From IMG/VR virus record IMGVR_UViG_3300025853_000046, positions 1 to 64,000 of that record: 64,000 bases of DNA; one strand, given 5' to 3'. Every line of letters begins with the position of its first letter. Position 1 is the first letter of the stretch. A program made the position numbers and the translations under genes. Positions 1 through 64,000 of this stretch are shown here, one piece after another. The notes beneath the pieces are model-generated. The model had not been told where the DNA came from and did no database searches. It was given only the letters and a program-made list of their open reading frames with translations. The DNA comes from a virus.

Positions 1-1051
1 TTCGTAATCGTGTAACAAACCGTTCTTTTTACAACTGTGGAAAAGAATTCAGGAATCTGGCGCAGGAGAACCGGGTATTTACTTTAGTAATGACAAAGAT
101 TGGGGAACGAATCCTTGCTGTGAAATAGCATTGAGACCTTATCAATTCTGTAATCTTACAGAAATTAACGCTTCGTCAGTAACATCAGAATTAGATTTCT
201 ACGGAAGATGTGAAGCCGCTGCATTATTAGGAACTCTTCAGGCTGGTTATTCTGACTTTCATTATTTGCGAGATTGTTGGAGAAAGGCAACGGAAAAGGA
301 TGCACTTTTAGGTGTAAGTATGACAGGAATTGCTTCAAATACTTACGAAAAACTTGGTGTAAATCCTGAAACTTTGTTGGCTTATGGAACAGAAATTATC
401 AAGCAAACTAATAGAATATATGCAGAAAAAATTGGAATAAAATCTGCGAGTAGACTTACATGTATCAAGCCCGCTGGAACTACTTCCCTTGTTTTAGGAA
501 CTTCTTCCGGAATCCACGCATGGCATGATGACTTTTACATTAGACGCATTCGTGTTGGAAAGAATGAGGCAATTTATTCTTATCTTGCCAATGAACATCC
601 TCAACTTGTTGAAGATGAATACTTCTCGCCACATGATACAGCGGTAATTAGTATTCCTCAAAAAGCACCCGAAGGTTCTACAACTCGTAAAGAATCGGCA
701 CTTTCGCTTCTTGAAAGAATCCGTTTGTTTTCAAAGACTTGGGTTCGTAGCGGTCATGTTGATGGTATTAACACTCATAATGTTTCTGCTACGGTTTCAC
801 TTCGAGAAGGGGAATGGGATTTTGTAGGAGAATGGATGTGGAATAATCGAGAATATTATAACGGACTTTCTGTTTTACCTTACAACGGTGGCACATATAA
901 ACAAGCACCGTTTGAAACAATTACTGAAGACGAATACAATGAACTTGTAGGAACTTTGAATAAGGTAGACTTAACACAGATAACTGAACTTGAGGACAAT
1001 ACAGACCTCAAGGGAGAAATTGCATGTGCTGGTGGAGTTTGTGAGATATAA
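1..1051 (+). CDS. nrdJ: Class II (adenosylcobalamin-dependent) ribonucleotide reductase, C-terminal part; 5' end outside window
   Basis: The frame upstream of the listed start at 131 reads LWKRIQESGAGEPGIYFSNDKDWGTNPCCEIALRPYQFCNL (NPCxE motif). Also LGVSMTG, TCIKPAGTTS and the C-terminal redox pair CAGGVCEI. Apparent 1-nt frameshift near nt 15-20. Confidence 0.93.
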
Positions 1052-1088
1052 TAAAAATGTAATAGTATTATCCCCAATTGATAAAGTT

Positions 1089-1277
1089 ATGGAGGATGGA
1101 AAACCTCGTAACAACAATGAGATAGTATCAGCAATAATTGACTTACCCACACATGACGGGGTAAGAAGAAGAATAATACCTACTATAATGCAGGTAGCCA
1201 TGTATTTAAAAAATAACCAAGACAAATATGAATATGAAAAAATTAAGGAGATGAGAATATGGAAAATGAAAATATAA
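1089..1277 (+). CDS. Small hypothetical protein, possibly winged-helix-like; start uncertain
   Basis: ORF in the operon; the listed start (990) overlaps RNR, so the ATG at 1089 is preferred. Confidence 0.5.
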   Translation: MEDGKPRNNNEIVSAIIDLPTHDGVRRRIIPTIMQVAMYLKNNQDKYEYEKIKEMRIWKMKI

Positions 1278-1459
1278 TTTTTAGAGTGACGAGTTTTAAA
1301 TCAAACGGTTCAGTCTGGACAAAGACATACGAAGACGAAAAGAAGTTACTTGAGGTATTGCCTGTGCTTTACACGCAATTCCCTCATGTAATGGTAAGCA
1401 GACAAACATTGAGAAAGCCTCATTTGGAATACCTAAAAGACTTGGGGGATAAAGTATGA
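1259..1459 (+). CDS. Hypothetical protein
   Basis: ORF in tightly packed operon, GGAG upstream, ATGA overlap with next gene. Confidence 0.6.
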   Translation: MENENIIFRVTSFKSNGSVWTKTYEDEKKLLEVLPVLYTQFPHVMVSRQTLRKPHLEYLKDLGDKV

Positions 1460-1704
1460 GAATCGAATTTCACATTGTAGATGATGCCGAACTTCCTCCG
1501 ATTACTATTGCTATGGACAACGATGGCCTACATCCTATATTGTATATTAATCAATATCATAGGATTTGGTTAGGATTAATGAGAAATGCAATTCCGGGAA
1601 TGGCACAACAAATGCAAGATAAACTCACTGAACTATGTGATGGATTCTTGCAGGAACAGATAAGATTTAAACAAGCAGATGAGGCGTTTTTAGATGACGA
1701 ATAA
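1456..1704 (+). CDS. Hypothetical protein
   Basis: Translationally coupled ORF, 82 aa. Confidence 0.65.
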   Translation: MRIEFHIVDDAELPPITIAMDNDGLHPILYINQYHRIWLGLMRNAIPGMAQQMQDKLTELCDGFLQEQIRFKQADEAFLDDE

Positions 1705-3007
1705 AATAGAAAAATTGAGAGAAAGAATAAAAGAAAATGGTGGAAACTTATATCGTGTAACTATTTCTCAACAACAGCAACAGTTGACTAATTTTTGGTC
1801 TACAGTTAGCACACATAAGGAATCTGCTCATTATTATTATAGAAGGAATCGAGGAAATAACGACCATACGGTGAGAAGTGGAAACGACCAATCGGTTAAT
1901 TACTTTGCTAAAACATCCGTTAATGCTATGAATAATGCTTTAAATAGAAACAGTGTAGTATGTTTTATGAATGAATATTGTAATGTAATCATACAACATT
2001 TTGAAAAAAAATACTACATCAATGGAAACATGGTAACAAAATCAAGACTCAATGGTATTATTCCTGCAATTATGATGAGATTGAATATTTGTAAATCTCA
2101 AGAAAAAATGGATAAGGTTATTGATTTGGCTGTCGTTACTGACCCCATTATTTCTTCTGCAATTGTAAATAAAATTGAATACACTTTCTATAACAAAGGT
2201 GAAAAGGTAGTCACATTATTGAATCTGGAAAAGACATCCAAAGAAACTTCAGCCATTGAACTTTATGAAGGTCTTTGGTGTGACTTCAAGGATAGTAAAA
2301 TTAAATCTTTTATCAATTCGTGTAGGGGTAATAAAAATAAATACCTCGGTATAAGTCCCGAAGAACTACATTACGAGTCACGGGGAGAATTTTTAACTGA
2401 TAGTCAAGTTCAAGTCGTATATGCTTTCTTAGAACAGAACCGTAAGTCTTCTTTAGTCGAGAAGCGTAGCATGGAATTGTTCAAGGATTTAACTGAGCGA
2501 TTCAAGGGTAAGATATTTGAGGTTCAAATGAATGTTGAAGGTAGTAAAGGTGTATGGTCTGCGAAACAGGCTATGGCTGTAAAAGGTAAAATATTAGATT
2601 GGGTAGTAGTAGATAGAGGATATAAAAGGGGGCGACAAGATGTTTCAACATATGCTCTCATACCTATGTCTAATTACAGAAAGTTAAAATCGGAAAGAGG
2701 AACTCATAGATGGACTTGTAAAAAAGGTGATAATCAATTAGTTCCCAACATTTCAAATACTACAAATCTTTGGACTTGTAAAACAAGTGAGGAACTTTAT
2801 TACGCCTTGGGGCCAATTTGTATAGACCAAGCACATAGCGGAGTTTCTCTTGGAGACCAATTTGCTGCTCGGTCTATGGCTTTGTTAAATGATATTCATA
2901 GTTGTAGCCAAGTTTCTACTCTTCGTGGGTATGAAAATTATAGACCAGAATTAAGGGTTGATTGGGATGCCGTGTCTTTACTGCAAAGGTCGGAAAAGTA
3001 TAAATAA
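1694..3007 (+). CDS. Hypothetical 437-aa protein with an E2-like cysteine motif in the C-terminal domain
   Basis: Long ORF. C-terminal GPICID (Cys376) resembles the E2 active-site G-x-I-C-L-D, but there is no HPN. Function is inferred. Confidence 0.5.
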   Translation: MTNKIEKLRERIKENGGNLYRVTISQQQQQLTNFWSTVSTHKESAHYYYRRNRGNNDHTVRSGNDQSVNYFAKTSVNAMNNALNRNSVVCFMNEYCNVIIQHFEKKYYINGNMVTKSRLNGIIPAIMMRLNICKSQEKMDKVIDLAVVTDPIISSAIVNKIEYTFYNKGEKVVTLLNLEKTSKETSAIELYEGLWCDFKDSKIKSFINSCRGNKNKYLGISPEELHYESRGEFLTDSQVQVVYAFLEQNRKSSLVEKRSMELFKDLTERFKGKIFEVQMNVEGSKGVWSAKQAMAVKGKILDWVVVDRGYKRGRQDVSTYALIPMSNYRKLKSERGTHRWTCKKGDNQLVPNISNTTNLWTCKTSEELYYALGPICIDQAHSGVSLGDQFAARSMALLNDIHSCSQVSTLRGYENYRPELRVDWDAVSLLQRSEKYK

Positions 3008-3569
3008 ATCTATTGACCTGTATGTTTGTGATAGTTGTGGGTTAATTTCCGCTACAAGAATCATTGAAACAAATAGTGGGGTAGAAGTAGATAGAAACTT
3101 AGTAGAATTATCAATACTTTGTAGTGAGTTTGAGATAGAGAAAACCGAGAGTATAAAAAGAATGTTCCGTTCATCTTATGTTGCCCTTCTGAAAGGTAAT
3201 TATAATTTGTCGGAACTCGCTGTTGCCGTAGTGTTTCTAAATAATAAGTGGCTTAACTTAGCAAAGTTGGGCCGATTCATGGGGATTAAAACAAGACGGG
3301 CTAAAACAGTGGTAGCGAGATTACAGGAAGTTTTTCATATAGATTTAGTTTATTCTATTGAAGAAGCGCATGGTTTCTGTGATAACAACAACATCAATGC
3401 AAAAGAATTAATTACGAATATTGCAGGGCAGATGGAACTAACAAGAGAAGTTCTAATGTCTTGCATATATTTGGCTACCGACTTGTCATACGGTAAGGTA
3501 GCGAGAATGTTTCATGTAAGTGAAAATACCGTATGGCGACATGTAAAAAAAATGGAGAGATATGAATGA
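2967..3569 (+). CDS. Divergent TFIIB/TFB-like transcription initiation factor
   Basis: N-terminal Zn ribbon CLYC...VCDSCGLI. Cyclin-repeat-like segments (LLKGNYNLSELAVAVVFL; LMSCIYLA). C-terminal HTH SYGKVARMFHVSENTVWRHVKKM matching the TFB BRE-binding HTH pattern. Confidence 0.7.
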   Translation: MPCLYCKGRKSINKSIDLYVCDSCGLISATRIIETNSGVEVDRNLVELSILCSEFEIEKTESIKRMFRSSYVALLKGNYNLSELAVAVVFLNNKWLNLAKLGRFMGIKTRRAKTVVARLQEVFHIDLVYSIEEAHGFCDNNNINAKELITNIAGQMELTREVLMSCIYLATDLSYGKVARMFHVSENTVWRHVKKMERYE

Positions 3570-4312
3570 AAAAAACAGTCAAAGAAATGAAATGTGGTTA
3601 TTGTAGTGTTATAGGACATACAGCAAGAACCTGTGAAGATAAAAAGAAAAATAAAGTTAAGGAAGAAAGAAAAACTAGAAGGAAACAGGCCAAAAGATTT
3701 TATTATGCGGATAGTAAAAAACTTTCAAACTTGACTAATAAGTTAACTGAAGAAGGTAAATTGAAATTATTAAACAATGGCACTCTGAATAGTAACCATT
3801 TCTTAGTTCAAACTAAACCTGAAACCGCAATACAAGAGAATCTAGTAGAACCTTTGTTCGCCTTACTTGCAGCAAGAGCCAAGACTGAATCTTGTAAAAC
3901 AGATTACAGTCGTGAACCTCATTTCAAAACCGTGGATAACAAAAATAAGTATTTGGACTATCTACTAACTGTTTCTTTTAAGGGGCATAAATCACCTGTA
4001 AAGTGGTTGATTGAAGCGGAAGCACCTAATCAAACACATAAGGGTATTGAGCAGATAGAAGATTTCTTGGCAGAAGTTCCTAATGTTAATGAATATAGAT
4101 TTATCGTAACTGATGGCTATTGGTATCACTTTTGCTTACCAACAGTAGACAGTGTTTTGGAATGGACAAGTTTTACAATAGACGATAAAACATTCTTGAT
4201 GGATGATTTAGTTACGGGAACGATGTTGGATTTAAACCCAATTCAAAATCTAAAGAAGTTGGGAATGGTAATAGGCATTTTAGTGATTGGCCTTATAATC
4301 ACTTTTGTATAA
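3566..4312 (+). CDS. CCHC zinc knuckle + HsdR_N-like restriction-endonuclease-fold domain + C-terminal transmembrane helix
   Basis: CGYCSVIGHTARTC; ET..ENLVEPLF, LDYLL, LIEAE, EQ, IVTDG motifs; hydrophobic C-terminus LGMVIGILVIGLIITFV. Confidence 0.6.
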   Translation: MKKTVKEMKCGYCSVIGHTARTCEDKKKNKVKEERKTRRKQAKRFYYADSKKLSNLTNKLTEEGKLKLLNNGTLNSNHFLVQTKPETAIQENLVEPLFALLAARAKTESCKTDYSREPHFKTVDNKNKYLDYLLTVSFKGHKSPVKWLIEAEAPNQTHKGIEQIEDFLAEVPNVNEYRFIVTDGYWYHFCLPTVDSVLEWTSFTIDDKTFLMDDLVTGTMLDLNPIQNLKKLGMVIGILVIGLIITFV

Positions 4313-4324
4313 GGAGAGATAAAA

Positions 4325-4882
4325 ATGAAAAAAAATAAAATAATGATTATCGGATGCGGTGGAATTGGTTCGTTCTTAATTCCACTACTTGACCGAGTAG
4401 CGATGTATGATATTACGGTTTATGACCCTGATGTTGTAGAGACAAAAAACTTGACTTATCAAAACTTTGATTACGATGATGTGGGCGTGAATAAAGCAGA
4501 AGCACTGTCGCAAAGATTTAACTTTGAGCCTCAACCTTTTAAGGTATTGACACCTCAACAAATTTCTGGATACGATTTAGTTATTTGCTGTGCGGATAAT
4601 TTAGATGTAAGAAAGATGATGTATAAGTCTGATATTACTTGGCTTGATTTGAGAGCACAGGGTAGAGCAGGATTACTAATCAGTTCTGATGAAGACCCTA
4701 AACTTTACTCAACCTTGACAGCAGGGCCTGAAGGTTCTTTTTCTTGTCAAGGTGACTCATGGGATAAAAGTAATCAAGGTGTTCACTTTACCCATGTAGC
4801 AGTTGCCGGTTACGGTGCTCAATGGGTTCAAAGACATTTTGCTGGAGACTTTACTCCGAAACACATACAGGTGAGCGCATGA
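4325..4882 (+). CDS. ThiF/MoeB/E1-like adenylyltransferase
   Basis: IMIIGCGGIGS nucleotide-binding loop, YDPD, KNLTYQ (SNLxRQ variant), NKAE, VICCADN..R; candidate catalytic Cys141 in FSCQ. Confidence 0.9.
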   Translation: MKKNKIMIIGCGGIGSFLIPLLDRVAMYDITVYDPDVVETKNLTYQNFDYDDVGVNKAEALSQRFNFEPQPFKVLTPQQISGYDLVICCADNLDVRKMMYKSDITWLDLRAQGRAGLLISSDEDPKLYSTLTAGPEGSFSCQGDSWDKSNQGVHFTHVAVAGYGAQWVQRHFAGDFTPKHIQVSA

Positions 4883-4992
4883 GAAAATGGCTAATACGAA
4901 GACAACTTAGAAAGTTAAATAGAGAATATAACAGGGTTTTGAAAGTCTACCCAAAGAAAAAGAAAGACGATGATTACGGAGGCGATGATTAA
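4879..4992 (+). CDS. Unannotated 37-aa basic peptide MRKWLIRRQLRKLNREYNRVLKVYPKKKKDDDYGGDD
   Basis: Exactly fills the gap between ThiF (ATGA overlap) and JAB (TAATG overlap). Confidence 0.6.
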   Translation: MRKWLIRRQLRKLNREYNRVLKVYPKKKKDDDYGGDD

Positions 4993-5726
4993 TGGATAAA
5001 ATAGTAAGAAGAGAAATAATTGGACATGAAGAAGAAGTTACCGAGGATATGATAGACCTGTTCTATGAAACTTGGGAACCGACAAACGACGCAGAATATA
5101 TTGATGAACTCGTAACAAATGATAGATACGAAATTGAAGCAATTATCCGTGAAGAAAATGAAGATGAATGGATTCAAGAAACCTTACAAACATACGGTGC
5201 TAAAATTACACCCAAGTATGAAGGTGGAGTAATGGGTTCTTTCTTTCGTGGAACAGAACCTAAAGGGCCCCTAAATGTTCAACATACAGATATTGCACCT
5301 GAAGTCTGGCAAAAAGAAATTAATACGGTTTGGGAACACTTACTAAGAAAGGGTGAAGATGTTCCTCGTGACCGAAGATTCCTTGATGCTATTTGGGATG
5401 CTTCAACAAATATACTTCCGGGTCTTGAAATATCAGTTATCATAGACCGTAAAGGAAAACTATTTATGAATAGTGGAAGTCCGGGTTATGTAGATTACGG
5501 GGGAGTAAATGTTTCAGGAATGAGTATTCCTATCCGATGTTGGATTCATACTCATCCATTTGGTTATGCCTTTTGGTCTGGAACAGATAATAGAACTTTG
5601 CGTAACTGGAGACCTATTAACCAAGAAGCAATTGTTATTGGAAAAGGAGAACATATGATATGGGAGAAAACAACAGAAGGGGAAAGAATGACGAAGATAG
5701 TAGACCGAGAAGCCTTCGAGTTGTAA
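4992..5726 (+). CDS. JAB/MPN+ (JAMM) metallo-isopeptidase with acidic N-terminal extension
   Basis: Complete JAMM motif E146...H186-T-H188-x7-S196-x2-D199 (LEISV...WIHTHPFGYAFWSGTD). Confidence 0.85.
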   Translation: MDKIVRREIIGHEEEVTEDMIDLFYETWEPTNDAEYIDELVTNDRYEIEAIIREENEDEWIQETLQTYGAKITPKYEGGVMGSFFRGTEPKGPLNVQHTDIAPEVWQKEINTVWEHLLRKGEDVPRDRRFLDAIWDASTNILPGLEISVIIDRKGKLFMNSGSPGYVDYGGVNVSGMSIPIRCWIHTHPFGYAFWSGTDNRTLRNWRPINQEAIVIGKGEHMIWEKTTEGERMTKIVDREAFEL

Positions 5727-6085
5727 GGTTTCCTACTTTTGGAGTTAGGGAAATTGAGTGTCCTGTATGCGAGGGAAACAAATGTATTGTATGTAATGGA
5801 ACAGGATTTTTTGAAATAAGTGGAGAGGTTTGGGCGAGTATTCAACAGCCACATATTATACAATATGTGCATGATAACTTGCCCATCCTTTCTAAGGACT
5901 ATAATACAATTTATGGTTCCGGAATGATTATGAAAACATTGGGTATTCTCAAAAAGAATTGGGAAGTATTAGAGATTAGCAGTCTAATAGGTTCAATGTG
6001 GATATGTATTAATATCCAAACTGCTGAAACAAAACACTTTTATAAAGAAGGAGGACTGAAAAAATGGTTAGTATTAGAGAAATAA
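5660..6085 (+). CDS. Zinc-finger protein (DnaJ-like CxxCxGxG repeat)
   Basis: CPVCEGNKCIVCNGTG. Confidence 0.6.
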   Translation: MGENNRRGKNDEDSRPRSLRVVRFPTFGVREIECPVCEGNKCIVCNGTGFFEISGEVWASIQQPHIIQYVHDNLPILSKDYNTIYGSGMIMKTLGILKKNWEVLEISSLIGSMWICINIQTAETKHFYKEGGLKKWLVLEK

Positions 6086-6345
6086 TGAGAATGTGGAAAG
6101 GAAAGCGTGGTGTCACAACAGATGCGGCAATTGAATTTCAAGAAAGAGCGAAACAACTGATTGAAGCATTGGTTAACTTGTCGAACTATGAAGCACAAAA
6201 GCGTGGTAATAATTCACGCTTGCGTTCAACAGATGTTCGATTGGCATATCTATCAATGTTGGATAACAGAAGTGGGGATGAAGAAGTAATTTCAAGAGAA
6301 CATGAAATGACAGCAGAAGAGTTTGGTGATTGGAATGCTGAATAA
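6064..6345 (+). CDS. Histone-fold protein with acidic C-terminal tail
   Basis: Aligns by eye with archaeal HMf-type histones: IREIMR..GVTTDAA..(long helix)..EAQKRG..RLRSTDVRLA versus RIIK..RVSDDA..HAGRKTIKAEDIELA. Confidence 0.65.
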   Translation: MVSIREIMRMWKGKRGVTTDAAIEFQERAKQLIEALVNLSNYEAQKRGNNSRLRSTDVRLAYLSMLDNRSGDEEVISREHEMTAEEFGDWNAE

Positions 6346-6505
6346 TTTAGTAGCGCAATTGGATGAGGCTATTGATATGGCTGAAAAGTCAAGCCAACAG
6401 GCTTTGCAGAGAAAGTTGCTATTGATTAAAAATTATACTTTAGGATTTACACATGCACTATGGGGTGAAGATAATGTCGAGAATAAAGACAGTGACTCAC
6501 GGTGA
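6323..6505 (+). CDS. Hypothetical protein
   Basis: Short ORF in operon. Confidence 0.5.
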   Translation: MVIGMLNNLVAQLDEAIDMAEKSSQQALQRKLLLIKNYTLGFTHALWGEDNVENKDSDSR

Positions 6506-6713
6506 ATATGAAATACTACAAGCACTACTCGATTCTTCAGTAATTGCTGAAGCAATTGAGCGTGTAAAGTATGACATGGTTCCGACTAATGATGATGTGG
6601 CGGAAAAAAGATTTAGCCAATCAGTAGCAAGTGTGGCTCAATATATGACAAATATGTGTGAACGCCGCCTTCATAGATTGCCAAAAAATCATCCAAACTA
6701 TAAGGAGAAATAA
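6474..6713 (+). CDS. Hypothetical protein (probable paralog of 6919..7233)
   Basis: GGTGA SD before ATG 6474; shares PT..DV..KR[FY]...NM with 6919..7233. Confidence 0.6.
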   Translation: MSRIKTVTHGEYEILQALLDSSVIAEAIERVKYDMVPTNDDVAEKRFSQSVASVAQYMTNMCERRLHRLPKNHPNYKEK

Positions 6714-6715
6714 AT

Positions 6716-6913
6716 ATGAGAAGTGAAGAAGAGTTAAAATCTATGTTATTAAAAGCAGAAGAAGAAGCAAAATATTGGAGAGACCGTTTTCATTCACGGA
6801 CAATGGACACGAAAGAAAATGCAGAATGTTTGCGAAACTATACTGCCTTGCGTGGGGTAATGAAAACTCTTCGATGGGTATTAGAAGAAATAACTATTTC
6901 TCCTTTGAGGTGA
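6716..6913 (+). CDS. Hypothetical protein
   Basis: AAGGAG SD; helical 65-aa ORF. Confidence 0.6.
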   Translation: MRSEEELKSMLLKAEEEAKYWRDRFHSRTMDTKENAECLRNYTALRGVMKTLRWVLEEITISPLR

Positions 6914-6918
6914 TATAA

Positions 6919-7233
6919 ATGTATGATAATGAAGAAGCACCTAAGAATGTTGAAGAAGGAATTAATAGACTTATAGAAAGCATTTTGTGGGAGGTATTAG
7001 AAGATGAGATGGGACTATATAAAAAGTCACCGTTTAGTAATTATCCTACATGGAAAGATGTAGATAAAAAAAGGTATGATAGAGCCGCAAAAGTTTTACA
7101 TAAAAGGTTAAAAAATATGATGGGAAATAAAGAGGAAGTTAAAATACATAATAAGGAAATTGAAACTTCTTCACATGCAAAGTATAATAAGTCTAAAACT
7201 CTCAGGGATTACATGAGAGAACATGTGGGATGA
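6919..7233 (+). CDS. Hypothetical protein with possible C-terminal PIP-like motif
   Basis: GAGGTGAT SD; SKTLRDYM near the C-terminus. Confidence 0.6.
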   Translation: MYDNEEAPKNVEEGINRLIESILWEVLEDEMGLYKKSPFSNYPTWKDVDKKRYDRAAKVLHKRLKNMMGNKEEVKIHNKEIETSSHAKYNKSKTLRDYMREHVG

Positions 7234-7447
7234 TGATTTAGACCAAGAACCTATCGAAGAAGGTAACATTGTAGATATTATAAGTCACGATGGAGTCAAG
7301 CGTGGTAGTGAAATTGTTGCTGTTCATTGTTTCATATGTGGAGAAAAATTTGTAGGGCCAAAAGATAGAGCCGGAATGTTTATTAAAGGACACAAAGAGT
7401 TTCATCAGTGGGAGATTGTTTTATACGATACCCTCGGTGGGCCATAA
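7223..7447 (+). CDS. C2H2-type zinc-finger protein
   Basis: CFIC-x16-HKEFH. Confidence 0.6.
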   Translation: MWDDDLDQEPIEEGNIVDIISHDGVKRGSEIVAVHCFICGEKFVGPKDRAGMFIKGHKEFHQWEIVLYDTLGGP

Positions 7448-7860
7448 TGACATATACAGAAGGACAAATACAAGGCATACTTATAACTTCAGCCTCTCCT
7501 AAATTTCAAATTGTAAATGTTTCCAACGACAGAGGTTGGGAACCAAGATATAATATTACAATTAGAGTTCCTAAACAGATGATAGCATCTTTAGTGAGAG
7601 CCTTAGAACATTTGAATATAAATGGACAGTTAATAAGAGAAAGAGGTCGTAGAGTAGATACGATACTAATTCGGAGGAGAATGGATATTTTACGGATATG
7701 TGACATTTTTCCCCCGAATGTGCCTACAAAGAGTAAAGGATGGACTAAGTTTATCCGTTTAATGGAAAAAGTTCGCAACGGTGAACACATGAACAATGAT
7801 AGTAGATATGAGTTTGAGATGATTAAAAATGAAGAAGACAGAAGAGAAAGAGAAACCTAA
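7447..7860 (+). CDS. Degenerate LAGLIDADG homing-endonuclease-like protein
   Basis: The N-terminal helix QIQGILITSAS lacks the catalytic acid. C-terminal FIRLMEKVRNGEHM...EMIK resembles the LAGLIDADG C-terminal 'HLT.EG...I..IK' region. Confidence 0.5.
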   Translation: MTYTEGQIQGILITSASPKFQIVNVSNDRGWEPRYNITIRVPKQMIASLVRALEHLNINGQLIRERGRRVDTILIRRRMDILRICDIFPPNVPTKSKGWTKFIRLMEKVRNGEHMNNDSRYEFEMIKNEEDRRERET

Positions 7861-8671
7861 GATTTTTGTAGGGAAACCGGGAACAGGAAAGACAACTAAT
7901 GCTAAAGCATCTATGGGTAAAACAAAATACATAGAATGCTATGCCAGCGATATACCAATTGAAGATGTATATTCTTGGCCTATGGAGATTGGCATTATTA
8001 TTGAAGATGCCCACTACAAAGCCGACAAGGAAAAAATTATGGATTTAATCTATTCCGGTAGACAAGTAGTGCTTACATCTGTTAATAAGAAAGATGTTCC
8101 TAAGTTAATTATTAACTCTTGTCAAGTTAAACTGTGCGGTAAAACCAACAGAAATCAATTAAGAATTAAGACCTTGTTTGCTAAAAACTGTGAACAAGTT
8201 AAGACATTTGAGGATAACATGTGGTCTATGACAAGTAACTACATTAAGATGAAAAACCGTGATGATTTTTACAAAGGTGTGCGTTTGCATGAACCACCAC
8301 CTATGCAGATATTATCATGGGCTTCAGCCTCAATGCCTAATAATAATAAATTAACCTTTGTAGCATCAACGCTACATAGATGGCCGAAGGACTATTTCTA
8401 TGCGCTATTGGCTTATTCTTGGGAGGGCGGTTATGTAACAATGACCCCACCTAAGAGAAAGTCGTCGAGTTTGTTTCCGGCTATATGTCTTAAGTTAGGA
8501 CTAAAGGAAACAGATGGCTACTTAGTTCGGAATCTTGTAAAGGATTCGGATTATGCTAAGTGGGCCGCTAAGAAATTACTACCTGAAGAATGTAAAGTTT
8601 TGGGTATAAAGAAAGAAAAGAAAAGAAGAACGACAACAAGAAAGATGAAAGGATTAGAGGAATATTTATGA
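7829..8671 (+). CDS. AAA+ ATPase, clamp-loader (RFC large subunit)-like
   Basis: Walker A GKPGTGKTT, Walker B IIIEDAH, basic tail and PIP-like C-terminus MKGLEEYL. Confidence 0.65.
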   Translation: MKKTEEKEKPKIFVGKPGTGKTTNAKASMGKTKYIECYASDIPIEDVYSWPMEIGIIIEDAHYKADKEKIMDLIYSGRQVVLTSVNKKDVPKLIINSCQVKLCGKTNRNQLRIKTLFAKNCEQVKTFEDNMWSMTSNYIKMKNRDDFYKGVRLHEPPPMQILSWASASMPNNNKLTFVASTLHRWPKDYFYALLAYSWEGGYVTMTPPKRKSSSLFPAICLKLGLKETDGYLVRNLVKDSDYAKWAAKKLLPEECKVLGIKKEKKRRTTTRKMKGLEEYL

Positions 8672-8820
8672 GAAAAGGAAAAGGAATGGCATTTACGAAA
8701 TGGGCTGGGGAAACGCTTAATAGGCTACCCTATAAGTTTCTTCGTGAATGTTACGAGAAAGATATGAATTTAGAAGAGGCGGTGATGGAGTATGAAAGAA
8801 GACATGAAGACTCTAATTGA
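8668..8820 (+). CDS. Small hypothetical protein (50 aa, not in ORF track)
   Basis: ATGA overlap with upstream gene; fills the gap. Confidence 0.45.
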   Translation: MRKGKGMAFTKWAGETLNRLPYKFLRECYEKDMNLEEAVMEYERRHEDSN

Positions 8821-8932
8821 ACTGACTAAGAAAATGGCAAACGAATTACATATTACAAATAAAATCGCAATAAGCGTTTCGATTGTAAATGTGATTACCC
8901 TTGTAGTAATTGCTTGGGGATTAATGAGGTGA
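8792..8932 (+). CDS. Small membrane protein (46 aa, not in ORF track)
   Basis: GGTGATGGAG upstream; hydrophobic stretch IAISVSIVNVITLVVIAWGL. Confidence 0.5.
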   Translation: MKEDMKTLIELTKKMANELHITNKIAISVSIVNVITLVVIAWGLMR

Positions 8933-8936
8933 GAAT

Positions 8937-9161
8937 ATGAAACAAATGAATGACTATGTGTTAATAAAAAATGAAAGAAGAACTACCACTGACAGTGGTA
9001 TTATATTGAATGCGAACCAAAATGGAGGAATTGTATATGATTCTCCTGTTGGTGATATGGTTGGAAGGTATGTCTATTACAAAAATGGATATACATTTCA
9101 CGATGAAGGGATAGAATATATTGCTATTAAATTAGAAGATGTAGTGGCGGTGAAAGGATGA
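8937..9161 (+). CDS. groES: GroES-like co-chaperonin
   Basis: MNDYVLIK..TTDSGIIL mobile loop; C-terminal YIAIKLEDVVAV; directly upstream of GroEL. Confidence 0.8.
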   Translation: MKQMNDYVLIKNERRTTTDSGIILNANQNGGIVYDSPVGDMVGRYVYYKNGYTFHDEGIEYIAIKLEDVVAVKG

Positions 9162-10699
9162 AGTCTATTTTATATGGAAATGAAGCGAGAGAAAAATTAA
9201 TCGAAGGGGTTAACGCAGTTGCTAATGCAGTTGGTGTGACTTTAGGCCCTGCAACTCGTAGTGTTATTATTGATAGAAGGGATGGCTTGCCTCCTTTGGT
9301 AGTTAATGATGGTGTAACTGTTGCAAAAAATATTATCCTTGAAGATAAAATGGCTAATGCAGGTGCTAAACTTGTCATCGAAGTTGCATCAAGAGCGCAA
9401 GAAAATGCCGGTGATGGAACTACAAGTTCGACAATCATGGCTCAATCTCTAATTGAAAATGGTAAAAATCTACTAAGTCAATATACAGGTGTTGCTATCC
9501 GTAGTGAACTCGAAAGACTGTGTGAAATAACATGTGAAGAATTGGATAATTTATCCTATAAGATTGAGGGTAGAGATATTTACCATGTAGCAAAAATCAG
9601 TGCAAACAATGATGAAAATATGGCTGAACTAATTTACTCAGCCGTAGAAAAAATAGGATACGATGGAGTTATCTCAGTTGAACCTTCACCTACGGGTGAG
9701 GACACTGTTTCTTTTATCGAGGGCTTTGAATGCGACAAGGGATATATTAACCCTGTTTTGACAAAAATATTCGGTGAAAGCAATACATTTGAAAAACCGT
9801 GGATACTAATTTCAAATGCAGATATTAATGACTTTGCTCAACTTATTCCTGCACTTGAATTCGCTAAGAAAAAGAACCGACCTTTGATTGTTCTATGCAC
9901 TTCTATTGGGGCAGTTGCACTAAATACATTTGTAATGAATCAAGTGAACGGGAATATCAACGCTTGTATTGTGCAAGCAGAAGACATTTCATTCTGGCAA
10001 ACTGAGAAGTTAAATGACTTAGCAATTTTTACAGGTGGTAAAATGGTTAACAAGGAATTAGATATGTCAATTGCTGATATTAATGCCTCATACTATGGAC
10101 AATGTAATAAGGCAATTATTTCATCTAAGAAGGCCGCATTCTTGGGCTTCATGGGTGATGATGATTTACTTTTAGAACGCCTTGATGAAATTGCTACTGA
10201 TGAATCTATGGCTGAAAACGAGTTCTATAAAAAGAAACACTCGGTTCGCTATGGAAAACTACAAGGTAATGCCGCAGTAATTGGAGTTAGTGGTATGTCG
10301 GAACAGGAGATGCAAAACAAATTAGAAAGAATTGACGATGCTTTGAATGCTACAAGGGCGGCTATTGCTGAAGGAGTTATCCGAGGTGCAGGTGTTGAAC
10401 TTTATAACTTGACTCCTTCGTTTAGTAATAGTAATGGACAATGTTTAGGTGTTGAAAAAGTTTTCTATGAAGCATTAAAGTCTCCTTTGAAAAAGATATA
10501 TTATAATATTAATGGAGATAGCATGGGTTCTCGATTTGATAATGACATTATGGAAGGACACTTTTACGACGGCAATACCAACACTTTCATACAAAATGGA
10601 GAAATTTTTGACCCTGTTCGAGTTGTAAAGTCTTCACTACGCTCGGCTGTTAGTGTAGCAGGTTATGTCTTAACAGCAAATTGTTTGATAGGTGAGTAG
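9158..10699 (+). CDS. groEL: Group I chaperonin GroEL
   Basis: VTLGP, NDGVTVAK, AGDGTTS, DKGY, ERIDDALNATRAA, DPVRVV; no GGM tail. Confidence 0.95.
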   Translation: MKSILYGNEAREKLIEGVNAVANAVGVTLGPATRSVIIDRRDGLPPLVVNDGVTVAKNIILEDKMANAGAKLVIEVASRAQENAGDGTTSSTIMAQSLIENGKNLLSQYTGVAIRSELERLCEITCEELDNLSYKIEGRDIYHVAKISANNDENMAELIYSAVEKIGYDGVISVEPSPTGEDTVSFIEGFECDKGYINPVLTKIFGESNTFEKPWILISNADINDFAQLIPALEFAKKKNRPLIVLCTSIGAVALNTFVMNQVNGNINACIVQAEDISFWQTEKLNDLAIFTGGKMVNKELDMSIADINASYYGQCNKAIISSKKAAFLGFMGDDDLLLERLDEIATDESMAENEFYKKKHSVRYGKLQGNAAVIGVSGMSEQEMQNKLERIDDALNATRAAIAEGVIRGAGVELYNLTPSFSNSNGQCLGVEKVFYEALKSPLKKIYYNINGDSMGSRFDNDIMEGHFYDGNTNTFIQNGEIFDPVRVVKSSLRSAVSVAGYVLTANCLIGE

Positions 10700-10701
10700 T
10701 A

Positions 10702-10911
10702 ATGGAGGGTGAACCATACTACTTTACAAATTTTACTTCGCATACCAAATACCCAAATACTCCGGAGACGGATATGATGGAAACAGTATTACATATTGTA
10801 AAATTTAAAATAAATGGAGAAGAAAAAACAGTCGAAGTGATGGCAACTGACCCATCAAATGCGATAAATATAGTAAGGAGAGATTTAAATGAATTGGACA
10901 GAAAAGTATAG
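10702..10911 (+). CDS. Hypothetical protein
   Basis: ORF between groEL and RFC with GGTGA SD. Confidence 0.55.
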   Translation: MEGEPYYFTNFTSHTKYPNTPETDMMETVLHIVKFKINGEEKTVEVMATDPSNAINIVRRDLNELDRKV

Positions 10912-11794
10912 ACCGAATGTAATAGGAGATTTGATTGGACAACATAAGTTTGTTGCTGATGCAGAAACATGGATAAGTAAAGGTGATTTACCACCAGTTC
11001 TTATGTATGGAGTTCCGGGGATTGGTAAAACAACTGCGGCACATGTATTAGCAAATACATTCTTAGGTGAAGATAAATCAACAGACTTCTTGGAAATAAA
11101 TGCGAGTCAAGACCGTAAATTAGAAACAGTGAGACAGACAATTACAAACTTTGTCAATACTCGCTCAGTGTCTAATAATAATTTCAAGATTTGTTTTCTT
11201 GATGAATTAGAAGGGATGACTCGTGATTCACAGCGAGCATTGAAAAGAGTTATGGAACGGGCTACAAATGTTCGCTTCATCATAGCATGTAATGACCCAT
11301 ATGCTGTTGATGATGCTATCCGTTCCCGTTGTGCTAATTATTTCTTTCAACCGATACCTGAAGATATTCAGATTACTCGTTTGATGGAAATTGTTGTCGA
11401 AAATAATGTAGATTTTACTGAAGAAAATGCTCGCAAAATTGTAGATATATGCGGGGGAGATATGCGTCGTGCAATTAATGAATTACAGGCGTGTATTTAT
11501 TCTGGAAAAACTCCAGATAATCTACTGAATGAACACATGGGGCCTTACAAAAATTGTTTAAAACAACTTCTTGATAAGAACCCCGACGCTTTAGACTTTT
11601 TACAGCGGCTTGTTTTTGCAGGTCATACTGTAAAAGATATATGCGGTAAACTCCTACAATGTGTTTTAGATATGGAATTATCTTCTACCGAGAAGTTTAA
11701 GGTAGTAGGTGCAGTAGGAGAAATGGAATGGAGAAGCAGAAGTGTAACTCCTAAAGTGCTTGTGGCTTGGTTCACAGCACAGTTTATGAAATAA
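10889..11794 (+). CDS. rfcS: Replication factor C small subunit (clamp loader)
   Basis: WTEKYRP, GVPGIGKTT, LEINAS, LDELEGM, SRC, GDMRRAINELQ. Confidence 0.95.
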   Translation: MNWTEKYRPNVIGDLIGQHKFVADAETWISKGDLPPVLMYGVPGIGKTTAAHVLANTFLGEDKSTDFLEINASQDRKLETVRQTITNFVNTRSVSNNNFKICFLDELEGMTRDSQRALKRVMERATNVRFIIACNDPYAVDDAIRSRCANYFFQPIPEDIQITRLMEIVVENNVDFTEENARKIVDICGGDMRRAINELQACIYSGKTPDNLLNEHMGPYKNCLKQLLDKNPDALDFLQRLVFAGHTVKDICGKLLQCVLDMELSSTEKFKVVGAVGEMEWRSRSVTPKVLVAWFTAQFMK

Positions 11795-11822
11795 GGAAAA
11801 AAATAATAAGGAAAGTGAAAAT

Positions 11823-13061
11823 ATGATTGAAAGAGTAGAAAAAGAACTGAACAGTTTAGCGACCCGACTAAGTATTGAAGTCGGTGAAATGAATGAAAAA
11901 TATACAGAGATTGGTAACAGCAATAATCTCGATTTGGAGGATGAGCGACAACAACTTGTTGCTTTGACTTTGACTCGAAATTATGTTCGTGGTCGTCTTG
12001 CATCAAATCGAACAGCCTCAAAAGGATTTGGAGATTCTGGAACAGGATTCTTCATTGGAATTGAACCTGCCCGTGATGTAATGGAATGGAAAAGAAAGAG
12101 CGTGATGAGCAAATACAATAGTGATTCTTCACAGGCTTTAAATGATGAAATTGTTGCAGAGGTTACAATGACTGATGCTGGGTATGAAAAGACTCAAAAG
12201 AAAAACGGAGAATGGGATACGAGAATTATTCCTCAACTTCCTGCATCTGCAATTGAAGTCAATGAAACTACTTGGGTGGTTCCGGTAGACCCTGTAAAGT
12301 CTTGGGCATCCGGTGATGTTAATAAGAACTATGGAAAGCCTTTACCTAAAGAAGAGTTTAAATTACGAGCACACTTTGTTGGTATGAAAGAAGATGGAGA
12401 TGTTCAACTTTGGACACTTCAACTTAAGAACGACCAAGCAAAGAACTTCAATGTTGAGACTTTCCGTTGGACTACTATTTTTGGTTTGTTCAATGATGAG
12501 CGAAACGCTATCTATGGTATTCGAGGAAAAACACTTGAGAGTTTAAATTACATTGATGTTCTTGATGAAGAAGACCCTCGATGGATTGATACTTCTGGTG
12601 ATTCTATGGAAGACTTGTTGGTTGAACACATGGCAGAATATGTTGCTGATTTGATTGAATTAGAATCTTACCACGAACTAATTTCTCAACAACAAGGTTT
12701 GCGCCTTGTAGTTACTGATGGAATTGTTACGAGTATGAATCTTACTCCTAATGAGCGAAGTGGAAACCGTGTAATGTGGGTTGAACCTGTTGATGCTAAT
12801 TATGGATTCGATGAAGACGATATTCCTGAATCTACCCCAATTTGGGTTCCTTCACATTTGGATATTAACTTTGGTGTTGGTTCTGATGTTGTAGTAGTTG
12901 GTCGAACAAACCAAACTCAAAAGAAGGATGAAAATGGAATGCCTCTCGATGGAGAATATAACCCTGTTACAATTAACTTGTATGGTGTTTATGCTCGAAC
13001 TGCAACGGGTGTAGTTGTAGAAGATGTAGAGGAAGACGGCGAATCTATGGAGTACTGGTGA
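11823..13061 (+). CDS. Probable RPA-like/OB-fold ssDNA-binding protein
   Basis: Beta-rich acidic protein in the replication cluster; C-terminal OB-like segment (GIVTSMNL...FGVGSDVVVVGRT) and acidic tail. Confidence 0.5.
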   Translation: MIERVEKELNSLATRLSIEVGEMNEKYTEIGNSNNLDLEDERQQLVALTLTRNYVRGRLASNRTASKGFGDSGTGFFIGIEPARDVMEWKRKSVMSKYNSDSSQALNDEIVAEVTMTDAGYEKTQKKNGEWDTRIIPQLPASAIEVNETTWVVPVDPVKSWASGDVNKNYGKPLPKEEFKLRAHFVGMKEDGDVQLWTLQLKNDQAKNFNVETFRWTTIFGLFNDERNAIYGIRGKTLESLNYIDVLDEEDPRWIDTSGDSMEDLLVEHMAEYVADLIELESYHELISQQQGLRLVVTDGIVTSMNLTPNERSGNRVMWVEPVDANYGFDEDDIPESTPIWVPSHLDINFGVGSDVVVVGRTNQTQKKDENGMPLDGEYNPVTINLYGVYARTATGVVVEDVEEDGESMEYW

Positions 13062-13066
13062 TTTAA

Positions 13067-13222
13067 ATGAATTATAATAAAATTGGTTTAATTACAAGTG
13101 TTGTCTCAATTTTACTGAGTATCGGTATTTATTCCGCTTACGATGAAAACTTGGGTATCTTCGTTGGCCTGTGGGCTTCAACATTGTTGTTGCTTTCAGA
13201 TAAGGTTGAAGATATGCTGTGA
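13067..13222 (+). CDS. Small two-helix membrane protein (51 aa, not in ORF track)
   Basis: GGTGA SD; MNYNKIGLITSVVSILLSIGIYSAYDENLGIFVGLWASTLLLLSDKVEDML. Confidence 0.6.
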   Translation: MNYNKIGLITSVVSILLSIGIYSAYDENLGIFVGLWASTLLLLSDKVEDML

Positions 13223-13229
13223 TTTCATG

Positions 13230-13292
13230 GTATCAACTTCCGTGTAAATGTTGGCGGGTGAATGACATTCAAATAGGTGCGAAGCCTATACT
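13230..13292 (+). ncRNA. Candidate structured intergenic RNA element
   Basis: GC-richer intergenic island. Hairpin ATAGG-TGCGAAG-CCTAT with a T-loop-like 7-nt loop, plus stem AATGTT/GACATT. Confidence 0.3.
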
Positions 13293-13307
13293 TTAAAAGG
13301 TGATATA

Positions 13308-13496
13308 ATGATAATTAAAATGAATGAAATACTACTAGACCTCGAAGAGGTAGAAACAATAGAATGGAAAGAAGACGATGACGAATACGACAGATACAGT
13401 GTTCGGTTTCACATGAAAAGCGGTAAAATGTTCACACGCTTAGTGCATGAAAAACAACTAAAAATATTAAGTGAACAATTTAAGGAGGAAGAATAA
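13308..13496 (+). CDS. Hypothetical protein
   Basis: AGGTGAT SD; coupled to the ATPase gene. Confidence 0.65.
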   Translation: MIIKMNEILLDLEEVETIEWKEDDDEYDRYSVRFHMKSGKMFTRLVHEKQLKILSEQFKEEE

Positions 13497-14404
13497 TGAG
13501 TTTGAAAGGAAAAGGAAAGGCGAGTAATCTCGTAAAGAATGCAAAAGAAGAAGATAACCTAACAGCGTTTGCTAATGCTAAGGCGAAAGCCTTTAATCAG
13601 CGAAAGCGACTGTTAGAGAATAATGCGGCATTTATGCTGTGTGGAATTAGTGGAGACCCCGGAACTGGAAAGACCGGAATAGCAATTGATTGTAGAACTG
13701 ATGAAGAAAAAGAAACCCATTGGGTTTTTATTCTCGACTTTGATGAAGGTGCAGAACCAACATGGAGGCAACATTGGTCGAGTGATGATAAAGTTTTCAT
13801 CTATAATCCCCATGTCTATAAAGAAGATATGACAGTGGATTATTTGGCTACTGCTGACATGGCTCGTTTCTTTATGGGAATGGTTAAAGAAGCAATTGAA
13901 TCAAAGAAGATTGAATTTGGTGAAGAAGTTATTGAAGTTGAAGGTGTAAAGGCTATTGTTTTCGATGGTCTTGATACTTGGCTTGATACAACAAATATGA
14001 TTGCACGACAAAATCACATTAAAGGTGGAGACCCTCGTTTGGCTGATAAAGTTAAAATGGTTCCGACTCAGTGGTTTGCTCGAACCCAAGAATATCAAAG
14101 GCTTTTCAAAGCCGCTTGTCAATTGGAATGCCACAAGTTTTTCATTACACATATGAAAGAAGTGCATGATGGGTTTGAAGTAGTTGGACAAAAGCCTGAT
14201 TGGGAAAAGTCTACTACTGCAAAGTTGTTTCAACACATTCACACATACCGTGAAGAAAGAAACAATACAACAAAATTACACGCTAAGGTGCTCAAGTCAA
14301 AGACCAATGCAAACAACGAGGGTCAAACCTTTATGTTGTTTGAAAACAACAAAGGTAAAGTTACTTGGAATGGTATGACACCAATCAAGGAAAACGACCT
14401 TTAA
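13496..14404 (+). CDS. RecA/RadA/Sak4-like P-loop ATPase (recombination)
   Basis: Walker A GDPGTGKTG, ILDFDEG, Walker B AIVFDGLD, FITH, KS.K arginine-finger-like region. Confidence 0.75.
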   Translation: MSLKGKGKASNLVKNAKEEDNLTAFANAKAKAFNQRKRLLENNAAFMLCGISGDPGTGKTGIAIDCRTDEEKETHWVFILDFDEGAEPTWRQHWSSDDKVFIYNPHVYKEDMTVDYLATADMARFFMGMVKEAIESKKIEFGEEVIEVEGVKAIVFDGLDTWLDTTNMIARQNHIKGGDPRLADKVKMVPTQWFARTQEYQRLFKAACQLECHKFFITHMKEVHDGFEVVGQKPDWEKSTTAKLFQHIHTYREERNNTTKLHAKVLKSKTNANNEGQTFMLFENNKGKVTWNGMTPIKENDL

Positions 14405-14465
14405 GTGTAATTGGTTTTTGTTATAGGGGTGCTGTTATGTTATGTTATATTATGGAGGAATTTAA

Positions 14466-15239
14466 ATGAAATTTAGAATGAATGGAAAAGAATTGAAAGA
14501 AGCAATAAATATTTGTAGACTACGAGGTAAATACAATGAAGGCATGGGGAATAAGAATAGTATTCTTTCCGACGATATTTTTATCGAAGTGGAAGATAAT
14601 GTTGTATATATCCAAAATGCCAACAATTATACTTATGTAGTTTATAGATATACAGATGAAGAGGCTCAAAGCGGTATGGTTAGTTTATCAGGTTCAACAC
14701 TTGAGAAATATCTTACTGATACCGAAGTAGTCTTTATGAGCGATGAAGGTAGAATACAAGTGGCTTCAGGTAATAGTGTAGTAACTTTACCTGTATTGGG
14801 TAGGCATAATGATTTAAATGTCATATACCGCCTTAAGTCTAAACTTAGAAATCTCGACAGAAGAACAATCAAAAGAATGTTTAGAAACGAAGAAGATATT
14901 ATGGTGACTGATACTTTGTCCTTGAAAACTCTACTTGATGTAGAGTCAGACGAATTATCAGAGGCTATGGCTATCGCTGAGAAAGTTGGTAATTCTATTT
15001 ACAGAATGGAATGGAATGGTGAGAAATTGATTATAGGTTCGAGTAAAAATATTGAAAGTGTTAAAACTGAAATAGATGCTATTGGTGGAAAGAGAAAGGC
15101 TACGGTTGAAATCTCTTTACCTATTGCCAATATTATCAGTAAAGAACCAGAGGTAGTTATATTATATGATGACGAAAGACCTGTTATCTTTGCCAATGAA
15201 AAGATTACGGTGTTAAGAGCACCACGAGTGGGGAATTAA
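14466..15239 (+). CDS. DNA sliding clamp (PCNA-like)
   Basis: 257 aa, two-domain alpha/beta pattern, C-terminal DERPVIF...LRAPR as in PCNA; co-occurs with RFC and PIP-box PolB. Confidence 0.7.
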   Translation: MKFRMNGKELKEAINICRLRGKYNEGMGNKNSILSDDIFIEVEDNVVYIQNANNYTYVVYRYTDEEAQSGMVSLSGSTLEKYLTDTEVVFMSDEGRIQVASGNSVVTLPVLGRHNDLNVIYRLKSKLRNLDRRTIKRMFRNEEDIMVTDTLSLKTLLDVESDELSEAMAIAEKVGNSIYRMEWNGEKLIIGSSKNIESVKTEIDAIGGKRKATVEISLPIANIISKEPEVVILYDDERPVIFANEKITVLRAPRVGN

Positions 15240-15240
15240 A

Positions 15241-15441
15241 ATGGATGAAATAATAGATACAGTAAGATTATTAGATGCGAGAATACAACAATTATTACAA
15301 AGTAAGAATATGGATGAAGGACAGTTTCTTAGAATGTATGCTAAGAGTAAGTCTGTTCAAATTGCATTTGCTATGGGTAGTCGTAGTATGGCTACAAAGA
15401 TGGCCGATAGTATATTAAAACAAATGGAGGAAGAAGAATGA
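15241..15441 (+). CDS. Hypothetical protein
   Basis: ORF in operon. Confidence 0.55.
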   Translation: MDEIIDTVRLLDARIQQLLQSKNMDEGQFLRMYAKSKSVQIAFAMGSRSMATKMADSILKQMEEEE

Positions 15442-15671
15442 GCAATAAGAGAAATAACACAGACCAATATCCAAAACCTGTTCAAATAATAATAGATAAA
15501 GAATTGATGAAAGTTCTCCCCTCAATACTAAGTGCGTGGAAAAGAGTGCAAAATCAAGTTAGGATTCACCATAGGGTGCATTATATCGAACCTTCTGTTT
15601 GGAATGATAACGAACTTGCAGATTGGATTATACAAGAAATAGAATTGGGTGAGAAGAATGAGAGCAGATGA
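15438..15671 (+). CDS. Hypothetical protein
   Basis: GGAGG SD, ATGA overlap. Confidence 0.55.
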   Translation: MSNKRNNTDQYPKPVQIIIDKELMKVLPSILSAWKRVQNQVRIHHRVHYIEPSVWNDNELADWIIQEIELGEKNESR

Positions 15672-15921
15672 AGCAAGAAAGACAGTTGAAGAAACAGAAC
15701 AATACCAAGAGGAAGAAAGATTAATTATCGAAGAAGGTGAACGCTGTATAAAAAGGGCCATAAAAGATGGAAGAATGAAATGTAGTTCAGGACTTCACTT
15801 TCAGAATCAACATCATTGGGATTCTATTATTAGATACTGGAAGGGTTTAGGTTACAAGATAGAATGGAATATTGGAGGGGGCTACAATCCTTCTCGATAC
15901 CCAAGCGGTTTAAGTTGGTGA
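15649..15921 (+). CDS. Hypothetical protein
   Basis: ORF in operon. Confidence 0.55.
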   Translation: MRRMRADEARKTVEETEQYQEEERLIIEEGERCIKRAIKDGRMKCSSGLHFQNQHHWDSIIRYWKGLGYKIEWNIGGGYNPSRYPSGLSW

Positions 15922-15927
15922 AGAAGA

Positions 15928-16167
15928 ATGAGTAAATACGAAGAACAGGTAATTAAAAAGATTCGTGAAAGAGCCGAAGTGGGTAAGAATAAATACGGCG
16001 TTACAATGGAACGCACTGATTTAAACACACTTGAATGGCTTGTTCATTTACAAGAAGAACTAATGGATGCGGCTGTATATGTTGAAAGACTAATGAGAGA
16101 CTTTGAGAGATTGAAGTTAGCCGCTAAATATGGTGAAGAATTTGCAGACTTAATGGAGGAAGTTTAA
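15928..16167 (+). CDS. MazG-like all-alpha NTP pyrophosphohydrolase-like protein
   Basis: GKNKYGVT...WLVHLQEELMDAAVY (EExxD motif). Confidence 0.65.
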   Translation: MSKYEEQVIKKIRERAEVGKNKYGVTMERTDLNTLEWLVHLQEELMDAAVYVERLMRDFERLKLAAKYGEEFADLMEEV

Positions 16168-16340
16168 TGAAAATTAATATTAACGGACACATTGAAGTCG
16201 GTGAGGAATGGGAAGATACTAATTATTTGCGAGAGCATTTAGAGTATTTGTTTATGGAATACCTTCAAGGTGAAGGAATAAGTTTTAAGATTAATGAATG
16301 GATAGTGATTGATAATGATAATAGACACAATGGGGAGTAA
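16167..16340 (+). CDS. Small hypothetical protein (57 aa, not in ORF track)
   Basis: GGAGG SD, TAATG overlap, fills the gap before polB. Confidence 0.45.
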   Translation: MKININGHIEVGEEWEDTNYLREHLEYLFMEYLQGEGISFKINEWIVIDNDNRHNGE

Positions 16341-18756
16341 GATACATCTAAGATGGAGAGAAGACGGACATAGAAAAGAACAAACAATAGAGGATTACAA
16401 GCCATACTTTTTTGTATCAGCCTCATCTAATTGGAACAGTAATAAAGTTATTATTCGCAAATACAGTAAGAAGTATTCAATACCTGTTGAGATTGAATTG
16501 GGCAATTGGACAAGTCTTCACGGTAAAAGGTTAAAGAAAGTAATTTACCATAATCCTAAAGACCGCTGGGCAATTATGAGCCAACTTCATAAAGACGGTA
16601 TCGAAACCTTTCAAGCCGATGTAGATATTAAACGCCTTTATGCTGTTGATTGTATGACTGAGATTAAAGAATACGAACACCGTAAGTGGTATTTTGATAT
16701 TGAATCTCAAGTTGGAGGAATACATGATGGTAAAACAACTGTGCTTAGTATCTATGATTCGTTTACCAAAAAGAATACGGTGATGACATGGTTTCCTAAA
16801 GAGGCCCATGTAGAAACTGAACTCGATTATGTAGAAGTATATGAAAACGAGACTCAAATGTTCTACGCTTTTATTCGTATGATGCAGGAACAAGACCCTG
16901 ATATGATTATCGGTTGGTATGTTCTTGGTTACGATATTCCTCAGATTATCAAGCGTATGTGTAAATTAGGTATTAACCCTAATCTCATGTCACCTTGTAA
17001 CGAGGTTAAAGATGTTCGTAGAAAGTTTGCTAATAGTGAACCTGTTGGTTGGCAATTAGGAAAAGGAACGGGTGAAGAAAACTATTTTAATAGCGCACAA
17101 CCTATTCGAGGTAGATTAACATTCTGCCTAATGGATAGATTTGAACGACTTTGGACTGATTCTCAAAATGGCACACTACCTTCTCTAAAGTTGGATGATT
17201 GTGCAAACCTTGTTCTCGGTGAACGAAAGGTTTCAAGTTCAAAGTTTGAGGACTTGGAGTTCTATGAAAGAGCGTGGTTGGAAGACACACATACTTATCT
17301 CGAATATGCTAAAGTAGATGTAGACCTGTGCGTAAATATAGACAATAAATTAAATGTAAGTGAAAACAGTCTTGCTCTACAACGACTTATTGTATGTCCT
17401 TTTGAGAATACATATCATAATTCTCAAATGGGTGGAGTATATTTTATGCGTAAGTCTGGATGGATTCCCCCAACAGGGGTTAAAACTGAGAAGGAAAGAT
17501 ATGATGGTGCTTTCGTTATGAATCCTGATATTGAGGGAACTTATGGCTTACATGAAAATGTTGCTGTATTTGATTTTAAATCTCTATACCCCTCAATGAT
17601 GGCCGCTGTAAATATCTCTTGGGAAACTAAGCGTGATGAGGGCTACCCTGTATGGATTAACACACCTAAACATTTAGGTGATTTTGAAGAAAAGCCAACT
17701 TATTACTACGAAAAAGATACACTTGGACTTTTACCTCAAGCAGTTATTGACATGATGGCTTTGCGTGATAAATACAAAACTTTGCGTAAAGAGGCTAAAA
17801 CAGACGAAGAGTATATTAAGTGGGATTCGGCACAGATGGCTACAAAGAGGGCGGTAAATGCTTTCTACGGTATTCTCGCAAAAGAAGGTTTTGGTTGGGC
17901 TGATATGGAAATGGTTCAATCAATTACTGCTTCTGCTCGTCATGCTATGCGTGAAACTGCCTTCAAAGCGCAAGAATTAGGCTATGAAGTTATTTATGGA
18001 CATACTGATTCTGTTTTTGTAAAGGTTCGTGATGTAGAAGACGCAAAACAACTTAGAGTGTTATTAAATGATTATATTTCACAAGAAATCTTCAGAGAAC
18101 CTGTAGAATTAGAGTTTGAAAAGTTTGCCAGTAAGTTTTTCCTTTCTAAGAAGAAAAATCGCTACTGCGGTTATCTTTCTTGGAAGGATGGGGAGTATTT
18201 AGACGAAGATAAGTTCTTCGTAATGGGTTTTGAAATGAAGAAGTCAAACGAAACTAAAATAGCAAAGAAATTTCAAGAAAAATTATTGAAAATGGTTGCA
18301 TCCTTTGAAGATAAAAAAACTATTATTGATTATTGTAATAGTCAATATGCAAAGGTCATAAAAGGTGAACCAAACTTGAAAGAAATTAGTAAAAGAAGTA
18401 GACTTCGTAGAAATATTGAGGACTACGAAATGATTGCTGGCGGTTCTGCTGGTATTATTTACCATAATCAACAAGGATTGGGTAAAATTAAGAAAGGCGA
18501 TGCGTATTATTACTTTAAGATAAATAATACAGACTTGGATGAAAAATGTTATATCGTAAAAGGTGTATCTAAACCGTGTGAATATATTTCGTTCTTGAAG
18601 TTCAAGGACATAGAAGGTAAGTTCACACCTGATTGGGAGTTCATCGCCAATGGAGAAATAATTAAGAAGGCTATGCTTATATTTGATAGCATGGAGTGGC
18701 CTATAAAACTCATTAAGAAAGACATTAACCAAACAACATTAGAGGAATGGTGGTAA
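16315..18756 (+). CDS. polB: Family B DNA polymerase
   Basis: Exo I YFDIE, Exo II GWYVLGYD, FDFKSLYPS, KRAVNAFYG, YGHTDS, KKNRY; C-terminal PIP box QTTLEEWW. Confidence 0.97.
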   Translation: MIIDTMGSKIHLRWREDGHRKEQTIEDYKPYFFVSASSNWNSNKVIIRKYSKKYSIPVEIELGNWTSLHGKRLKKVIYHNPKDRWAIMSQLHKDGIETFQADVDIKRLYAVDCMTEIKEYEHRKWYFDIESQVGGIHDGKTTVLSIYDSFTKKNTVMTWFPKEAHVETELDYVEVYENETQMFYAFIRMMQEQDPDMIIGWYVLGYDIPQIIKRMCKLGINPNLMSPCNEVKDVRRKFANSEPVGWQLGKGTGEENYFNSAQPIRGRLTFCLMDRFERLWTDSQNGTLPSLKLDDCANLVLGERKVSSSKFEDLEFYERAWLEDTHTYLEYAKVDVDLCVNIDNKLNVSENSLALQRLIVCPFENTYHNSQMGGVYFMRKSGWIPPTGVKTEKERYDGAFVMNPDIEGTYGLHENVAVFDFKSLYPSMMAAVNISWETKRDEGYPVWINTPKHLGDFEEKPTYYYEKDTLGLLPQAVIDMMALRDKYKTLRKEAKTDEEYIKWDSAQMATKRAVNAFYGILAKEGFGWADMEMVQSITASARHAMRETAFKAQELGYEVIYGHTDSVFVKVRDVEDAKQLRVLLNDYISQEIFREPVELEFEKFASKFFLSKKKNRYCGYLSWKDGEYLDEDKFFVMGFEMKKSNETKIAKKFQEKLLKMVASFEDKKTIIDYCNSQYAKVIKGEPNLKEISKRSRLRRNIEDYEMIAGGSAGIIYHNQQGLGKIKKGDAYYYFKINNTDLDEKCYIVKGVSKPCEYISFLKFKDIEGKFTPDWEFIANGEIIKKAMLIFDSMEWPIKLIKKDINQTTLEEWW

Positions 18757-18757
18757 C

Positions 18758-19249
18758 ATGGGAAAAAAAGAAGGAACATATTATAAAACAATGAAAGCGT
18801 TACAACAGCGTAAGAAAAAGAAGCAAGAAGAAATAAATGCAATTGAACAGGAGTTCCTAAAAGTCGTTAAAGACGAAAGGCAGTTCTGGTCTAAAAAGGG
18901 GTATTGTAGTATCTGTTTTGAAGAAGGTAAGACCGAGTGGCATCACATTATTTCACAGCATAGATGTAGAGAAATAGGTAAGGAATATCTAATCCATTCT
19001 CGAAGTAATGTAGTTGAAGTGTGTAAAGAATGCCACGATAATACAACAGCAAGTTTGCGTAGAGCCGCATTTGAAGAAAAAGGGATTAGCACTACAAAAA
19101 CTGTAAGAAATCCCGATGGTGCTGTTACGGATGCACAGCGTAATTATATTATTAAATTAGGTGGAGAAGCATCTATTACAGAAGAAATGACAAGAGGTGA
19201 AGCATCAGCCCTAATTGATGCACTAAAGGAAGCGGAAAGAAATGGATGA
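18758..19249 (+). CDS. HNH endonuclease with C-terminal helical motif
   Basis: CSIC..EWHHII..SNVVEVCKECHD; C-terminal TDAQRNYI...MTRGEASALIDALK. Confidence 0.8.
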   Translation: MGKKEGTYYKTMKALQQRKKKKQEEINAIEQEFLKVVKDERQFWSKKGYCSICFEEGKTEWHHIISQHRCREIGKEYLIHSRSNVVEVCKECHDNTTASLRRAAFEEKGISTTKTVRNPDGAVTDAQRNYIIKLGGEASITEEMTRGEASALIDALKEAERNG

Positions 19250-20141
19250 ATATGCAACAGAATGGACACAAAAAGATTTAGATAACGGATTTACATATCA
19301 GTGGAATCCCGATGATATTGATGGCCCGACATTGAAGATTACAAAGTCTTCTTTGGGAACATTTAACTTTTGTAATGGGTCATACAAATATAGTTACGAC
19401 CCATTCGCTCAAGGTAAAAAACCTCAGAAAACTTCAGAGGCCATGTTTAGAGGAACGATTGTTCACAATGCACAAGAAGAGTTTTGGAAGATGGTGAAAC
19501 CAGAAAAGGCTATGCCTTTCATTGATGATTCTAATAAACTCGTAAAGCATTTTAGAGAGTATTACCCTGAAGGAAAGGATGAAGACACTAATGATTTATA
19601 CAGGGCTTTATCGGCATGGCAAGCAGAAAGATTTATTGAATGTGTTCACGAAGGAACTGTAGAAAACTTTATTCCCGTAGGTAATGAAATAATGCTTAAT
19701 GCTCGTTATAGAATTAACGGCATCAATATTCATTTACAGGGAATTATTGATAGGTTATTTTTTGATGACAATGGATATATACCTTTTGAATTAAAGACGG
19801 GCTTATGGAAGGATAGTAAGAAAACTAATATGAGAAAAGAAATGGCTTTCTATCAACTACTATACGACCATGCAGATGAAGAAGAACTTATTTCATTCGG
19901 ATTAAACCCAAATATAGGTATCACACACTGGGGTTGGATATTCCCTAAGAGTAATTACATATATGTTGAAGAGGTCAAGAAGCGTTCTACTACTTCTGTG
20001 ATAAACTCTATACAAAAACTGATAGATGCTTACATGAATAAGCAGTTTGATTTTTCTTACTTCCATAAGAAGTGTGTTCACTGTGGACATTTTGAACACT
20101 GTGAAGCAACAGGCGGGGGAACAAATTATGATTGGTTCTAA
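19242..20141 (+). CDS. Cas4/RecB-like PD-(D/E)xK exonuclease with Fe-S cysteines
   Basis: FNFC, GTIVH, GIIDRL, ELKTG, C-terminal CVHC..HC. Confidence 0.85.
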   Translation: MDEYATEWTQKDLDNGFTYQWNPDDIDGPTLKITKSSLGTFNFCNGSYKYSYDPFAQGKKPQKTSEAMFRGTIVHNAQEEFWKMVKPEKAMPFIDDSNKLVKHFREYYPEGKDEDTNDLYRALSAWQAERFIECVHEGTVENFIPVGNEIMLNARYRINGINIHLQGIIDRLFFDDNGYIPFELKTGLWKDSKKTNMRKEMAFYQLLYDHADEEELISFGLNPNIGITHWGWIFPKSNYIYVEEVKKRSTTSVINSIQKLIDAYMNKQFDFSYFHKKCVHCGHFEHCEATGGGTNYDWF

Positions 20142-20478
20142 AATTGTCAAAGAGATTACAGAATACAACTGGACATTCAAGGAGTTGATGAAAATGGATG
20201 ATGTTATTTTTAACATTATAAACAACATGGAAGAACCTTCTTGGGAAGAGATGCTCGATTTCTTAGGTGAAGAATGTAGGGAAATGATAAGGGGTAAGTG
20301 GATGGATAAAGCCACCTTTTATGCTAAGGAACAGATGCTTGAACTTATTGATGAAGCACCAGTAATGCTTTCTCAAGTTTCTCAAGCCCCCCCTACAATA
20401 GAAGAACAGAAAAATAAGATAACTCTAACAAAGGAAGAGTTGAAGAAACAGATTAAAAAAGATACAAAGGTGTTGTAA
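20128..20478 (+). CDS. Hypothetical protein
   Basis: ATG 20128 preceded by GGCGGGGG. Confidence 0.6.
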   Translation: MIGSKIVKEITEYNWTFKELMKMDDVIFNIINNMEEPSWEEMLDFLGEECREMIRGKWMDKATFYAKEQMLELIDEAPVMLSQVSQAPPTIEEQKNKITLTKEELKKQIKKDTKVL

Positions 20479-20580
20479 ATGAAAAAGAAATGCAAATACT
20501 GTAAGGCAGAACTTACAGACAAAGATAAAGAACTTTGCTCGCTATGCGAATCAAAGGACTTTTTAGATTTAATGGATTAG
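20479..20580 (+). CDS. 33-aa zinc-finger microprotein (not in ORF track)
   Basis: MKKKCKYCKAELTDKDKELCSLCESKDFLDLMD; two CxxC pairs. Confidence 0.5.
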   Translation: MKKKCKYCKAELTDKDKELCSLCESKDFLDLMD

Positions 20581-20588
20581 GTGATGAG

Positions 20589-21632
20589 ATGAATTATCCG
20601 AGAGAAATGTGGGCAGGTAGCCCATTAGAAAACGCAATACAACCAAGAAGAGTTGTAGTGCAAACCAAAGAAAAATATAAACAATTCGTTAAAGCGCATA
20701 ATGGTCGCATGAATGTTTATACTTCTGTTTATGATTATGAAGAGTTTTCAAAAGACAGAGGACTTGAACATACTGTAATTATTGATAGACTGTTTTTAGA
20801 TATAGATGCACACGGAGATGAATCTTTAGAAGAAGCGTGGGGAGACATGAAGATACTACATAAATGGCTTACAGAAAACAACTACAAACACAACATGGCT
20901 TTCAGTGGCAGAGGTTTCTACATATTCGTTTATGGTAAAAGGACTTTTGACTTGAGAAGAGTAAAGGCTTTCTTTAACATATGTCACGATGTATGCGGTA
21001 AGTCACCTCGATTAGATAACCGAGTAATAAATACTGCTCGATTGAGAAGAACTCAAAACACCTTTCATTTAGGTGCTAAGTTATTTTCTATAAATCTAAT
21101 TCGTAGTGATTTGAAAAAGCCGTTGTCGGCTATTACCAACTTAGCAAAGAAACCTCGTAGGCAACATCCTATTTGGTATGGTGAAAGTTTAGTGGAATGG
21201 CCTCAAGTTAAGGAAATGGAAGCGGCAGAAATTGAAATTGATTATGTTGAAAGTCCGGGAGATTTACCTATTCTTCCGTGTCTTAATGCGGCAGTAATGA
21301 CTCATAACCCATTACATGAATCTCGACATTACTTAGTTCAATGGTACAATGAGTTCTTATCTGACTTAGCAGTTGTTGAAAAAGGTTTAGACTGTTCACC
21401 AAGAGAAGTAGGTGGAGATGCACTTGTAGATATTATTGGTATTATCTCAGGTGAGATTAAAAAGATTGCATCCAATGAAGATGTATGGATTGACTATGAT
21501 GAAAGGAAGACTTTAAGTGGTGTTTCGTATGTTGTTAAAAAGCGGTATATGGCCCCCTCCTGTCAAACTTTAATTAGTAAGGGGTATTGTATAGGTAAGT
21601 GTTGGAGATACCCACAGGGGGCTTTAGAATGA
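20589..21632 (+). CDS. Archaeo-eukaryotic primase, PriS-PriL fusion
   Basis: LFLDIDAH (motif I), FSGRGFY (motif II), RLRR..NT.H; C-terminal PriL-like LPCL..H..R..APSC...GYC.G.C. Confidence 0.85.
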   Translation: MNYPREMWAGSPLENAIQPRRVVVQTKEKYKQFVKAHNGRMNVYTSVYDYEEFSKDRGLEHTVIIDRLFLDIDAHGDESLEEAWGDMKILHKWLTENNYKHNMAFSGRGFYIFVYGKRTFDLRRVKAFFNICHDVCGKSPRLDNRVINTARLRRTQNTFHLGAKLFSINLIRSDLKKPLSAITNLAKKPRRQHPIWYGESLVEWPQVKEMEAAEIEIDYVESPGDLPILPCLNAAVMTHNPLHESRHYLVQWYNEFLSDLAVVEKGLDCSPREVGGDALVDIIGIISGEIKKIASNEDVWIDYDERKTLSGVSYVVKKRYMAPSCQTLISKGYCIGKCWRYPQGALE

Positions 21633-22309
21633 TGATAGATAGTAGAGAAGATTCAGTGTTAAGTGAGTTGGTTATACAATACTCTTTAATATCAAATGTT
21701 ACAACTGAAAAGGTATTCTTAGAAGTAGGAGATTATATTACAGGAGATGTGTGTATTGAGGCTAAAAGTGTAGAAGACTTTTTACAGTCAGTGCGTAACA
21801 AAAGAATGTTTAACCAGATTAGTAACATGGAAGATTCTTATGTGAGAAACTACATAGTTATCTATGGTAATTTATCCGATGCAGGTTCTTATCTAAACCA
21901 TGTCAGGTCTAACTTTAATGATAGGTCATGGAGGCATAGGTTACAGAAAATGTTTATAGGTGCATTATCCAGCATAGCATTGAATACAAAAACAACTCCA
22001 GTTTGGGTTGCAGATGTAGAATCGGCGGCACACTTTATTGTCGCTTGTGAGCATCACTGTGATAAAGAAATAGATTTGCAGAAGATGTTACCAAAGAAAA
22101 CAAGAACTGATGATGTAAGGTTGGATATACTTTGCACTATACAAGGAGTTACAATAGAAAAGGCTCGTACTCTTTTAGCGGAGTTTGGGTCATTATTAGA
22201 AATCGCTACATGTGAGGTTAAGGAAATTATGAAATTAAAAGGTATTGGTAAAGTGACGGCCACCAATATAACAAATGCGTTAAACAAAGAAGAAGAGGTG
22301 AAATACTAA
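21629..22309 (+). CDS. ERCC4/XPF (Hef-like) nuclease with tandem HhH
   Basis: IDSRE, GDY, IEAKS..DF..S; HhH IQGVTIEKA and LKGIGKVTA. Confidence 0.85.
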   Translation: MMIDSREDSVLSELVIQYSLISNVTTEKVFLEVGDYITGDVCIEAKSVEDFLQSVRNKRMFNQISNMEDSYVRNYIVIYGNLSDAGSYLNHVRSNFNDRSWRHRLQKMFIGALSSIALNTKTTPVWVADVESAAHFIVACEHHCDKEIDLQKMLPKKTRTDDVRLDILCTIQGVTIEKARTLLAEFGSLLEIATCEVKEIMKLKGIGKVTATNITNALNKEEEVKY

Positions 22310-23811
22310 TGGTAGAAGATTTAGAAGTAGATGAATGGGAATTATATGAAGCATTGGAAAAAATGCAGAATGTAGATATAGAAATAGAAAGGCGTGGTTC
22401 TGTAACTATGCCTGAAGTTGTAGTGAGGTGGACAGAAGTTGTAACGCAGTTTTCATTGTATAATGATTACCCCGCACAAATGGCTTTCTTTACAACTCTC
22501 GGTCAGGTCTTGAAAGATAAGTTACGAGTTCCCGTAGGCCGTCTTTCTCTTGACCCAAGAATACATTACTGTTGGATTCAAACTGCTCGTAGTGGAAAGA
22601 CTACAATGTTTGATTTTCTTTCACCTGTTTGGAAAAGAACATTTAAATTAATTAATGAACACCCGATGAAAGGAGAAAATCCGAGAGGGCCACTTTCGGG
22701 AGTAAATGAATTTAACCTACAAAACCCCGATGCCTTTACAGACCAAGCATTATTAGGAACTAAAAAGTTTGGTGTTAATAACCCTCAATGGGTTAGAGGT
22801 GAAGACAATGAAGATATTAATGGAGACCCAATACCTGAGTTTATTGATTTAGATATTGAAGGTGCTCTATTTGGTTCTGGTATTATTGCCTTTGATGAGT
22901 TTGAACATTCGGGTATCTTTAAGGAAACACAACACAAGCAAGACACTGTAATGATGTTTCAAAAGTTTATGAATCGTTTAGATTCCGATACCCACTTAAT
23001 CAAAAAGCGGTTGACTGAATGGGGTAAAGATTTGGTAGTAGATTGTCAGCGTAGTTTATGGGCTACAACCTTACCCCCACAGGGTTTAGAAAAGGTTATC
23101 CTTACAAAGGGTGTCTTTCAGCGTATGTGGTTATATGTAAGAGAAGTTCCCGAATCATTAAAAATGCAAATGGAGGAAGAGTATTTGGATATGGTAGGCA
23201 ATATCATTGAAGATGAAAATGGTTCGGATGCCTTTACTGTGGAGTTTTCAGAAATGCTTTACGATATTTATTGTTGGGTTGATATGAGACATAAGAAAGT
23301 TGGTGATAAAAGATTGATTACAACCTTTACCCCCGATGCACAAAAAAGACTCAAGACTGTTTGGCGTGGTATGCGTAAATACATGGAAGGTTTTCCCGAC
23401 CATATATATTCCGCACTAAATACTTTCTTGATGAATACAATTAACAATATGTGTAATGCGGCGGCTCTTTGTGCTTGTGCAGAAAAAAGTTCAGTGATTA
23501 CAGCAAAACATATAGACCAAGCAAGAATACTAACTGATACAAGTTTTGATTCTATTACAACTTGGTTTAGTGACAGGCTTAAGAAAAGCCCTAAGCGTAT
23601 GGCAGAAAAAGGTCGTGAACAAATGATTACTAAGGTTTATTCTTCTTCAGGTAAAAAAGATGGATGGGTGTCGAAAACAGAAATGGTTAATAACTACATG
23701 AAAATGACTAAGAAAAGTCGCCCAACCTTTTATAGGGAATGGAATAATGTAGAACATTTATTCGAGCAGAAGAAGATGAACAGCAGAGTTTATATTAGGA
23801 GGAAGGAATAA
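22309..23811 (+). CDS. MCM-like AAA+ replicative helicase candidate
   Basis: Walker A QTARSGKTT, Walker B IIAFDEF, GVFQR arginine finger, C-terminal wHTH-like region. Confidence 0.6.
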   Translation: MVEDLEVDEWELYEALEKMQNVDIEIERRGSVTMPEVVVRWTEVVTQFSLYNDYPAQMAFFTTLGQVLKDKLRVPVGRLSLDPRIHYCWIQTARSGKTTMFDFLSPVWKRTFKLINEHPMKGENPRGPLSGVNEFNLQNPDAFTDQALLGTKKFGVNNPQWVRGEDNEDINGDPIPEFIDLDIEGALFGSGIIAFDEFEHSGIFKETQHKQDTVMMFQKFMNRLDSDTHLIKKRLTEWGKDLVVDCQRSLWATTLPPQGLEKVILTKGVFQRMWLYVREVPESLKMQMEEEYLDMVGNIIEDENGSDAFTVEFSEMLYDIYCWVDMRHKKVGDKRLITTFTPDAQKRLKTVWRGMRKYMEGFPDHIYSALNTFLMNTINNMCNAAALCACAEKSSVITAKHIDQARILTDTSFDSITTWFSDRLKKSPKRMAEKGREQMITKVYSSSGKKDGWVSKTEMVNNYMKMTKKSRPTFYREWNNVEHLFEQKKMNSRVYIRRKE

Positions 23812-23999
23812 TGTTTATGAAAAATAAAATACTAAGATTTAGACAAGTCTTAGACGAAGAGAAAGTTTCAAGGGAAGATATTATTGACATGTTTATAAAT
23901 TATATAGAAGAAGATATGCTTTTAAAAATAATTGACATGATGAATAGTAATTATCCCGTGGATATAATAAAAAATATGGATGTGAAAAATAATGAGTAA
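23811..23999 (+). CDS. Hypothetical protein
   Basis: AGGAGG SD, TAATG overlap. Confidence 0.5.
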   Translation: MFMKNKILRFRQVLDEEKVSREDIIDMFINYIEEDMLLKIIDMMNSNYPVDIIKNMDVKNNE

Positions 24000-24585
24000 A
24001 ATACTATCGTTTGATATAGAAACAGGAAACACAGCCGCTGATATAGGCGGTTGGCAGAATACCCATATGTGGCAAGTAACTTGTGTTACTACTACGGATG
24101 GAGAGAATAATACGGTTTATATTGATAAGCCGGTAGAAATAGACGGTGCAGTTGTCAAAGAATTAAAACAGTTAAAGTTTGATTTAGACGACCACTTTCA
24201 AAAGGGCGGTAAATTGTTGGGTCATAATATTGTGGCCTTTGATTTACCTGCGTTGCGAGATTCAATGGACATTTATATTGTTCGTAAGTATCTCGAAGAG
24301 AAAGAAACCCGTTGTATTGATACATCGAGAATGATGACAAAAGCGGCAGGTAAGCGAGTGCAGTTAGATAATCTCGCAAAATGTAATCTTAATTCTCAAA
24401 AATCGGGTGATGGTCTTATGGCTGTTCGATGGTGGAGTGAAGGTAGATATGAAGATGTAGCAGAATACTGCTTAAAAGATTCCCAACTTACATTAGATGT
24501 TTGGAAAATGGGTGTAGAAAATGGTAATCTAAGTTTCTTTGATGAAGACTTAGGAGAGTTGGTGAAGATTGATTTGGAGTGGTAA
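23992..24585 (+). CDS. DEDD/RNase H-like 3'-5' exonuclease
   Basis: SFDIET, GHNIVAFD, IDT, YCLKDS. Confidence 0.85.
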   Translation: MSKILSFDIETGNTAADIGGWQNTHMWQVTCVTTTDGENNTVYIDKPVEIDGAVVKELKQLKFDLDDHFQKGGKLLGHNIVAFDLPALRDSMDIYIVRKYLEEKETRCIDTSRMMTKAAGKRVQLDNLAKCNLNSQKSGDGLMAVRWWSEGRYEDVAEYCLKDSQLTLDVWKMGVENGNLSFFDEDLGELVKIDLEW

Positions 24586-24676
24586 TTGAGTTTCAAACTA
24601 AAAAAATGTTTTGTTCTTTTTCTGGAGGTCATATACCTTATGAAGAAAAACAACAATTAGAAAAATACTTTTTTTG

Positions 24677-24710
24677 GCCTCGGCCCCGTAGGGGGTCGGG
24701 GCTTTTTTTT
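24677..24710 (+). terminator. GC-rich hairpin + T8 terminator at the junction of the convergent arms
   Basis: GCCTCGGCCCC-GTAG-GGGGTCGGGGC (11 bp including 2 G-T pairs) followed by TTTTTTTT. Confidence 0.8.
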
Positions 24711-24743
24711 ATGAAAAATTTTCTATCTGATTTTTTACTAAAT

Positions 24744-25304
24744 TTACTTTTTTGTATATCTGGATAGTTTATCTAAGGTTTCTTCTATATATTTTAAATT
24801 TCTGTTGTGGTTTTTAAATGTTCTGCGTAATATTCTTTTGTTTCTAAGCGATACCATTTTGTCAGTAAATTTTTTCAATCTTGTGTGTGTTCGATAAATC
24901 CTTTCAGCATCGTCAGTAAGTCTATCAGTATATTCATCCAAATTCCACAAAGCGATTTTAAATAATCGTGGTTCTTCATCTGGTTTGTTCTTCTTCTCTT
25001 TGTAACTTTCTTTAAATTTATTATATTCTTCTCTTAACTTTTTTTCATACCTTTTAACTTCTTTAAGATAACCTACAAGTGAACCCTTTTCCCCTAATAA
25101 CTTCATATCATATTCTTTAGGTGGAGTCGGTAATCCTATTAAAGTTCTTCTTATCTGTCTACCCATTTTTCTGTCTTTAATTCTTGAATTTTTTACCCTG
25201 TCTAATATTTCCTTGTGCGCCTCAATAACATTAGGGTCATTATGCTTACGACCTGCCTTAACATAATGTTCTCGGTTGTATTTTATAATGTCTCGCCAAC
25301 TCAT
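24744..25304 (-). CDS. Basic hypothetical protein with W-x-x-I-I-K leader
   Basis: Starts MSWRDIIK; K/R-rich. Confidence 0.7.
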   Translation of the reverse strand: MSWRDIIKYNREHYVKAGRKHNDPNVIEAHKEILDRVKNSRIKDRKMGRQIRRTLIGLPTPPKEYDMKLLGEKGSLVGYLKEVKRYEKKLREEYNKFKESYKEKKNKPDEEPRLFKIALWNLDEYTDRLTDDAERIYRTHTRLKKFTDKMVSLRNKRILRRTFKNHNRNLKYIEETLDKLSRYTKK

Positions 25305-25414
25305 TTTTTTACTTCCTTTCCAGTTACAAAATCTTTTTGAGTTTTCTTTTCTTTTTTATCTACTATCTTTGACTGAACATCAAACCAATTATCTAAAAAA
25401 ATACATCGTGTCAT
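25301..25414 (-). CDS. 37-aa hypothetical protein (not in ORF track)
   Basis: MTRCIFLDNWFDVQSKIVDKKEKKTQKDFVTGKEVKK; GGTGA SD; ATGA overlap. Confidence 0.5.
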   Translation of the reverse strand: MTRCIFLDNWFDVQSKIVDKKEKKTQKDFVTGKEVKK

Positions 25415-25558
25415 TTACTCACCTAATTGTTCTTTGTAATACTTCAAGGCATCTTTAGCCTTAGCATCATTCGGGTCTTTTTTTAATCTGCGCTCATACT
25501 CTTGAATTTTTTCTTTGAAATAAGTTTCAGCATCTTTCTTTAAAGTATCTTTCCACAT
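25415..25558 (-). CDS. 47-aa hypothetical protein with W-x-x-T-L-K leader (not in ORF track)
   Basis: MWKDTLKKDAETYFKEKIQEYERRLKKDPNDAKAKDALKYYKEQLGE. Confidence 0.55.
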   Translation of the reverse strand: MWKDTLKKDAETYFKEKIQEYERRLKKDPNDAKAKDALKYYKEQLGE

Positions 25559-25560
25559 AG

Positions 25561-26001
25561 TTATTCCTCGTTTTCGCCCATCTTATGAATAGGTGTAAGT
25601 TTAACAATAGTCTCTTTATGCTTCTCAACAATGTGCTTATGTTCTTGAGCCGCCGTAAGCATTTCCTGTTCATGCTTTTGTCGAGCCTTTTCTAAATCAA
25701 TTACATGTTGCTTGTTTAGTGCATCTCTTTCTCTTTCGTGTTCCATTTCAACGCCCATGTTATCAATTTCGATAGTCTGTTCAGACTCCCACATTCGTAA
25801 AACTGTTTGTAATGCTGGTGCTGAAACACCACTGATGATTGCGATAAGTGCAATAAAACCGTCAAGGTTTGTTAATACAACATCAGGCTTCCATATACCC
25901 ATACCTACTACTGCACCTGCGGCAAGAAGCCATAGATAAATTGCTGGCAATACTGTTCGCTTAACCATTCGGTCGTTAAATGTATCTTTTGTTTCTTTCA
26001 T
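25561..26001 (-). CDS. Two-TM membrane protein with coiled coil (holin-like candidate)
   Basis: Hydrophobic helices VLPAIYLWLLAAGAVVGMGIW and FIALIAIISGV; charged coiled-coil C-terminus. Confidence 0.55.
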   Translation of the reverse strand: MKETKDTFNDRMVKRTVLPAIYLWLLAAGAVVGMGIWKPDVVLTNLDGFIALIAIISGVSAPALQTVLRMWESEQTIEIDNMGVEMEHERERDALNKQHVIDLEKARQKHEQEMLTAAQEHKHIVEKHKETIVKLTPIHKMGENEE

Positions 26002-26002
26002 T

Positions 26003-26266
26003 TTATTCTCCTCTTAAATTTTTTTGTAATCTTGCGAGACCTATTTTTAAATCCCTACCTGTGCTATGTATATTAAATCTATCATCCTTTCTTGCGGCTA
26101 CGGTAATACTGGAGGTAGCGGGAACATGAGACATATTTCTTTCATTTAAAAAAGTAATATACTGCTGGGGATATACAGGTGCGTTCCACATAAGAATATA
26201 TTCTTCTAATAAATCTAAATGCTTAGGTCTGACCTTTACACGCTTTAAAATAGATTCCCACATCAT
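26003..26266 (-). CDS. Hypothetical protein with W-x-x-I-L-K leader
   Basis: Starts MMWESILK. Confidence 0.6.
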   Translation of the reverse strand: MMWESILKRVKVRPKHLDLLEEYILMWNAPVYPQQYITFLNERNMSHVPATSSITVAARKDDRFNIHSTGRDLKIGLARLQKNLRGE

Positions 26267-26481
26267 AGTATTTGCACTCCTGTTAAATATGTAATCCCGA
26301 TTGCGGCTAAAAGGTAGACTCCTCTTCGTAGCATAACCATGTCTTTTTCCATGTGAAATAAATGATTTGTCTCAATTGTGTGAACTCGTGTGTCAATGTC
26401 GTTCACTTTCGAGACAAGCCAATTTATTTTACCATCCGAATCTCTCTCAAGGACTTCATCTAAATCAGACATGCCTACCAC
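26263..26481 (-). CDS. Coiled-coil + C-terminal TM protein (XhlA/holin-like)
   Basis: HTIETNHLFHMEKD followed by GVYLLAAIGITYLTGVQIL. Confidence 0.55.
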   Translation of the reverse strand: MVGMSDLDEVLERDSDGKINWLVSKVNDIDTRVHTIETNHLFHMEKDMVMLRRGVYLLAAIGITYLTGVQIL

Positions 26482-26525
26482 TGTTATAAACGAAATAGTA
26501 ACGACTATTTAATATTTGTCTATTA

Positions 26526-26978
26526 TCAAGGGACTAATACTAAGAAGTCCCAATTTTTAGTTGTTGTTCCACCGCTATTTACTACCACTAATTGTATTTG
26601 ATACAATGCCGAATCTCCCGGTTGTGCGCCACCTGCTATTGTAAATACTGGGTCAAAATCTGCCGATGTTGCGCTTGATGGAGAAATACCAGTAACTAAG
26701 CCCCCAGCATTATCCACTTCTATTATAGCCCAACTTAGAGAAGTTGCCGTTCCAGTCCATTCACCATTTAATCCAACTGTAACTGCTTGTCCTCCTGAAA
26801 CCTCTAATGGGACTAATATCCTTTGGTCGTGTGTTGCAGAACCTCCTACGGTTTTAGTGAACTTACTATTACCATCACCTGTTGCACCTGTTCCATTATC
26901 ATCTTCACTGTAAATATCCGATACTGCTGAAACCGAAGCGGCCCCAAAAGCATAAGAATTAATAATAATAGTTCCCAT
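26526..26978 (-). CDS. Tail-fibre-associated beta-rich protein
   Basis: G/T/S-rich, Ig/PKD-like C-terminus, follows the fibre gene; ATG 26978 preferred. Confidence 0.55.
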   Translation of the reverse strand: MGTIIINSYAFGAASVSAVSDIYSEDDNGTGATGDGNSKFTKTVGGSATHDQRILVPLEVSGGQAVTVGLNGEWTGTATSLSWAIIEVDNAGGLVTGISPSSATSADFDPVFTIAGGAQPGDSALYQIQLVVVNSGGTTTKNWDFLVLVP

Positions 26979-26982
26979 AGTA

Positions 26983-29382
26983 TCATGTCCTATATCCATA
27001 AAGTGTAACCTTTAAACCTTTACCGGCTGTTGAAGAACCTACTTGGTCTATATCAAAAGTAATTAAAGCATCATCCGCTAAAGCAGGGCCAGCACCACCG
27101 ATTACTGCGGCTGTTGCGGCACTTGTTGAAGTTAATTCACTTGCATCAATTGATAGTTTAGTAGTCAAAATAGTAGAACCTGCTTCATTAATATCAACAA
27201 TTATTGTTGAACCCACTGGGGCAGTATTTACAGTTGCTTTAACTGCCGTTAATGTCATAGCGAAAGGCATATTAAAAGTAGCCTTTGAAGTTCCCGTTGC
27301 TAAGTTAGTGCTTTCATCTGATAAAGAAACAATAAACACTTCTTCGTCTAATCGAATATCATTACCTGCATCATTGGTAAAGTATAATTGATTAGGTGCT
27401 ACTTGTTTAACCCATAGTTGTCCATAAGTTGCTAAGTCAGCAGTAGCCGCTGGTCTTTCTTTTATCATCATTGAACCTTCAAGAGATAATTTAGCAGTAT
27501 GGGCCCCTGTAGGAGTAACACCAATACCAACTTTATCTTCCCCTGCATCTGCTACAATAAGTTCTTGGTCGCTATTACCTTCTACTCTAAAGTCAATATC
27601 AACTCCATCTTCATTAATTACAGTTTTAGTAAGACTCAAATCAATTCTCCTTTGTCGTGTTCCACCAACAAAAGTTCTAAAGTATAATTCTCCTGATTCA
27701 GAATTAGTAGTAATATCATTTACTCTTGCGTAAATATCAGCAAACTCATGTTCTGCTTCTGTTCCAGTGTCATCATCTTCGGTGGAGTTCATACTTAAGA
27801 ATCTAATGTTACCAATTAAATCTCCATTTGCGGGAGTTGCAGTAGTTCTTTTAAATACTAAATCAGGGGCAAGAGCAGTATCATTGTCCGTAGATTCCAA
27901 CCTTAATGTATCATCTGTTGAAGATGTTACAATATGTAATGGTGCGGCAGGTGTTGAAGTTCCAATACCAACATTACCACCATTAAATAAAGCGGCATAA
28001 TTAGTATCTCCACCACTTACATCAACAGTTAAACCTTTTACTGTTTGAGTTCCTGTTCCCGAACCAACAACATCAATATCTATACCAATAGCGGAAGAAG
28101 TTCCCTTACTTGAAGAATCCACATCAACATTAATTCCAATATCATTATGTGCGGCAGTTCCACTATTTTGTGTTGCTCTATCAATATCAATTTTTAATGC
28201 GGCTAAGTCTTCTGCACCAACAATGGTTCCATCCTTATCAATATCTACTGTTTGTTTATCAGTAAAGGTATTACTTACCTTTACTGCCTTAGCATCTAAA
28301 GCAGTTTGTATTGCACCAGTGACCCCTTTAACATAACTAAGTTCTGTGAGATTTGGATATGTTGCTGTATCAGCCGAATCTAAATTATCACTACCATCTG
28401 TAATAACAATCGTACTTGGGTCAAGATTAGACACATTAACATCACCCGCACCGTTAACACTAAACTTTACTTGGTCGGAATTGTTTCTTATTTCAAAACC
28501 TGTAGCAGTAGTATTAGTTCCCAGCCTTGCTACGATTTGGTCGTTGCTGTCCGTGTTATCAATAATAAAATCTCCAACTGTATTTGTTAAAGTAGTTCCG
28601 GCAGAATTACCTGTAATGCTGGCAGTTTCAGTGTAATAAGGTGGAGAACCCCCGGAACTATAACCTATTGACAAACTATTTTCTAATATGTTTTGTGTAT
28701 AAAGTTGATGGCTATATCCCGATTCATCATTCGCTGTTCCTGCTGTAATTTCTATTAACGCTATTGGGATTAAACTTGCATCTAAATCGGAAACTAAAGC
28801 ATCTGCACCGGAAAGCGTTCCTCTTACAATTTCAACTGCTGGGCCAAAAGTTAATGTCGAAGTCGCAGTAGCGGTCACATCTGCACTTAATGTAAAAACC
28901 GTAGTACTGTTAATTGCCGCCACTGTTGCACCTGCGGGAATACCTGTTCCCGAAACTGTTTGTCCAATACAAACAGTGACACCCGAACCTTTTGTAATAT
29001 GTCGAATACTTGTAGAACTGCCATCGGATATTCCCGAAGTATTTGTTGTGCATGAAGCAGTAAATTCCACAGGGTCAAGAAGTACCCAATCATAACGAGT
29101 GTAATTAGTGTCTCTTACAGTAGAATCATAACTTACTTGTAAATCAGTCGTCAATGTTTGGTATTTATTTCTTGCTTTAAAATGAATTGGTTGTTCTAAA
29201 GTAAAGGTAGTAAATCCACCAACGGCAGAAGTAGTTAAACCTGCAATACCTATACACATATTTCCTCTATCATATGATTCTAATGCCTTTAAAATTCCGG
29301 TGTGCATTTTACTTGTTTGGTCTACTAATTGAGTTGTTGCACCCATTTCTGTTATATGTCCTTGATTGCTTACTGTTCCCAT
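26983..29382 (-). CDS. Tail fibre / receptor-binding protein
   Basis: T/S/G/D-rich; GNVGIGTSTP.APLHI and DKVGIG fibre repeats; VSGTGIPAGAT module. Confidence 0.75.
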   Translation of the reverse strand: MGTVSNQGHITEMGATTQLVDQTSKMHTGILKALESYDRGNMCIGIAGLTTSAVGGFTTFTLEQPIHFKARNKYQTLTTDLQVSYDSTVRDTNYTRYDWVLLDPVEFTASCTTNTSGISDGSSTSIRHITKGSGVTVCIGQTVSGTGIPAGATVAAINSTTVFTLSADVTATATSTLTFGPAVEIVRGTLSGADALVSDLDASLIPIALIEITAGTANDESGYSHQLYTQNILENSLSIGYSSGGSPPYYTETASITGNSAGTTLTNTVGDFIIDNTDSNDQIVARLGTNTTATGFEIRNNSDQVKFSVNGAGDVNVSNLDPSTIVITDGSDNLDSADTATYPNLTELSYVKGVTGAIQTALDAKAVKVSNTFTDKQTVDIDKDGTIVGAEDLAALKIDIDRATQNSGTAAHNDIGINVDVDSSSKGTSSAIGIDIDVVGSGTGTQTVKGLTVDVSGGDTNYAALFNGGNVGIGTSTPAAPLHIVTSSTDDTLRLESTDNDTALAPDLVFKRTTATPANGDLIGNIRFLSMNSTEDDDTGTEAEHEFADIYARVNDITTNSESGELYFRTFVGGTRQRRIDLSLTKTVINEDGVDIDFRVEGNSDQELIVADAGEDKVGIGVTPTGAHTAKLSLEGSMMIKERPAATADLATYGQLWVKQVAPNQLYFTNDAGNDIRLDEEVFIVSLSDESTNLATGTSKATFNMPFAMTLTAVKATVNTAPVGSTIIVDINEAGSTILTTKLSIDASELTSTSAATAAVIGGAGPALADDALITFDIDQVGSSTAGKGLKVTLYGYRT

Positions 29383-29726
29383 TAATCCACTTCCACTGTT
29401 ATAATAAATTCAATTTCTTGACTTGCTGTTAAAGGGCCTATACCATCATAACTAACTCTCGTTAACATTGTTCCCCCTGATACTTCTGAGAAAATTCCTA
29501 CTTCTTTAATTGTTTGTCCTGTGTGCGTCGAGCCTTGAAGGGTAAATGTAAAATCAATTGTAGTATCTCCGGCAGAAACTACAGTAAGAGTTCCCCTTGA
29601 ACCTAAAGGTGAATCTAATGCACTTGCATTCGGGTTCGTTGAATCTCCACCTGTTCCTACCTCATAATGGGTAAAGGTCGTAACGATGTAATTTTTAAGT
29701 AGTTCCCTTCCATCTTTTGTTATCAT
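29382..29726 (-). CDS. Tail/baseplate fibre-attachment protein
   Basis: ITKDGR..VGTG..IKEVGIF..MLTR pattern typical of tail-collar/fibre N-terminal domains. Confidence 0.6.
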   Translation of the reverse strand: MITKDGRELLKNYIVTTFTHYEVGTGGDSTNPNASALDSPLGSRGTLTVVSAGDTTIDFTFTLQGSTHTGQTIKEVGIFSEVSGGTMLTRVSYDGIGPLTASQEIEFIITVEVD

Positions 29727-32700
29727 AATCCTACCCCCGAACCAAAGCCTATTGTCTTTGTAAATCCTATTACAGAACTTGAAGTTCCCAATGCAGAAGT
29801 GCTACTTGTTATCGTAGCCTTGACAAATTTAACCCGAATCCCCTGTATATCAATATTAGGAGAGGTCACACTCTTATAGACTTTTTGTTGTGACCTCCCT
29901 TGTAAATTACGAGTTTCTGATAATAACATAGAAAAGGTATTTGCTAAATCTCTATCATATTCACCAAGTAAAATAACAGTAGGGCTTCCTGTTCTTTTTA
30001 TTACTTCGACCACAACATATTCAGACCTGTATATATTTTCACTTGGATAATATACAGAAACTACTTGTTTTGGTTGTAAGTGAGGTATTTTATCGCCAAC
30101 TTCTATTGTAAGGGCTTGACTATTTTTACTATATAATTTCAATAAGTCCTTAGCCTTTTGGTCTACTTGCTCTTGAGATATTAAAGAAAAGTCATAAATT
30201 TCTTTAACCTTTTCTCTGTTCTTATTAATATCTCTTCTATCTCTTGCTACACCTTTAACATTATCTCCATAAACTTCTACAGAATTAAACTTATCATAGA
30301 ATGATTTATTTTTTCTAATGCTCACAATCTTATAAGTATTTTCATCTTCATTAAATTCTATATCTCTATAATCCTTCGCTTCTTCATTACTGACAATTTT
30401 AATGTTTGTTCCATCAATATTTAATTTTTGGTCTTTAAATGACAAGGCATTATTAATAGCCGTAAATGCGTTTTGTCCTGTATAATTTAATGCGAGATAG
30501 TATTGAGATGTTTCTGTTCCTTTGGTATATTCTGTTCCTACCTCTCCTACAATTTCATCTACAATAGCATCAACTTCAGGGGCTATTGAAAAGGCACTTA
30601 CAATTTTTACAGATTCTACATCCTTTTTAATTTCACCAATTATAGAAATTGTAAATGTTTCGCCAAGAGAAACACACCCCTTCATAGTTTTCATTTCATC
30701 AAAAATTAAAGAATATCTTTTAGTCGCATAATCATATGTATTATATTTAACAAGCATATTTGTATTTAAAGTATTTTTACCATCGGTAATGTGCATTTTA
30801 TAACTTGTTTCAGGGTAAAATTTGTTTCCTGTATTTTCGTGGAAGATAGGAGAATCACCCCTATGTATTAAATGAGTAGAACCATGACCGTCAAGTTCTG
30901 CTATAACATACATCGCTTGAACTGCATGGTCTCCTTTAGTCCATGTATAACCTTCCTTTGTGCAATCAGTAATAGTATAGTCGGTTTTAGTTTTTTCATT
31001 TGTAAAGAACTTACCTGTTTTAGGATTAATTACATTTGTTCCTGACATATTATTCATAACATAATGCTTTTTATCTGAACTAAAAGTATCATTAGCGATA
31101 GTTAATACTGAAAAAATATCTGATGCGCCTACATTTCCATGAGTATAATTATCAATATGAAGGTAGTGTATAAAGGCAGTAGTAGTATCTAATTTAGAAA
31201 TATTGTGATTTAAAATTTGATGTAGAGTTTTATCGTTTTCGTTATACAAAAACTTTCCTGTTAAGTCTCCAACATAATGAATCCATTCCATAAGAGTTTC
31301 AGTTTCATCGTGGGTATTAGTAGCATTTTCAATATCAAAATCTACTATAACTTTTATATATCCCTCACTATTATGGTGATTTGCTTCCGCCCCTTCTATT
31401 TTTGAAACATTTGTAGCGGCCATATCAATTTTAGGAATGTATAAAACTTCTGCATATGCCTTGTGCATTGATGTATCTCTTACTGTATTATCGTTAGGAA
31501 CATATTGTACTCCGCCACTTGAATCAATATCAGAAGTTGCTCTATGATTATCTAATAATCGAGGTATTTCAAAACCGATATAATCATAAGTACTACCATT
31601 TACCGTTGTTGTATCTCTTGTAGTAAATGCCGAATCTATTGTTGTTCCTATATTTGTAGCATTCTGTAAATATATATCTCTTTCTACATTGTATTGATTT
31701 CCGGCTTCACTTCCAAAATGTTCATCAGGACTAAACCCTACAACTACTAAACCCATATCATTATAAATTGAAACATCAGTTGTTGTGATATTATCAACAA
31801 TACCAGCACCATTAATCATTCTATAAGGGTGTGCAATATTACCTTCTTTCTTTATACCTGTAACTATTGATACTGTTACTGCGTTTGAATCATTTGCTAA
31901 GGTAGCACCTGATATTTCATAGACTGTAATATATGTAGCCTCAACTCCCATAATATTATATGTCCTATTAAAGTTAGCAGTTGTGTGGTTGTCTACTACT
32001 ATTTGCCCGTCATCTATAAAATGATGAGTTAAAACAGTGTTTGAATCAGAACTTTGAGTTGGAAAATTAATTCTTATTTGATTAAAAGTTGTTCCACCGA
32101 CTACCACTGTTGCTCTATTTGAAAAGGTTACAGTGCCTTTGTATAAGTATTTAGCAGGTGCGTTATTATCTACCCCTGAATATCTTCTTAAACTTTGATG
32201 ATTAATCATTGTATAACTGGCAGTTGTATTTAATAGAACTACATTATGGTTATGACCTACTGGATTTTCTTGATTATCCCACTTAATACGATTAGCATTT
32301 TTTAGAGTAGTGGCTGCACTTCCCCCATTCCCCCATGCGTAATCGGCTGTAAAAATTTCACCTGTATATCCAACTACCTTACAATTAGCCGCTAATGTAA
32401 TTACAGGCCCTACTGAATTAGTAGAACTTACTTCTCCTAAATATCTACTTATACCAGTTGTATCAGTTGCTGGATTAGTATATAAAGATGTATTTACAGT
32501 AACACTACTTGCGCCACCGTATGCAGATAAGTTATGTGTTATATTTATCCCAGCAATATTATCAACTTGTATTGTAGTGGAATCAGTTGTAGCACTACGA
32601 GTATTACATTTATAAACAGAATAACCTACTTCTGGAATAGATTTAGGATATGCTACTGGTAATGTTAATAGTCCTGCCCCGCCAGCAGATGATGACGGTT

Positions 32701-35700
32701 GGCTTTCTTCAGCACTATTTAATTTATAAGTTTCATAATTAACTTCATTCATATAAGAGTCCACTGTCATATGTCTTAATTTTAAAATACTAAATCTTTT
32801 TGGTGTGGTGGATAAATCATTAGTAATTGGGAAATAATCAAAATCCCTTTCTTGAATTTTATCTATTTTTGAAACGCCTTTGTAATTTGAATGTGAAATT
32901 GTTGTATTACTACTTGTAGATTTATATTTAATCATTAAATAGTAATCACTCATATTTCTATTTAAAGATGTATTAAAAAAGTTATCATAACGCTTTTGAC
33001 TTTCAGGTAACATATCTCCGGGGGCCATCAAAAAGGCATTAAAAATAGAAGGGTCATCCATTTCATATTCTAATTTTGGTCTTGTATATCCTGCATTTAA
33101 AAGACCATTTGCCCAAGAATCAGTTTCTACTGAAACCTTTGATAAATTATAAAGAGATGATTCAAATATATCAGGGTAATTTGTAATATCTTGAGTAGTG
33201 CTTCCAACAACAGGTAGATAACCACGAGAGGTAATTGGTATATCTTTTTTATTAGCCAAATCAGAAGTAGTAAAATCGCTATTTAAGTTACGAGCAATAA
33301 TCGTATCAGCCATAATTCTAAAAGCGGAGGCTGACCCTTTAAATGATATATCTTTATCAAAATAATATGTATTATAATCAGGTTTTAAAGTTTCACTTAA
33401 CATGTGTATTTTATTTCTATAATATTTTAAAGATGTTTTACTTAGATTATTATATCTAAATATAGGTATTCCGAATCTAAAGGCATAATTATTATAAATA
33501 TCAACGCTCGAAGAATCTCTATCATCTGCCACTATTCTTCTAAAAGTAGTTGGGGCAAATCCATATACTGAACCACTACTACTGTTCTTATTATCTAAAA
33601 GATGTAAGAACCCACCCCTATCTAATCCCTGTGTATTAATTAAACCTAAATCAGAAAGATTAGTATAATATGTATCTAATGTATTTGAGTCTAATCTTCC
33701 TAAAACAATTGGTGAAATATAACCAACTTCAATATCTATCGTATTTTGTTCTTGAGGAGATATATTTATAACATTCATGTTACATAAACTTCCCATCATA
33801 TCTGTTTCTATATCGAACCCTAAAGGTGTATCTGTTGGAGATGCTGAAGTTCCCTGTGTTGCTACAATTCCCTCAACTTTATTTCCAAGTAAAATAGCGG
33901 GTGATTCATTAGCATTTTTTATATTATAATCACTAAAAGAAGTAGATTCTGTTGTAAGGTTAAATGTTTTTCCCCCACCTTTCATTACATATCCTTTATC
34001 AGCACTTCCGTATAAAGTAGTAGCAGAAGAATCTCTACTATGTGTGGTAAGTGATTTGCCCGCAAGTAGTTTCTTATTACCTACATATATATTTTCTATA
34101 TTATTTCCACTTCCATCAAATAAAGCATCTAATTCTAATAAACTATCTGTAAGTAATGTAATATTACCCCCCGTTGTTTCACTCGCTCTATCTGCCCCAA
34201 CTACACCTAAAGGAACATAAAGTGTTGTAGAACCGTAGCCGTATCTAATGTATAAGACATCTCCATATGTTAATGCTACGGTAGAAGTTCCAGTTGTAGG
34301 AACTATGTTACTCGTCAAAACCGTAGTATTATTTACCGCAGTTAAACCAGTAGAAGTAAAAGAATCTGTAAAGGGGGTGACAGTAGAATACACATATTCA
34401 TCCGAATAGGTAAAGTTTTTATTAAGAGATTTTCCTATAAGTTTAGATATATCATCTCTACCACTTATGGATAATTTAAAAGCACCGGCTTCAATATCTG
34501 TTTCAATAGATTCAACACTACCCTCAAATACTACTTTATTTGTAGAAAGTGTTCCTTTTATAGAACCCATTGTATTTCCACCAGAATAATAAGAAGATGC
34601 AGGAACTGTTATTAATTCAGTATAGCCGTCATTTTTATCTCCCCTATTTACTCTTAGGTCAAATCCTGCTAAATTACCATCAACCATATATTCTAAATTA
34701 TAAATATCTGCCTCTGTTTCAGTAAGTTGTATTCCATTTCTAAAAACATTTGTGTTAATTGTAGTATCAATATCATGTCCAACCAACATATTGCCTACAA
34801 CCGGAGACCAAATATGGCGAAAAGCCTTTGCATTTGTATGTGTAAAAACCCCATTAGAAGAAATATTTTCATAGGCCACACTTGTTATAACTCTTCTATT
34901 AGTAACCGTAATTGTTTGCTCTCCGTCTACAGGTGCTGTAATTCCCGAAATAGTGTAGTAATAATCACCGATAAGAATAGGTTCATATGCTGATGAACCA
35001 TCATAAAGTAAATTTCTTAAATCCTGATTAACCAAATTGGAAACAGAAATTGTTGTAGAAGTAGCCCTTGAATAAAGTCCGGGTAAAGAACCTGTTGGTT
35101 CATCTAAAATAGAAGTTTGGTGAATTAATTCTTTTACCTTAATTCCTTCATTATTATTAATCTTATGTTCCAACATTCTCTCATTATCATAATAACTTGC
35201 TTTAAACATATTACCTTTATTTGTAACAGTTTTACTTGTTTCTACTGAATAAGGAACTGATATAATTTGAGTTCTTGTAGGAGAATCTATAAATCTGATA
35301 TAAGTAGGAAGAGAACCATCTGTATCATCGTAGTTTTTAGAAGAACCTGTCCATGATGTATAGTCAAAGGTATATGTTCCGCCCTGTGCAGTAGCCGTAT
35401 TTATTCCTCTTGGAGAAACCCCATTTGCCGAACTTGTGGTAAAATGTAATGTATCATTTAGTTGGTTATTATCTATTACATCTCCGTTATGAGTAAAGAA
35501 ACCCTTGTCTATAATAAATCCTGAAGTTACAGGTGCTGTTACAAAAACAGACTTTACCGTTTTTAATCCTACTGCCCCAGTACTTTTACTTGTTTTTAGT
35601 AATGTGTATTTTCTTGAAGGGTCTAATGTTTTTCCTTCATAGAAATAAAATGTTGGCCTACTTACCTCAACATACTTATCGTGTCTTTCTTCACTTGTAT

Positions 35701-36481
35701 CAACATCATTATGTAGGCCATAACCAACAGCCGCTACATTTGTAGCAGTTTTAAGTGGGCCTTGATAAATTGCTATTTTAGTATTTGCGGGGATATTTTC
35801 TTTTAAGGTAGGTGTAAAATAAAAATCATATAAAGTTCCTTCGTGTAGTTCTCTATTTGTAATTTTAACAATTTGATGATTCTTAGGGTCGTCTGCATAA
35901 ATAATAATAAACTCATCTCTCGTCGTAGAATCTACGGAACTTGTTTGCATATCTAATGTTATAATATTACCCGGAGTTTCATATTGATTAACTGCATAAA
36001 CATTAACAAGCGTACCCGAAGGAAAAGTTCTATTCAACACACTTGAACCCTCTTTACCACAAGCACCTACATTTGTAAAAGTAAGAGTTTGATTTGCAGA
36101 AGAACCATCACCATTTGCACCTCCTGTTGTTGAAGCAGATAATTCAAATGTATTAATATTTGTAAAACTTGCCACATAAGCACCTGAAGGTATTCCTGTT
36201 CCTGATACTGCCGCCCCTACTGTTATTGCTGGTATATCCCCAGTAATACTAATTGTAGGGTCATTATTAAAAGTGCAAGTTGCTGTTAAAGTGGCAGAAT
36301 CTTCTGTTAAAATTTCATAACAATGAATTCCTAATGCGGTATCATTACTTGCCCCCTGTGTAATTGCTCTTGGGTTAACAGAAGTTTTTAAATTATATGT
36401 TCCCACTGTGGGTGCATTTGTGAAATCAGTAGGAAAAGGTGTTCCCTCATTCAAAACAAATACTGCATTTTCATTAGCCAT
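29723..36481 (-). CDS. Giant tail tip/hub protein (2252 aa)
   Basis: Position after the TMP/Dit/LamG genes; VFEGSVESI..LSISGRD and C-terminal NSVEVYG..LGEY hub-like segments; T/S/N-rich. Confidence 0.7.
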   Translation of the reverse strand: MANENAVFVLNEGTPFPTDFTNAPTVGTYNLKTSVNPRAITQGASNDTALGIHCYEILTEDSATLTATCTFNNDPTISITGDIPAITVGAAVSGTGIPSGAYVASFTNINTFELSASTTGGANGDGSSANQTLTFTNVGACGKEGSSVLNRTFPSGTLVNVYAVNQYETPGNIITLDMQTSSVDSTTRDEFIIIYADDPKNHQIVKITNRELHEGTLYDFYFTPTLKENIPANTKIAIYQGPLKTATNVAAVGYGLHNDVDTSEERHDKYVEVSRPTFYFYEGKTLDPSRKYTLLKTSKSTGAVGLKTVKSVFVTAPVTSGFIIDKGFFTHNGDVIDNNQLNDTLHFTTSSANGVSPRGINTATAQGGTYTFDYTSWTGSSKNYDDTDGSLPTYIRFIDSPTRTQIISVPYSVETSKTVTNKGNMFKASYYDNERMLEHKINNNEGIKVKELIHQTSILDEPTGSLPGLYSRATSTTISVSNLVNQDLRNLLYDGSSAYEPILIGDYYYTISGITAPVDGEQTITVTNRRVITSVAYENISSNGVFTHTNAKAFRHIWSPVVGNMLVGHDIDTTINTNVFRNGIQLTETEADIYNLEYMVDGNLAGFDLRVNRGDKNDGYTELITVPASSYYSGGNTMGSIKGTLSTNKVVFEGSVESIETDIEAGAFKLSISGRDDISKLIGKSLNKNFTYSDEYVYSTVTPFTDSFTSTGLTAVNNTTVLTSNIVPTTGTSTVALTYGDVLYIRYGYGSTTLYVPLGVVGADRASETTGGNITLLTDSLLELDALFDGSGNNIENIYVGNKKLLAGKSLTTHSRDSSATTLYGSADKGYVMKGGGKTFNLTTESTSFSDYNIKNANESPAILLGNKVEGIVATQGTSASPTDTPLGFDIETDMMGSLCNMNVINISPQEQNTIDIEVGYISPIVLGRLDSNTLDTYYTNLSDLGLINTQGLDRGGFLHLLDNKNSSSGSVYGFAPTTFRRIVADDRDSSSVDIYNNYAFRFGIPIFRYNNLSKTSLKYYRNKIHMLSETLKPDYNTYYFDKDISFKGSASAFRIMADTIIARNLNSDFTTSDLANKKDIPITSRGYLPVVGSTTQDITNYPDIFESSLYNLSKVSVETDSWANGLLNAGYTRPKLEYEMDDPSIFNAFLMAPGDMLPESQKRYDNFFNTSLNRNMSDYYLMIKYKSTSSNTTISHSNYKGVSKIDKIQERDFDYFPITNDLSTTPKRFSILKLRHMTVDSYMNEVNYETYKLNSAEESQPSSSAGGAGLLTLPVAYPKSIPEVGYSVYKCNTRSATTDSTTIQVDNIAGINITHNLSAYGGASSVTVNTSLYTNPATDTTGISRYLGEVSSTNSVGPVITLAANCKVVGYTGEIFTADYAWGNGGSAATTLKNANRIKWDNQENPVGHNHNVVLLNTTASYTMINHQSLRRYSGVDNNAPAKYLYKGTVTFSNRATVVVGGTTFNQIRINFPTQSSDSNTVLTHHFIDDGQIVVDNHTTANFNRTYNIMGVEATYITVYEISGATLANDSNAVTVSIVTGIKKEGNIAHPYRMINGAGIVDNITTTDVSIYNDMGLVVVGFSPDEHFGSEAGNQYNVERDIYLQNATNIGTTIDSAFTTRDTTTVNGSTYDYIGFEIPRLLDNHRATSDIDSSGGVQYVPNDNTVRDTSMHKAYAEVLYIPKIDMAATNVSKIEGAEANHHNSEGYIKVIVDFDIENATNTHDETETLMEWIHYVGDLTGKFLYNENDKTLHQILNHNISKLDTTTAFIHYLHIDNYTHGNVGASDIFSVLTIANDTFSSDKKHYVMNNMSGTNVINPKTGKFFTNEKTKTDYTITDCTKEGYTWTKGDHAVQAMYVIAELDGHGSTHLIHRGDSPIFHENTGNKFYPETSYKMHITDGKNTLNTNMLVKYNTYDYATKRYSLIFDEMKTMKGCVSLGETFTISIIGEIKKDVESVKIVSAFSIAPEVDAIVDEIVGEVGTEYTKGTETSQYYLALNYTGQNAFTAINNALSFKDQKLNIDGTNIKIVSNEEAKDYRDIEFNEDENTYKIVSIRKNKSFYDKFNSVEVYGDNVKGVARDRRDINKNREKVKEIYDFSLISQEQVDQKAKDLLKLYSKNSQALTIEVGDKIPHLQPKQVVSVYYPSENIYRSEYVVVEVIKRTGSPTVILLGEYDRDLANTFSMLLSETRNLQGRSQQKVYKSVTSPNIDIQGIRVKFVKATITSSTSALGTSSSVIGFTKTIGFGSGVGL

Positions 36482-37520
36482 CTAAATTTTCCTCCTCAAA
36501 ATCCATATATAAAAGTGTATTTTTAAATTGCGGAATTAAACTATTCATGCTTCTAAATTTATTTCTTGCATTTTTAGTCACCGATATTTCATGGTATTCT
36601 CCCATAAATTGAGTTCTTCGTCGAGTAGCATAATTACTTGCAGTTGCCTCTTGACCTAAATAAATGTCTGAATTAGCAAATGTAAAATTACCCCCCACCG
36701 AATGTTGTCCTTTGACAATTTCATTACCATTGTAAAAAATACTCATTAGGCCAGAACTTTGATAACTTACTGCTATGTGATGAGGAACATCTACATAAGT
36801 TGGCTCTTTAGGTAGGTCTGCATATAGGTGTGTAGAATTACTTGGAGTGTTTGTTATAGAAACCATTGTTAAAGCATTACTACCTAAAGAACTTATTTGC
36901 CCTATTAACAAACCTGTGTTTGTATAAAGATTATCTCCTACTATAAATTCAGCAGAAGAACCTGATAAATTAATAGTTGTGGAACTTACACTACTTACAG
37001 TTCGAGAAGATTTTTTAGCGAAGGGTATATGTTGCGTATATAGATAATCAGTAGGACTTGTAGAAGATTCATTTTTAGGTTCAGGTGCTATTACATAATC
37101 AGTACTTGTAACAGTAGTTGTAGCCCCTCCTATTTTAATAGAAAAACTAATTCTATATTTAGAAGGAGTTATGGGTGTAACACTTCCTGTTGAAAATGGT
37201 TTCAAACTTACAGACATATTAGCATTATAAAATAAAGACATTTCAAGTAAATCTCGGTCTGCCGCTGGAATATAAGCCACGCCTTTCGTTGCTTGAGAAA
37301 GAGATTTTTGACTACCGGAGTAATTATTAGTAGCGTGATTATTAGTTTCATAAGGAGTAATAATAAACTCAGCAGTTATTTCTCCGGTATGCCCCCAAAG
37401 TCCAATACCTTGTGCGGGTGTATTTGAACCATCACCAAAAGGAATTTTTACATACCCATCACACATAACGGGAAATTGAAGCGATTTTCTATCCTTTGAA
37501 TATATCTGCATAGTAATCAA
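36474..37520 (-). CDS. LamG/concanavalin A-like tail protein
   Basis: HHIAVSY...SIFYNG...DIYLGQ...FMGEYHEISV. Confidence 0.7.
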   Translation of the reverse strand: MITMQIYSKDRKSLQFPVMCDGYVKIPFGDGSNTPAQGIGLWGHTGEITAEFIITPYETNNHATNNYSGSQKSLSQATKGVAYIPAADRDLLEMSLFYNANMSVSLKPFSTGSVTPITPSKYRISFSIKIGGATTTVTSTDYVIAPEPKNESSTSPTDYLYTQHIPFAKKSSRTVSSVSSTTINLSGSSAEFIVGDNLYTNTGLLIGQISSLGSNALTMVSITNTPSNSTHLYADLPKEPTYVDVPHHIAVSYQSSGLMSIFYNGNEIVKGQHSVGGNFTFANSDIYLGQEATASNYATRRRTQFMGEYHEISVTKNARNKFRSMNSLIPQFKNTLLYMDFEEENLDG

Positions 37521-38209
37521 CCAAGTGGAGTAAAGGCTTGTCTAAAGGAAAAAGAAAATGTAAGGAAAGGTGAACCGGGTTGAAACTCGGTAGAAAAGTT
37601 TTCTACGAACCCGCCAATACCTGTGTAATTAGTATCTGTTGGGTCTGGAAAAACTGATGCTAATAATGTTGTTTTTCTGTCTAATTCTCTTGAGGAAAAA
37701 TCAAAAGGAATTAAAGGTAGGTCTTCTACTTTTGTTGATTCTGTGACACCTGTATGATAAGCATAATCATCACCGATACGGGATGGGTAAAGAATAACAA
37801 GTTCTGTAAGATTTTGGTGCTTTTGTAAAAATGAAGAATCTACGGATGCGTGAATTAACTGTGCTACTTCGGGTGCTGTCATTACAACTGCTTTAGTCAC
37901 ACCATCAAATTCTTTTACAATATTTTGTTCGGTAATAATTCCACCTATGTTAATTGTTTTATTTGCTATACCTAAATCAATTGCCATCGTAGTAGATTCT
38001 CCTGTAACTAATCCCGAAAGGGGGATAGGAATTGGTGCTACTTGTCTCGTAGTAGAAATAGAAATAGTTTCAGCCTTTAACATAATACGATTTGTTATTG
38101 AACCAGAACTTCCGTCTGTTCGAGATGCAAAATTAAGAAAAACTGCATGGTCGTAACCATATCCTGTATCACTCATGTTTGCCATTAAACTCTTTGTACT
38201 TTCTACCAT
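37517..38209 (-). CDS. Distal tail (Dit-like) protein
   Basis: Immediately after the tape measure gene; beta-rich (KTINIGGII; GFVENFS..FSFSF). Confidence 0.55.
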   Translation of the reverse strand: MVESTKSLMANMSDTGYGYDHAVFLNFASRTDGSSGSITNRIMLKAETISISTTRQVAPIPIPLSGLVTGESTTMAIDLGIANKTINIGGIITEQNIVKEFDGVTKAVVMTAPEVAQLIHASVDSSFLQKHQNLTELVILYPSRIGDDYAYHTGVTESTKVEDLPLIPFDFSSRELDRKTTLLASVFPDPTDTNYTGIGGFVENFSTEFQPGSPFLTFSFSFRQAFTPLG

Positions 38210-38213
38210 TTAT

Positions 38214-40289
38214 TCACGCCCTATATCCTCTTGAGTTAAACCTATTCATTTCAATGTTAATTTTATTACCAATCTTTCTCGCAATTTCATTTAATTCTTG
38301 GTCGGAAGCACCGAGTCTACCATTAACATGAACATTAATTGTAGGGCCTAAAGCACTTCGAGTATTGGTATTATTTGTAACAGAAGTTCCTCCGGGGAGT
38401 GTGACTAATTCTGGGCCATTTTCTCCGACCAAAAATTGACCTCCACCTAAAATAGTTCCTCCAGATGCCATACCTTTCGCACTGTTTTCTTTATCGTCTT
38501 TTAATCCACCATATATCATACCTCCAATAGCACCAACACCCATAACAGTGGCTACAGTTGCCAAAGCAGGTGTAGCAATTATTCCAGCCGCCGCTAAACC
38601 AGTTATAATAAGACCTGTACCCAAAGCACCCATTACCGCACCACCACCTACATTACCTGCCTTATCAAGTATAGCATCTTTTAACTCACCTAATTTTCCT
38701 AAAACAGTGCCTATGCCTATAGTAAAAGATGTTACCAAAAGTTTAATATAAAGACCCAATAGCGCACCAAGCACTACTAAAGTTCCTTCTAATATTTTTC
38801 TTGCACCACCTAACATAAGTTTTAAACCCTTTGATATTAATGTATTATCTCCTGTGTATAAACCTTTAATGATATTCCATATACCCTTAAAGTAACTAAT
38901 GAATCCTTCAAATATTACCGTAGCCGCTTGCCATATTAATTCAAAATATATTCTAAATTCAGGCCATTTAACCTTTATGAATTCGGCTATTTTATCCCAA
39001 ATGCCTGTTCTTTTCATAGTATAAACAATAAGACCTATTCCTAATATTACTAATAAAGCGTAGCCCAAGAAAGCAAATGAGGCTTTTAGTGTATTTAACA
39101 TAAGACTTATATTACCTCTTGAAAAAAATGTTCCTAACCCTTTTCTTACCGATGCCAATTTGTCGTCTATTCGCTTTCTAAATTTTTGATACTGTAATTG
39201 TTTCTTTTCAAAATATCCTAAATCTGTAAATTTTCGAGAACCTGCCGCACCGCTTACTTTAAAACCTTTTAATTTTGAATCTTTTATTACAGAACTTCTT
39301 TCCTTAAACGCAATTTGCATGTCAGCATCTAAACCTTCAATAGACTCTCCTAATGTGCTTAATAATTCTCCTACTAAGTCAGACTCTTTTTCTAATTCTT
39401 TTTCTAATTCTTTAGGTAAAAGGCCCGCTTTCAAAGCGGCCACTTGCCTTTCTACTGCCCTTCTCCCACCCGGTACTCTACTTTCTTTTAATCTACCCTC
39501 TAATTTTGTAATCTCAGATTTTGTATCTGATTGTTTGTCAAGTTTAGTTTGTATTAAGGTTTTTCTTATTCTGGCATCAGTCTTTTCGGAAGTAAGACCC
39601 ATTCTTCTTTTCTTCATTCCCCCTATTTCGTCATCGGCCATCAAAATACCGGCTTTAGCCTCAAGATTTTTTCCAAACATTCTTCTCATATTTACGATAG
39701 GGCCTAAACTTTTATCAAAGTTTTTACCTTTAAAATTTTCTTTTACAAATTGTCTTCTCGCTTTAGAAAGAATTTTTTCATCTGCTTTTCTTGCAGTTTC
39801 TTGAACACCCCTAAATCTTTTTTGTGTTACATTCAGTGCCTCAGTCAAAGACATGGTTTTCATTAAATGTTTAATTGAAGCATCTTTGTAAAATTTTTCC
39901 TTTTCAAGAAAACTTAATTCACCCTTTTTATCTTTTTTAATTGATGTTTCAAGATTATACAATCTGCGTTGAATAGATTCTCTTTTCTTTAGACTCTCAA
40001 TCATTTCTTGTTCAGCCTTAAGGTCAGCGTTTCTCGCTACAACTAAGTATTTAAACACCAACAACATAGAAGAAAGTTGTTGCATTAATTGATAAACGCC
40101 GGGAATACCAGCACTTGCTCTTGTCACAATACTTCTTATGATACCACCTTTATTACCAATAGAAGACAAGTCAGCCAAACGCTGAACCATGTCTTTAGAT
40201 GTATTTTCTGTTTCCAGAAGAAGTGAATTAATATCTTCCATTCCACCCTTGATTGAATCAAGTTCACGGCGTAATTTATTCATATCCAT
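38214..40289 (-). CDS. Tape measure protein
   Basis: Long helical/coiled-coil protein with hydrophobic G/A-rich segments and C-terminal MASGG..FLVGENGPELV; follows the chaperone genes. Confidence 0.85.
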   Translation of the reverse strand: MDMNKLRRELDSIKGGMEDINSLLLETENTSKDMVQRLADLSSIGNKGGIIRSIVTRASAGIPGVYQLMQQLSSMLLVFKYLVVARNADLKAEQEMIESLKKRESIQRRLYNLETSIKKDKKGELSFLEKEKFYKDASIKHLMKTMSLTEALNVTQKRFRGVQETARKADEKILSKARRQFVKENFKGKNFDKSLGPIVNMRRMFGKNLEAKAGILMADDEIGGMKKRRMGLTSEKTDARIRKTLIQTKLDKQSDTKSEITKLEGRLKESRVPGGRRAVERQVAALKAGLLPKELEKELEKESDLVGELLSTLGESIEGLDADMQIAFKERSSVIKDSKLKGFKVSGAAGSRKFTDLGYFEKKQLQYQKFRKRIDDKLASVRKGLGTFFSRGNISLMLNTLKASFAFLGYALLVILGIGLIVYTMKRTGIWDKIAEFIKVKWPEFRIYFELIWQAATVIFEGFISYFKGIWNIIKGLYTGDNTLISKGLKLMLGGARKILEGTLVVLGALLGLYIKLLVTSFTIGIGTVLGKLGELKDAILDKAGNVGGGAVMGALGTGLIITGLAAAGIIATPALATVATVMGVGAIGGMIYGGLKDDKENSAKGMASGGTILGGGQFLVGENGPELVTLPGGTSVTNNTNTRSALGPTINVHVNGRLGASDQELNEIARKIGNKINIEMNRFNSRGYRA

Positions 40290-40293
40290 TTAA

Positions 40294-40512
40294 TCACATC
40301 TTTGATTTTTGCTTTGCATTTTCCATAACCTTCATTTCTTCTTCCTTTGAGATAGAAAACATAATCATAAAATCCCGAACCATAGAATACGGCATTTGGT
40401 ATGCCTCGGCCGGAGTAATACTAAGTTCCTTTGCCAAGATATATAAAGTTATCCGAGAAGCGGTAACTGGAGAATCTATTTTTCCCCCACTTAAGGCTGT
40501 TCGGTAGGTTCT
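40294..40512 (-). CDS. Tail assembly chaperone gpT-like extension (expressed by -1 frameshift)
   Basis: Open -1 frame RTYRTALSGGKIDSPVTASRITLYILAKELSITPAEAYQMP...KSKM, with no suitable start of its own at the 5' end. Confidence 0.7.
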   Translation of the reverse strand, partial: RTYRTALSGGKIDSPVTASRITLYILAKELSITPAEAYQMPYSMVRDFMIMFSISKEEEMKVMENAKQKSKM

Positions 40513-40865
40513 TTTAAATCTTCATCCCCCTCAAGAGCGAAAGGGTCGGGTAAGATTTCTTTAATTTGATTACCAACATAAGGAGTAAGTCTAATAAATT
40601 CAACTGGTGATAATACAGGTTCTGTTTTATCAACGAATGCCTCCCAAAGATAACGGAATAGTGTATCCATTTCAAGAGAAATGTCTTGTGTGCGTGAATT
40701 TAAATTAATAAGTTTAGCCTGTGCCTTCTCCAGTTGTAAGAAAGTAGGTTCTTTAATCCAGACCTTGAGGTATTCATCACTGTCAGGGGCTACACGAATG
40801 TAATGCAATACACTTTCACTTGTCGCAAATAGGGCTGATTTATTCTTTACTGTCTTTTTATCCAT
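40491..40865 (-). CDS. Tail assembly chaperone (gpG-like)
   Basis: Between tail tube and TMP; slippery heptamer near its 3' end. Confidence 0.75.
   Translation of the reverse strand: MDKKTVKNKSALFATSESVLHYIRVAPDSDEYLKVWIKEPTFLQLEKAQAKLINLNSRTQDISLEMDTLFRYLWEAFVDKTEPVLSPVEFIRLTPYVGNQIKEILPDPFALEGDEDLKEPTEQP
40512..40518 (-). other. -1 ribosomal frameshift slippery site T TTA AAA
   Basis: X XXY YYZ heptamer in the correct frame (GAT TTA AAA GAA). Confidence 0.7.
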
Positions 40866-40910
40866 AGGTAATCACCTTGTTAATAACTACGCAAGGGTTG
40901 GTCTTTAAAC

Positions 40911-42557
40911 TTATCCTTGAATAATCCAATTTGTTGCATGAGTACACGAATGTAACTCAAGAGGTTGAATAGTCCAATTAACTGTAATTGGGCCTTTGTC
41001 ATTTGTAAGTGGGAAGTCTGCATTTGTCACCATGAAGTCCTTGAAAACCATTGACAAAGTTTCATCATTGGTTGTAGTGTCTTTGACAAAGTTAATTTTA
41101 ATTTGATTGCCGTCAGTTCCCGATAGAGAAGTAGCGGCATTATTACGCAGTTCCTCGAAAAGAAGATTGTCAGTGACTAAACCTGTAAAGGAAAGACTGT
41201 AAGTTCTTTGACCGGGAATATGTGTTTGACTGTTCTTATCGTAGCGACCAATAAATCTCTTTGGTTGTAGGCTATTTGAAATATCCAAAGTCATGTTCTC
41301 AATACGAATATAGTCCTGCCCAAACATCTCAATTGTTCCATCGGAGAAGAAAAAAGGTCGTAATTGTTCTTCACTAATATTTGCTTGACCGCCTTTAGGA
41401 GAACCAAAGTTAACCCAATCTTGAAGGTCGGTAGTTTTGTTGGCAGTCACATAATTATTAGGTGCAGTAAATGTATTTTTTGAGTTAAAATTAACATTCA
41501 TTTTAACTTCCTGCCCAGCATCTGCTGTAATATTAAGACTTTCAACTTGACAGCCGGGGTAAATCTTAGAATAAACTGTTTCCGAAATATTTCTTGCTAC
41601 ACCGTTCACAGTGGTTGAAGTAATATCAACTTCTTCCGTAGCCATACTTGCTGGCTTTTTAAGTGTGTATTCGAGAGCAAACGAAGGTAAAATGTGAGAA
41701 TTATTTTCACTAAAGGTGTATGTAATTTTATTTGTTTGAGTATGATTAACTGCCTTTAAATCCGAAGCATCATAATCATCCGGAACACGCTGAATAGGTG
41801 GGCAAATAGTAGTGCCTACAACACGGTAAAATCTTTTTCCACCCGGACTTGAACTTGCAGAATCATAAATAAAGTTATTACCACTTGCACCCGAACCTGC
41901 AATATTAGTCACGGTATTAAAAGATTTATCCGAATCAACAGAAGGTAGTGTGACGGCTGTTTCATTTGTCACTGTTGTAATATCCATATCCCCTAATGCG
42001 TAGTAAAGCCATGAAAAGTTATTTGCAGATAGAGAAAAAGAACCACCGGAGGTAGTTTCTGCACCCTTAAATTGATAAGCCATATTTCGAGTTCCCGAAG
42101 AAAGTGCAATTTGTTTCATTTCAATTGCGGTAGAAGGAATTGTTACTTGGTCTGTAAGTCCAATCCAAGTATCAGAAAGAAGTCGGGGGTTGGAACTATC
42201 TTTAGGTGCTGGAACAGGTGCGCCAAGTCCCTTAATAATACCATAGTAATTTTCAGCAGTTGTTGTCATACCCGCAATCACACTGTCATTAAAAGTAATA
42301 GTAGTAGCGGTATTTGAAGTAATAATTGTTTTGTCTTGAAAGGTGTCGTCGGCATCTAAATATAATTCTAATTCACAGCCACGATATAAATTTGTCACTA
42401 AACTAAATTCGTCAGTAAAATCCGAACCAAGTAAAACTGTTAATGTATTACCATTATCTGTTTCTCCACCGGCTTCAAACTTACCTAAATATATATCTTG
42501 TTCAGGTATCATAGATACCATCGCCCCACTGTCCATCCAAATTTCATTACTTACCAT
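40911..42557 (-). CDS. Major tail tube protein with extra domains
   Basis: WLYYALG, PSFALE, YPGCQVESLNI, LDISNSL, GQRTYSLSF; position upstream of the chaperones. Confidence 0.75.
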   Translation of the reverse strand: MVSNEIWMDSGAMVSMIPEQDIYLGKFEAGGETDNGNTLTVLLGSDFTDEFSLVTNLYRGCELELYLDADDTFQDKTIITSNTATTITFNDSVIAGMTTTAENYYGIIKGLGAPVPAPKDSSNPRLLSDTWIGLTDQVTIPSTAIEMKQIALSSGTRNMAYQFKGAETTSGGSFSLSANNFSWLYYALGDMDITTVTNETAVTLPSVDSDKSFNTVTNIAGSGASGNNFIYDSASSSPGGKRFYRVVGTTICPPIQRVPDDYDASDLKAVNHTQTNKITYTFSENNSHILPSFALEYTLKKPASMATEEVDITSTTVNGVARNISETVYSKIYPGCQVESLNITADAGQEVKMNVNFNSKNTFTAPNNYVTANKTTDLQDWVNFGSPKGGQANISEEQLRPFFFSDGTIEMFGQDYIRIENMTLDISNSLQPKRFIGRYDKNSQTHIPGQRTYSLSFTGLVTDNLLFEELRNNAATSLSGTDGNQIKINFVKDTTTNDETLSMVFKDFMVTNADFPLTNDKGPITVNWTIQPLELHSCTHATNWIIQG

Positions 42558-42573
42558 TTTTAATCACCTTTTA

Positions 42574-43167
42574 TTACAAACTGTTGGCGAATCTCTTCAT
42601 AGTCACATTTATTCTATATCCAAATATTCTTGATTTTTTATCATTAGCGTCAGTTCGACTTCCCAGTATAAGATGTTTAATGTTTTCTTCTAAACTACCC
42701 GCACTTCGGAACCAGCCCCTCCGGTTTGTTTCAATGATGTATCGCACTATCTTATAAAGGTTTTCTATTCTGTCACGACCAAAAGTAGAACCCGTAGGTG
42801 CAACTCTCGCATTATCATTAGTCCGTCTATCATCTTGTTTTGTCCTAATACTTACAGACATTTCATGTGTTTCATTTCTTACAGACCAATCACGAGTAGG
42901 ATATTCAACAGTTTGAGAGTTTTGCATTACAGCAATAACATCTAAAGAAGGTGTAACTCCGTCTGCTGTAACTTCTGAAGCCGCACTAATTCTTACTTTA
43001 TTACCACCTCTTCCCGGCTTTGCTGTATTACGAGTAGAACTCATATCTCGTATATCCATAATCTGAGGTTTAACTCTATGAATTGCAGGAATAGCAGAAC
43101 CTAAAGCAGTAACAGCGGTATTCCAATATTCGTCAAGTAGTGTAACTAAATATGTAACTTCATCCAC
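42574..43167 (-). CDS. Tail terminator/head-tail joining protein candidate
   Basis: Position directly upstream of the tail tube gene; alpha/beta 197 aa. Confidence 0.5.
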   Translation of the reverse strand: MDEVTYLVTLLDEYWNTAVTALGSAIPAIHRVKPQIMDIRDMSSTRNTAKPGRGGNKVRISAASEVTADGVTPSLDVIAVMQNSQTVEYPTRDWSVRNETHEMSVSIRTKQDDRRTNDNARVAPTGSTFGRDRIENLYKIVRYIIETNRRGWFRSAGSLEENIKHLILGSRTDANDKKSRIFGYRINVTMKRFANSL

Positions 43168-44002
43168 GATTTCTCCTCTCCCTTAATTCTCTTTCTGTAA
43201 TCTCTTCCTCATAGTCTTCGGTTGTTCCATATCCGCCCATTACCTCATCATCTACACCCATTCCGTAGTCCATACTTTCCGCATACCATTTGTCATAAAT
43301 AATTTCTTGAACTAATGACATATCTTTTAATGAAGTTTCTGCCTGTAGTTCGGCAGTTCTTTGTAATATAATTTGTTTCAATAATATAATTTCTTTATCA
43401 CCTGTATCTCTTATATCTATCCCCATTTCATAAGCAATATCAGGCCAAGTTAAATTACCAATTCCCTCCATATTTTTTAATTCAACACTATCCATATTAT
43501 AAATTAATTGGTCTAAAGTATCAATAAACTTTTCAGAAATAGACATTCTGTTCTGCGTGTTTTTTCTATCCATTTCTAATTCAAATAAATAATTATTAAT
43601 TAGTTCAAGCATTTCTTCTAACTGTTCTGATAAAATTTCTATATCACTAACATTTACTCTTCTTTTTTCCTTTTCAATTTTATGTTGAGTTAATAAATTA
43701 AGTATTTTATCGGGTTCTAATTGTAGGATTAATGGAGATAATTCAACTAATAAACCATTTGCGCTATCATATGTCAAGGCAATTTCTTCCACATATCTTT
43801 GAGTAACTTTAATATATTTTAAAACTTTAGGATAACCATTAACAATATTATTAATATTATTTGTAACAATATTTTTTAAATATTTTTCAATTTCCACTAC
43901 TTTATATTCAGGTATCTTAGGAGGTATAAAATCATCAGACAATGGGTTATTTTCAGGTTCTATGTCCTGTATTTCTATCTTTAAAATTGACTCCCAAATC
44001 AT
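43160..44002 (-). CDS. Acidic hypothetical protein with W-x-x-I-L-K leader
   Basis: Starts MIWESILK. Confidence 0.7.
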   Translation of the reverse strand: MIWESILKIEIQDIEPENNPLSDDFIPPKIPEYKVVEIEKYLKNIVTNNINNIVNGYPKVLKYIKVTQRYVEEIALTYDSANGLLVELSPLILQLEPDKILNLLTQHKIEKEKRRVNVSDIEILSEQLEEMLELINNYLFELEMDRKNTQNRMSISEKFIDTLDQLIYNMDSVELKNMEGIGNLTWPDIAYEMGIDIRDTGDKEIILLKQIILQRTAELQAETSLKDMSLVQEIIYDKWYAESMDYGMGVDDEVMGGYGTTEDYEEEITERELRERRNRG

Positions 44003-44205
44003 TCAAAAGCCTCCTCAATTCTTCTTTGAATAACTTGAACAACTTCCTGTTCGATAATCTGTTCCATTATTTCATCGCTCATTTTTTCACCCAAAGTTCT
44101 TTCGGTGTAGTCCTGTATATCCTCATTTTGCTGAACAACAGTTTCTAATATAGTCTCCATATCGAGTTGAACCATTCGCATTTTTTCTAAAATTTTACGA
44201 AACAT
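43999..44205 (-). CDS. Hypothetical protein
   Basis: Coupled ORF, helical. Confidence 0.55.
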   Translation of the reverse strand: MFRKILEKMRMVQLDMETILETVVQQNEDIQDYTERTLGEKMSDEIMEQIIEQEVVQVIQRRIEEAFE

Positions 44206-45205
44206 CTCTACGACCCCGTTTTCCTCTCACTGGTTTTAATTTACCAGACTTATCTTTTAATTTTTTTTGTGCTTCAAGAAGTTTTCTTTTCTTCTCTTCT
44301 GCTTCTCTCATTTTAGACCCAAGTTCAGCCGCTTCTCTTAAATTTAAATCTCTGGATTCTTGTTCTTTAATCGGTATTTCTCTTGGAACTAATTTAGCCT
44401 TTTCTCTATCCCATTGAGATTCGGGATTAGCGGCTTCTAATTGACGAATATTTTCTTCTTCTGTAAGTTCTTCCTCACCCTTCTCTCTTAAATCCCGTTC
44501 TTCGTAGTCTTGTTCTACTAATTCAATTACCATATCTGTAATTCTATTTCTTAATTCAGACTCACTATCAAATACTTCATTATCTGATAATTGAATGTCT
44601 CCCTCTACTGTTGTAAAAATATAGTCTCCCTCTTGTTCTCGAAAAAATACATGGACATATTTTCTACTTAAATCCTTTGCTCTAAATGAAATATTTAATG
44701 CAATTTTACCATCACGGTCTTCACCATCTACAAGTCTAACATTTGTTCTTCTACCATATTTATCTAAAGGAACTTCTCCTCTAAGATTTCTTCGTAGGCG
44801 AGATTTAAAATTTTCCCAATCACGAAGTTTTAAATACTCACCGGAACTTGTTTTTAACTTTTCAAGGTCTTCTTGTTGGTTTAATTTAACCATTTTGGCT
44901 GGTATCGGCGGCAATGATTTCTTCTCTTTCTTTCTACGCTTTTTCGCCACTCGTTCATATCCTTCAGGAAAACTTCTACCAATAAATCTATTCATTTTTT
45001 CCTTAATAAGAGACATAGGCAAAATATGCTTACCTGTTTGTGTATGTAGTTTTTTATATTCATTAATTATACTATTTATTACATCTTCAATTATATATTC
45101 ATCTTGATAACCTGTTTTTTCTACATGTTCAAGAAGTAGTTTTTTAAAAATACTTCCTATAACTTTACTTTTGACTTTGAGAATATCCGACCACATAATT
45201 ACCAA
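44195..45205 (-). CDS. Charged hypothetical protein with W-x-x-I-L-K leader
   Basis: MWSDILK, probable start at 45196. Confidence 0.7.
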   Translation of the reverse strand: MVIMWSDILKVKSKVIGSIFKKLLLEHVEKTGYQDEYIIEDVINSIINEYKKLHTQTGKHILPMSLIKEKMNRFIGRSFPEGYERVAKKRRKKEKKSLPPIPAKMVKLNQQEDLEKLKTSSGEYLKLRDWENFKSRLRRNLRGEVPLDKYGRRTNVRLVDGEDRDGKIALNISFRAKDLSRKYVHVFFREQEGDYIFTTVEGDIQLSDNEVFDSESELRNRITDMVIELVEQDYEERDLREKGEEELTEEENIRQLEAANPESQWDREKAKLVPREIPIKEQESRDLNLREAAELGSKMREAEEKKRKLLEAQKKLKDKSGKLKPVRGKRGRRDVS

Positions 45206-46014
45206 TCCCTACAAGCCATACAACGGGCTGAATAATCCCCACCTTTACATGTAGAACATTTATGTCTTGCTCTAAAAGATTTTTTACGCTTAGTATTTCC
45301 TCGCTTACCTGTTACTGAAACACCTCTTTGCCCCCAATGAACACGCTTATATCCACCTTTACCATTAGGAACGCAAGCCATCCATTTTTTACCCTTTCGA
45401 GTAGAACTTGTCTTTTTTGTTCTTTTAGTGCATTGTGATGAAGCCTTAGAAACTTCTTTTCCATCACAGCCACAGCCGCAACCTGAATCCATATTTTCAA
45501 TATCAGGTTTAGATTTAGGCGGCTTATCTTTATCTTTGTATGGAATTTCTAATATCTGTTTTATCTTGTCGGAAAGAGTGGGGTTATTTTCGTATTCATT
45601 TTCTCCTGTTACATAATCTATGTCCTCTTCCATTTCCGAAGTTATTTTCTTAGGCTTTACTTTACCGTAATCCTTTGCTTTTATAATTTGATATGTAGTT
45701 ATTCTGGAAACTCTACCAAGATTTTCAAGTTTTCCATCTCTAATTAATTTACCAAATGCAGTTTTAATTTGACCTGTAAATTTATGATTAAGAAATTGAC
45801 TAAAACCTGCTAATCTTCCGTCTTCGATTTCCGACCAATTGTTTCTCATGTATTGAATAATTTGTTTTTTATCTCTTTCAATATCTTCAATAGTCACTCT
45901 TTCCGATGGACTATTTTCTATATAATTTCTAATACCCTCATATACTTTTTGTCTGTATATAGGGTAATTTACTCTACTACTTCCCTTTAATATTTCTTCC
46001 CACATATCAATCAC
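45199..46014 (-). CDS. Hypothetical protein with W-x-x-I-L-K leader and basic Cys-rich C-terminal domain
   Basis: MWEEILK (probable start 46005); GCGCGC; KRVHWGQ..RKKSFRARHKC. Confidence 0.7.
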   Translation of the reverse strand: MIDMWEEILKGSSRVNYPIYRQKVYEGIRNYIENSPSERVTIEDIERDKKQIIQYMRNNWSEIEDGRLAGFSQFLNHKFTGQIKTAFGKLIRDGKLENLGRVSRITTYQIIKAKDYGKVKPKKITSEMEEDIDYVTGENEYENNPTLSDKIKQILEIPYKDKDKPPKSKPDIENMDSGCGCGCDGKEVSKASSQCTKRTKKTSSTRKGKKWMACVPNGKGGYKRVHWGQRGVSVTGKRGNTKRKKSFRARHKCSTCKGGDYSARCMACRDW

Positions 46015-47095
46015 TATCCAAATAATAAACCACTCGGCGTTTCATGCGTAGAATCTTGTCTACATCTGCTTTATAGGAATCGTATTTACTTTTTAAATCT
46101 ATACCATTAGTAGAATCATTTCCTAATAAGACATAAGAATCATCACCTGCGATAAGTTCACAGGCGGTAAGTTTTGTAGCGGCATCTTCGATAACTGCTG
46201 GAACTCGAATATTTCCGCATGTATATGTGACCTTAACTGAATGTTTATGTTGTGTAGGGAATTCACTTCGGAAGAAAATATCTCCCATATCTTTCATATC
46301 CCACCATGCGGAATTACGGTCATAGTCTTCTTTATTTGTAAATTGAGTGCGAGAATTAGTTCCTCCATTAACTGCAAGTGTGCAATTAGAACCATCCGAA
46401 CCGGGGAGTAAAGAAATAATTGTTATAGTTTCATCTTCTTCTAAATTAGCGTAAAAAAAGTCGGATATATTATATGCGTTACCTCCATCTTGTAAAGCCT
46501 TTTTAGCAGTTCCACCTGTAAAGGGGGCAGTAATTGTAGGCACTTGTTCATTGATAAGGTAGCAAATATCCTGTGCAGTAGTTCTTTGTCCGTAAGCCTT
46601 GTTAAACTTATCATTATCAGTAATACCTGAACTGTCGGGTGATAGAGTCCAAGTTAATCCTCCACCTGTAAGAACAATTGATGTAAGATTAGTATAATCA
46701 TCTATTGTTAATGTTGCTACTACCGAGGCAATATCTGTATAAACTGAACCATCCCAAATAGCAATTCGTAAAATCTTACGAATATTTTCGTGATGTAGTC
46801 TTATTTTTCCAATGTAATCTTCATAAAAATATACCTGATTATTACTGCGAGCAAAATCGTGAAATTCATTTTCTATTAAATTGTCTCTCCAAGAAGAGTT
46901 TGTAAATTCGTCAATGTAATCTTCAGACCTACGCATTAAATCTCCAACTTCTGCTAAAGTGGGAGAAGTAGAAGAAGAAAAATCAGCAATACCTAATAGT
47001 GCGGCCACCTTTACAGCGGTTGTGTATGCCCCTCCACCTGTTGTATAATTTACAACATTAAGTCCGGAATCGGAAGGAGTCATCATCTTAACCAT
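46007..47095 (-). CDS. Head-tail adaptor/connector protein
   Basis: YTT...VAALL, EDYIDEFT, VKVTYTCG..VPAVIEDAATKL typical of gp6/gp15-like connectors. Confidence 0.7.
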   Translation of the reverse strand: MVKMMTPSDSGLNVVNYTTGGGAYTTAVKVAALLGIADFSSSTSPTLAEVGDLMRRSEDYIDEFTNSSWRDNLIENEFHDFARSNNQVYFYEDYIGKIRLHHENIRKILRIAIWDGSVYTDIASVVATLTIDDYTNLTSIVLTGGGLTWTLSPDSSGITDNDKFNKAYGQRTTAQDICYLINEQVPTITAPFTGGTAKKALQDGGNAYNISDFFYANLEEDETITIISLLPGSDGSNCTLAVNGGTNSRTQFTNKEDYDRNSAWWDMKDMGDIFFRSEFPTQHKHSVKVTYTCGNIRVPAVIEDAATKLTACELIAGDDSYVLLGNDSTNGIDLKSKYDSYKADVDKILRMKRRVVYYLDSD

Positions 47096-49629
47096 TAAAT
47101 CACCATGTCCAGTAATTGTATTCTTTGTTCTATCTTATCTATAAAACTTTTCCTTACTTTATCCACGGCTTTACCCTTTACGGCAATATTTTTTCCTTCC
47201 GTAGTTATGTTATAAGTTCTTTTACCGGCCCCTTCCGATTGAGCAAAAGATTTTTGTCTTGATGTAGCAAAATCTACACCCGTTAAAGAACTTACAATTT
47301 TAATATCAAAGTTCTGTTGATAATTTGAAACTGCTTGGGCTTCAACTCCAGAACTTTTTTCAGTAATCATTATTACAAAATTAATTTTTCCAGCAGAAGT
47401 ATATTTTGTAGGTTGCCCCCATTGTTTAGGGTTATTACTTTCATTAGTTAATGTGGCATAGAAAATATTTACTAATTTATCAATTATACTTTCTCCTTTA
47501 AACATATCTAAATAACTAAATACTGTTTCCTTACCTTTATCTGCAACTATTCTAAGACTACGGTTGAAAAACTTTGATAAAGACAAACGAATATTATCAA
47601 AGTCTCCTTCATCTAATTCTCTATTATCTAATATATTTTTATACTGTTCTTCATATTTCTTACCTTCTTCTGTTTCAAATAAAGTTTCAAAGTTAGATTC
47701 TATTTCTTCTATTGTAGCAGGTTCGGTCAAATTTCTTAAACTTCTTATGTCTATGTCCAATAGTTCGTCATAAGACTCTAATTGTTTTAATTGATTTTCT
47801 GAATATGTTGGTTCAATAACTATATCTTCTGATTCATTGTTCCTTACTGAATCAGTATATGTGCCAAACACATCTGATATTTCACCACAAATATCTTTTA
47901 AATTTCTCAAATCTTCTCTCATGTTATCGTCAAGATTTCTTAAACCATCAACTATTTCTTCTCTTTCTTCTCCAACCATGAAGGGTTCTAAAAAGTTATT
48001 TAACCTTTCAATAATATTCTCATCGCCCGTAATACCCTCATCTTCTAAATCTTGCTGTTCTTCTTCACCTACAAGAGATTGTTCTGCTTGTAGAGCCACG
48101 CCTGTTATTTGAGTATAATAAGTTTCTATTTCATCTTTTGACATTTGAATTGCTTCTACTTTGTCTAAAAATTCCGTAACTTCTTTAGGTATTTTATCAG
48201 GAATTAAGTCGCTTAAAAGACCGTCTACTATGTCTTCTACTGTTTCTTCATATTCACCTCCAACCGGAATATCCATTTTAGAAGTAAAAGAACCCTTTGA
48301 AGATATTTTATCGTAAGGTTTTTTACCAGCCTTAACATCTAAGAAATCATCAACTGGAATCCAGTCTTGTTCTCTTGTCGTTAAAGTATATTTCCTTTGA
48401 CCTCTACTAAGTTTCACATCATAATCAAAACCTTTTGAATTTACCAAATGGTCTCTAATTACATTTTTCAATGAACTTTCGGAAACGGTTTCTACTCTTT
48501 CAACCATACTTGTATCTCTTGTCCTTGTTCCAACTTCAGGTAAATCAACATCTTCGACTCCTCTACGCTGAACTTCAACAACTTCGGGTGGATTTAAGTT
48601 ATCTATATAATCATTGATTTGTGTATAATACTCATCGCTAATATTCATCAATTTACCTAATTGTTCTCCAGTAAAATCAACGGACTCCTCGCCTTCTTTT
48701 AATGCTCGCCTTTCTCCCTTGACTGTATCGGGAATAGTATAATTTCCTTCTATCCATTTCTTTGTTACCTTTCTTAGGAAAGTTTTCCACTTAATAGGTG
48801 ATAAACTCCCTAATACATTTAAGAAATCAAAATACTGTTGAGCAGTCATTTCTTTTAAAATTAATCTTCTATTATTAGGAAGTCTTGGTATTTCACCACT
48901 TGTATCTAAACCCTTTATACCATTATCGGATGCCCATTCTGCTAACATATCTCCCCATTGAGACTCCTCAATTTCTGTTAATTGTATATACGGGGGACTA
49001 CTTCTCTGAAAATCTTTAGGATATTTAGCACCTTCAATACCATCTAAGGCTCTAAATATATCATTTAATATTGCTTCTGCCCAACCCTCTCTCGCTATAA
49101 CTTTTGCATTTGCTTTAACTTGAGAAGTTGTAGTGCCATCCTCTCCTACCTTTTCGGCAAATAATGATTTAATAGAATTAAACATATTGCCTGTTTTGAT
49201 AAATTGCTTATAACCATGTTTTCCAATTGCTCTTAAAACATTTTCATCATTAATATCTAAGATAGAATAAAAATTTAAAGATTCCCCTTCAAGAACATCT
49301 CTTAAAGTTAAGGGAGTTCTTTCTGAATAACCAAAGTCTTCCAATAAATTCTGTGCTAAAGTATCGTCTTTACCGTAAAAATCTTCTAAATCCATATTTA
49401 GAACATCTTCAAAAGCCGTTTTGTTAATCTTGTCAAACTCTTTATCATTGTAGTCAATCAAACCTCTCACATTTTCGTGGTTGGTTCTTATAAAGGTCGG
49501 TAATTTATTCTTGTTAATAGTTTCACTAAGAATATACTCTACCATTATACGCCTTGCTGTATCTATACTATACTTAGTATTATTAGGTATCGTATCATTA
49601 TATGTTGGAACATTAGTCACGCACTCCAC
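47095..49629 (-). CDS. Large acidic hypothetical virion protein (844 aa)
   Basis: Long ORF in the head module; no recognisable motif. Confidence 0.75.
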   Translation of the reverse strand: MECVTNVPTYNDTIPNNTKYSIDTARRIMVEYILSETINKNKLPTFIRTNHENVRGLIDYNDKEFDKINKTAFEDVLNMDLEDFYGKDDTLAQNLLEDFGYSERTPLTLRDVLEGESLNFYSILDINDENVLRAIGKHGYKQFIKTGNMFNSIKSLFAEKVGEDGTTTSQVKANAKVIAREGWAEAILNDIFRALDGIEGAKYPKDFQRSSPPYIQLTEIEESQWGDMLAEWASDNGIKGLDTSGEIPRLPNNRRLILKEMTAQQYFDFLNVLGSLSPIKWKTFLRKVTKKWIEGNYTIPDTVKGERRALKEGEESVDFTGEQLGKLMNISDEYYTQINDYIDNLNPPEVVEVQRRGVEDVDLPEVGTRTRDTSMVERVETVSESSLKNVIRDHLVNSKGFDYDVKLSRGQRKYTLTTREQDWIPVDDFLDVKAGKKPYDKISSKGSFTSKMDIPVGGEYEETVEDIVDGLLSDLIPDKIPKEVTEFLDKVEAIQMSKDEIETYYTQITGVALQAEQSLVGEEEQQDLEDEGITGDENIIERLNNFLEPFMVGEEREEIVDGLRNLDDNMREDLRNLKDICGEISDVFGTYTDSVRNNESEDIVIEPTYSENQLKQLESYDELLDIDIRSLRNLTEPATIEEIESNFETLFETEEGKKYEEQYKNILDNRELDEGDFDNIRLSLSKFFNRSLRIVADKGKETVFSYLDMFKGESIIDKLVNIFYATLTNESNNPKQWGQPTKYTSAGKINFVIMITEKSSGVEAQAVSNYQQNFDIKIVSSLTGVDFATSRQKSFAQSEGAGKRTYNITTEGKNIAVKGKAVDKVRKSFIDKIEQRIQLLDMVI

Positions 49630-49630
49630 C

Positions 49631-50104
49631 TCAATTGTGCAGTACGAAGATTTCTAAGTTAGACCAATCAGAAGAAGATATTTTAATACCATTCCTACAA
49701 ACAACATTAAAACCACGATAGAAATATGTAGTATCGGCGGCTATGTGAAACTTACATATTAAATTAGCAAGACTATGAAATTGTAAAGGGCCGTTTGTAT
49801 TTCCACCTGTAGTAGATGCAGTAAGTTCAACAGTTGTTGAATCAGTAATAGATAAGACCTTTGTATCAACAGGAATGCCTGTTCCTGTAACTAAATCTCC
49901 TACCGCAAATGCCGATGAATCTTCGACGGTTACTGTAGGGTCATTATTATAAGTAGATACTTGAGTAGATGGGTCATTATTATTATCGGAAATATAGACA
50001 ATGGAGGCTGTTGCCCCGTTGAAAACATTTACTCCTTCAAATGTTCCACCTTTAGTAGAAATATTTTGGTTATTGCTTGTTACTTTCGTTGAATTATACG
50101 GCAT
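49631..50104 (-). CDS. Minor virion protein with GTGIP beta module
   Basis: NNDPTVTV..VGDLVTGTGIPVDTKVLSI..VELTASTTGG. Confidence 0.65.
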   Translation of the reverse strand: MPYNSTKVTSNNQNISTKGGTFEGVNVFNGATASIVYISDNNNDPSTQVSTYNNDPTVTVEDSSAFAVGDLVTGTGIPVDTKVLSITDSTTVELTASTTGGNTNGPLQFHSLANLICKFHIAADTTYFYRGFNVVCRNGIKISSSDWSNLEIFVLHN

Positions 50105-50149
50105 ATCTTTCCCTCTTATTTATCGTTAAGAAGCGTTAGGTATTAAACC

Positions 50150-50497
50150 TTACTCTTCTTCTAATACAGTTAGACCAAGTAGTGCGGCTTTGCTATCAGA
50201 TAATTTATAAGAAATTCCTTGTTCTTTTAACCAAGCCTGTAAATCACGCTTAGTCATTGAAGAGAAATCAAGGACATCCGCTTCACTGACTTCTTCAACA
50301 ATAGTCTCTTCAACAATGGTTTCTTCAACCAATGTTTCTTCAACCAATGTTTCTGTCTCAGCGGAGTCCAAGATTTCAAATCCATTCTTAATAAAAAATT
50401 CTAACAAACGCTCATCAACCTCGTAAGTCAATCCACCTAAGTATTGACTACCAAAGATTGTTTTTGTTCCACCTGTAATATTTTTTACTCTTAACAT
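50150..50497 (-). CDS. Small protein with C-terminal HeH/LEM/Rho-N-like domain
   Basis: DFSSMTKRDLQAWLKEQGISYK..SKAALL. Confidence 0.65.
   Translation of the reverse strand: MLRVKNITGGTKTIFGSQYLGGLTYEVDERLLEFFIKNGFEILDSAETETLVEETLVEETIVEETIVEEVSEADVLDFSSMTKRDLQAWLKEQGISYKLSDSKAALLGLTVLEEE
50294..50353. repeat. 4 x 15-bp tandem repeat encoding (ET[LI]VE)4 linker
   Basis: ttcaacaatagtctc ttcaacaatggtttc ttcaaccaatgtttc ttcaaccaatgtttc. Confidence 0.9.
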
Positions 50498-50506
50498 TTA
50501 CTCACC

Positions 50507-51106
50507 TCATAGAAGACCGTATGCTCTAATTCTAAAAGTTCCTAAGTCACCTGTAACAACTGCACCCGTTGAAAGGGTGCTTGGTTCAAGAACTAAATAT
50601 TCTCCAAGAGTAGCAAGAGCAGTAGCATCTGTAAAAAGCGCACCAGCAGTTGTAATTCTTGTATTTAGTTGAACCAATTTGTTTTCCTGTGCCATAACTT
50701 CAATGTGGCTAAGTCGGGAAAGTCCCAAATCCGAAGCAACAAGAGAAAAGTTATTTCCAACAATAGTAATTTCATCATTTGTAGCATCTGCCGCAACTGC
50801 TGAAACAACCATAGTATTTACACCATCGGTACTAACAATAGTAACTTCACCATCATTTCCACCTGTAGCGGATGAACCAAGAGTAATTGTACTTCCCGGT
50901 GTATAATTTGTTGCGGCATTAAGAGCAGTTCCACTTGCACGAGTAATCGTGTTTGTAGCGGCTACATAATTTACTGTTGTTGTTACTGATGCTGTTGCAC
51001 TCTTAGTTACATTAAGGATAAAATCAACATAGTAATAATGTCCTTGAACTTTTGGTGCAGTAGAACCGTGGTGGTCTGCGATTAATGTGATTGCGTTTAA
51101 TCCCAT
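50507..51106 (-). CDS. Capsid decoration/minor structural protein
   Basis: Directly downstream of MCP, T/A-rich beta protein. Confidence 0.55.
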   Translation of the reverse strand: MGLNAITLIADHHGSTAPKVQGHYYYVDFILNVTKSATASVTTTVNYVAATNTITRASGTALNAATNYTPGSTITLGSSATGGNDGEVTIVSTDGVNTMVVSAVAADATNDEITIVGNNFSLVASDLGLSRLSHIEVMAQENKLVQLNTRITTAGALFTDATALATLGEYLVLEPSTLSTGAVVTGDLGTFRIRAYGLL

Positions 51107-51117
51107 ACTAAATCACC

Positions 51118-52353
51118 TCATTGAAGGTCAATTAACTTGCCTTGTCCACGCACATAAGTACACATTGTTTCTCCGATTGTTCGGTAAAGTCCTCGGTGTC
51201 CTAAGAATCCGTGTCCGAAAACTTCCTTAGTGTTCATACCACCTTCAAAGTATTCAGTAGGCTTAAGAGTACACAAGAACAAATGGTCGGTATCAAGAAG
51301 TAAAATATCTGAAATACCGCTTCCGCCTGTTGGCATATCCTTACAAGGAATAATAGGAATGTCGTGATAGGTAGCAACCTTAAATCCGACTTCTCTTCCC
51401 TTAACTCCTTTAATACCACCATGAGAAGGAACAACTTCTGTTCGACCCATGAATCTTTCTTGGGCTTGGAGAAGTTCTCCTAATGTTTGAATGGTGTCAT
51501 ATCCTGTAAGGAAAACCTTTGGTGAACCGCCACGAGCCATCAAGTTTCGTAGAGCAGTATTAAGCATATTAACAGTCAAGTTACGAGCAGTTCCCGAATT
51601 TGAATCAACATATGCTTCAAGGTATTCTGTTCCCGACGAAGCACGAACAGTTCCGAAAAGATTTAGTTTTGCATTACCGTCAAGATTAGACAAAGCATTC
51701 ATTTCTGCATGAGTTGAAACAATCTTGTAAAGTGAAGTAAGAGAACGCTCTGGATTGTCGTAGTCTTTTCCACTTGAGGCAGGTGCATCCAAACCGGAAG
51801 TAGTCAAATCAGTAAGAACCATTGAGTTCATGGCTTCTGCGTGTGAAATACCAACTTCTTCACGGTAGGTAGAAATAATATCTCCGATACCATCATCCAT
51901 TCCTCCGAGAAGTTGTGCAATCTCCGAAAGTTCAAAGGTATGCGCAACAGTCTTAGGAGAAAGACTTAGGTTTGCGAAAGTAGGCTTAATTTCATCAATA
52001 TTGGAAATTGTAGCGTTTTCTACTTGTCCACCGAGAGTGTCCAAATCGGAAACAGTAAAAACATCAGTATTACCACCAAGAGAACGCCCCTTCATAACTC
52101 TCCAACCACTACTCTTCCACGGCTTCTTAGGAAGCATTGAAAGTGCGTTAATTTCTCGGTTAATCATAGACCAAACTTTTTGTCCATAAACCAAGTTATA
52201 CAAAGTAGCATCTCCACCCGAAGAAGGTGTTCCGCCTGTTTGGTCGTGAATAGGGTGAATACCCGTAAGTGCGGCTTTCAAAATATTACTTCCTCCGGAT
52301 AGTCCGTAGGTCGCTCGCTCTAAGTCTTCAATTGTTCTAAAATATCCTGTCAT
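51118..52353 (-). CDS. Major capsid protein (HK97 fold)
   Basis: Downstream of protease/scaffold; LPKKPW..GWRV, PKTVAHTFELSE, VATYHDIPIIP, LLLDTDHL; ATG 52353 with GAGGTG SD. Confidence 0.88.
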   Translation of the reverse strand: MTGYFRTIEDLERATYGLSGGSNILKAALTGIHPIHDQTGGTPSSGGDATLYNLVYGQKVWSMINREINALSMLPKKPWKSSGWRVMKGRSLGGNTDVFTVSDLDTLGGQVENATISNIDEIKPTFANLSLSPKTVAHTFELSEIAQLLGGMDDGIGDIISTYREEVGISHAEAMNSMVLTDLTTSGLDAPASSGKDYDNPERSLTSLYKIVSTHAEMNALSNLDGNAKLNLFGTVRASSGTEYLEAYVDSNSGTARNLTVNMLNTALRNLMARGGSPKVFLTGYDTIQTLGELLQAQERFMGRTEVVPSHGGIKGVKGREVGFKVATYHDIPIIPCKDMPTGGSGISDILLLDTDHLFLCTLKPTEYFEGGMNTKEVFGHGFLGHRGLYRTIGETMCTYVRGQGKLIDLQ

Positions 52354-52354
52354 T

Positions 52355-53539
52355 TTAAGCACCTCTGTTGTATTTGTCCATTAATTCGTGAACTTCATTC
52401 CATGACATTTCTGAAATGTTATCGAAGTCCTCACTAAGTTGATTGGACACAGATTGAGTTTCTGCGGCCTTAGCGATAGTGTTGTTCTCAAGAGATTTCT
52501 TCAATTGAGAAAATTCTTCCTTAAGTGAAAGAACTGCGTCTGCGGCATTAAACTTGCTCTTAGCAATTTCATCTGCTTCGAGTGCAAGGTCTTTATTATA
52601 TCGGGCTTCAAATTCAGCCTTAATAACTTCGTATGCACGAGCCTCTTCTTTTTCAGCCTTGAATTGTTCATAGGCTTTTTCGATGTTTGACTTTGAAAGG
52701 TCAAGAGAATCAATAGATTCGGCCTTTGCTTCAACAAATTCCGAAAACTCGGCTTTCATTTCTCGACCCATCTTTTCTTCATCTTTCATTTCTTCAACAT
52801 CATCATCATCATCAGATTCTGCTTTCATTTCTTCGCTGTCATAGTCTCCCATTTCAACGGACTCCTCTTCCATTTCATCCATCATCTCAAGTTCTTCCTC
52901 TTGTTCGAGGGTGTCCATTGTATTCTTGAGAACCGTGGATTCACGGAGTTCAGCCATTACTTCATTAAACTCATTAAGAGCCTTTTCTATTTCTGTATTC
53001 ATTTTATTATCCTCCTTTATTAGGTTAAATTTTGCTTCAGGGTTTATGCCCTCTTCGCATATGGTGATTTCATGTAATTCAAGTTTATCAATTTCTTTAT
53101 AACTTCCGGTATCGGAGTCATATTTATTTGTCTTGTTTATCGCCTGTCCACCTATTGAAAAAGAACGAAGATTACCCTTTCTTACATCACGAGCAACCTC
53201 CTTAGCCTTTTCAATATCATTTCTTAATTTTATCACCACAAAAAACCCTGTATCATCAACGCCTGTTTTTAGGACTTTACCATTGGAATCTGTATATTGG
53301 TCTACGACCTCTCCGACTTGAACATTAGAATGTGTAATCATAACATTTCTATATCGGTCTTGTTTCATAAACTTATCAGCCGCTTCACGAATTGCGCCTA
53401 AAGTAATTTTATCATTTTGTTTATCTACTACATCAACTGATGCGTAGCCAGCAATAACACATTCATTATTTTCTTTAAGAATAACGAATTCTCCACCGCT
53501 ATTTGGCTCATCACCAAACATAGGAGTACTTAACTGCAT
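52355..53539 (-). CDS. Prohead protease (HK97-type) fused to acidic scaffold domain
   Basis: IAGYASVDVVDKQND, ITH, LRSFSIGG, LHEITICEEGINPEA; E/K-rich coiled-coil C-terminus. Confidence 0.9.
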   Translation of the reverse strand: MQLSTPMFGDEPNSGGEFVILKENNECVIAGYASVDVVDKQNDKITLGAIREAADKFMKQDRYRNVMITHSNVQVGEVVDQYTDSNGKVLKTGVDDTGFFVVIKLRNDIEKAKEVARDVRKGNLRSFSIGGQAINKTNKYDSDTGSYKEIDKLELHEITICEEGINPEAKFNLIKEDNKMNTEIEKALNEFNEVMAELRESTVLKNTMDTLEQEEELEMMDEMEEESVEMGDYDSEEMKAESDDDDDVEEMKDEEKMGREMKAEFSEFVEAKAESIDSLDLSKSNIEKAYEQFKAEKEEARAYEVIKAEFEARYNKDLALEADEIAKSKFNAADAVLSLKEEFSQLKKSLENNTIAKAAETQSVSNQLSEDFDNISEMSWNEVHELMDKYNRGA

Positions 53540-53562
53540 GATAGGGTCTGTGCTATGTGGAC

Positions 53563-53570
53563 TATATAAA
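53563..53570 (-). promoter_or_regulatory. Archaeal TATA box for a leaderless protease/capsid transcript
   Basis: TTTATATA ends 23 nt upstream of the protease ATG, preceded by A-rich AAAATTAAATAG; no SD. Confidence 0.6.
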
Positions 53571-53581
53571 ACTATTTAATT

Positions 53582-55672
53582 TTAAGAATCGTCTTCATAG
53601 ATATTAATTAGCCCTGAGTCACTCGATTTAGGGGCAGGTTTTGATTCATACCCTGTCCATGCGAGCCACATTTCTTTGTCTTGAACAGGTAAAAATCTAC
53701 AATGTATTTTAGTTTTTACCTCTTTTCCATTTAGAATATACTCGTGATAACCTTTTCTTTGTGCGCCTAAAATCATTGGCCCACGCTCAAGTAGTGTTTC
53801 AGTATCAGGTTTTGGTATTTGCTTACAGGGGTATTTACCGGACTCTCCTAAAAAGTCGTATATCTGTTCATCCCCACTTACTCGTATTTCCCAAGTCATC
53901 TTTTTACCTTGATAAATTATTACAAAATGTAAATATCCGTTCTTTGTAATCCAAAGTTCAAACTCCCCCTTACGAACTTCTGCTTTATTTAACACATCAT
54001 CATCGTGGCTAAACTTTCCAGCAGAATAAACAATTCCGTATGTTTCACCCGCTTTCATTAAACGGTCTTTCATTTTATTTTGTGAATTATTAAAAAGTCT
54101 ATTCATCATCTTAGGGTCATGTTTAGTGGCTCTACCAAAAATATCATCTGCGGATAAATTACCATAATCCATTACTAATTGTTTTACGAATATAAAAAAC
54201 CTACCATTATCTTTACCATAGGCATCTTTTAATTCTTCTTTCCAAAAGTCTATATCTATTGAAGCGTTTTTGGACATTAAATTTTTATCTTTAAATCCGT
54301 GAAAAATAAATCCATCTAAATCTAATTCTGTTTGAAGTTTTGCTACACCATGTATTCCATCTGTAATTTCATATGACTTTGTAAGGGCTTCTATTTTGTA
54401 ATCCCCAAGACTTTTCTTTCCACCTGTTGTTAAAAATTCAAGAGTAATTAACTTATCGGGAAGTTTTACTTCAGGTATTTCGTGAAACTTTGAATTGAAT
54501 AAAGAGAATCCCTTCTTAGGATTACCCATAATTTCATCTGCCGTTACACGAATAATAGTTCCCTCTTCTACATCTTGTTTAGTATTTGTTGTCTTACCGA
54601 CATTCATGTAAAAGTCTCCATCCATTTCAACAGCCTTAATACTATCTTCTTCAACAGGCCCGATACCCATAGAGTAGCCAAAAGTTCCATTTTTATTTTC
54701 AGTTTTAGACAAAACTATAACATCTAAGTCTACAAATTTTTTCCACTTAATCCATTTAGGGTTTTTCTTTTTACCAATAACATAAGAAGATTTAGCATCT
54801 TTAATAACCACACCCTCGGATGCAGGATTATCCATTATCTGCATAGCGTATTCTTCAATCTCGGATAAAGAATCAGCATCACGGGTATTACTTTTATTTG
54901 GAAATAATACCTTTTCATCTGCGTTTGCTGAAAAATTTTTCATAAGAATCATAATGCGTTCTTCTAATTTTTCAGACGCTACGGACTTATCTTCAAAATA
55001 CATAATATCAAATACATGCGCTTTAATATCTGCTTCTTCTGTTACCTTTTTATTAATATGGGCAAGAGTATCTGCTCGAACTAAAGGTTCTCCGTCTTTA
55101 TACATTACTGCTTCGCCGTCTAAAATACAACTTGGAAAAACTCTATTTTCTAAAACCTTAACAACATCAGGCATTTTGTCGGTAATGTCTCTTGCGTTAA
55201 ATGTGTAAATCTTAACCTTATTTTCAAACTTATGAATTTGTATTCTTAGACCATCGTATTTTTCTTGAACAATATAATCATTTGTAAGCCCTTTAATTTC
55301 TTTCATGTCGTCTATTTCAAATATACGATACATTGGTTTATTCGGTTCTATGAATTTTTCGGGTCTATCTTGTTTTACTATTTCAATAGGAGATTGCCTA
55401 TTATTAAAATATCCATAAATTTCACCTGCTTTATTATTTGCTACCGAAAAAGAATCATCAGAAAACAAAACACTGTCATCTATATTAGGAAATTGTTCCT
55501 TAATTTTGGGGTCTTTTAAAAGTTCTCTCAATTGAACTACTAATTTTTCCCAATCCTTTTCATATGCTTTAGGATTTTCCTTAGCACTTAAAAATGTAGC
55601 ACGAACCATGTTACTTAAAGAAGAAACATTTTTTACTACACTATCAAATTGAGTAAATATCATTACTCTCAC
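53582..55672 (-). CDS. lig: ATP-dependent DNA ligase with N- and C-terminal extensions
   Basis: QEKYDGLRIQIH (motif I), ILDGEAV, HVFDIM, EGVVIK, WIKWK, OB domain. Confidence 0.92.
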   Translation of the reverse strand: MRVMIFTQFDSVVKNVSSLSNMVRATFLSAKENPKAYEKDWEKLVVQLRELLKDPKIKEQFPNIDDSVLFSDDSFSVANNKAGEIYGYFNNRQSPIEIVKQDRPEKFIEPNKPMYRIFEIDDMKEIKGLTNDYIVQEKYDGLRIQIHKFENKVKIYTFNARDITDKMPDVVKVLENRVFPSCILDGEAVMYKDGEPLVRADTLAHINKKVTEEADIKAHVFDIMYFEDKSVASEKLEERIMILMKNFSANADEKVLFPNKSNTRDADSLSEIEEYAMQIMDNPASEGVVIKDAKSSYVIGKKKNPKWIKWKKFVDLDVIVLSKTENKNGTFGYSMGIGPVEEDSIKAVEMDGDFYMNVGKTTNTKQDVEEGTIIRVTADEIMGNPKKGFSLFNSKFHEIPEVKLPDKLITLEFLTTGGKKSLGDYKIEALTKSYEITDGIHGVAKLQTELDLDGFIFHGFKDKNLMSKNASIDIDFWKEELKDAYGKDNGRFFIFVKQLVMDYGNLSADDIFGRATKHDPKMMNRLFNNSQNKMKDRLMKAGETYGIVYSAGKFSHDDDVLNKAEVRKGEFELWITKNGYLHFVIIYQGKKMTWEIRVSGDEQIYDFLGESGKYPCKQIPKPDTETLLERGPMILGAQRKGYHEYILNGKEVKTKIHCRFLPVQDKEMWLAWTGYESKPAPKSSDSGLINIYEDDS

Positions 55673-56091
55673 ATCTCGTCACTTGGAGTTAAAGCCGCCT
55701 CTTCATTTACCGTTAAGGTATGTCGAAGACGCTTAAGTTTTCCGAGTGCTGTTTCTAAAGCGGCCTCTACATCTTTATCTTGAGAATCTTCGGCAGGTGC
55801 TACTGATTCTACACGAACTTCTTCTTGGTCGGGTTCTGCTTTGTATGTCATATTTTCAGGCATTAATTTACTTTGGTAATTTCTCTTAACCGTCGTCTGT
55901 TCCTTTGTAATTGGTTTAGCCGCCAACCGTTCAACATTAACTTGCTTTCCAGCATTCTCATTCTTTTGTGCATCGGCAGGTTCATACCCCAGTGCATTAG
56001 TAAGCAAAACTGTAAGTTCAGTTAATTGCGTTAAAACATCTACTCCCTGCATATCGGCTTCATCGGCTACCATTGTTTCTTTTTTACTCAT
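55669..56091 (-). CDS. Hypothetical protein
   Basis: Coupled ORF in the head module. Confidence 0.65.
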   Translation of the reverse strand: MSKKETMVADEADMQGVDVLTQLTELTVLLTNALGYEPADAQKNENAGKQVNVERLAAKPITKEQTTVKRNYQSKLMPENMTYKAEPDQEEVRVESVAPAEDSQDKDVEAALETALGKLKRLRHTLTVNEEAALTPSDEM

Positions 56092-56324
56092 ATTGTTCCC
56101 TCCAAATTTTTGACAAGTGAATCCAAATCACTCCAATCCATCTTTGAAATCACATCACCATTTGGCATACCCGCTTGGGCTTTTATGCTTGGTCTTGGAC
56201 TTCTTACAAATCCGGACTTCATAATTGCTGTGTCTGAATCTGCTAATTTTCTTTCTAAATCCTTAACCTTGTCGGATAGGGCTTTCAATATTTCTAAAAT
56301 TTCCACTGTTGTTTCTTCTTCCAT
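56088..56324 (-). CDS. Hypothetical coiled-coil protein
   Basis: GAGGAGG SD before ATG 56324. Confidence 0.6.
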   Translation of the reverse strand: MEEETTVEILEILKALSDKVKDLERKLADSDTAIMKSGFVRSPRPSIKAQAGMPNGDVISKMDWSDLDSLVKNLEGTI

Positions 56325-56328
56325 TTTT

Positions 56329-58662
56329 TTATTCCTCCTCATCATATACCATGTCGTATAATTTTTTATATAAATTTTCATATTTCTTTCTTAGTGATGC
56401 GGCTGTCTTAACCATTTGTAGATTTTTGACTCCCAATTTCTCTAAGAGTTCGCCCTCTTCATCTTCTGCTAATCCGTCAATTATATTTATAACTTTTCCT
56501 AAACGAAGGTAGTCTTCACCGAAGTATTCTGTTGGATGGGCATTTTGAAGTAGAGCCTTTACTTCTCTCCGCTTCTTTGGTGGAAGAGAAGATATATCTG
56601 CCTTTTCTAATGATTTACGAAGAGGGTCACTGGCAGTTCCTCTTTTCTTTCGTGGTAAATCTCTTCGACCCCTGTAATCTTTACTCGGCCCAGCAGGGGG
56701 CTTAGGTTTATTTTTAAAATCCTCAACTTCCTTTGGGTCATATTTAGGTCTTGCATCTTCTTTTCTTTTAGAACGAATTTTTTCTTCTTGTTCCGATGTC
56801 GTAACAGGGCTAATTTCCTCATCATAAGTTTCATCAGGTTGAGTTATAGGTTTTGGTTTAACTCCCAATCTATCTGCAATTGTATCTTTTTTACTTGGTG
56901 AAGCAACTGAAAAGGTTTGGTCTAAAACTAAAAGTAATAGTCCGATAACTGTATCATCGCCAACCTTTTCTGATAATAATTTTTCTAATCTCTCTACCTG
57001 TTTCTTGGATAAAAGTTCTTTATAAGAAGGGTCGAATAAATATCGAGACATCAAAGGTATAAAATTTTTATTTTTAAATTCAGCACCATTTACTATTTTT
57101 TGAACTCTTTGTGTTTTTATAACAGGTGTTAATTTTTTACCCCCAATTACAGACATATTTTTTATTAATTTTGTTAACAGTGGATTATTTCTACTGGTAA
57201 GCCATTCAACCATGTAAGGAAGTGTAACATCATCAAAACCAGCATCAGTAGTAGAACTTCTTATATCTTTTACAGATGGAATACCTTTTGCGTTAAATAT
57301 ATCTCCGACTAAATTATCCATAAATTTTTGATAATTGGTTACTTTAGGTATAGGTGCGTATTTAGTTTCCATCCAATTAGATACCCTTTCAAACTCTTCA
57401 GGGGTGTATCTCTTACCAACAGGTAAATTAAGTTCTGCTTCATTAACCAAAAAATTAATATTTTCCTTAACTGTTAATGTGGCTCTCGTAGCACCTTGTC
57501 TATTTAGTTTAATTTTAGCAACTGGATATTGCTCTCCACCAATAGTTTGCATTGATATTTCTACCATATTTTTTAAATTGCCTATAAATTTATTTAAAGT
57601 ATTTCCACCCGTAGAAGTAGATGTTGATTCTATCAACTCCATAATTTTATCAAACTTATTTTTATTTTTCTCTCTATATTTATTAATTGTAGGGGAATCT
57701 TCCCCATCTATAAATTTATCTAAAGCGATAATAAAGGAATCAAAATCAGCATTTGAAATCGGATACATTATTGTTCTTATTTGTGGTAGGTTTTGTTTCA
57801 TTTCAACTCTATCTATATCTTCTATATTATACCCATAATCTAAATAAAATCTTGTATTTAATTCTTCCTCAGCCTCATCAGAAGTTAAAGTAGATTCAGA
57901 AGTTACTTGTTTTATTTCCTCTCTTAAGTTTTTTATTTCCTCTCTTAAGTCCTTTATTTCTTTACCAAGAGATTCATAAATTGAATCTTGGGAAGGCGTT
58001 CTATAATCTAATAAATCAAATCTATCTTCCGCTGTTTTTAATTCTTTACTTGCTATACTTAATCTTTCTCTTAGTTTATCTTCTGTTCTTTTAACATTTG
58101 ATTTTGGTTTAAAATCTTGAAAATTACCCTTTCGTTTTTTTCTGTCACGAGTTTCTTTCGCTCTTAGTTTTTTACCTTCTTCTCTACTTTCTACACGGGG
58201 TTTTTCTCTTTCATCGAGATAAGGTTTATCTTCAGGAAGTTCCCTTCTTTTGAGTTTTTTAGGCATTCTTCTACCTTCTTCTCGATATTGTATAGTTTCA
58301 CTTTCCTTAAAAGGGTTAACTTCATCGTAATCAACAACATTTTCTTTGTAATGTTTAGCCGCTTCATCTATGGTAAGAGGAGTTTGTGCTTGAACTACTG
58401 TTTCATATACCACAGGAGGGCCTTTACTTTTTACCCTCTCAACAGGATAAAAGGAATCTCCACCCCGTCTTTTATATCCGTCACCTATAATTTCCCCGTT
58501 TTCATTTACCTTAATTGCCCCTTTTGAATTTTTTGTAGCCGTGAATGGATTATTTTTTGCTTCTAAAGGATTTTTTATTGCTTCATTAATTAACCTTTTA
58601 ATTTCTTTTACCGAAGTTCCTTTAGGTAAAGTAAAGGTCGCCTTTAGAATATCTTCCCACAT
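56329..58662 (-). CDS. Large charged hypothetical protein with W-x-x-I-L-K leader (777 aa)
   Basis: Starts MWEDILKA; coiled-coil segments. Confidence 0.75.
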   Translation of the reverse strand: MWEDILKATFTLPKGTSVKEIKRLINEAIKNPLEAKNNPFTATKNSKGAIKVNENGEIIGDGYKRRGGDSFYPVERVKSKGPPVVYETVVQAQTPLTIDEAAKHYKENVVDYDEVNPFKESETIQYREEGRRMPKKLKRRELPEDKPYLDEREKPRVESREEGKKLRAKETRDRKKRKGNFQDFKPKSNVKRTEDKLRERLSIASKELKTAEDRFDLLDYRTPSQDSIYESLGKEIKDLREEIKNLREEIKQVTSESTLTSDEAEEELNTRFYLDYGYNIEDIDRVEMKQNLPQIRTIMYPISNADFDSFIIALDKFIDGEDSPTINKYREKNKNKFDKIMELIESTSTSTGGNTLNKFIGNLKNMVEISMQTIGGEQYPVAKIKLNRQGATRATLTVKENINFLVNEAELNLPVGKRYTPEEFERVSNWMETKYAPIPKVTNYQKFMDNLVGDIFNAKGIPSVKDIRSSTTDAGFDDVTLPYMVEWLTSRNNPLLTKLIKNMSVIGGKKLTPVIKTQRVQKIVNGAEFKNKNFIPLMSRYLFDPSYKELLSKKQVERLEKLLSEKVGDDTVIGLLLLVLDQTFSVASPSKKDTIADRLGVKPKPITQPDETYDEEISPVTTSEQEEKIRSKRKEDARPKYDPKEVEDFKNKPKPPAGPSKDYRGRRDLPRKKRGTASDPLRKSLEKADISSLPPKKRREVKALLQNAHPTEYFGEDYLRLGKVINIIDGLAEDEEGELLEKLGVKNLQMVKTAASLRKKYENLYKKLYDMVYDEEE
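57911..57960. repeat. 21-bp tandem repeat (about 2.4 copies) encoding heptads EIKDLRE/EIKNLRE/EIK
   Basis: tttatttcctctcttaagt repeated with 21-nt period. Confidence 0.8.
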
Positions 58663-58664
58663 AT

Positions 58665-58913
58665 CTACACCTGTCTAAATTTTTTCGACATTTTAGGGCC
58701 GGGCCGAATAATTCCGGGGATAACAGGGTCTGCCTCAAAGTTATCAGGAGGAACTTCCGGCACATTCATTGTTAAATCCACAGTTTTCTTAGGCGTGGGT
58801 TCTGGTTTATTAGCCTTTCGCTCAAGGTCTGATAATTGTTTTTTCGCTTCATCTAATTTTCTTCTTATTATATCACTCATTTTTTCACTTTCCTTATAGT
58901 CTTCTTGAGGCAA
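58665..58913 (-). CDS. Small proline-rich hypothetical protein
   Basis: ORF filling the gap. Confidence 0.55.
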   Translation of the reverse strand: MPQEDYKESEKMSDIIRRKLDEAKKQLSDLERKANKPEPTPKKTVDLTMNVPEVPPDNFEADPVIPGIIRPGPKMSKKFRQV

Positions 58914-61626
58914 GGTTTGTTGCCTTTGGTGGATTTTGTTTTAAATATTCTTTAATTAATTTATTTGATAATTTTTTATAATCATCAAGTATTTCTCTAT
59001 TCATTGTAGTAAGATTATTCGCTGATTCATAAATTTCGTTATTTAAATTTTCCGAGTCTTCTAAGTCTCGTTCTCTACCCATTATTCGTTTCATTTCAAG
59101 GTAATCTTGTTCTTCCTTCATAGCCAAAGGGTAATCTTCTAACAACTTTAATTTACTTTTGAAAGTATTCCATGCTTGACGCATAATACCTGAAAATATA
59201 CTCATATCTTCTGTTTCTGATGAAAAGAGGGGCATTGGTTGGTAAGCATTAACATCAATTGGGAATACTTCACCTTCTCCCTCCCCTCTATTACCCAGTA
59301 ACCAGTGTAAATCCGGAGAAACAGTATCTTCTTGGGGTGAAAGAATACAAATAGCATTCTCAATGGCATATAGTTTAGGTTTAAAGGTAGATAAATAGTC
59401 GTTGCATATTTCAGTAATATAAGATAAAGTAACTTCTTTTAAAGAAGAATAATTATTTGTAAATAAATCATTTGGCATGTTTTTTAATTCAAACCATCCG
59501 TTCTGCGAGGCCCAAACTCTTAACGGCGTAAATAAATTATTTAAAGGAGTAATGCAAATGTCTACTCTACCCCCCGAATGTCCGTCTTTATCATGGTAAA
59601 AGGGGTCGAATGAAAAAAAGCCGTAACCACCTCTTTTTTCTCTAAATACCATAAAGCCTTCCCTTCTTCCAGTTAAAGTATCTTGTCTGACTTCTTCGTG
59701 ATAAAGCACTTGGTCGTGATTTTTCATATTATTTGCTTGAGTATAAGTATAAGTAGTAGCAACTTCTTCAGGGGTCATAGAAACTCTTGCTTCGGAAGTA
59801 TAACCTTCTCTACCAGCATAATAAGGTTTTTCAGGTAAATTTGTAATTAAATTTTTAGGCGAACTTATTATTCTATTAATAAGATTTACAATATCTACTC
59901 GTATGTCAAAATCTTGAAAATTTATTGAAAATTGTTTTGCATCATCTTGCCCACCATATTTACTTACACTTATTTCTTGCCTGTCGTAATTGATAATGAA
60001 TATAAAATTTTGGAATTTTTTTCGGTTTTGATATTTCTTTGGGGCTTGGTCGCTACTAATTCTTTTACCTGTATCAGTACGGATAAACATATCAATTGAA
60101 AAAACAAAAACAGAATCTAATTTATCTACTTTATTTGGGTAAATTCCCAGTGCAACTATTTCATCAACCAAATAGCCTATACCTGTGTAGTCACTTCCTT
60201 CCCTTATAAATATTCTATATTCCTCTTGGTCGAATATATCTAATAGTGAAACCCAATTTTGCCAGTATTTAGCAAAATTAACTTTTTCTGTTTCTGTTAA
60301 ACTATCATACCCCTTCCTATTACTTTTTTTAACCAAAAATTCTAAATCATCCGTTAGGTTAGGAATTGACTTTTTTACAGGGTATCTCTCAATTGAACTA
60401 TCTTGTGAAGATGGCGGCCTTGAACTTCTTTTTGTCCAACCCGACCTATCTCCCATCGCTAAACCAATTTTTGCTGTAATTAAATCGGCTAAAAGGCGTT
60501 TTCCACTATCATACTTTTTATCATTAAATAACCTTCTCGGTAAAGGTTTATATTTACCTGTGCTTTCCTTAAATATTGTTACTGAATCTTCTAAACTTAA
60601 TTTTATTCTTTCAATAGTTTTAGGTTGAATTAATTTTTTTGAAGCCCACTCGTCGAACCTAATATCTTGAGAAAATAAAGTATATTGTGTATTTATTGAC
60701 TTTAAGCCAAATAGTTTATTTAAACCTTTATCTACATAATTATTATTTAAAGAAAACACTAATAAATTATCTTTCGACTTACTTTTTCGTTCCATTTTTC
60801 TTTTTACCAGTCTTTTAGCCCATCTCCTAAATAAAGGAAATGCTTCAGGCGATACTCCGTATTTTTCATCAAAATCAAGTTCAAAATCTATTGAAGGTGC
60901 TAAGACATACAAGTCATTTTTTATTGCTTCGTCACTCTGTTGAACAGTGCTACGACGACTCGTTTTACTTAAAATATTAATCCCTTTTGATTTTTGTAAT
61001 TTAGAAATACTGGGAACAGTCGCAACTGGAAAAGTGCCAATTTTAAAACCGTAATCTGAACTCCAAGGGAATATTGCTACTATTACTTTCCTTATTGACG
61101 CAGGGCCATAAGCCCTCGAATCCTCCACTATTTTTTTAAATTGACGAAAATTAGTCTGTCTTTTAAAGTCTTCTTCATCTCCCACATAATTTTGCATAAA
61201 AGTATATGAGTAATCACTAATTTCTTCAAACCCGTGACCTGCATGTCTTTCAGTATTAAGTCGTGTTACAGTTTCACTAACTACAGTTTGTCCAGTATCA
61301 AAAGATTCCTTAAGAAGATTAAGTAATATAACTTTATCACTACCTTGTATCACTTCGTTTAAATATCTTCTAACCGTTTTTCCTCCCCCAACAATATCGT
61401 AATCAAACACAATTAAGCCCTGACTGTGAGAAATCAATTTTAATACTCCCTCTCTATCATCATTTAAAATATCATTGTAGACTTCGGGAGAAATATCTTT
61501 TCTTGATAACATTTCTTCTGTTGCTAATGTTTCCATACCGACTCTTAAATTCACAAATTTGATTTCTGTAAATCTACTTGTAAGATAGTCAATTTCATCT
61601 TTGCCCATTAAACCCTTGTAAATCAT
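58894..61626 (-). CDS. Large hypothetical protein (910 aa)
   Basis: Long ORF coupled to the portal gene; no recognisable motif. Confidence 0.75.
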   Translation of the reverse strand: MIYKGLMGKDEIDYLTSRFTEIKFVNLRVGMETLATEEMLSRKDISPEVYNDILNDDREGVLKLISHSQGLIVFDYDIVGGGKTVRRYLNEVIQGSDKVILLNLLKESFDTGQTVVSETVTRLNTERHAGHGFEEISDYSYTFMQNYVGDEEDFKRQTNFRQFKKIVEDSRAYGPASIRKVIVAIFPWSSDYGFKIGTFPVATVPSISKLQKSKGINILSKTSRRSTVQQSDEAIKNDLYVLAPSIDFELDFDEKYGVSPEAFPLFRRWAKRLVKRKMERKSKSKDNLLVFSLNNNYVDKGLNKLFGLKSINTQYTLFSQDIRFDEWASKKLIQPKTIERIKLSLEDSVTIFKESTGKYKPLPRRLFNDKKYDSGKRLLADLITAKIGLAMGDRSGWTKRSSRPPSSQDSSIERYPVKKSIPNLTDDLEFLVKKSNRKGYDSLTETEKVNFAKYWQNWVSLLDIFDQEEYRIFIREGSDYTGIGYLVDEIVALGIYPNKVDKLDSVFVFSIDMFIRTDTGKRISSDQAPKKYQNRKKFQNFIFIINYDRQEISVSKYGGQDDAKQFSINFQDFDIRVDIVNLINRIISSPKNLITNLPEKPYYAGREGYTSEARVSMTPEEVATTYTYTQANNMKNHDQVLYHEEVRQDTLTGRREGFMVFREKRGGYGFFSFDPFYHDKDGHSGGRVDICITPLNNLFTPLRVWASQNGWFELKNMPNDLFTNNYSSLKEVTLSYITEICNDYLSTFKPKLYAIENAICILSPQEDTVSPDLHWLLGNRGEGEGEVFPIDVNAYQPMPLFSSETEDMSIFSGIMRQAWNTFKSKLKLLEDYPLAMKEEQDYLEMKRIMGRERDLEDSENLNNEIYESANNLTTMNREILDDYKKLSNKLIKEYLKQNPPKATNLASRRL

Positions 61627-63284
61627 CCTACTCTCCTCTCGGTTCTTTTATCTACATTTTTATTTCCAGCGTCGCCGGGAAGTCCACTAAATCTTTTATC
61701 TGGTGGTGAAGGCATTCTTTTCTTTGGGGTATAGTCTGCCTTATCTGCTACTTCTCCCGCTACCTGCCCCTTTGTTTGACCGCTTAATAATGCTTGCTCT
61801 TGAAGTTGCCCTAATTGTGAGGAATCAATATTAGTTCCAGCATACTTATCAGTTTCTATTGGTGCGTCTTTTTTCTTATCAACATCAACTGTTGTAAGTT
61901 CTTCTGATGGGAATTTCTTGAATATAAAATCACCTTCTTCATTCATATCAACCTCGAAGCCGAGATTTTTCATTTGAATAGCAAGTGCGACTTCCATCTC
62001 CCTTCTACGAAGAACAGCAATTTCATCTTCTTCTTCCGAGCGTAAAAGTTGAACTCTCCAATCTGTTATTCCAAATTGTTCCATCATAAATGGAAATAGA
62101 TATTTATTATACACACTTTGGGCCATTTCAACTGCCCGATTAGTAACAAGTATTTGCATACCCTCGGAGTTAAGTCCACCGGAAGCCGTATTGTCTGCCA
62201 TAAAGATATTACTTACACCGTAAAACGCTGAGATTCTTGTTCTTAAGTCTTCCTTTACAGCAGTATAATCCATCTCTTTTAGACTGTTCATAAAAGGAAT
62301 CCATTCAACAGAACCACGAGAACCTCCCTCGGATTCAATACCCATGATAGGAATGTAATGGGGGTCTTGTTCTAACTTTTCTTTAACCCCTTTCCAATAC
62401 TTTACCAGAGACTCCATGTTGTTAGTCTGCACAGCAAGAATACCCTTTGGCGTTCTCATCTTTTGATATGAAGTGCTAATATAAGACTCCATAGCCTGTA
62501 ATGTAAATATGTAATTAAATAAAGTAATCACGGGCGGATGGCCGTATAATCTTGAAGGCCCATATTTACTAAAATGCACTACTTCTCCAGTAATATAATG
62601 CTGTTCCCCTTGTGCTGTTTTATTTGTAAATTCGATTGCTTCGAGAGAACTACCACATATCCCACATTTTTCATGCCGTTCTTCGGAAATAAACTCTCGG
62701 TGAGTTACACATGTAAATCTCGAATGCCCTCTATCTCCATCTTCATCAACTTCAATAAACATTGTAGTGGGGTCGCCTCTATAAATCTCATTAATCTTAG
62801 ACATGGCAATCCCCCCATCTTCTTCTAAATAATAATCCTTAACAAGAATTAAGAAAGCGTCATCCATAACATTGAGGTCTGTTTCTAATTCCTTGAGAAC
62901 ATCAATAAATAGTTGGTGTGAATCATTAACATGGTTTTTAAAGAAATTTTCAGCAAAGACTTTTTGATTGTAGTCGGGCCTTCTTAAATCTGTTGAACTG
63001 CAATTCATACATTCCTCTACATATTTTTGATGTTCATATCCACAAGAGTTACACTTAAGGTCAAATGCCTTTTTCCATTCATAGCCTCGGCGGAAAACTT
63101 CATTCTTAAGTTGAACTAAGCAAGTTCTAACAACTGTTGAATTTTTAGCAGTATCGTATAAATAACGCCCTGCATAATGTTGAGGGTATCTACGCTCTTG
63201 AATACCTAAATTATAAACATCCTTTTCCATAGGAATAGGAGTTCTTCTTCTTATCAATTGTCTAAATCTGTCTCGTAGCCCCAT
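61623..63284 (-). CDS. Portal protein with zinc-ribbon insertions
   Basis: EVVHFSKY..LYGHPP, PKGIL, EMDY..RISAFYGV; CNSC..CMNC and CVTH..CGIC inserts. Confidence 0.88.
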   Translation of the reverse strand: MGLRDRFRQLIRRRTPIPMEKDVYNLGIQERRYPQHYAGRYLYDTAKNSTVVRTCLVQLKNEVFRRGYEWKKAFDLKCNSCGYEHQKYVEECMNCSSTDLRRPDYNQKVFAENFFKNHVNDSHQLFIDVLKELETDLNVMDDAFLILVKDYYLEEDGGIAMSKINEIYRGDPTTMFIEVDEDGDRGHSRFTCVTHREFISEERHEKCGICGSSLEAIEFTNKTAQGEQHYITGEVVHFSKYGPSRLYGHPPVITLFNYIFTLQAMESYISTSYQKMRTPKGILAVQTNNMESLVKYWKGVKEKLEQDPHYIPIMGIESEGGSRGSVEWIPFMNSLKEMDYTAVKEDLRTRISAFYGVSNIFMADNTASGGLNSEGMQILVTNRAVEMAQSVYNKYLFPFMMEQFGITDWRVQLLRSEEEDEIAVLRRREMEVALAIQMKNLGFEVDMNEEGDFIFKKFPSEELTTVDVDKKKDAPIETDKYAGTNIDSSQLGQLQEQALLSGQTKGQVAGEVADKADYTPKKRMPSPPDKRFSGLPGDAGNKNVDKRTERRVG

Positions 63285-63286
63285 AC

Positions 63287-64000
63287 TTAATCCTCCTTAA
63301 CAATAGAATCCATTTCATTCATCAATTCCCACTTACAGTTATCCTTATACTTTGATATATTATCCTCTTGTATATCGTATTTTTCAAATTCGACTGAACC
63401 TTGATTACGAGCATCCTTCCAATTTTCCCATTTAATAAGTTTGAAAATTTCACTTACCCTTTCTTTAGCCCACGGTTCTTTCTTATAAAATTTCTTAATT
63501 TTAATAGCCTCTTGTAAAAGTCTCCCTTGTTCTTTTTTCATACGCAGGTGGGGTAGGCACTTGTCCAACAATTTTGTAATATCGTTTTGACTATAAAAGT
63601 TTAACCTGTGCTGACTCCGGTTATTCTCTCCTACCTTTTGGTCTAAATGTAGGCGGCCAATTTTAAGTTCCTTTTCCATTTCTTGAAAGAAAGCCCTACC
63701 TCTATCTCCCGTGGCAATCATACCTATACGGGGAGAGTAAGAAGAGTCCATAGTAATATAACCATCCGAATCAATGAATCCCGCTACATATCCGTAAAGG
63801 TCTTTCTTAATCTCATCACTAAGAATGTAGTAGTCACCGTTAACATTTGTTGCGTTAATTTTACGAAGCATTTTTGAAATAGTTTGCGGAGTAGTAGAAC
63901 GGTGGTAACTTTTAGGAAGCATCGAATGTATTGCATTACTTGAAATTCCGGGGTTGTTACAAATTGTTTTAATTATAATATTATCTAAAACATTCTGCCT
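63287..64000 (-). CDS. LAGLIDADG endonuclease-domain protein with upstream HTH-like region; 5' end outside window
   Basis: YVAGFIDSDGYI; LPHLRMKKEQ. The frame stays open from 63922 to the window edge (…NNPGISSNAIHSML). Confidence 0.85.
   Translation of the reverse strand, partial: RQNVLDNIIIKTICNNPGISSNAIHSMLPKSYHRSTTPQTISKMLRKINATNVNGDYYILSDEIKKDLYGYVAGFIDSDGYITMDSSYSPRIGMIATGDRGRAFFQEMEKELKIGRLHLDQKVGENNRSQHRLNFYSQNDITKLLDKCLPHLRMKKEQGRLLQEAIKIKKFYKKEPWAKERVSEIFKLIKWENWKDARNQGSVEFEKYDIQEDNISKYKDNCKWELMNEMDSIVKED

Follow-up and report, generated by a model that had tools for sequence, protein, structure and literature searches.

An N-terminal peptide common to unrelated magrovirus proteins resembles the protease/scaffold tail and is a candidate capsid-loading tag

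In encapsulins, a short terminal peptide docks diverse cargo inside an HK97-fold shell, and for the HK97 maturation protease, a C-terminal tail that targets it to the capsid was reportedly described by Duda, Oh and Hendrix in 2013. Among tailed phages, the internal proteins IPI-III and Alt of T4 bear a CTS (capsid targeting sequence), which the gp21 prohead protease removes (PMC3012670, PMC7411985), cleavage in HK97 occurs at K103/S104 (PMC10275583), and the DarB protein of phage P1 has an N-terminal packaging signal (PMC9024508). Here we describe an N-terminal peptide tag in magroviruses that appears analogous to the T4 CTS; no published description of this motif was found in the literature, magrovirus papers included.

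Magroviruses are tailed viruses assigned to Poseidoniales, with genomes of ~90-100 kb; in surface oceans, they rank among the most abundant archaeal viruses, and the function is known for a minority of their genes. The DNA analyzed here comes from the IMG/VR record IMGVR_UViG_3300025853_000046 (whole genome, 90,822 bp), the window being positions 1-64,000 of this record. By the features tested, namely, the genome size, halovirus-like capsid, portal and protease genes, a replication module of its own and a chaperonin, the virus is a magrovirus. The major capsid protein (MCP) shows 27-29% identity to the capsid proteins of haloviruses (HCTV/HVTV), the portal and the protease match those of halovirus HCTV-1, and the gene layout agrees with the magrovirus layout reported previously (PMC5434244).

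An eight-residue N-terminal peptide with the consensus M-[S/T/N]-W-x-[D/E/N]-I-L-K recurs in this genome (Table 1). The earlier note had listed seven such N-termini; all seven are on the minus strand and start exactly where that note placed them (the upper coordinates in Table 1), so the count was correct but covered only the part visible in the window. When all six frames of the complete 90,822-bp genome are scanned for W-x-x-[ILVTM]-[ILVM]-K, 23 matches emerge, 17-18 of which are located at residues 2-3 after a minus-strand start codon; slightly looser rules give 20 tagged genes, with 13 outside the window at 71.2-79.6 kb. A Shine-Dalgarno-like motif is found upstream of 16 of the 20 tagged starts, compared to 19% of random positions. 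The tag is confined to the morphogenesis strand, as had been claimed for the virion arm (20 tagged genes vs ~59 genes called on the minus arm, and none among the ~52 genes on the plus, replication arm; Fisher p = 2e-5), and the tagged proteins are indeed otherwise dissimilar, with no pairwise similarity between the bodies of the 20 at E <= 1e-5. The bulk of the tagged genes lie in a cluster of small genes upstream of the terminase, outside the classical structural genes, and some sit within the head and tail module. Strand and position suggest that the tagged genes are expressed late, although the cluster upstream of the terminase could be expressed early, which counts against capsid loading.

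Table 1. Tagged genes and the capsid and protease features in the window
Feature	Position	Strand	Remarks
Tagged gene, 186 aa, MSWRDIIK	24744..25304	-	no Pfam family
Tagged gene, 47 aa, MWKDTLKK	25415..25558	-	no Pfam family
Tagged gene, 87 aa, MMWESILK	26003..26266	-	no Pfam family
Tagged gene, 280 aa, MIWESILK	43160..44002	-	in variable insertion spot
Tagged gene, 333 aa, MWSDILK	44195..45196	-	
Tagged gene, 268 aa, MWEEILK, C-terminal DUF5754 domain	45199..46005	-	PF19058, E = 1.7e-7
MCP, SU10_MCP/HK97-type, 411 aa from ATG	51118..52353	-	PF17236
N-I-L-K, MCP residues 23-26; candidate maturation cleavage site K26/A27	52276..52287	-	K26 invariant
Prohead serine protease with S78 domain at residues 23-177 and a fused acidic helical scaffold-like tail	52355..53539	-	PF04586, E = 1.3e-11; 46 homologs aligned
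Protease tail motif M-S-W-N-E-V-H-E-L, residues 378-386	52382..52408	-	conserved in 67 homologs
L-I-K, residues 173-175, end of protease domain; candidate self-cleavage site	53015..53023	-	K175 invariant (46 homologs)
Tagged gene, 777 aa, MWEDILKA	56329..58662	-	head module, portal on one side, protease on the other

In the related magroviruses from IMG/VR, there are 9-21 tags per genome, restricted to the strand of the head and tail genes in all 25 records where both could be placed. The 521 tagged proteins of these relatives belong to 292 unrelated families and are encoded in arrays of tagged genes with fast turnover. Orthologs with and without the tag are both found, indicating that the tag is separable from the protein body. 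For example, the ortholog of the 777-aa protein, which has only a C-terminal ~90-aa domain in common with a conserved head-module family, is tagged in one related locus (L303) and untagged in three others (L299, L301 and L309). In other magrovirus lineages, a second dialect, M-T-A-F-D-x-A-W-x-L-L-K, substitutes for the first tag and also ends in hydrophobic-hydrophobic-Lys. A scan of 596 Gb of cellular genomes returned only chance-like single matches and no host-side counterpart; in the structural region of halovirus HCTV-1, no N-terminal tag common to its proteins was detected.

Three tagged genes lie between the head-completion and tail tube genes and one adjoins the portal, and accordingly, the tag might dock minor structural or decoration proteins to the portal, connector or tail, outside the head. 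This is highly improbable: these locations are variable insertions, with 0-5 tagged genes per genome (that of the 280-aa gene is flanked by the tail tube gene and a conserved gene of ~364 aa), the numerous unrelated families are ill-suited to the role of structural parts, and the tag resembles the tail of the scaffold (see below), which acts inside the shell.

Within the tag, Trp, Ile, Leu and Lys are kept as residues, the Lys being nearly invariant, and the codons for Ile, Leu, Lys, Asp and Glu follow the background usage, so conservation is at the peptide level. The earlier claim that the codons vary synonymously thus stands for these positions but not for codon 2, which is biased at the nucleotide level: Ser is encoded by AGT in 92% of the tags vs 29% in gene bodies, and nearly all second codons start with A. 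This bias, along with the strictly N-terminal location, could reflect a determinant of expression or stability, such as a translation ramp, an N-degron or an anti-degron, by which the abundance or lifetime of a class of accessory proteins would be set. Such a role is distinctly unlikely, however, given that the MCP, the most highly expressed gene, and every replication-strand gene lack the tag, that Trp, Ile, Leu and Lys are retained with background codon usage, and that there is also a conserved C-terminal copy of the motif, for which no role in initiation is possible. The conserved gene starts might also be nucleotide-level recombination junctions that shuffle gene cassettes, in line with the fast turnover of the arrays; the odds of this are next to negligible because synonymous positions vary at background rates and the second dialect plays the same role with different DNA, that is, conservation is by residue, not by base.

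The C-terminal copy of the motif belongs to the virus's own protease/scaffold protein, for which the Pfam matches are to the S78 families only (PF04586, PF14550). The start of the tag and the conserved C-terminal tail of this protein have M-S-W-acid-acid-[I/V] in common, and W380 of the tail is invariant in the alignment of 46 homologs. Across 1.8 Mb of related DNA, the pattern [ML][ST]W[DENQS][DEQ][IVAL] accounts for 116 N-terminal tags, 80 matches at most 25 residues from a C-terminus and 9 matches elsewhere, the 80 C-terminal matches being taken to be protease tails because the protease served to retrieve 80 of the 200 loci, an assignment by locus selection and not ORF by ORF. The protease tail of halovirus HCTV-1 likewise has S-W-E-E. 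Covariation of the tag with the tail is partly positive: one lineage, group Y, has an M-S-W-D-E-V-H tail together with the second tag dialect, and such failure of the two to co-vary cleanly counts against capsid loading.

The hydrophobic-hydrophobic-Lys end of the tag resembles a site in the MCP, where the SNILKA string pointed out in the earlier note was recovered as S-N-I-L-K/A at residues 22-27. Lys26 is invariant in 66 homologs despite varying neighbors (context x-[IL]-[LM]-K/[AS]); in the type-2 lineages, which use the second dialect, the MCP counterpart is [DE]-L-L-K/A-D, and the tags end in L-L-K. Directly after the tag Lys, Ala is enriched and Pro is nearly excluded (2 of 481 tags, vs 6-8% at the next four positions; p = 7e-6 against the gene-body background of 3.6%). 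The match to the MCP is weakened by the abundance of Lys in these proteins, in which hydrophobic-hydrophobic-Lys strings are common. The same applies to the protease strings LIKE, VLKN, LKKS and IAKA that had been linked to the tag: all are present, but there are 9 hydrophobic-hydrophobic-Lys strings in 394 residues, and just the ones located at domain borders are informative. In particular, the L-I-K at the end of the protease domain, within a conserved F-x-[LI]-[IV]-K-E context around K175, may be a self-cleavage site. PDB sequence searches with the MCP and its profile produced no match, and the AlphaFold2 models had pLDDT values too low to place the candidate site in the fold of the MCP (pLDDT 40; 66 sequences) or the candidate site and the tail in the protease/scaffold (pLDDT 45; 46 sequences).

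These similarities suggest a two-part tag, with a docking part followed by a cutting part. The first part (a small residue, Trp, two polar residues and Ile) would begin a short amphipathic helix; it seems to copy the C-terminal tail of the protease/scaffold and therefore probably brings the tagged proteins to the docking site of that tail within the procapsid during assembly. The second part resembles the N-terminal site of the MCP and probably serves as the cleavage site for the S78 head protease, and a cut after the tag would free the cargo from the shell. The cargo would then be a fast-changing set of small soluble proteins that are carried inside the head and might accompany the DNA into the host. 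We estimate the probability that the tag is such a capsid-loading, protease-clipped signal, with the T4 CTS serving only as an analogy, at roughly 0.5. From the zip-code proposed in the earlier note, what is retained as observation is a modular, peptide-level signal on unrelated proteins, limited to the morphogenesis strand and matched in the protease tail and the MCP site; the docking, cutting, packaging and ejection of the tagged proteins are extrapolated from these sequence similarities. Some 20 cargo species are many for a ~91-kb virus, which counts against capsid loading.

A membrane helix is predicted in 1 of 449 tagged proteins, compared to 61 of 575 untagged neighbors, a contrast in favor of capsid loading. 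Pfam searches with 141 representatives of the tagged families detected six families only, including PAP2, a tRNA-ligase phosphodiesterase domain and a weak match to SAM-lyase, and the PHROGs matched by tagged proteins are two families, both unnamed. A Sec, Tat or lipoprotein signal peptide for export, which calls for a twin-Arg motif or a hydrophobic core at least ~10 residues long, was rejected: three residues of the tag are hydrophobic, the linkers that come next are charged or Pro-rich, and a membrane helix is almost never present in the tagged proteins.

The tag could also be a docking helix for a hub other than the capsid: the chaperonin, an E1-like/JAMM ubiquitin-like system in which the nearly invariant Lys would be the acceptor, or a component of the virus factory. 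A ThiF-like E1 is encoded in all complete tag-bearing genomes (12 of 12 complete type-1 genomes) and the chaperonin in 16 of the 17 complete genomes; the S78 protease is encoded in each complete genome of type 1 (12 of 12) and type 2 (5 of 5), and with all three (nearly) universal, co-occurrence does not single out the protease. Two tag-bearing records without capsid or protease genes (G010 and G014) are incomplete fragments and hence unfit for testing capsid dependence. We nevertheless consider a non-capsid hub unlikely: the chaperonin and E1 genes are on the strand opposite to the tagged genes, one complete genome (G011) has 20 tags but no chaperonin, and the motif in the protease/scaffold tail, the MCP-site match and the exclusion of Pro after the Lys would be left unexplained.

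Under the capsid-loading reading, one of the closest parallels is the T4 CTS, also a short N-terminal peptide common to otherwise unrelated, fast-evolving proteins, and the proposed logic is the same: docking onto the core of the scaffold or onto the shell, removal of the peptide by the head protease, and travel with the DNA. The magrovirus system differs in its S78/HK97-type protease, far sharper consensus, archaeal host and ~20 tagged genes per genome vs a handful in T4, and we know of no sequence resemblance between the tag and the T4 CTS. The S78 families are presumably distinct from the T4 gp21 protease family. Packaging and cleavage are proven for T4, whereas the magrovirus tag is known from sequence alone; the two systems are analogous, the magrovirus one not being a member of the T4 type. 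The HK97 protease is of the same Pfam S78 family and has a conserved C-terminal extension, and the candidate sites have Lys at P1 as in HK97; unlike in HK97, the magrovirus tail motif seems to have been copied to the N-termini of many proteins, and a long acidic scaffold-like region is fused to the protease. P1 DarB parallels the proposed tag in that its N-terminal signal loads an anti-defense protein into an HK97-type head, but the P1 Dar proteins have no common consensus tag and are loaded stepwise through partner proteins. The cargo-loading peptides of encapsulins, unlike the magrovirus tag as proposed here, are usually C-terminal and uncleaved, operate without DNA or a protease, and are unrelated in sequence.

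The M-S-W-acid-acid-[I/V] motif in the protease/scaffold tail, the likeness of the tag end to the MCP Lys26/Ala27 site and the exclusion of Pro after the tag Lys are new observations. A broader and still tentative idea, possible rather than probable, is that of proteome-scale cargo addressing, whereby a tag of 8 or 12 residues, copied from the scaffold tail and existing in at least two lineage dialects, would load any gene product that would then be clipped and delivered into the next host, making about one gene in five part of a virion-borne effector arsenal. If capsid loading is true, a readable address tag would sort about one-fifth of magrovirus genes into a virion-delivered class without cultivation and flag candidate host-takeover and anti-defense factors of the uncultured Poseidoniales. 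Archaeal viruses would thereby gain their first described capsid-targeting signal, and a very short peptide with a sharp definition would become available for bringing foreign proteins into HK97-fold shells. The relation between the tail and the tag, if real, would show an evolutionary route to such an addressing system.

A genome-wide scan found 20 minus-strand genes that begin with M-(0-1 residue)-W-x-x-[IL]-[LI]-[KR], hereafter the tag. The seven tagged N-termini listed in the earlier note (starts 25304, 25558, 26266, 44002, 45196, 46005 and 58662) are all present exactly as reported, and the other 13 are at 71.2-79.6 kb, outside the window; most tagged genes are located upstream of the terminase gene. 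As claimed in that note, the bodies of the encoded proteins are otherwise dissimilar, being unrelated to one another across all 20 genes, and the tag is confined to the virion arm (20 of the ~59 genes called on the minus arm vs 0 of ~52 on the plus arm; Fisher p = 2e-5). A Shine-Dalgarno-like motif precedes 16 of the 20 tagged starts, compared to 19% of random positions.

The virus is represented by a single contig of 90,822 bp, and the window covers its initial 64 kb. Plus-strand genes encode the replication functions (1-24.8 kb and 84.7-90.8 kb); the minus-strand genes, which extend from 82.6 kb to 24.7 kb, include those for the large terminase (TerL), portal, protease, major capsid protein (MCP) and tail tube. 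The MCP shows 27-29% identity to the capsid proteins of haloviruses HCTV-1 and HVTV-1 and has hundreds of relatives in marine metagenomes; given these relationships, along with the chaperonin and the genome size, the virus is a magrovirus (PMC5434244). In the tail region, a 2252-aa ORF with a G+C content of about 0.31, markedly below the surroundings, has no match in Pfam.

Features of the magrovirus genome discussed in the text (genome coordinates)
Feature	Position	Strand	Remark
ThiF-like E1 domain	1694-5726	plus	replication strand
2252-aa tail-region ORF	29723-36481	minus	
Tail tube gene	40911-42557	minus	
MCP	51118-52353	minus	
S78 prohead protease fused to acidic tail	52355-53539	minus	
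696-aa DNA ligase-domain protein	53582-55672	minus	
~90-aa C-terminal domain of 777-aa tagged protein	56329-56600	minus	
Portal	61623-63284	minus	
TerL	~64650-66062	minus	past window end (locus L323); 68% identity to its counterpart in locus L299; overlaps next gene by 59 nt
Tagged PAP2-domain protein	71844-72683	minus	7844-8683 in locus L241
509-aa tagged protein	77333-78862	minus	13333-14862 in L241

The tag is widespread among related viruses. DNA encoding M-x-W-E-D-I-L-K matched more than 120 loci in an IMG/VR scan; in ~1 Mb of these loci, the tag heads 496 ORFs of at least 40 aa (up to 19 per 14 kb), with only 229 motif matches elsewhere in the six frames. In related records taken whole, there are 9-21 tags apiece, all on a single strand, and a reversed control pattern has zero matches; wherever tags and protease were both found (25 records), that strand is also the protease strand. 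The IMG/VR record behind locus L020 (G008, 184,733 bp) has the protease and ThiF-like genes in duplicate and probably does not represent one large virus but a concatemer, or a chimera, of two magrovirus genomes. Among cellular genomes (596 Gb), the M-x-W-E-D-I-L-K pattern yielded only single, chance-like matches, 84 of 120 of which are not ORF starts.

The consensus of 539 tags is M-[S>T>N]-W-[E/K/F/Q]-[D/E/N]-I-L-K, without conservation downstream. The Ile, Leu, Lys, Asp and Glu codons of the tag follow background usage, so selection acts at the peptide level, as previously proposed; this does not hold for codon 2, where a nucleotide-level preference is superimposed on the peptide motif, perhaps serving initiation: AGT accounts for 92% of the Ser codons at this position (e.g. 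25299-25301) vs 29% in gene bodies, and nearly all second codons of tagged genes begin with A. The 521 complete tagged proteins (median length, about 108 aa) group into 292 families, and Pfam matches were obtained for 6 of 141 family representatives. A membrane helix is predicted in one of 449 tagged proteins vs 61 of 575 untagged same-strand neighbours (p = 7e-15).

The principal new result is a motif that appears to link the tag to the head machinery. The C-terminal tail of the 394-aa protease/scaffold protein reads E-M-S-W-N-E-V-H-E-L (residues 377-386), and the pattern in 67 homologues (52-98% identity) is [EN]-[ML]-[ST]-W-[DENS]-[EQ]-[IVAL]-[HN]-x-[LMF], with W380 invariant, such that M-S-W-acid-acid-[I/V] is common to tag and tail. 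Among all ORFs of at least 80 aa in 1.8 Mb of related DNA, 116 matches to the shared motif are N-terminal tags and 80 lie no more than 25 residues from the C-terminus; the latter are taken to be protease tails, since retrieval with the protease yielded 80 of the 200 loci. Only 9 matches are located elsewhere, mostly in tags with an upstream in-frame Met. The HCTV-1 protease tail contains K-S-W-E-E-E even though no N-terminal tag is shared within that virus's structural region, so the tail motif seems to predate the tags. By analogy with the tail of the HK97 protease, and with the C-termini of scaffolds generally, the magrovirus tail would be expected to bind the procapsid interior.

The terminal Lys of the tag resembles candidate cleavage sites in the head proteins. 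The MCP retains T-I-x-D-L-E-R-A-T-Y-G followed by x-[IL]-[LM]-K/[AS], where Lys26 is invariant in 66 homologues and its neighbours vary; the protease retains V-I-L-K (residues 19-22), L-I-K at the end of the catalytic domain (173-175), V-L-K ahead of the acidic region and I-A-K/[AQS] close to the tail. Directly after the tag Lys, Pro is found in 2 of 481 cases, compared to 6-8% at the next four positions, and Ala in 13.7% (background, 4.9%). The HK97 protease, a member of the same family, cleaves its capsid protein at K103/S104 (PMC10275583). By itself, the hydrophobic-hydrophobic-Lys tripeptide is weak evidence of a cleavage site because it occurs 9 times in the protease alone.

A second, 12-residue dialect, M-T-A-F-D-x-A-W-x-L-L-K (type 2), starts 193 ORFs in 79 other IMG/VR loci. 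The two dialects are mutually exclusive: type-1 genomes carry 9-21 type-1 and no type-2 tags, and type-2 genomes 1-16 type-2 tags and 0-1 type-1 matches. Both end in hydrophobic-hydrophobic-Lys, and MCPs of type-2 lineages carry [DE]-L-L-K/A-D. Tag and protease tail do not co-vary cleanly because type-2 genomes possess two kinds of tail, D-[GA]-W-[RL]-A-[LV]-E-x-L and the type-1-like M-S-W-D-E-V-H-N-L. This imperfect covariation makes strict mimicry less convincing but leaves the broader idea of docking intact; all tags and tails share the helix form small residue, aromatic, x, x, hydrophobic, x, x, Leu. Within the head module, the gene just upstream of the protease encodes a 696-aa protein whose ATP-dependent DNA ligase domain matches PF01068 (E = 7e-32), an odd location for a DNA ligase; a protein of similar size occupies this position in related loci of both dialects.

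The tag and the protein body are separable. The head-module orthologue of the 777-aa tagged protein, with homology beginning only near residue 180, is tagged in one relative (L303) and untagged in three others; in the PAP2-domain family, the tag directly precedes the conserved body in most members and is absent in some; and the number of tagged genes located between the ~364-aa and tail tube genes varies (0-5) with the genome. The C-terminal P-T-E-Y-F-G domain of the 777-aa protein is a mobile module that also forms the whole body of ~106-aa tagged proteins in five loci (L005, L022, L025, L035 and L048) and ends untagged ~830-aa head-module proteins. Internal tag-like motifs in the PAP2-domain protein (S-K-S-W-E-N-I-L-Q, residue ~207) and the 509-aa protein (M-E-S-W-E-I-A-L-K, ~60 residues from the C-terminus) may be remnants of fusions between tagged genes or sites of internal processing.

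No mention of the tag motif was found in the literature searched. Gene co-occurrence cannot separate capsid loading from rival explanations because the ThiF-like E1 domain (12 of 12 complete type-1 genomes; related records G001-G020) and the chaperonin (16 of 17 complete genomes) are near universal too. The most economical reading, to which we assign roughly even odds, is that the peptide is a capsid-loading tag that would be clipped off by the head protease, analogous, not homologous, to the T4 capsid targeting sequence (PMC3012670, PMC7411985) and the P1 DarB signal (PMC9024508).
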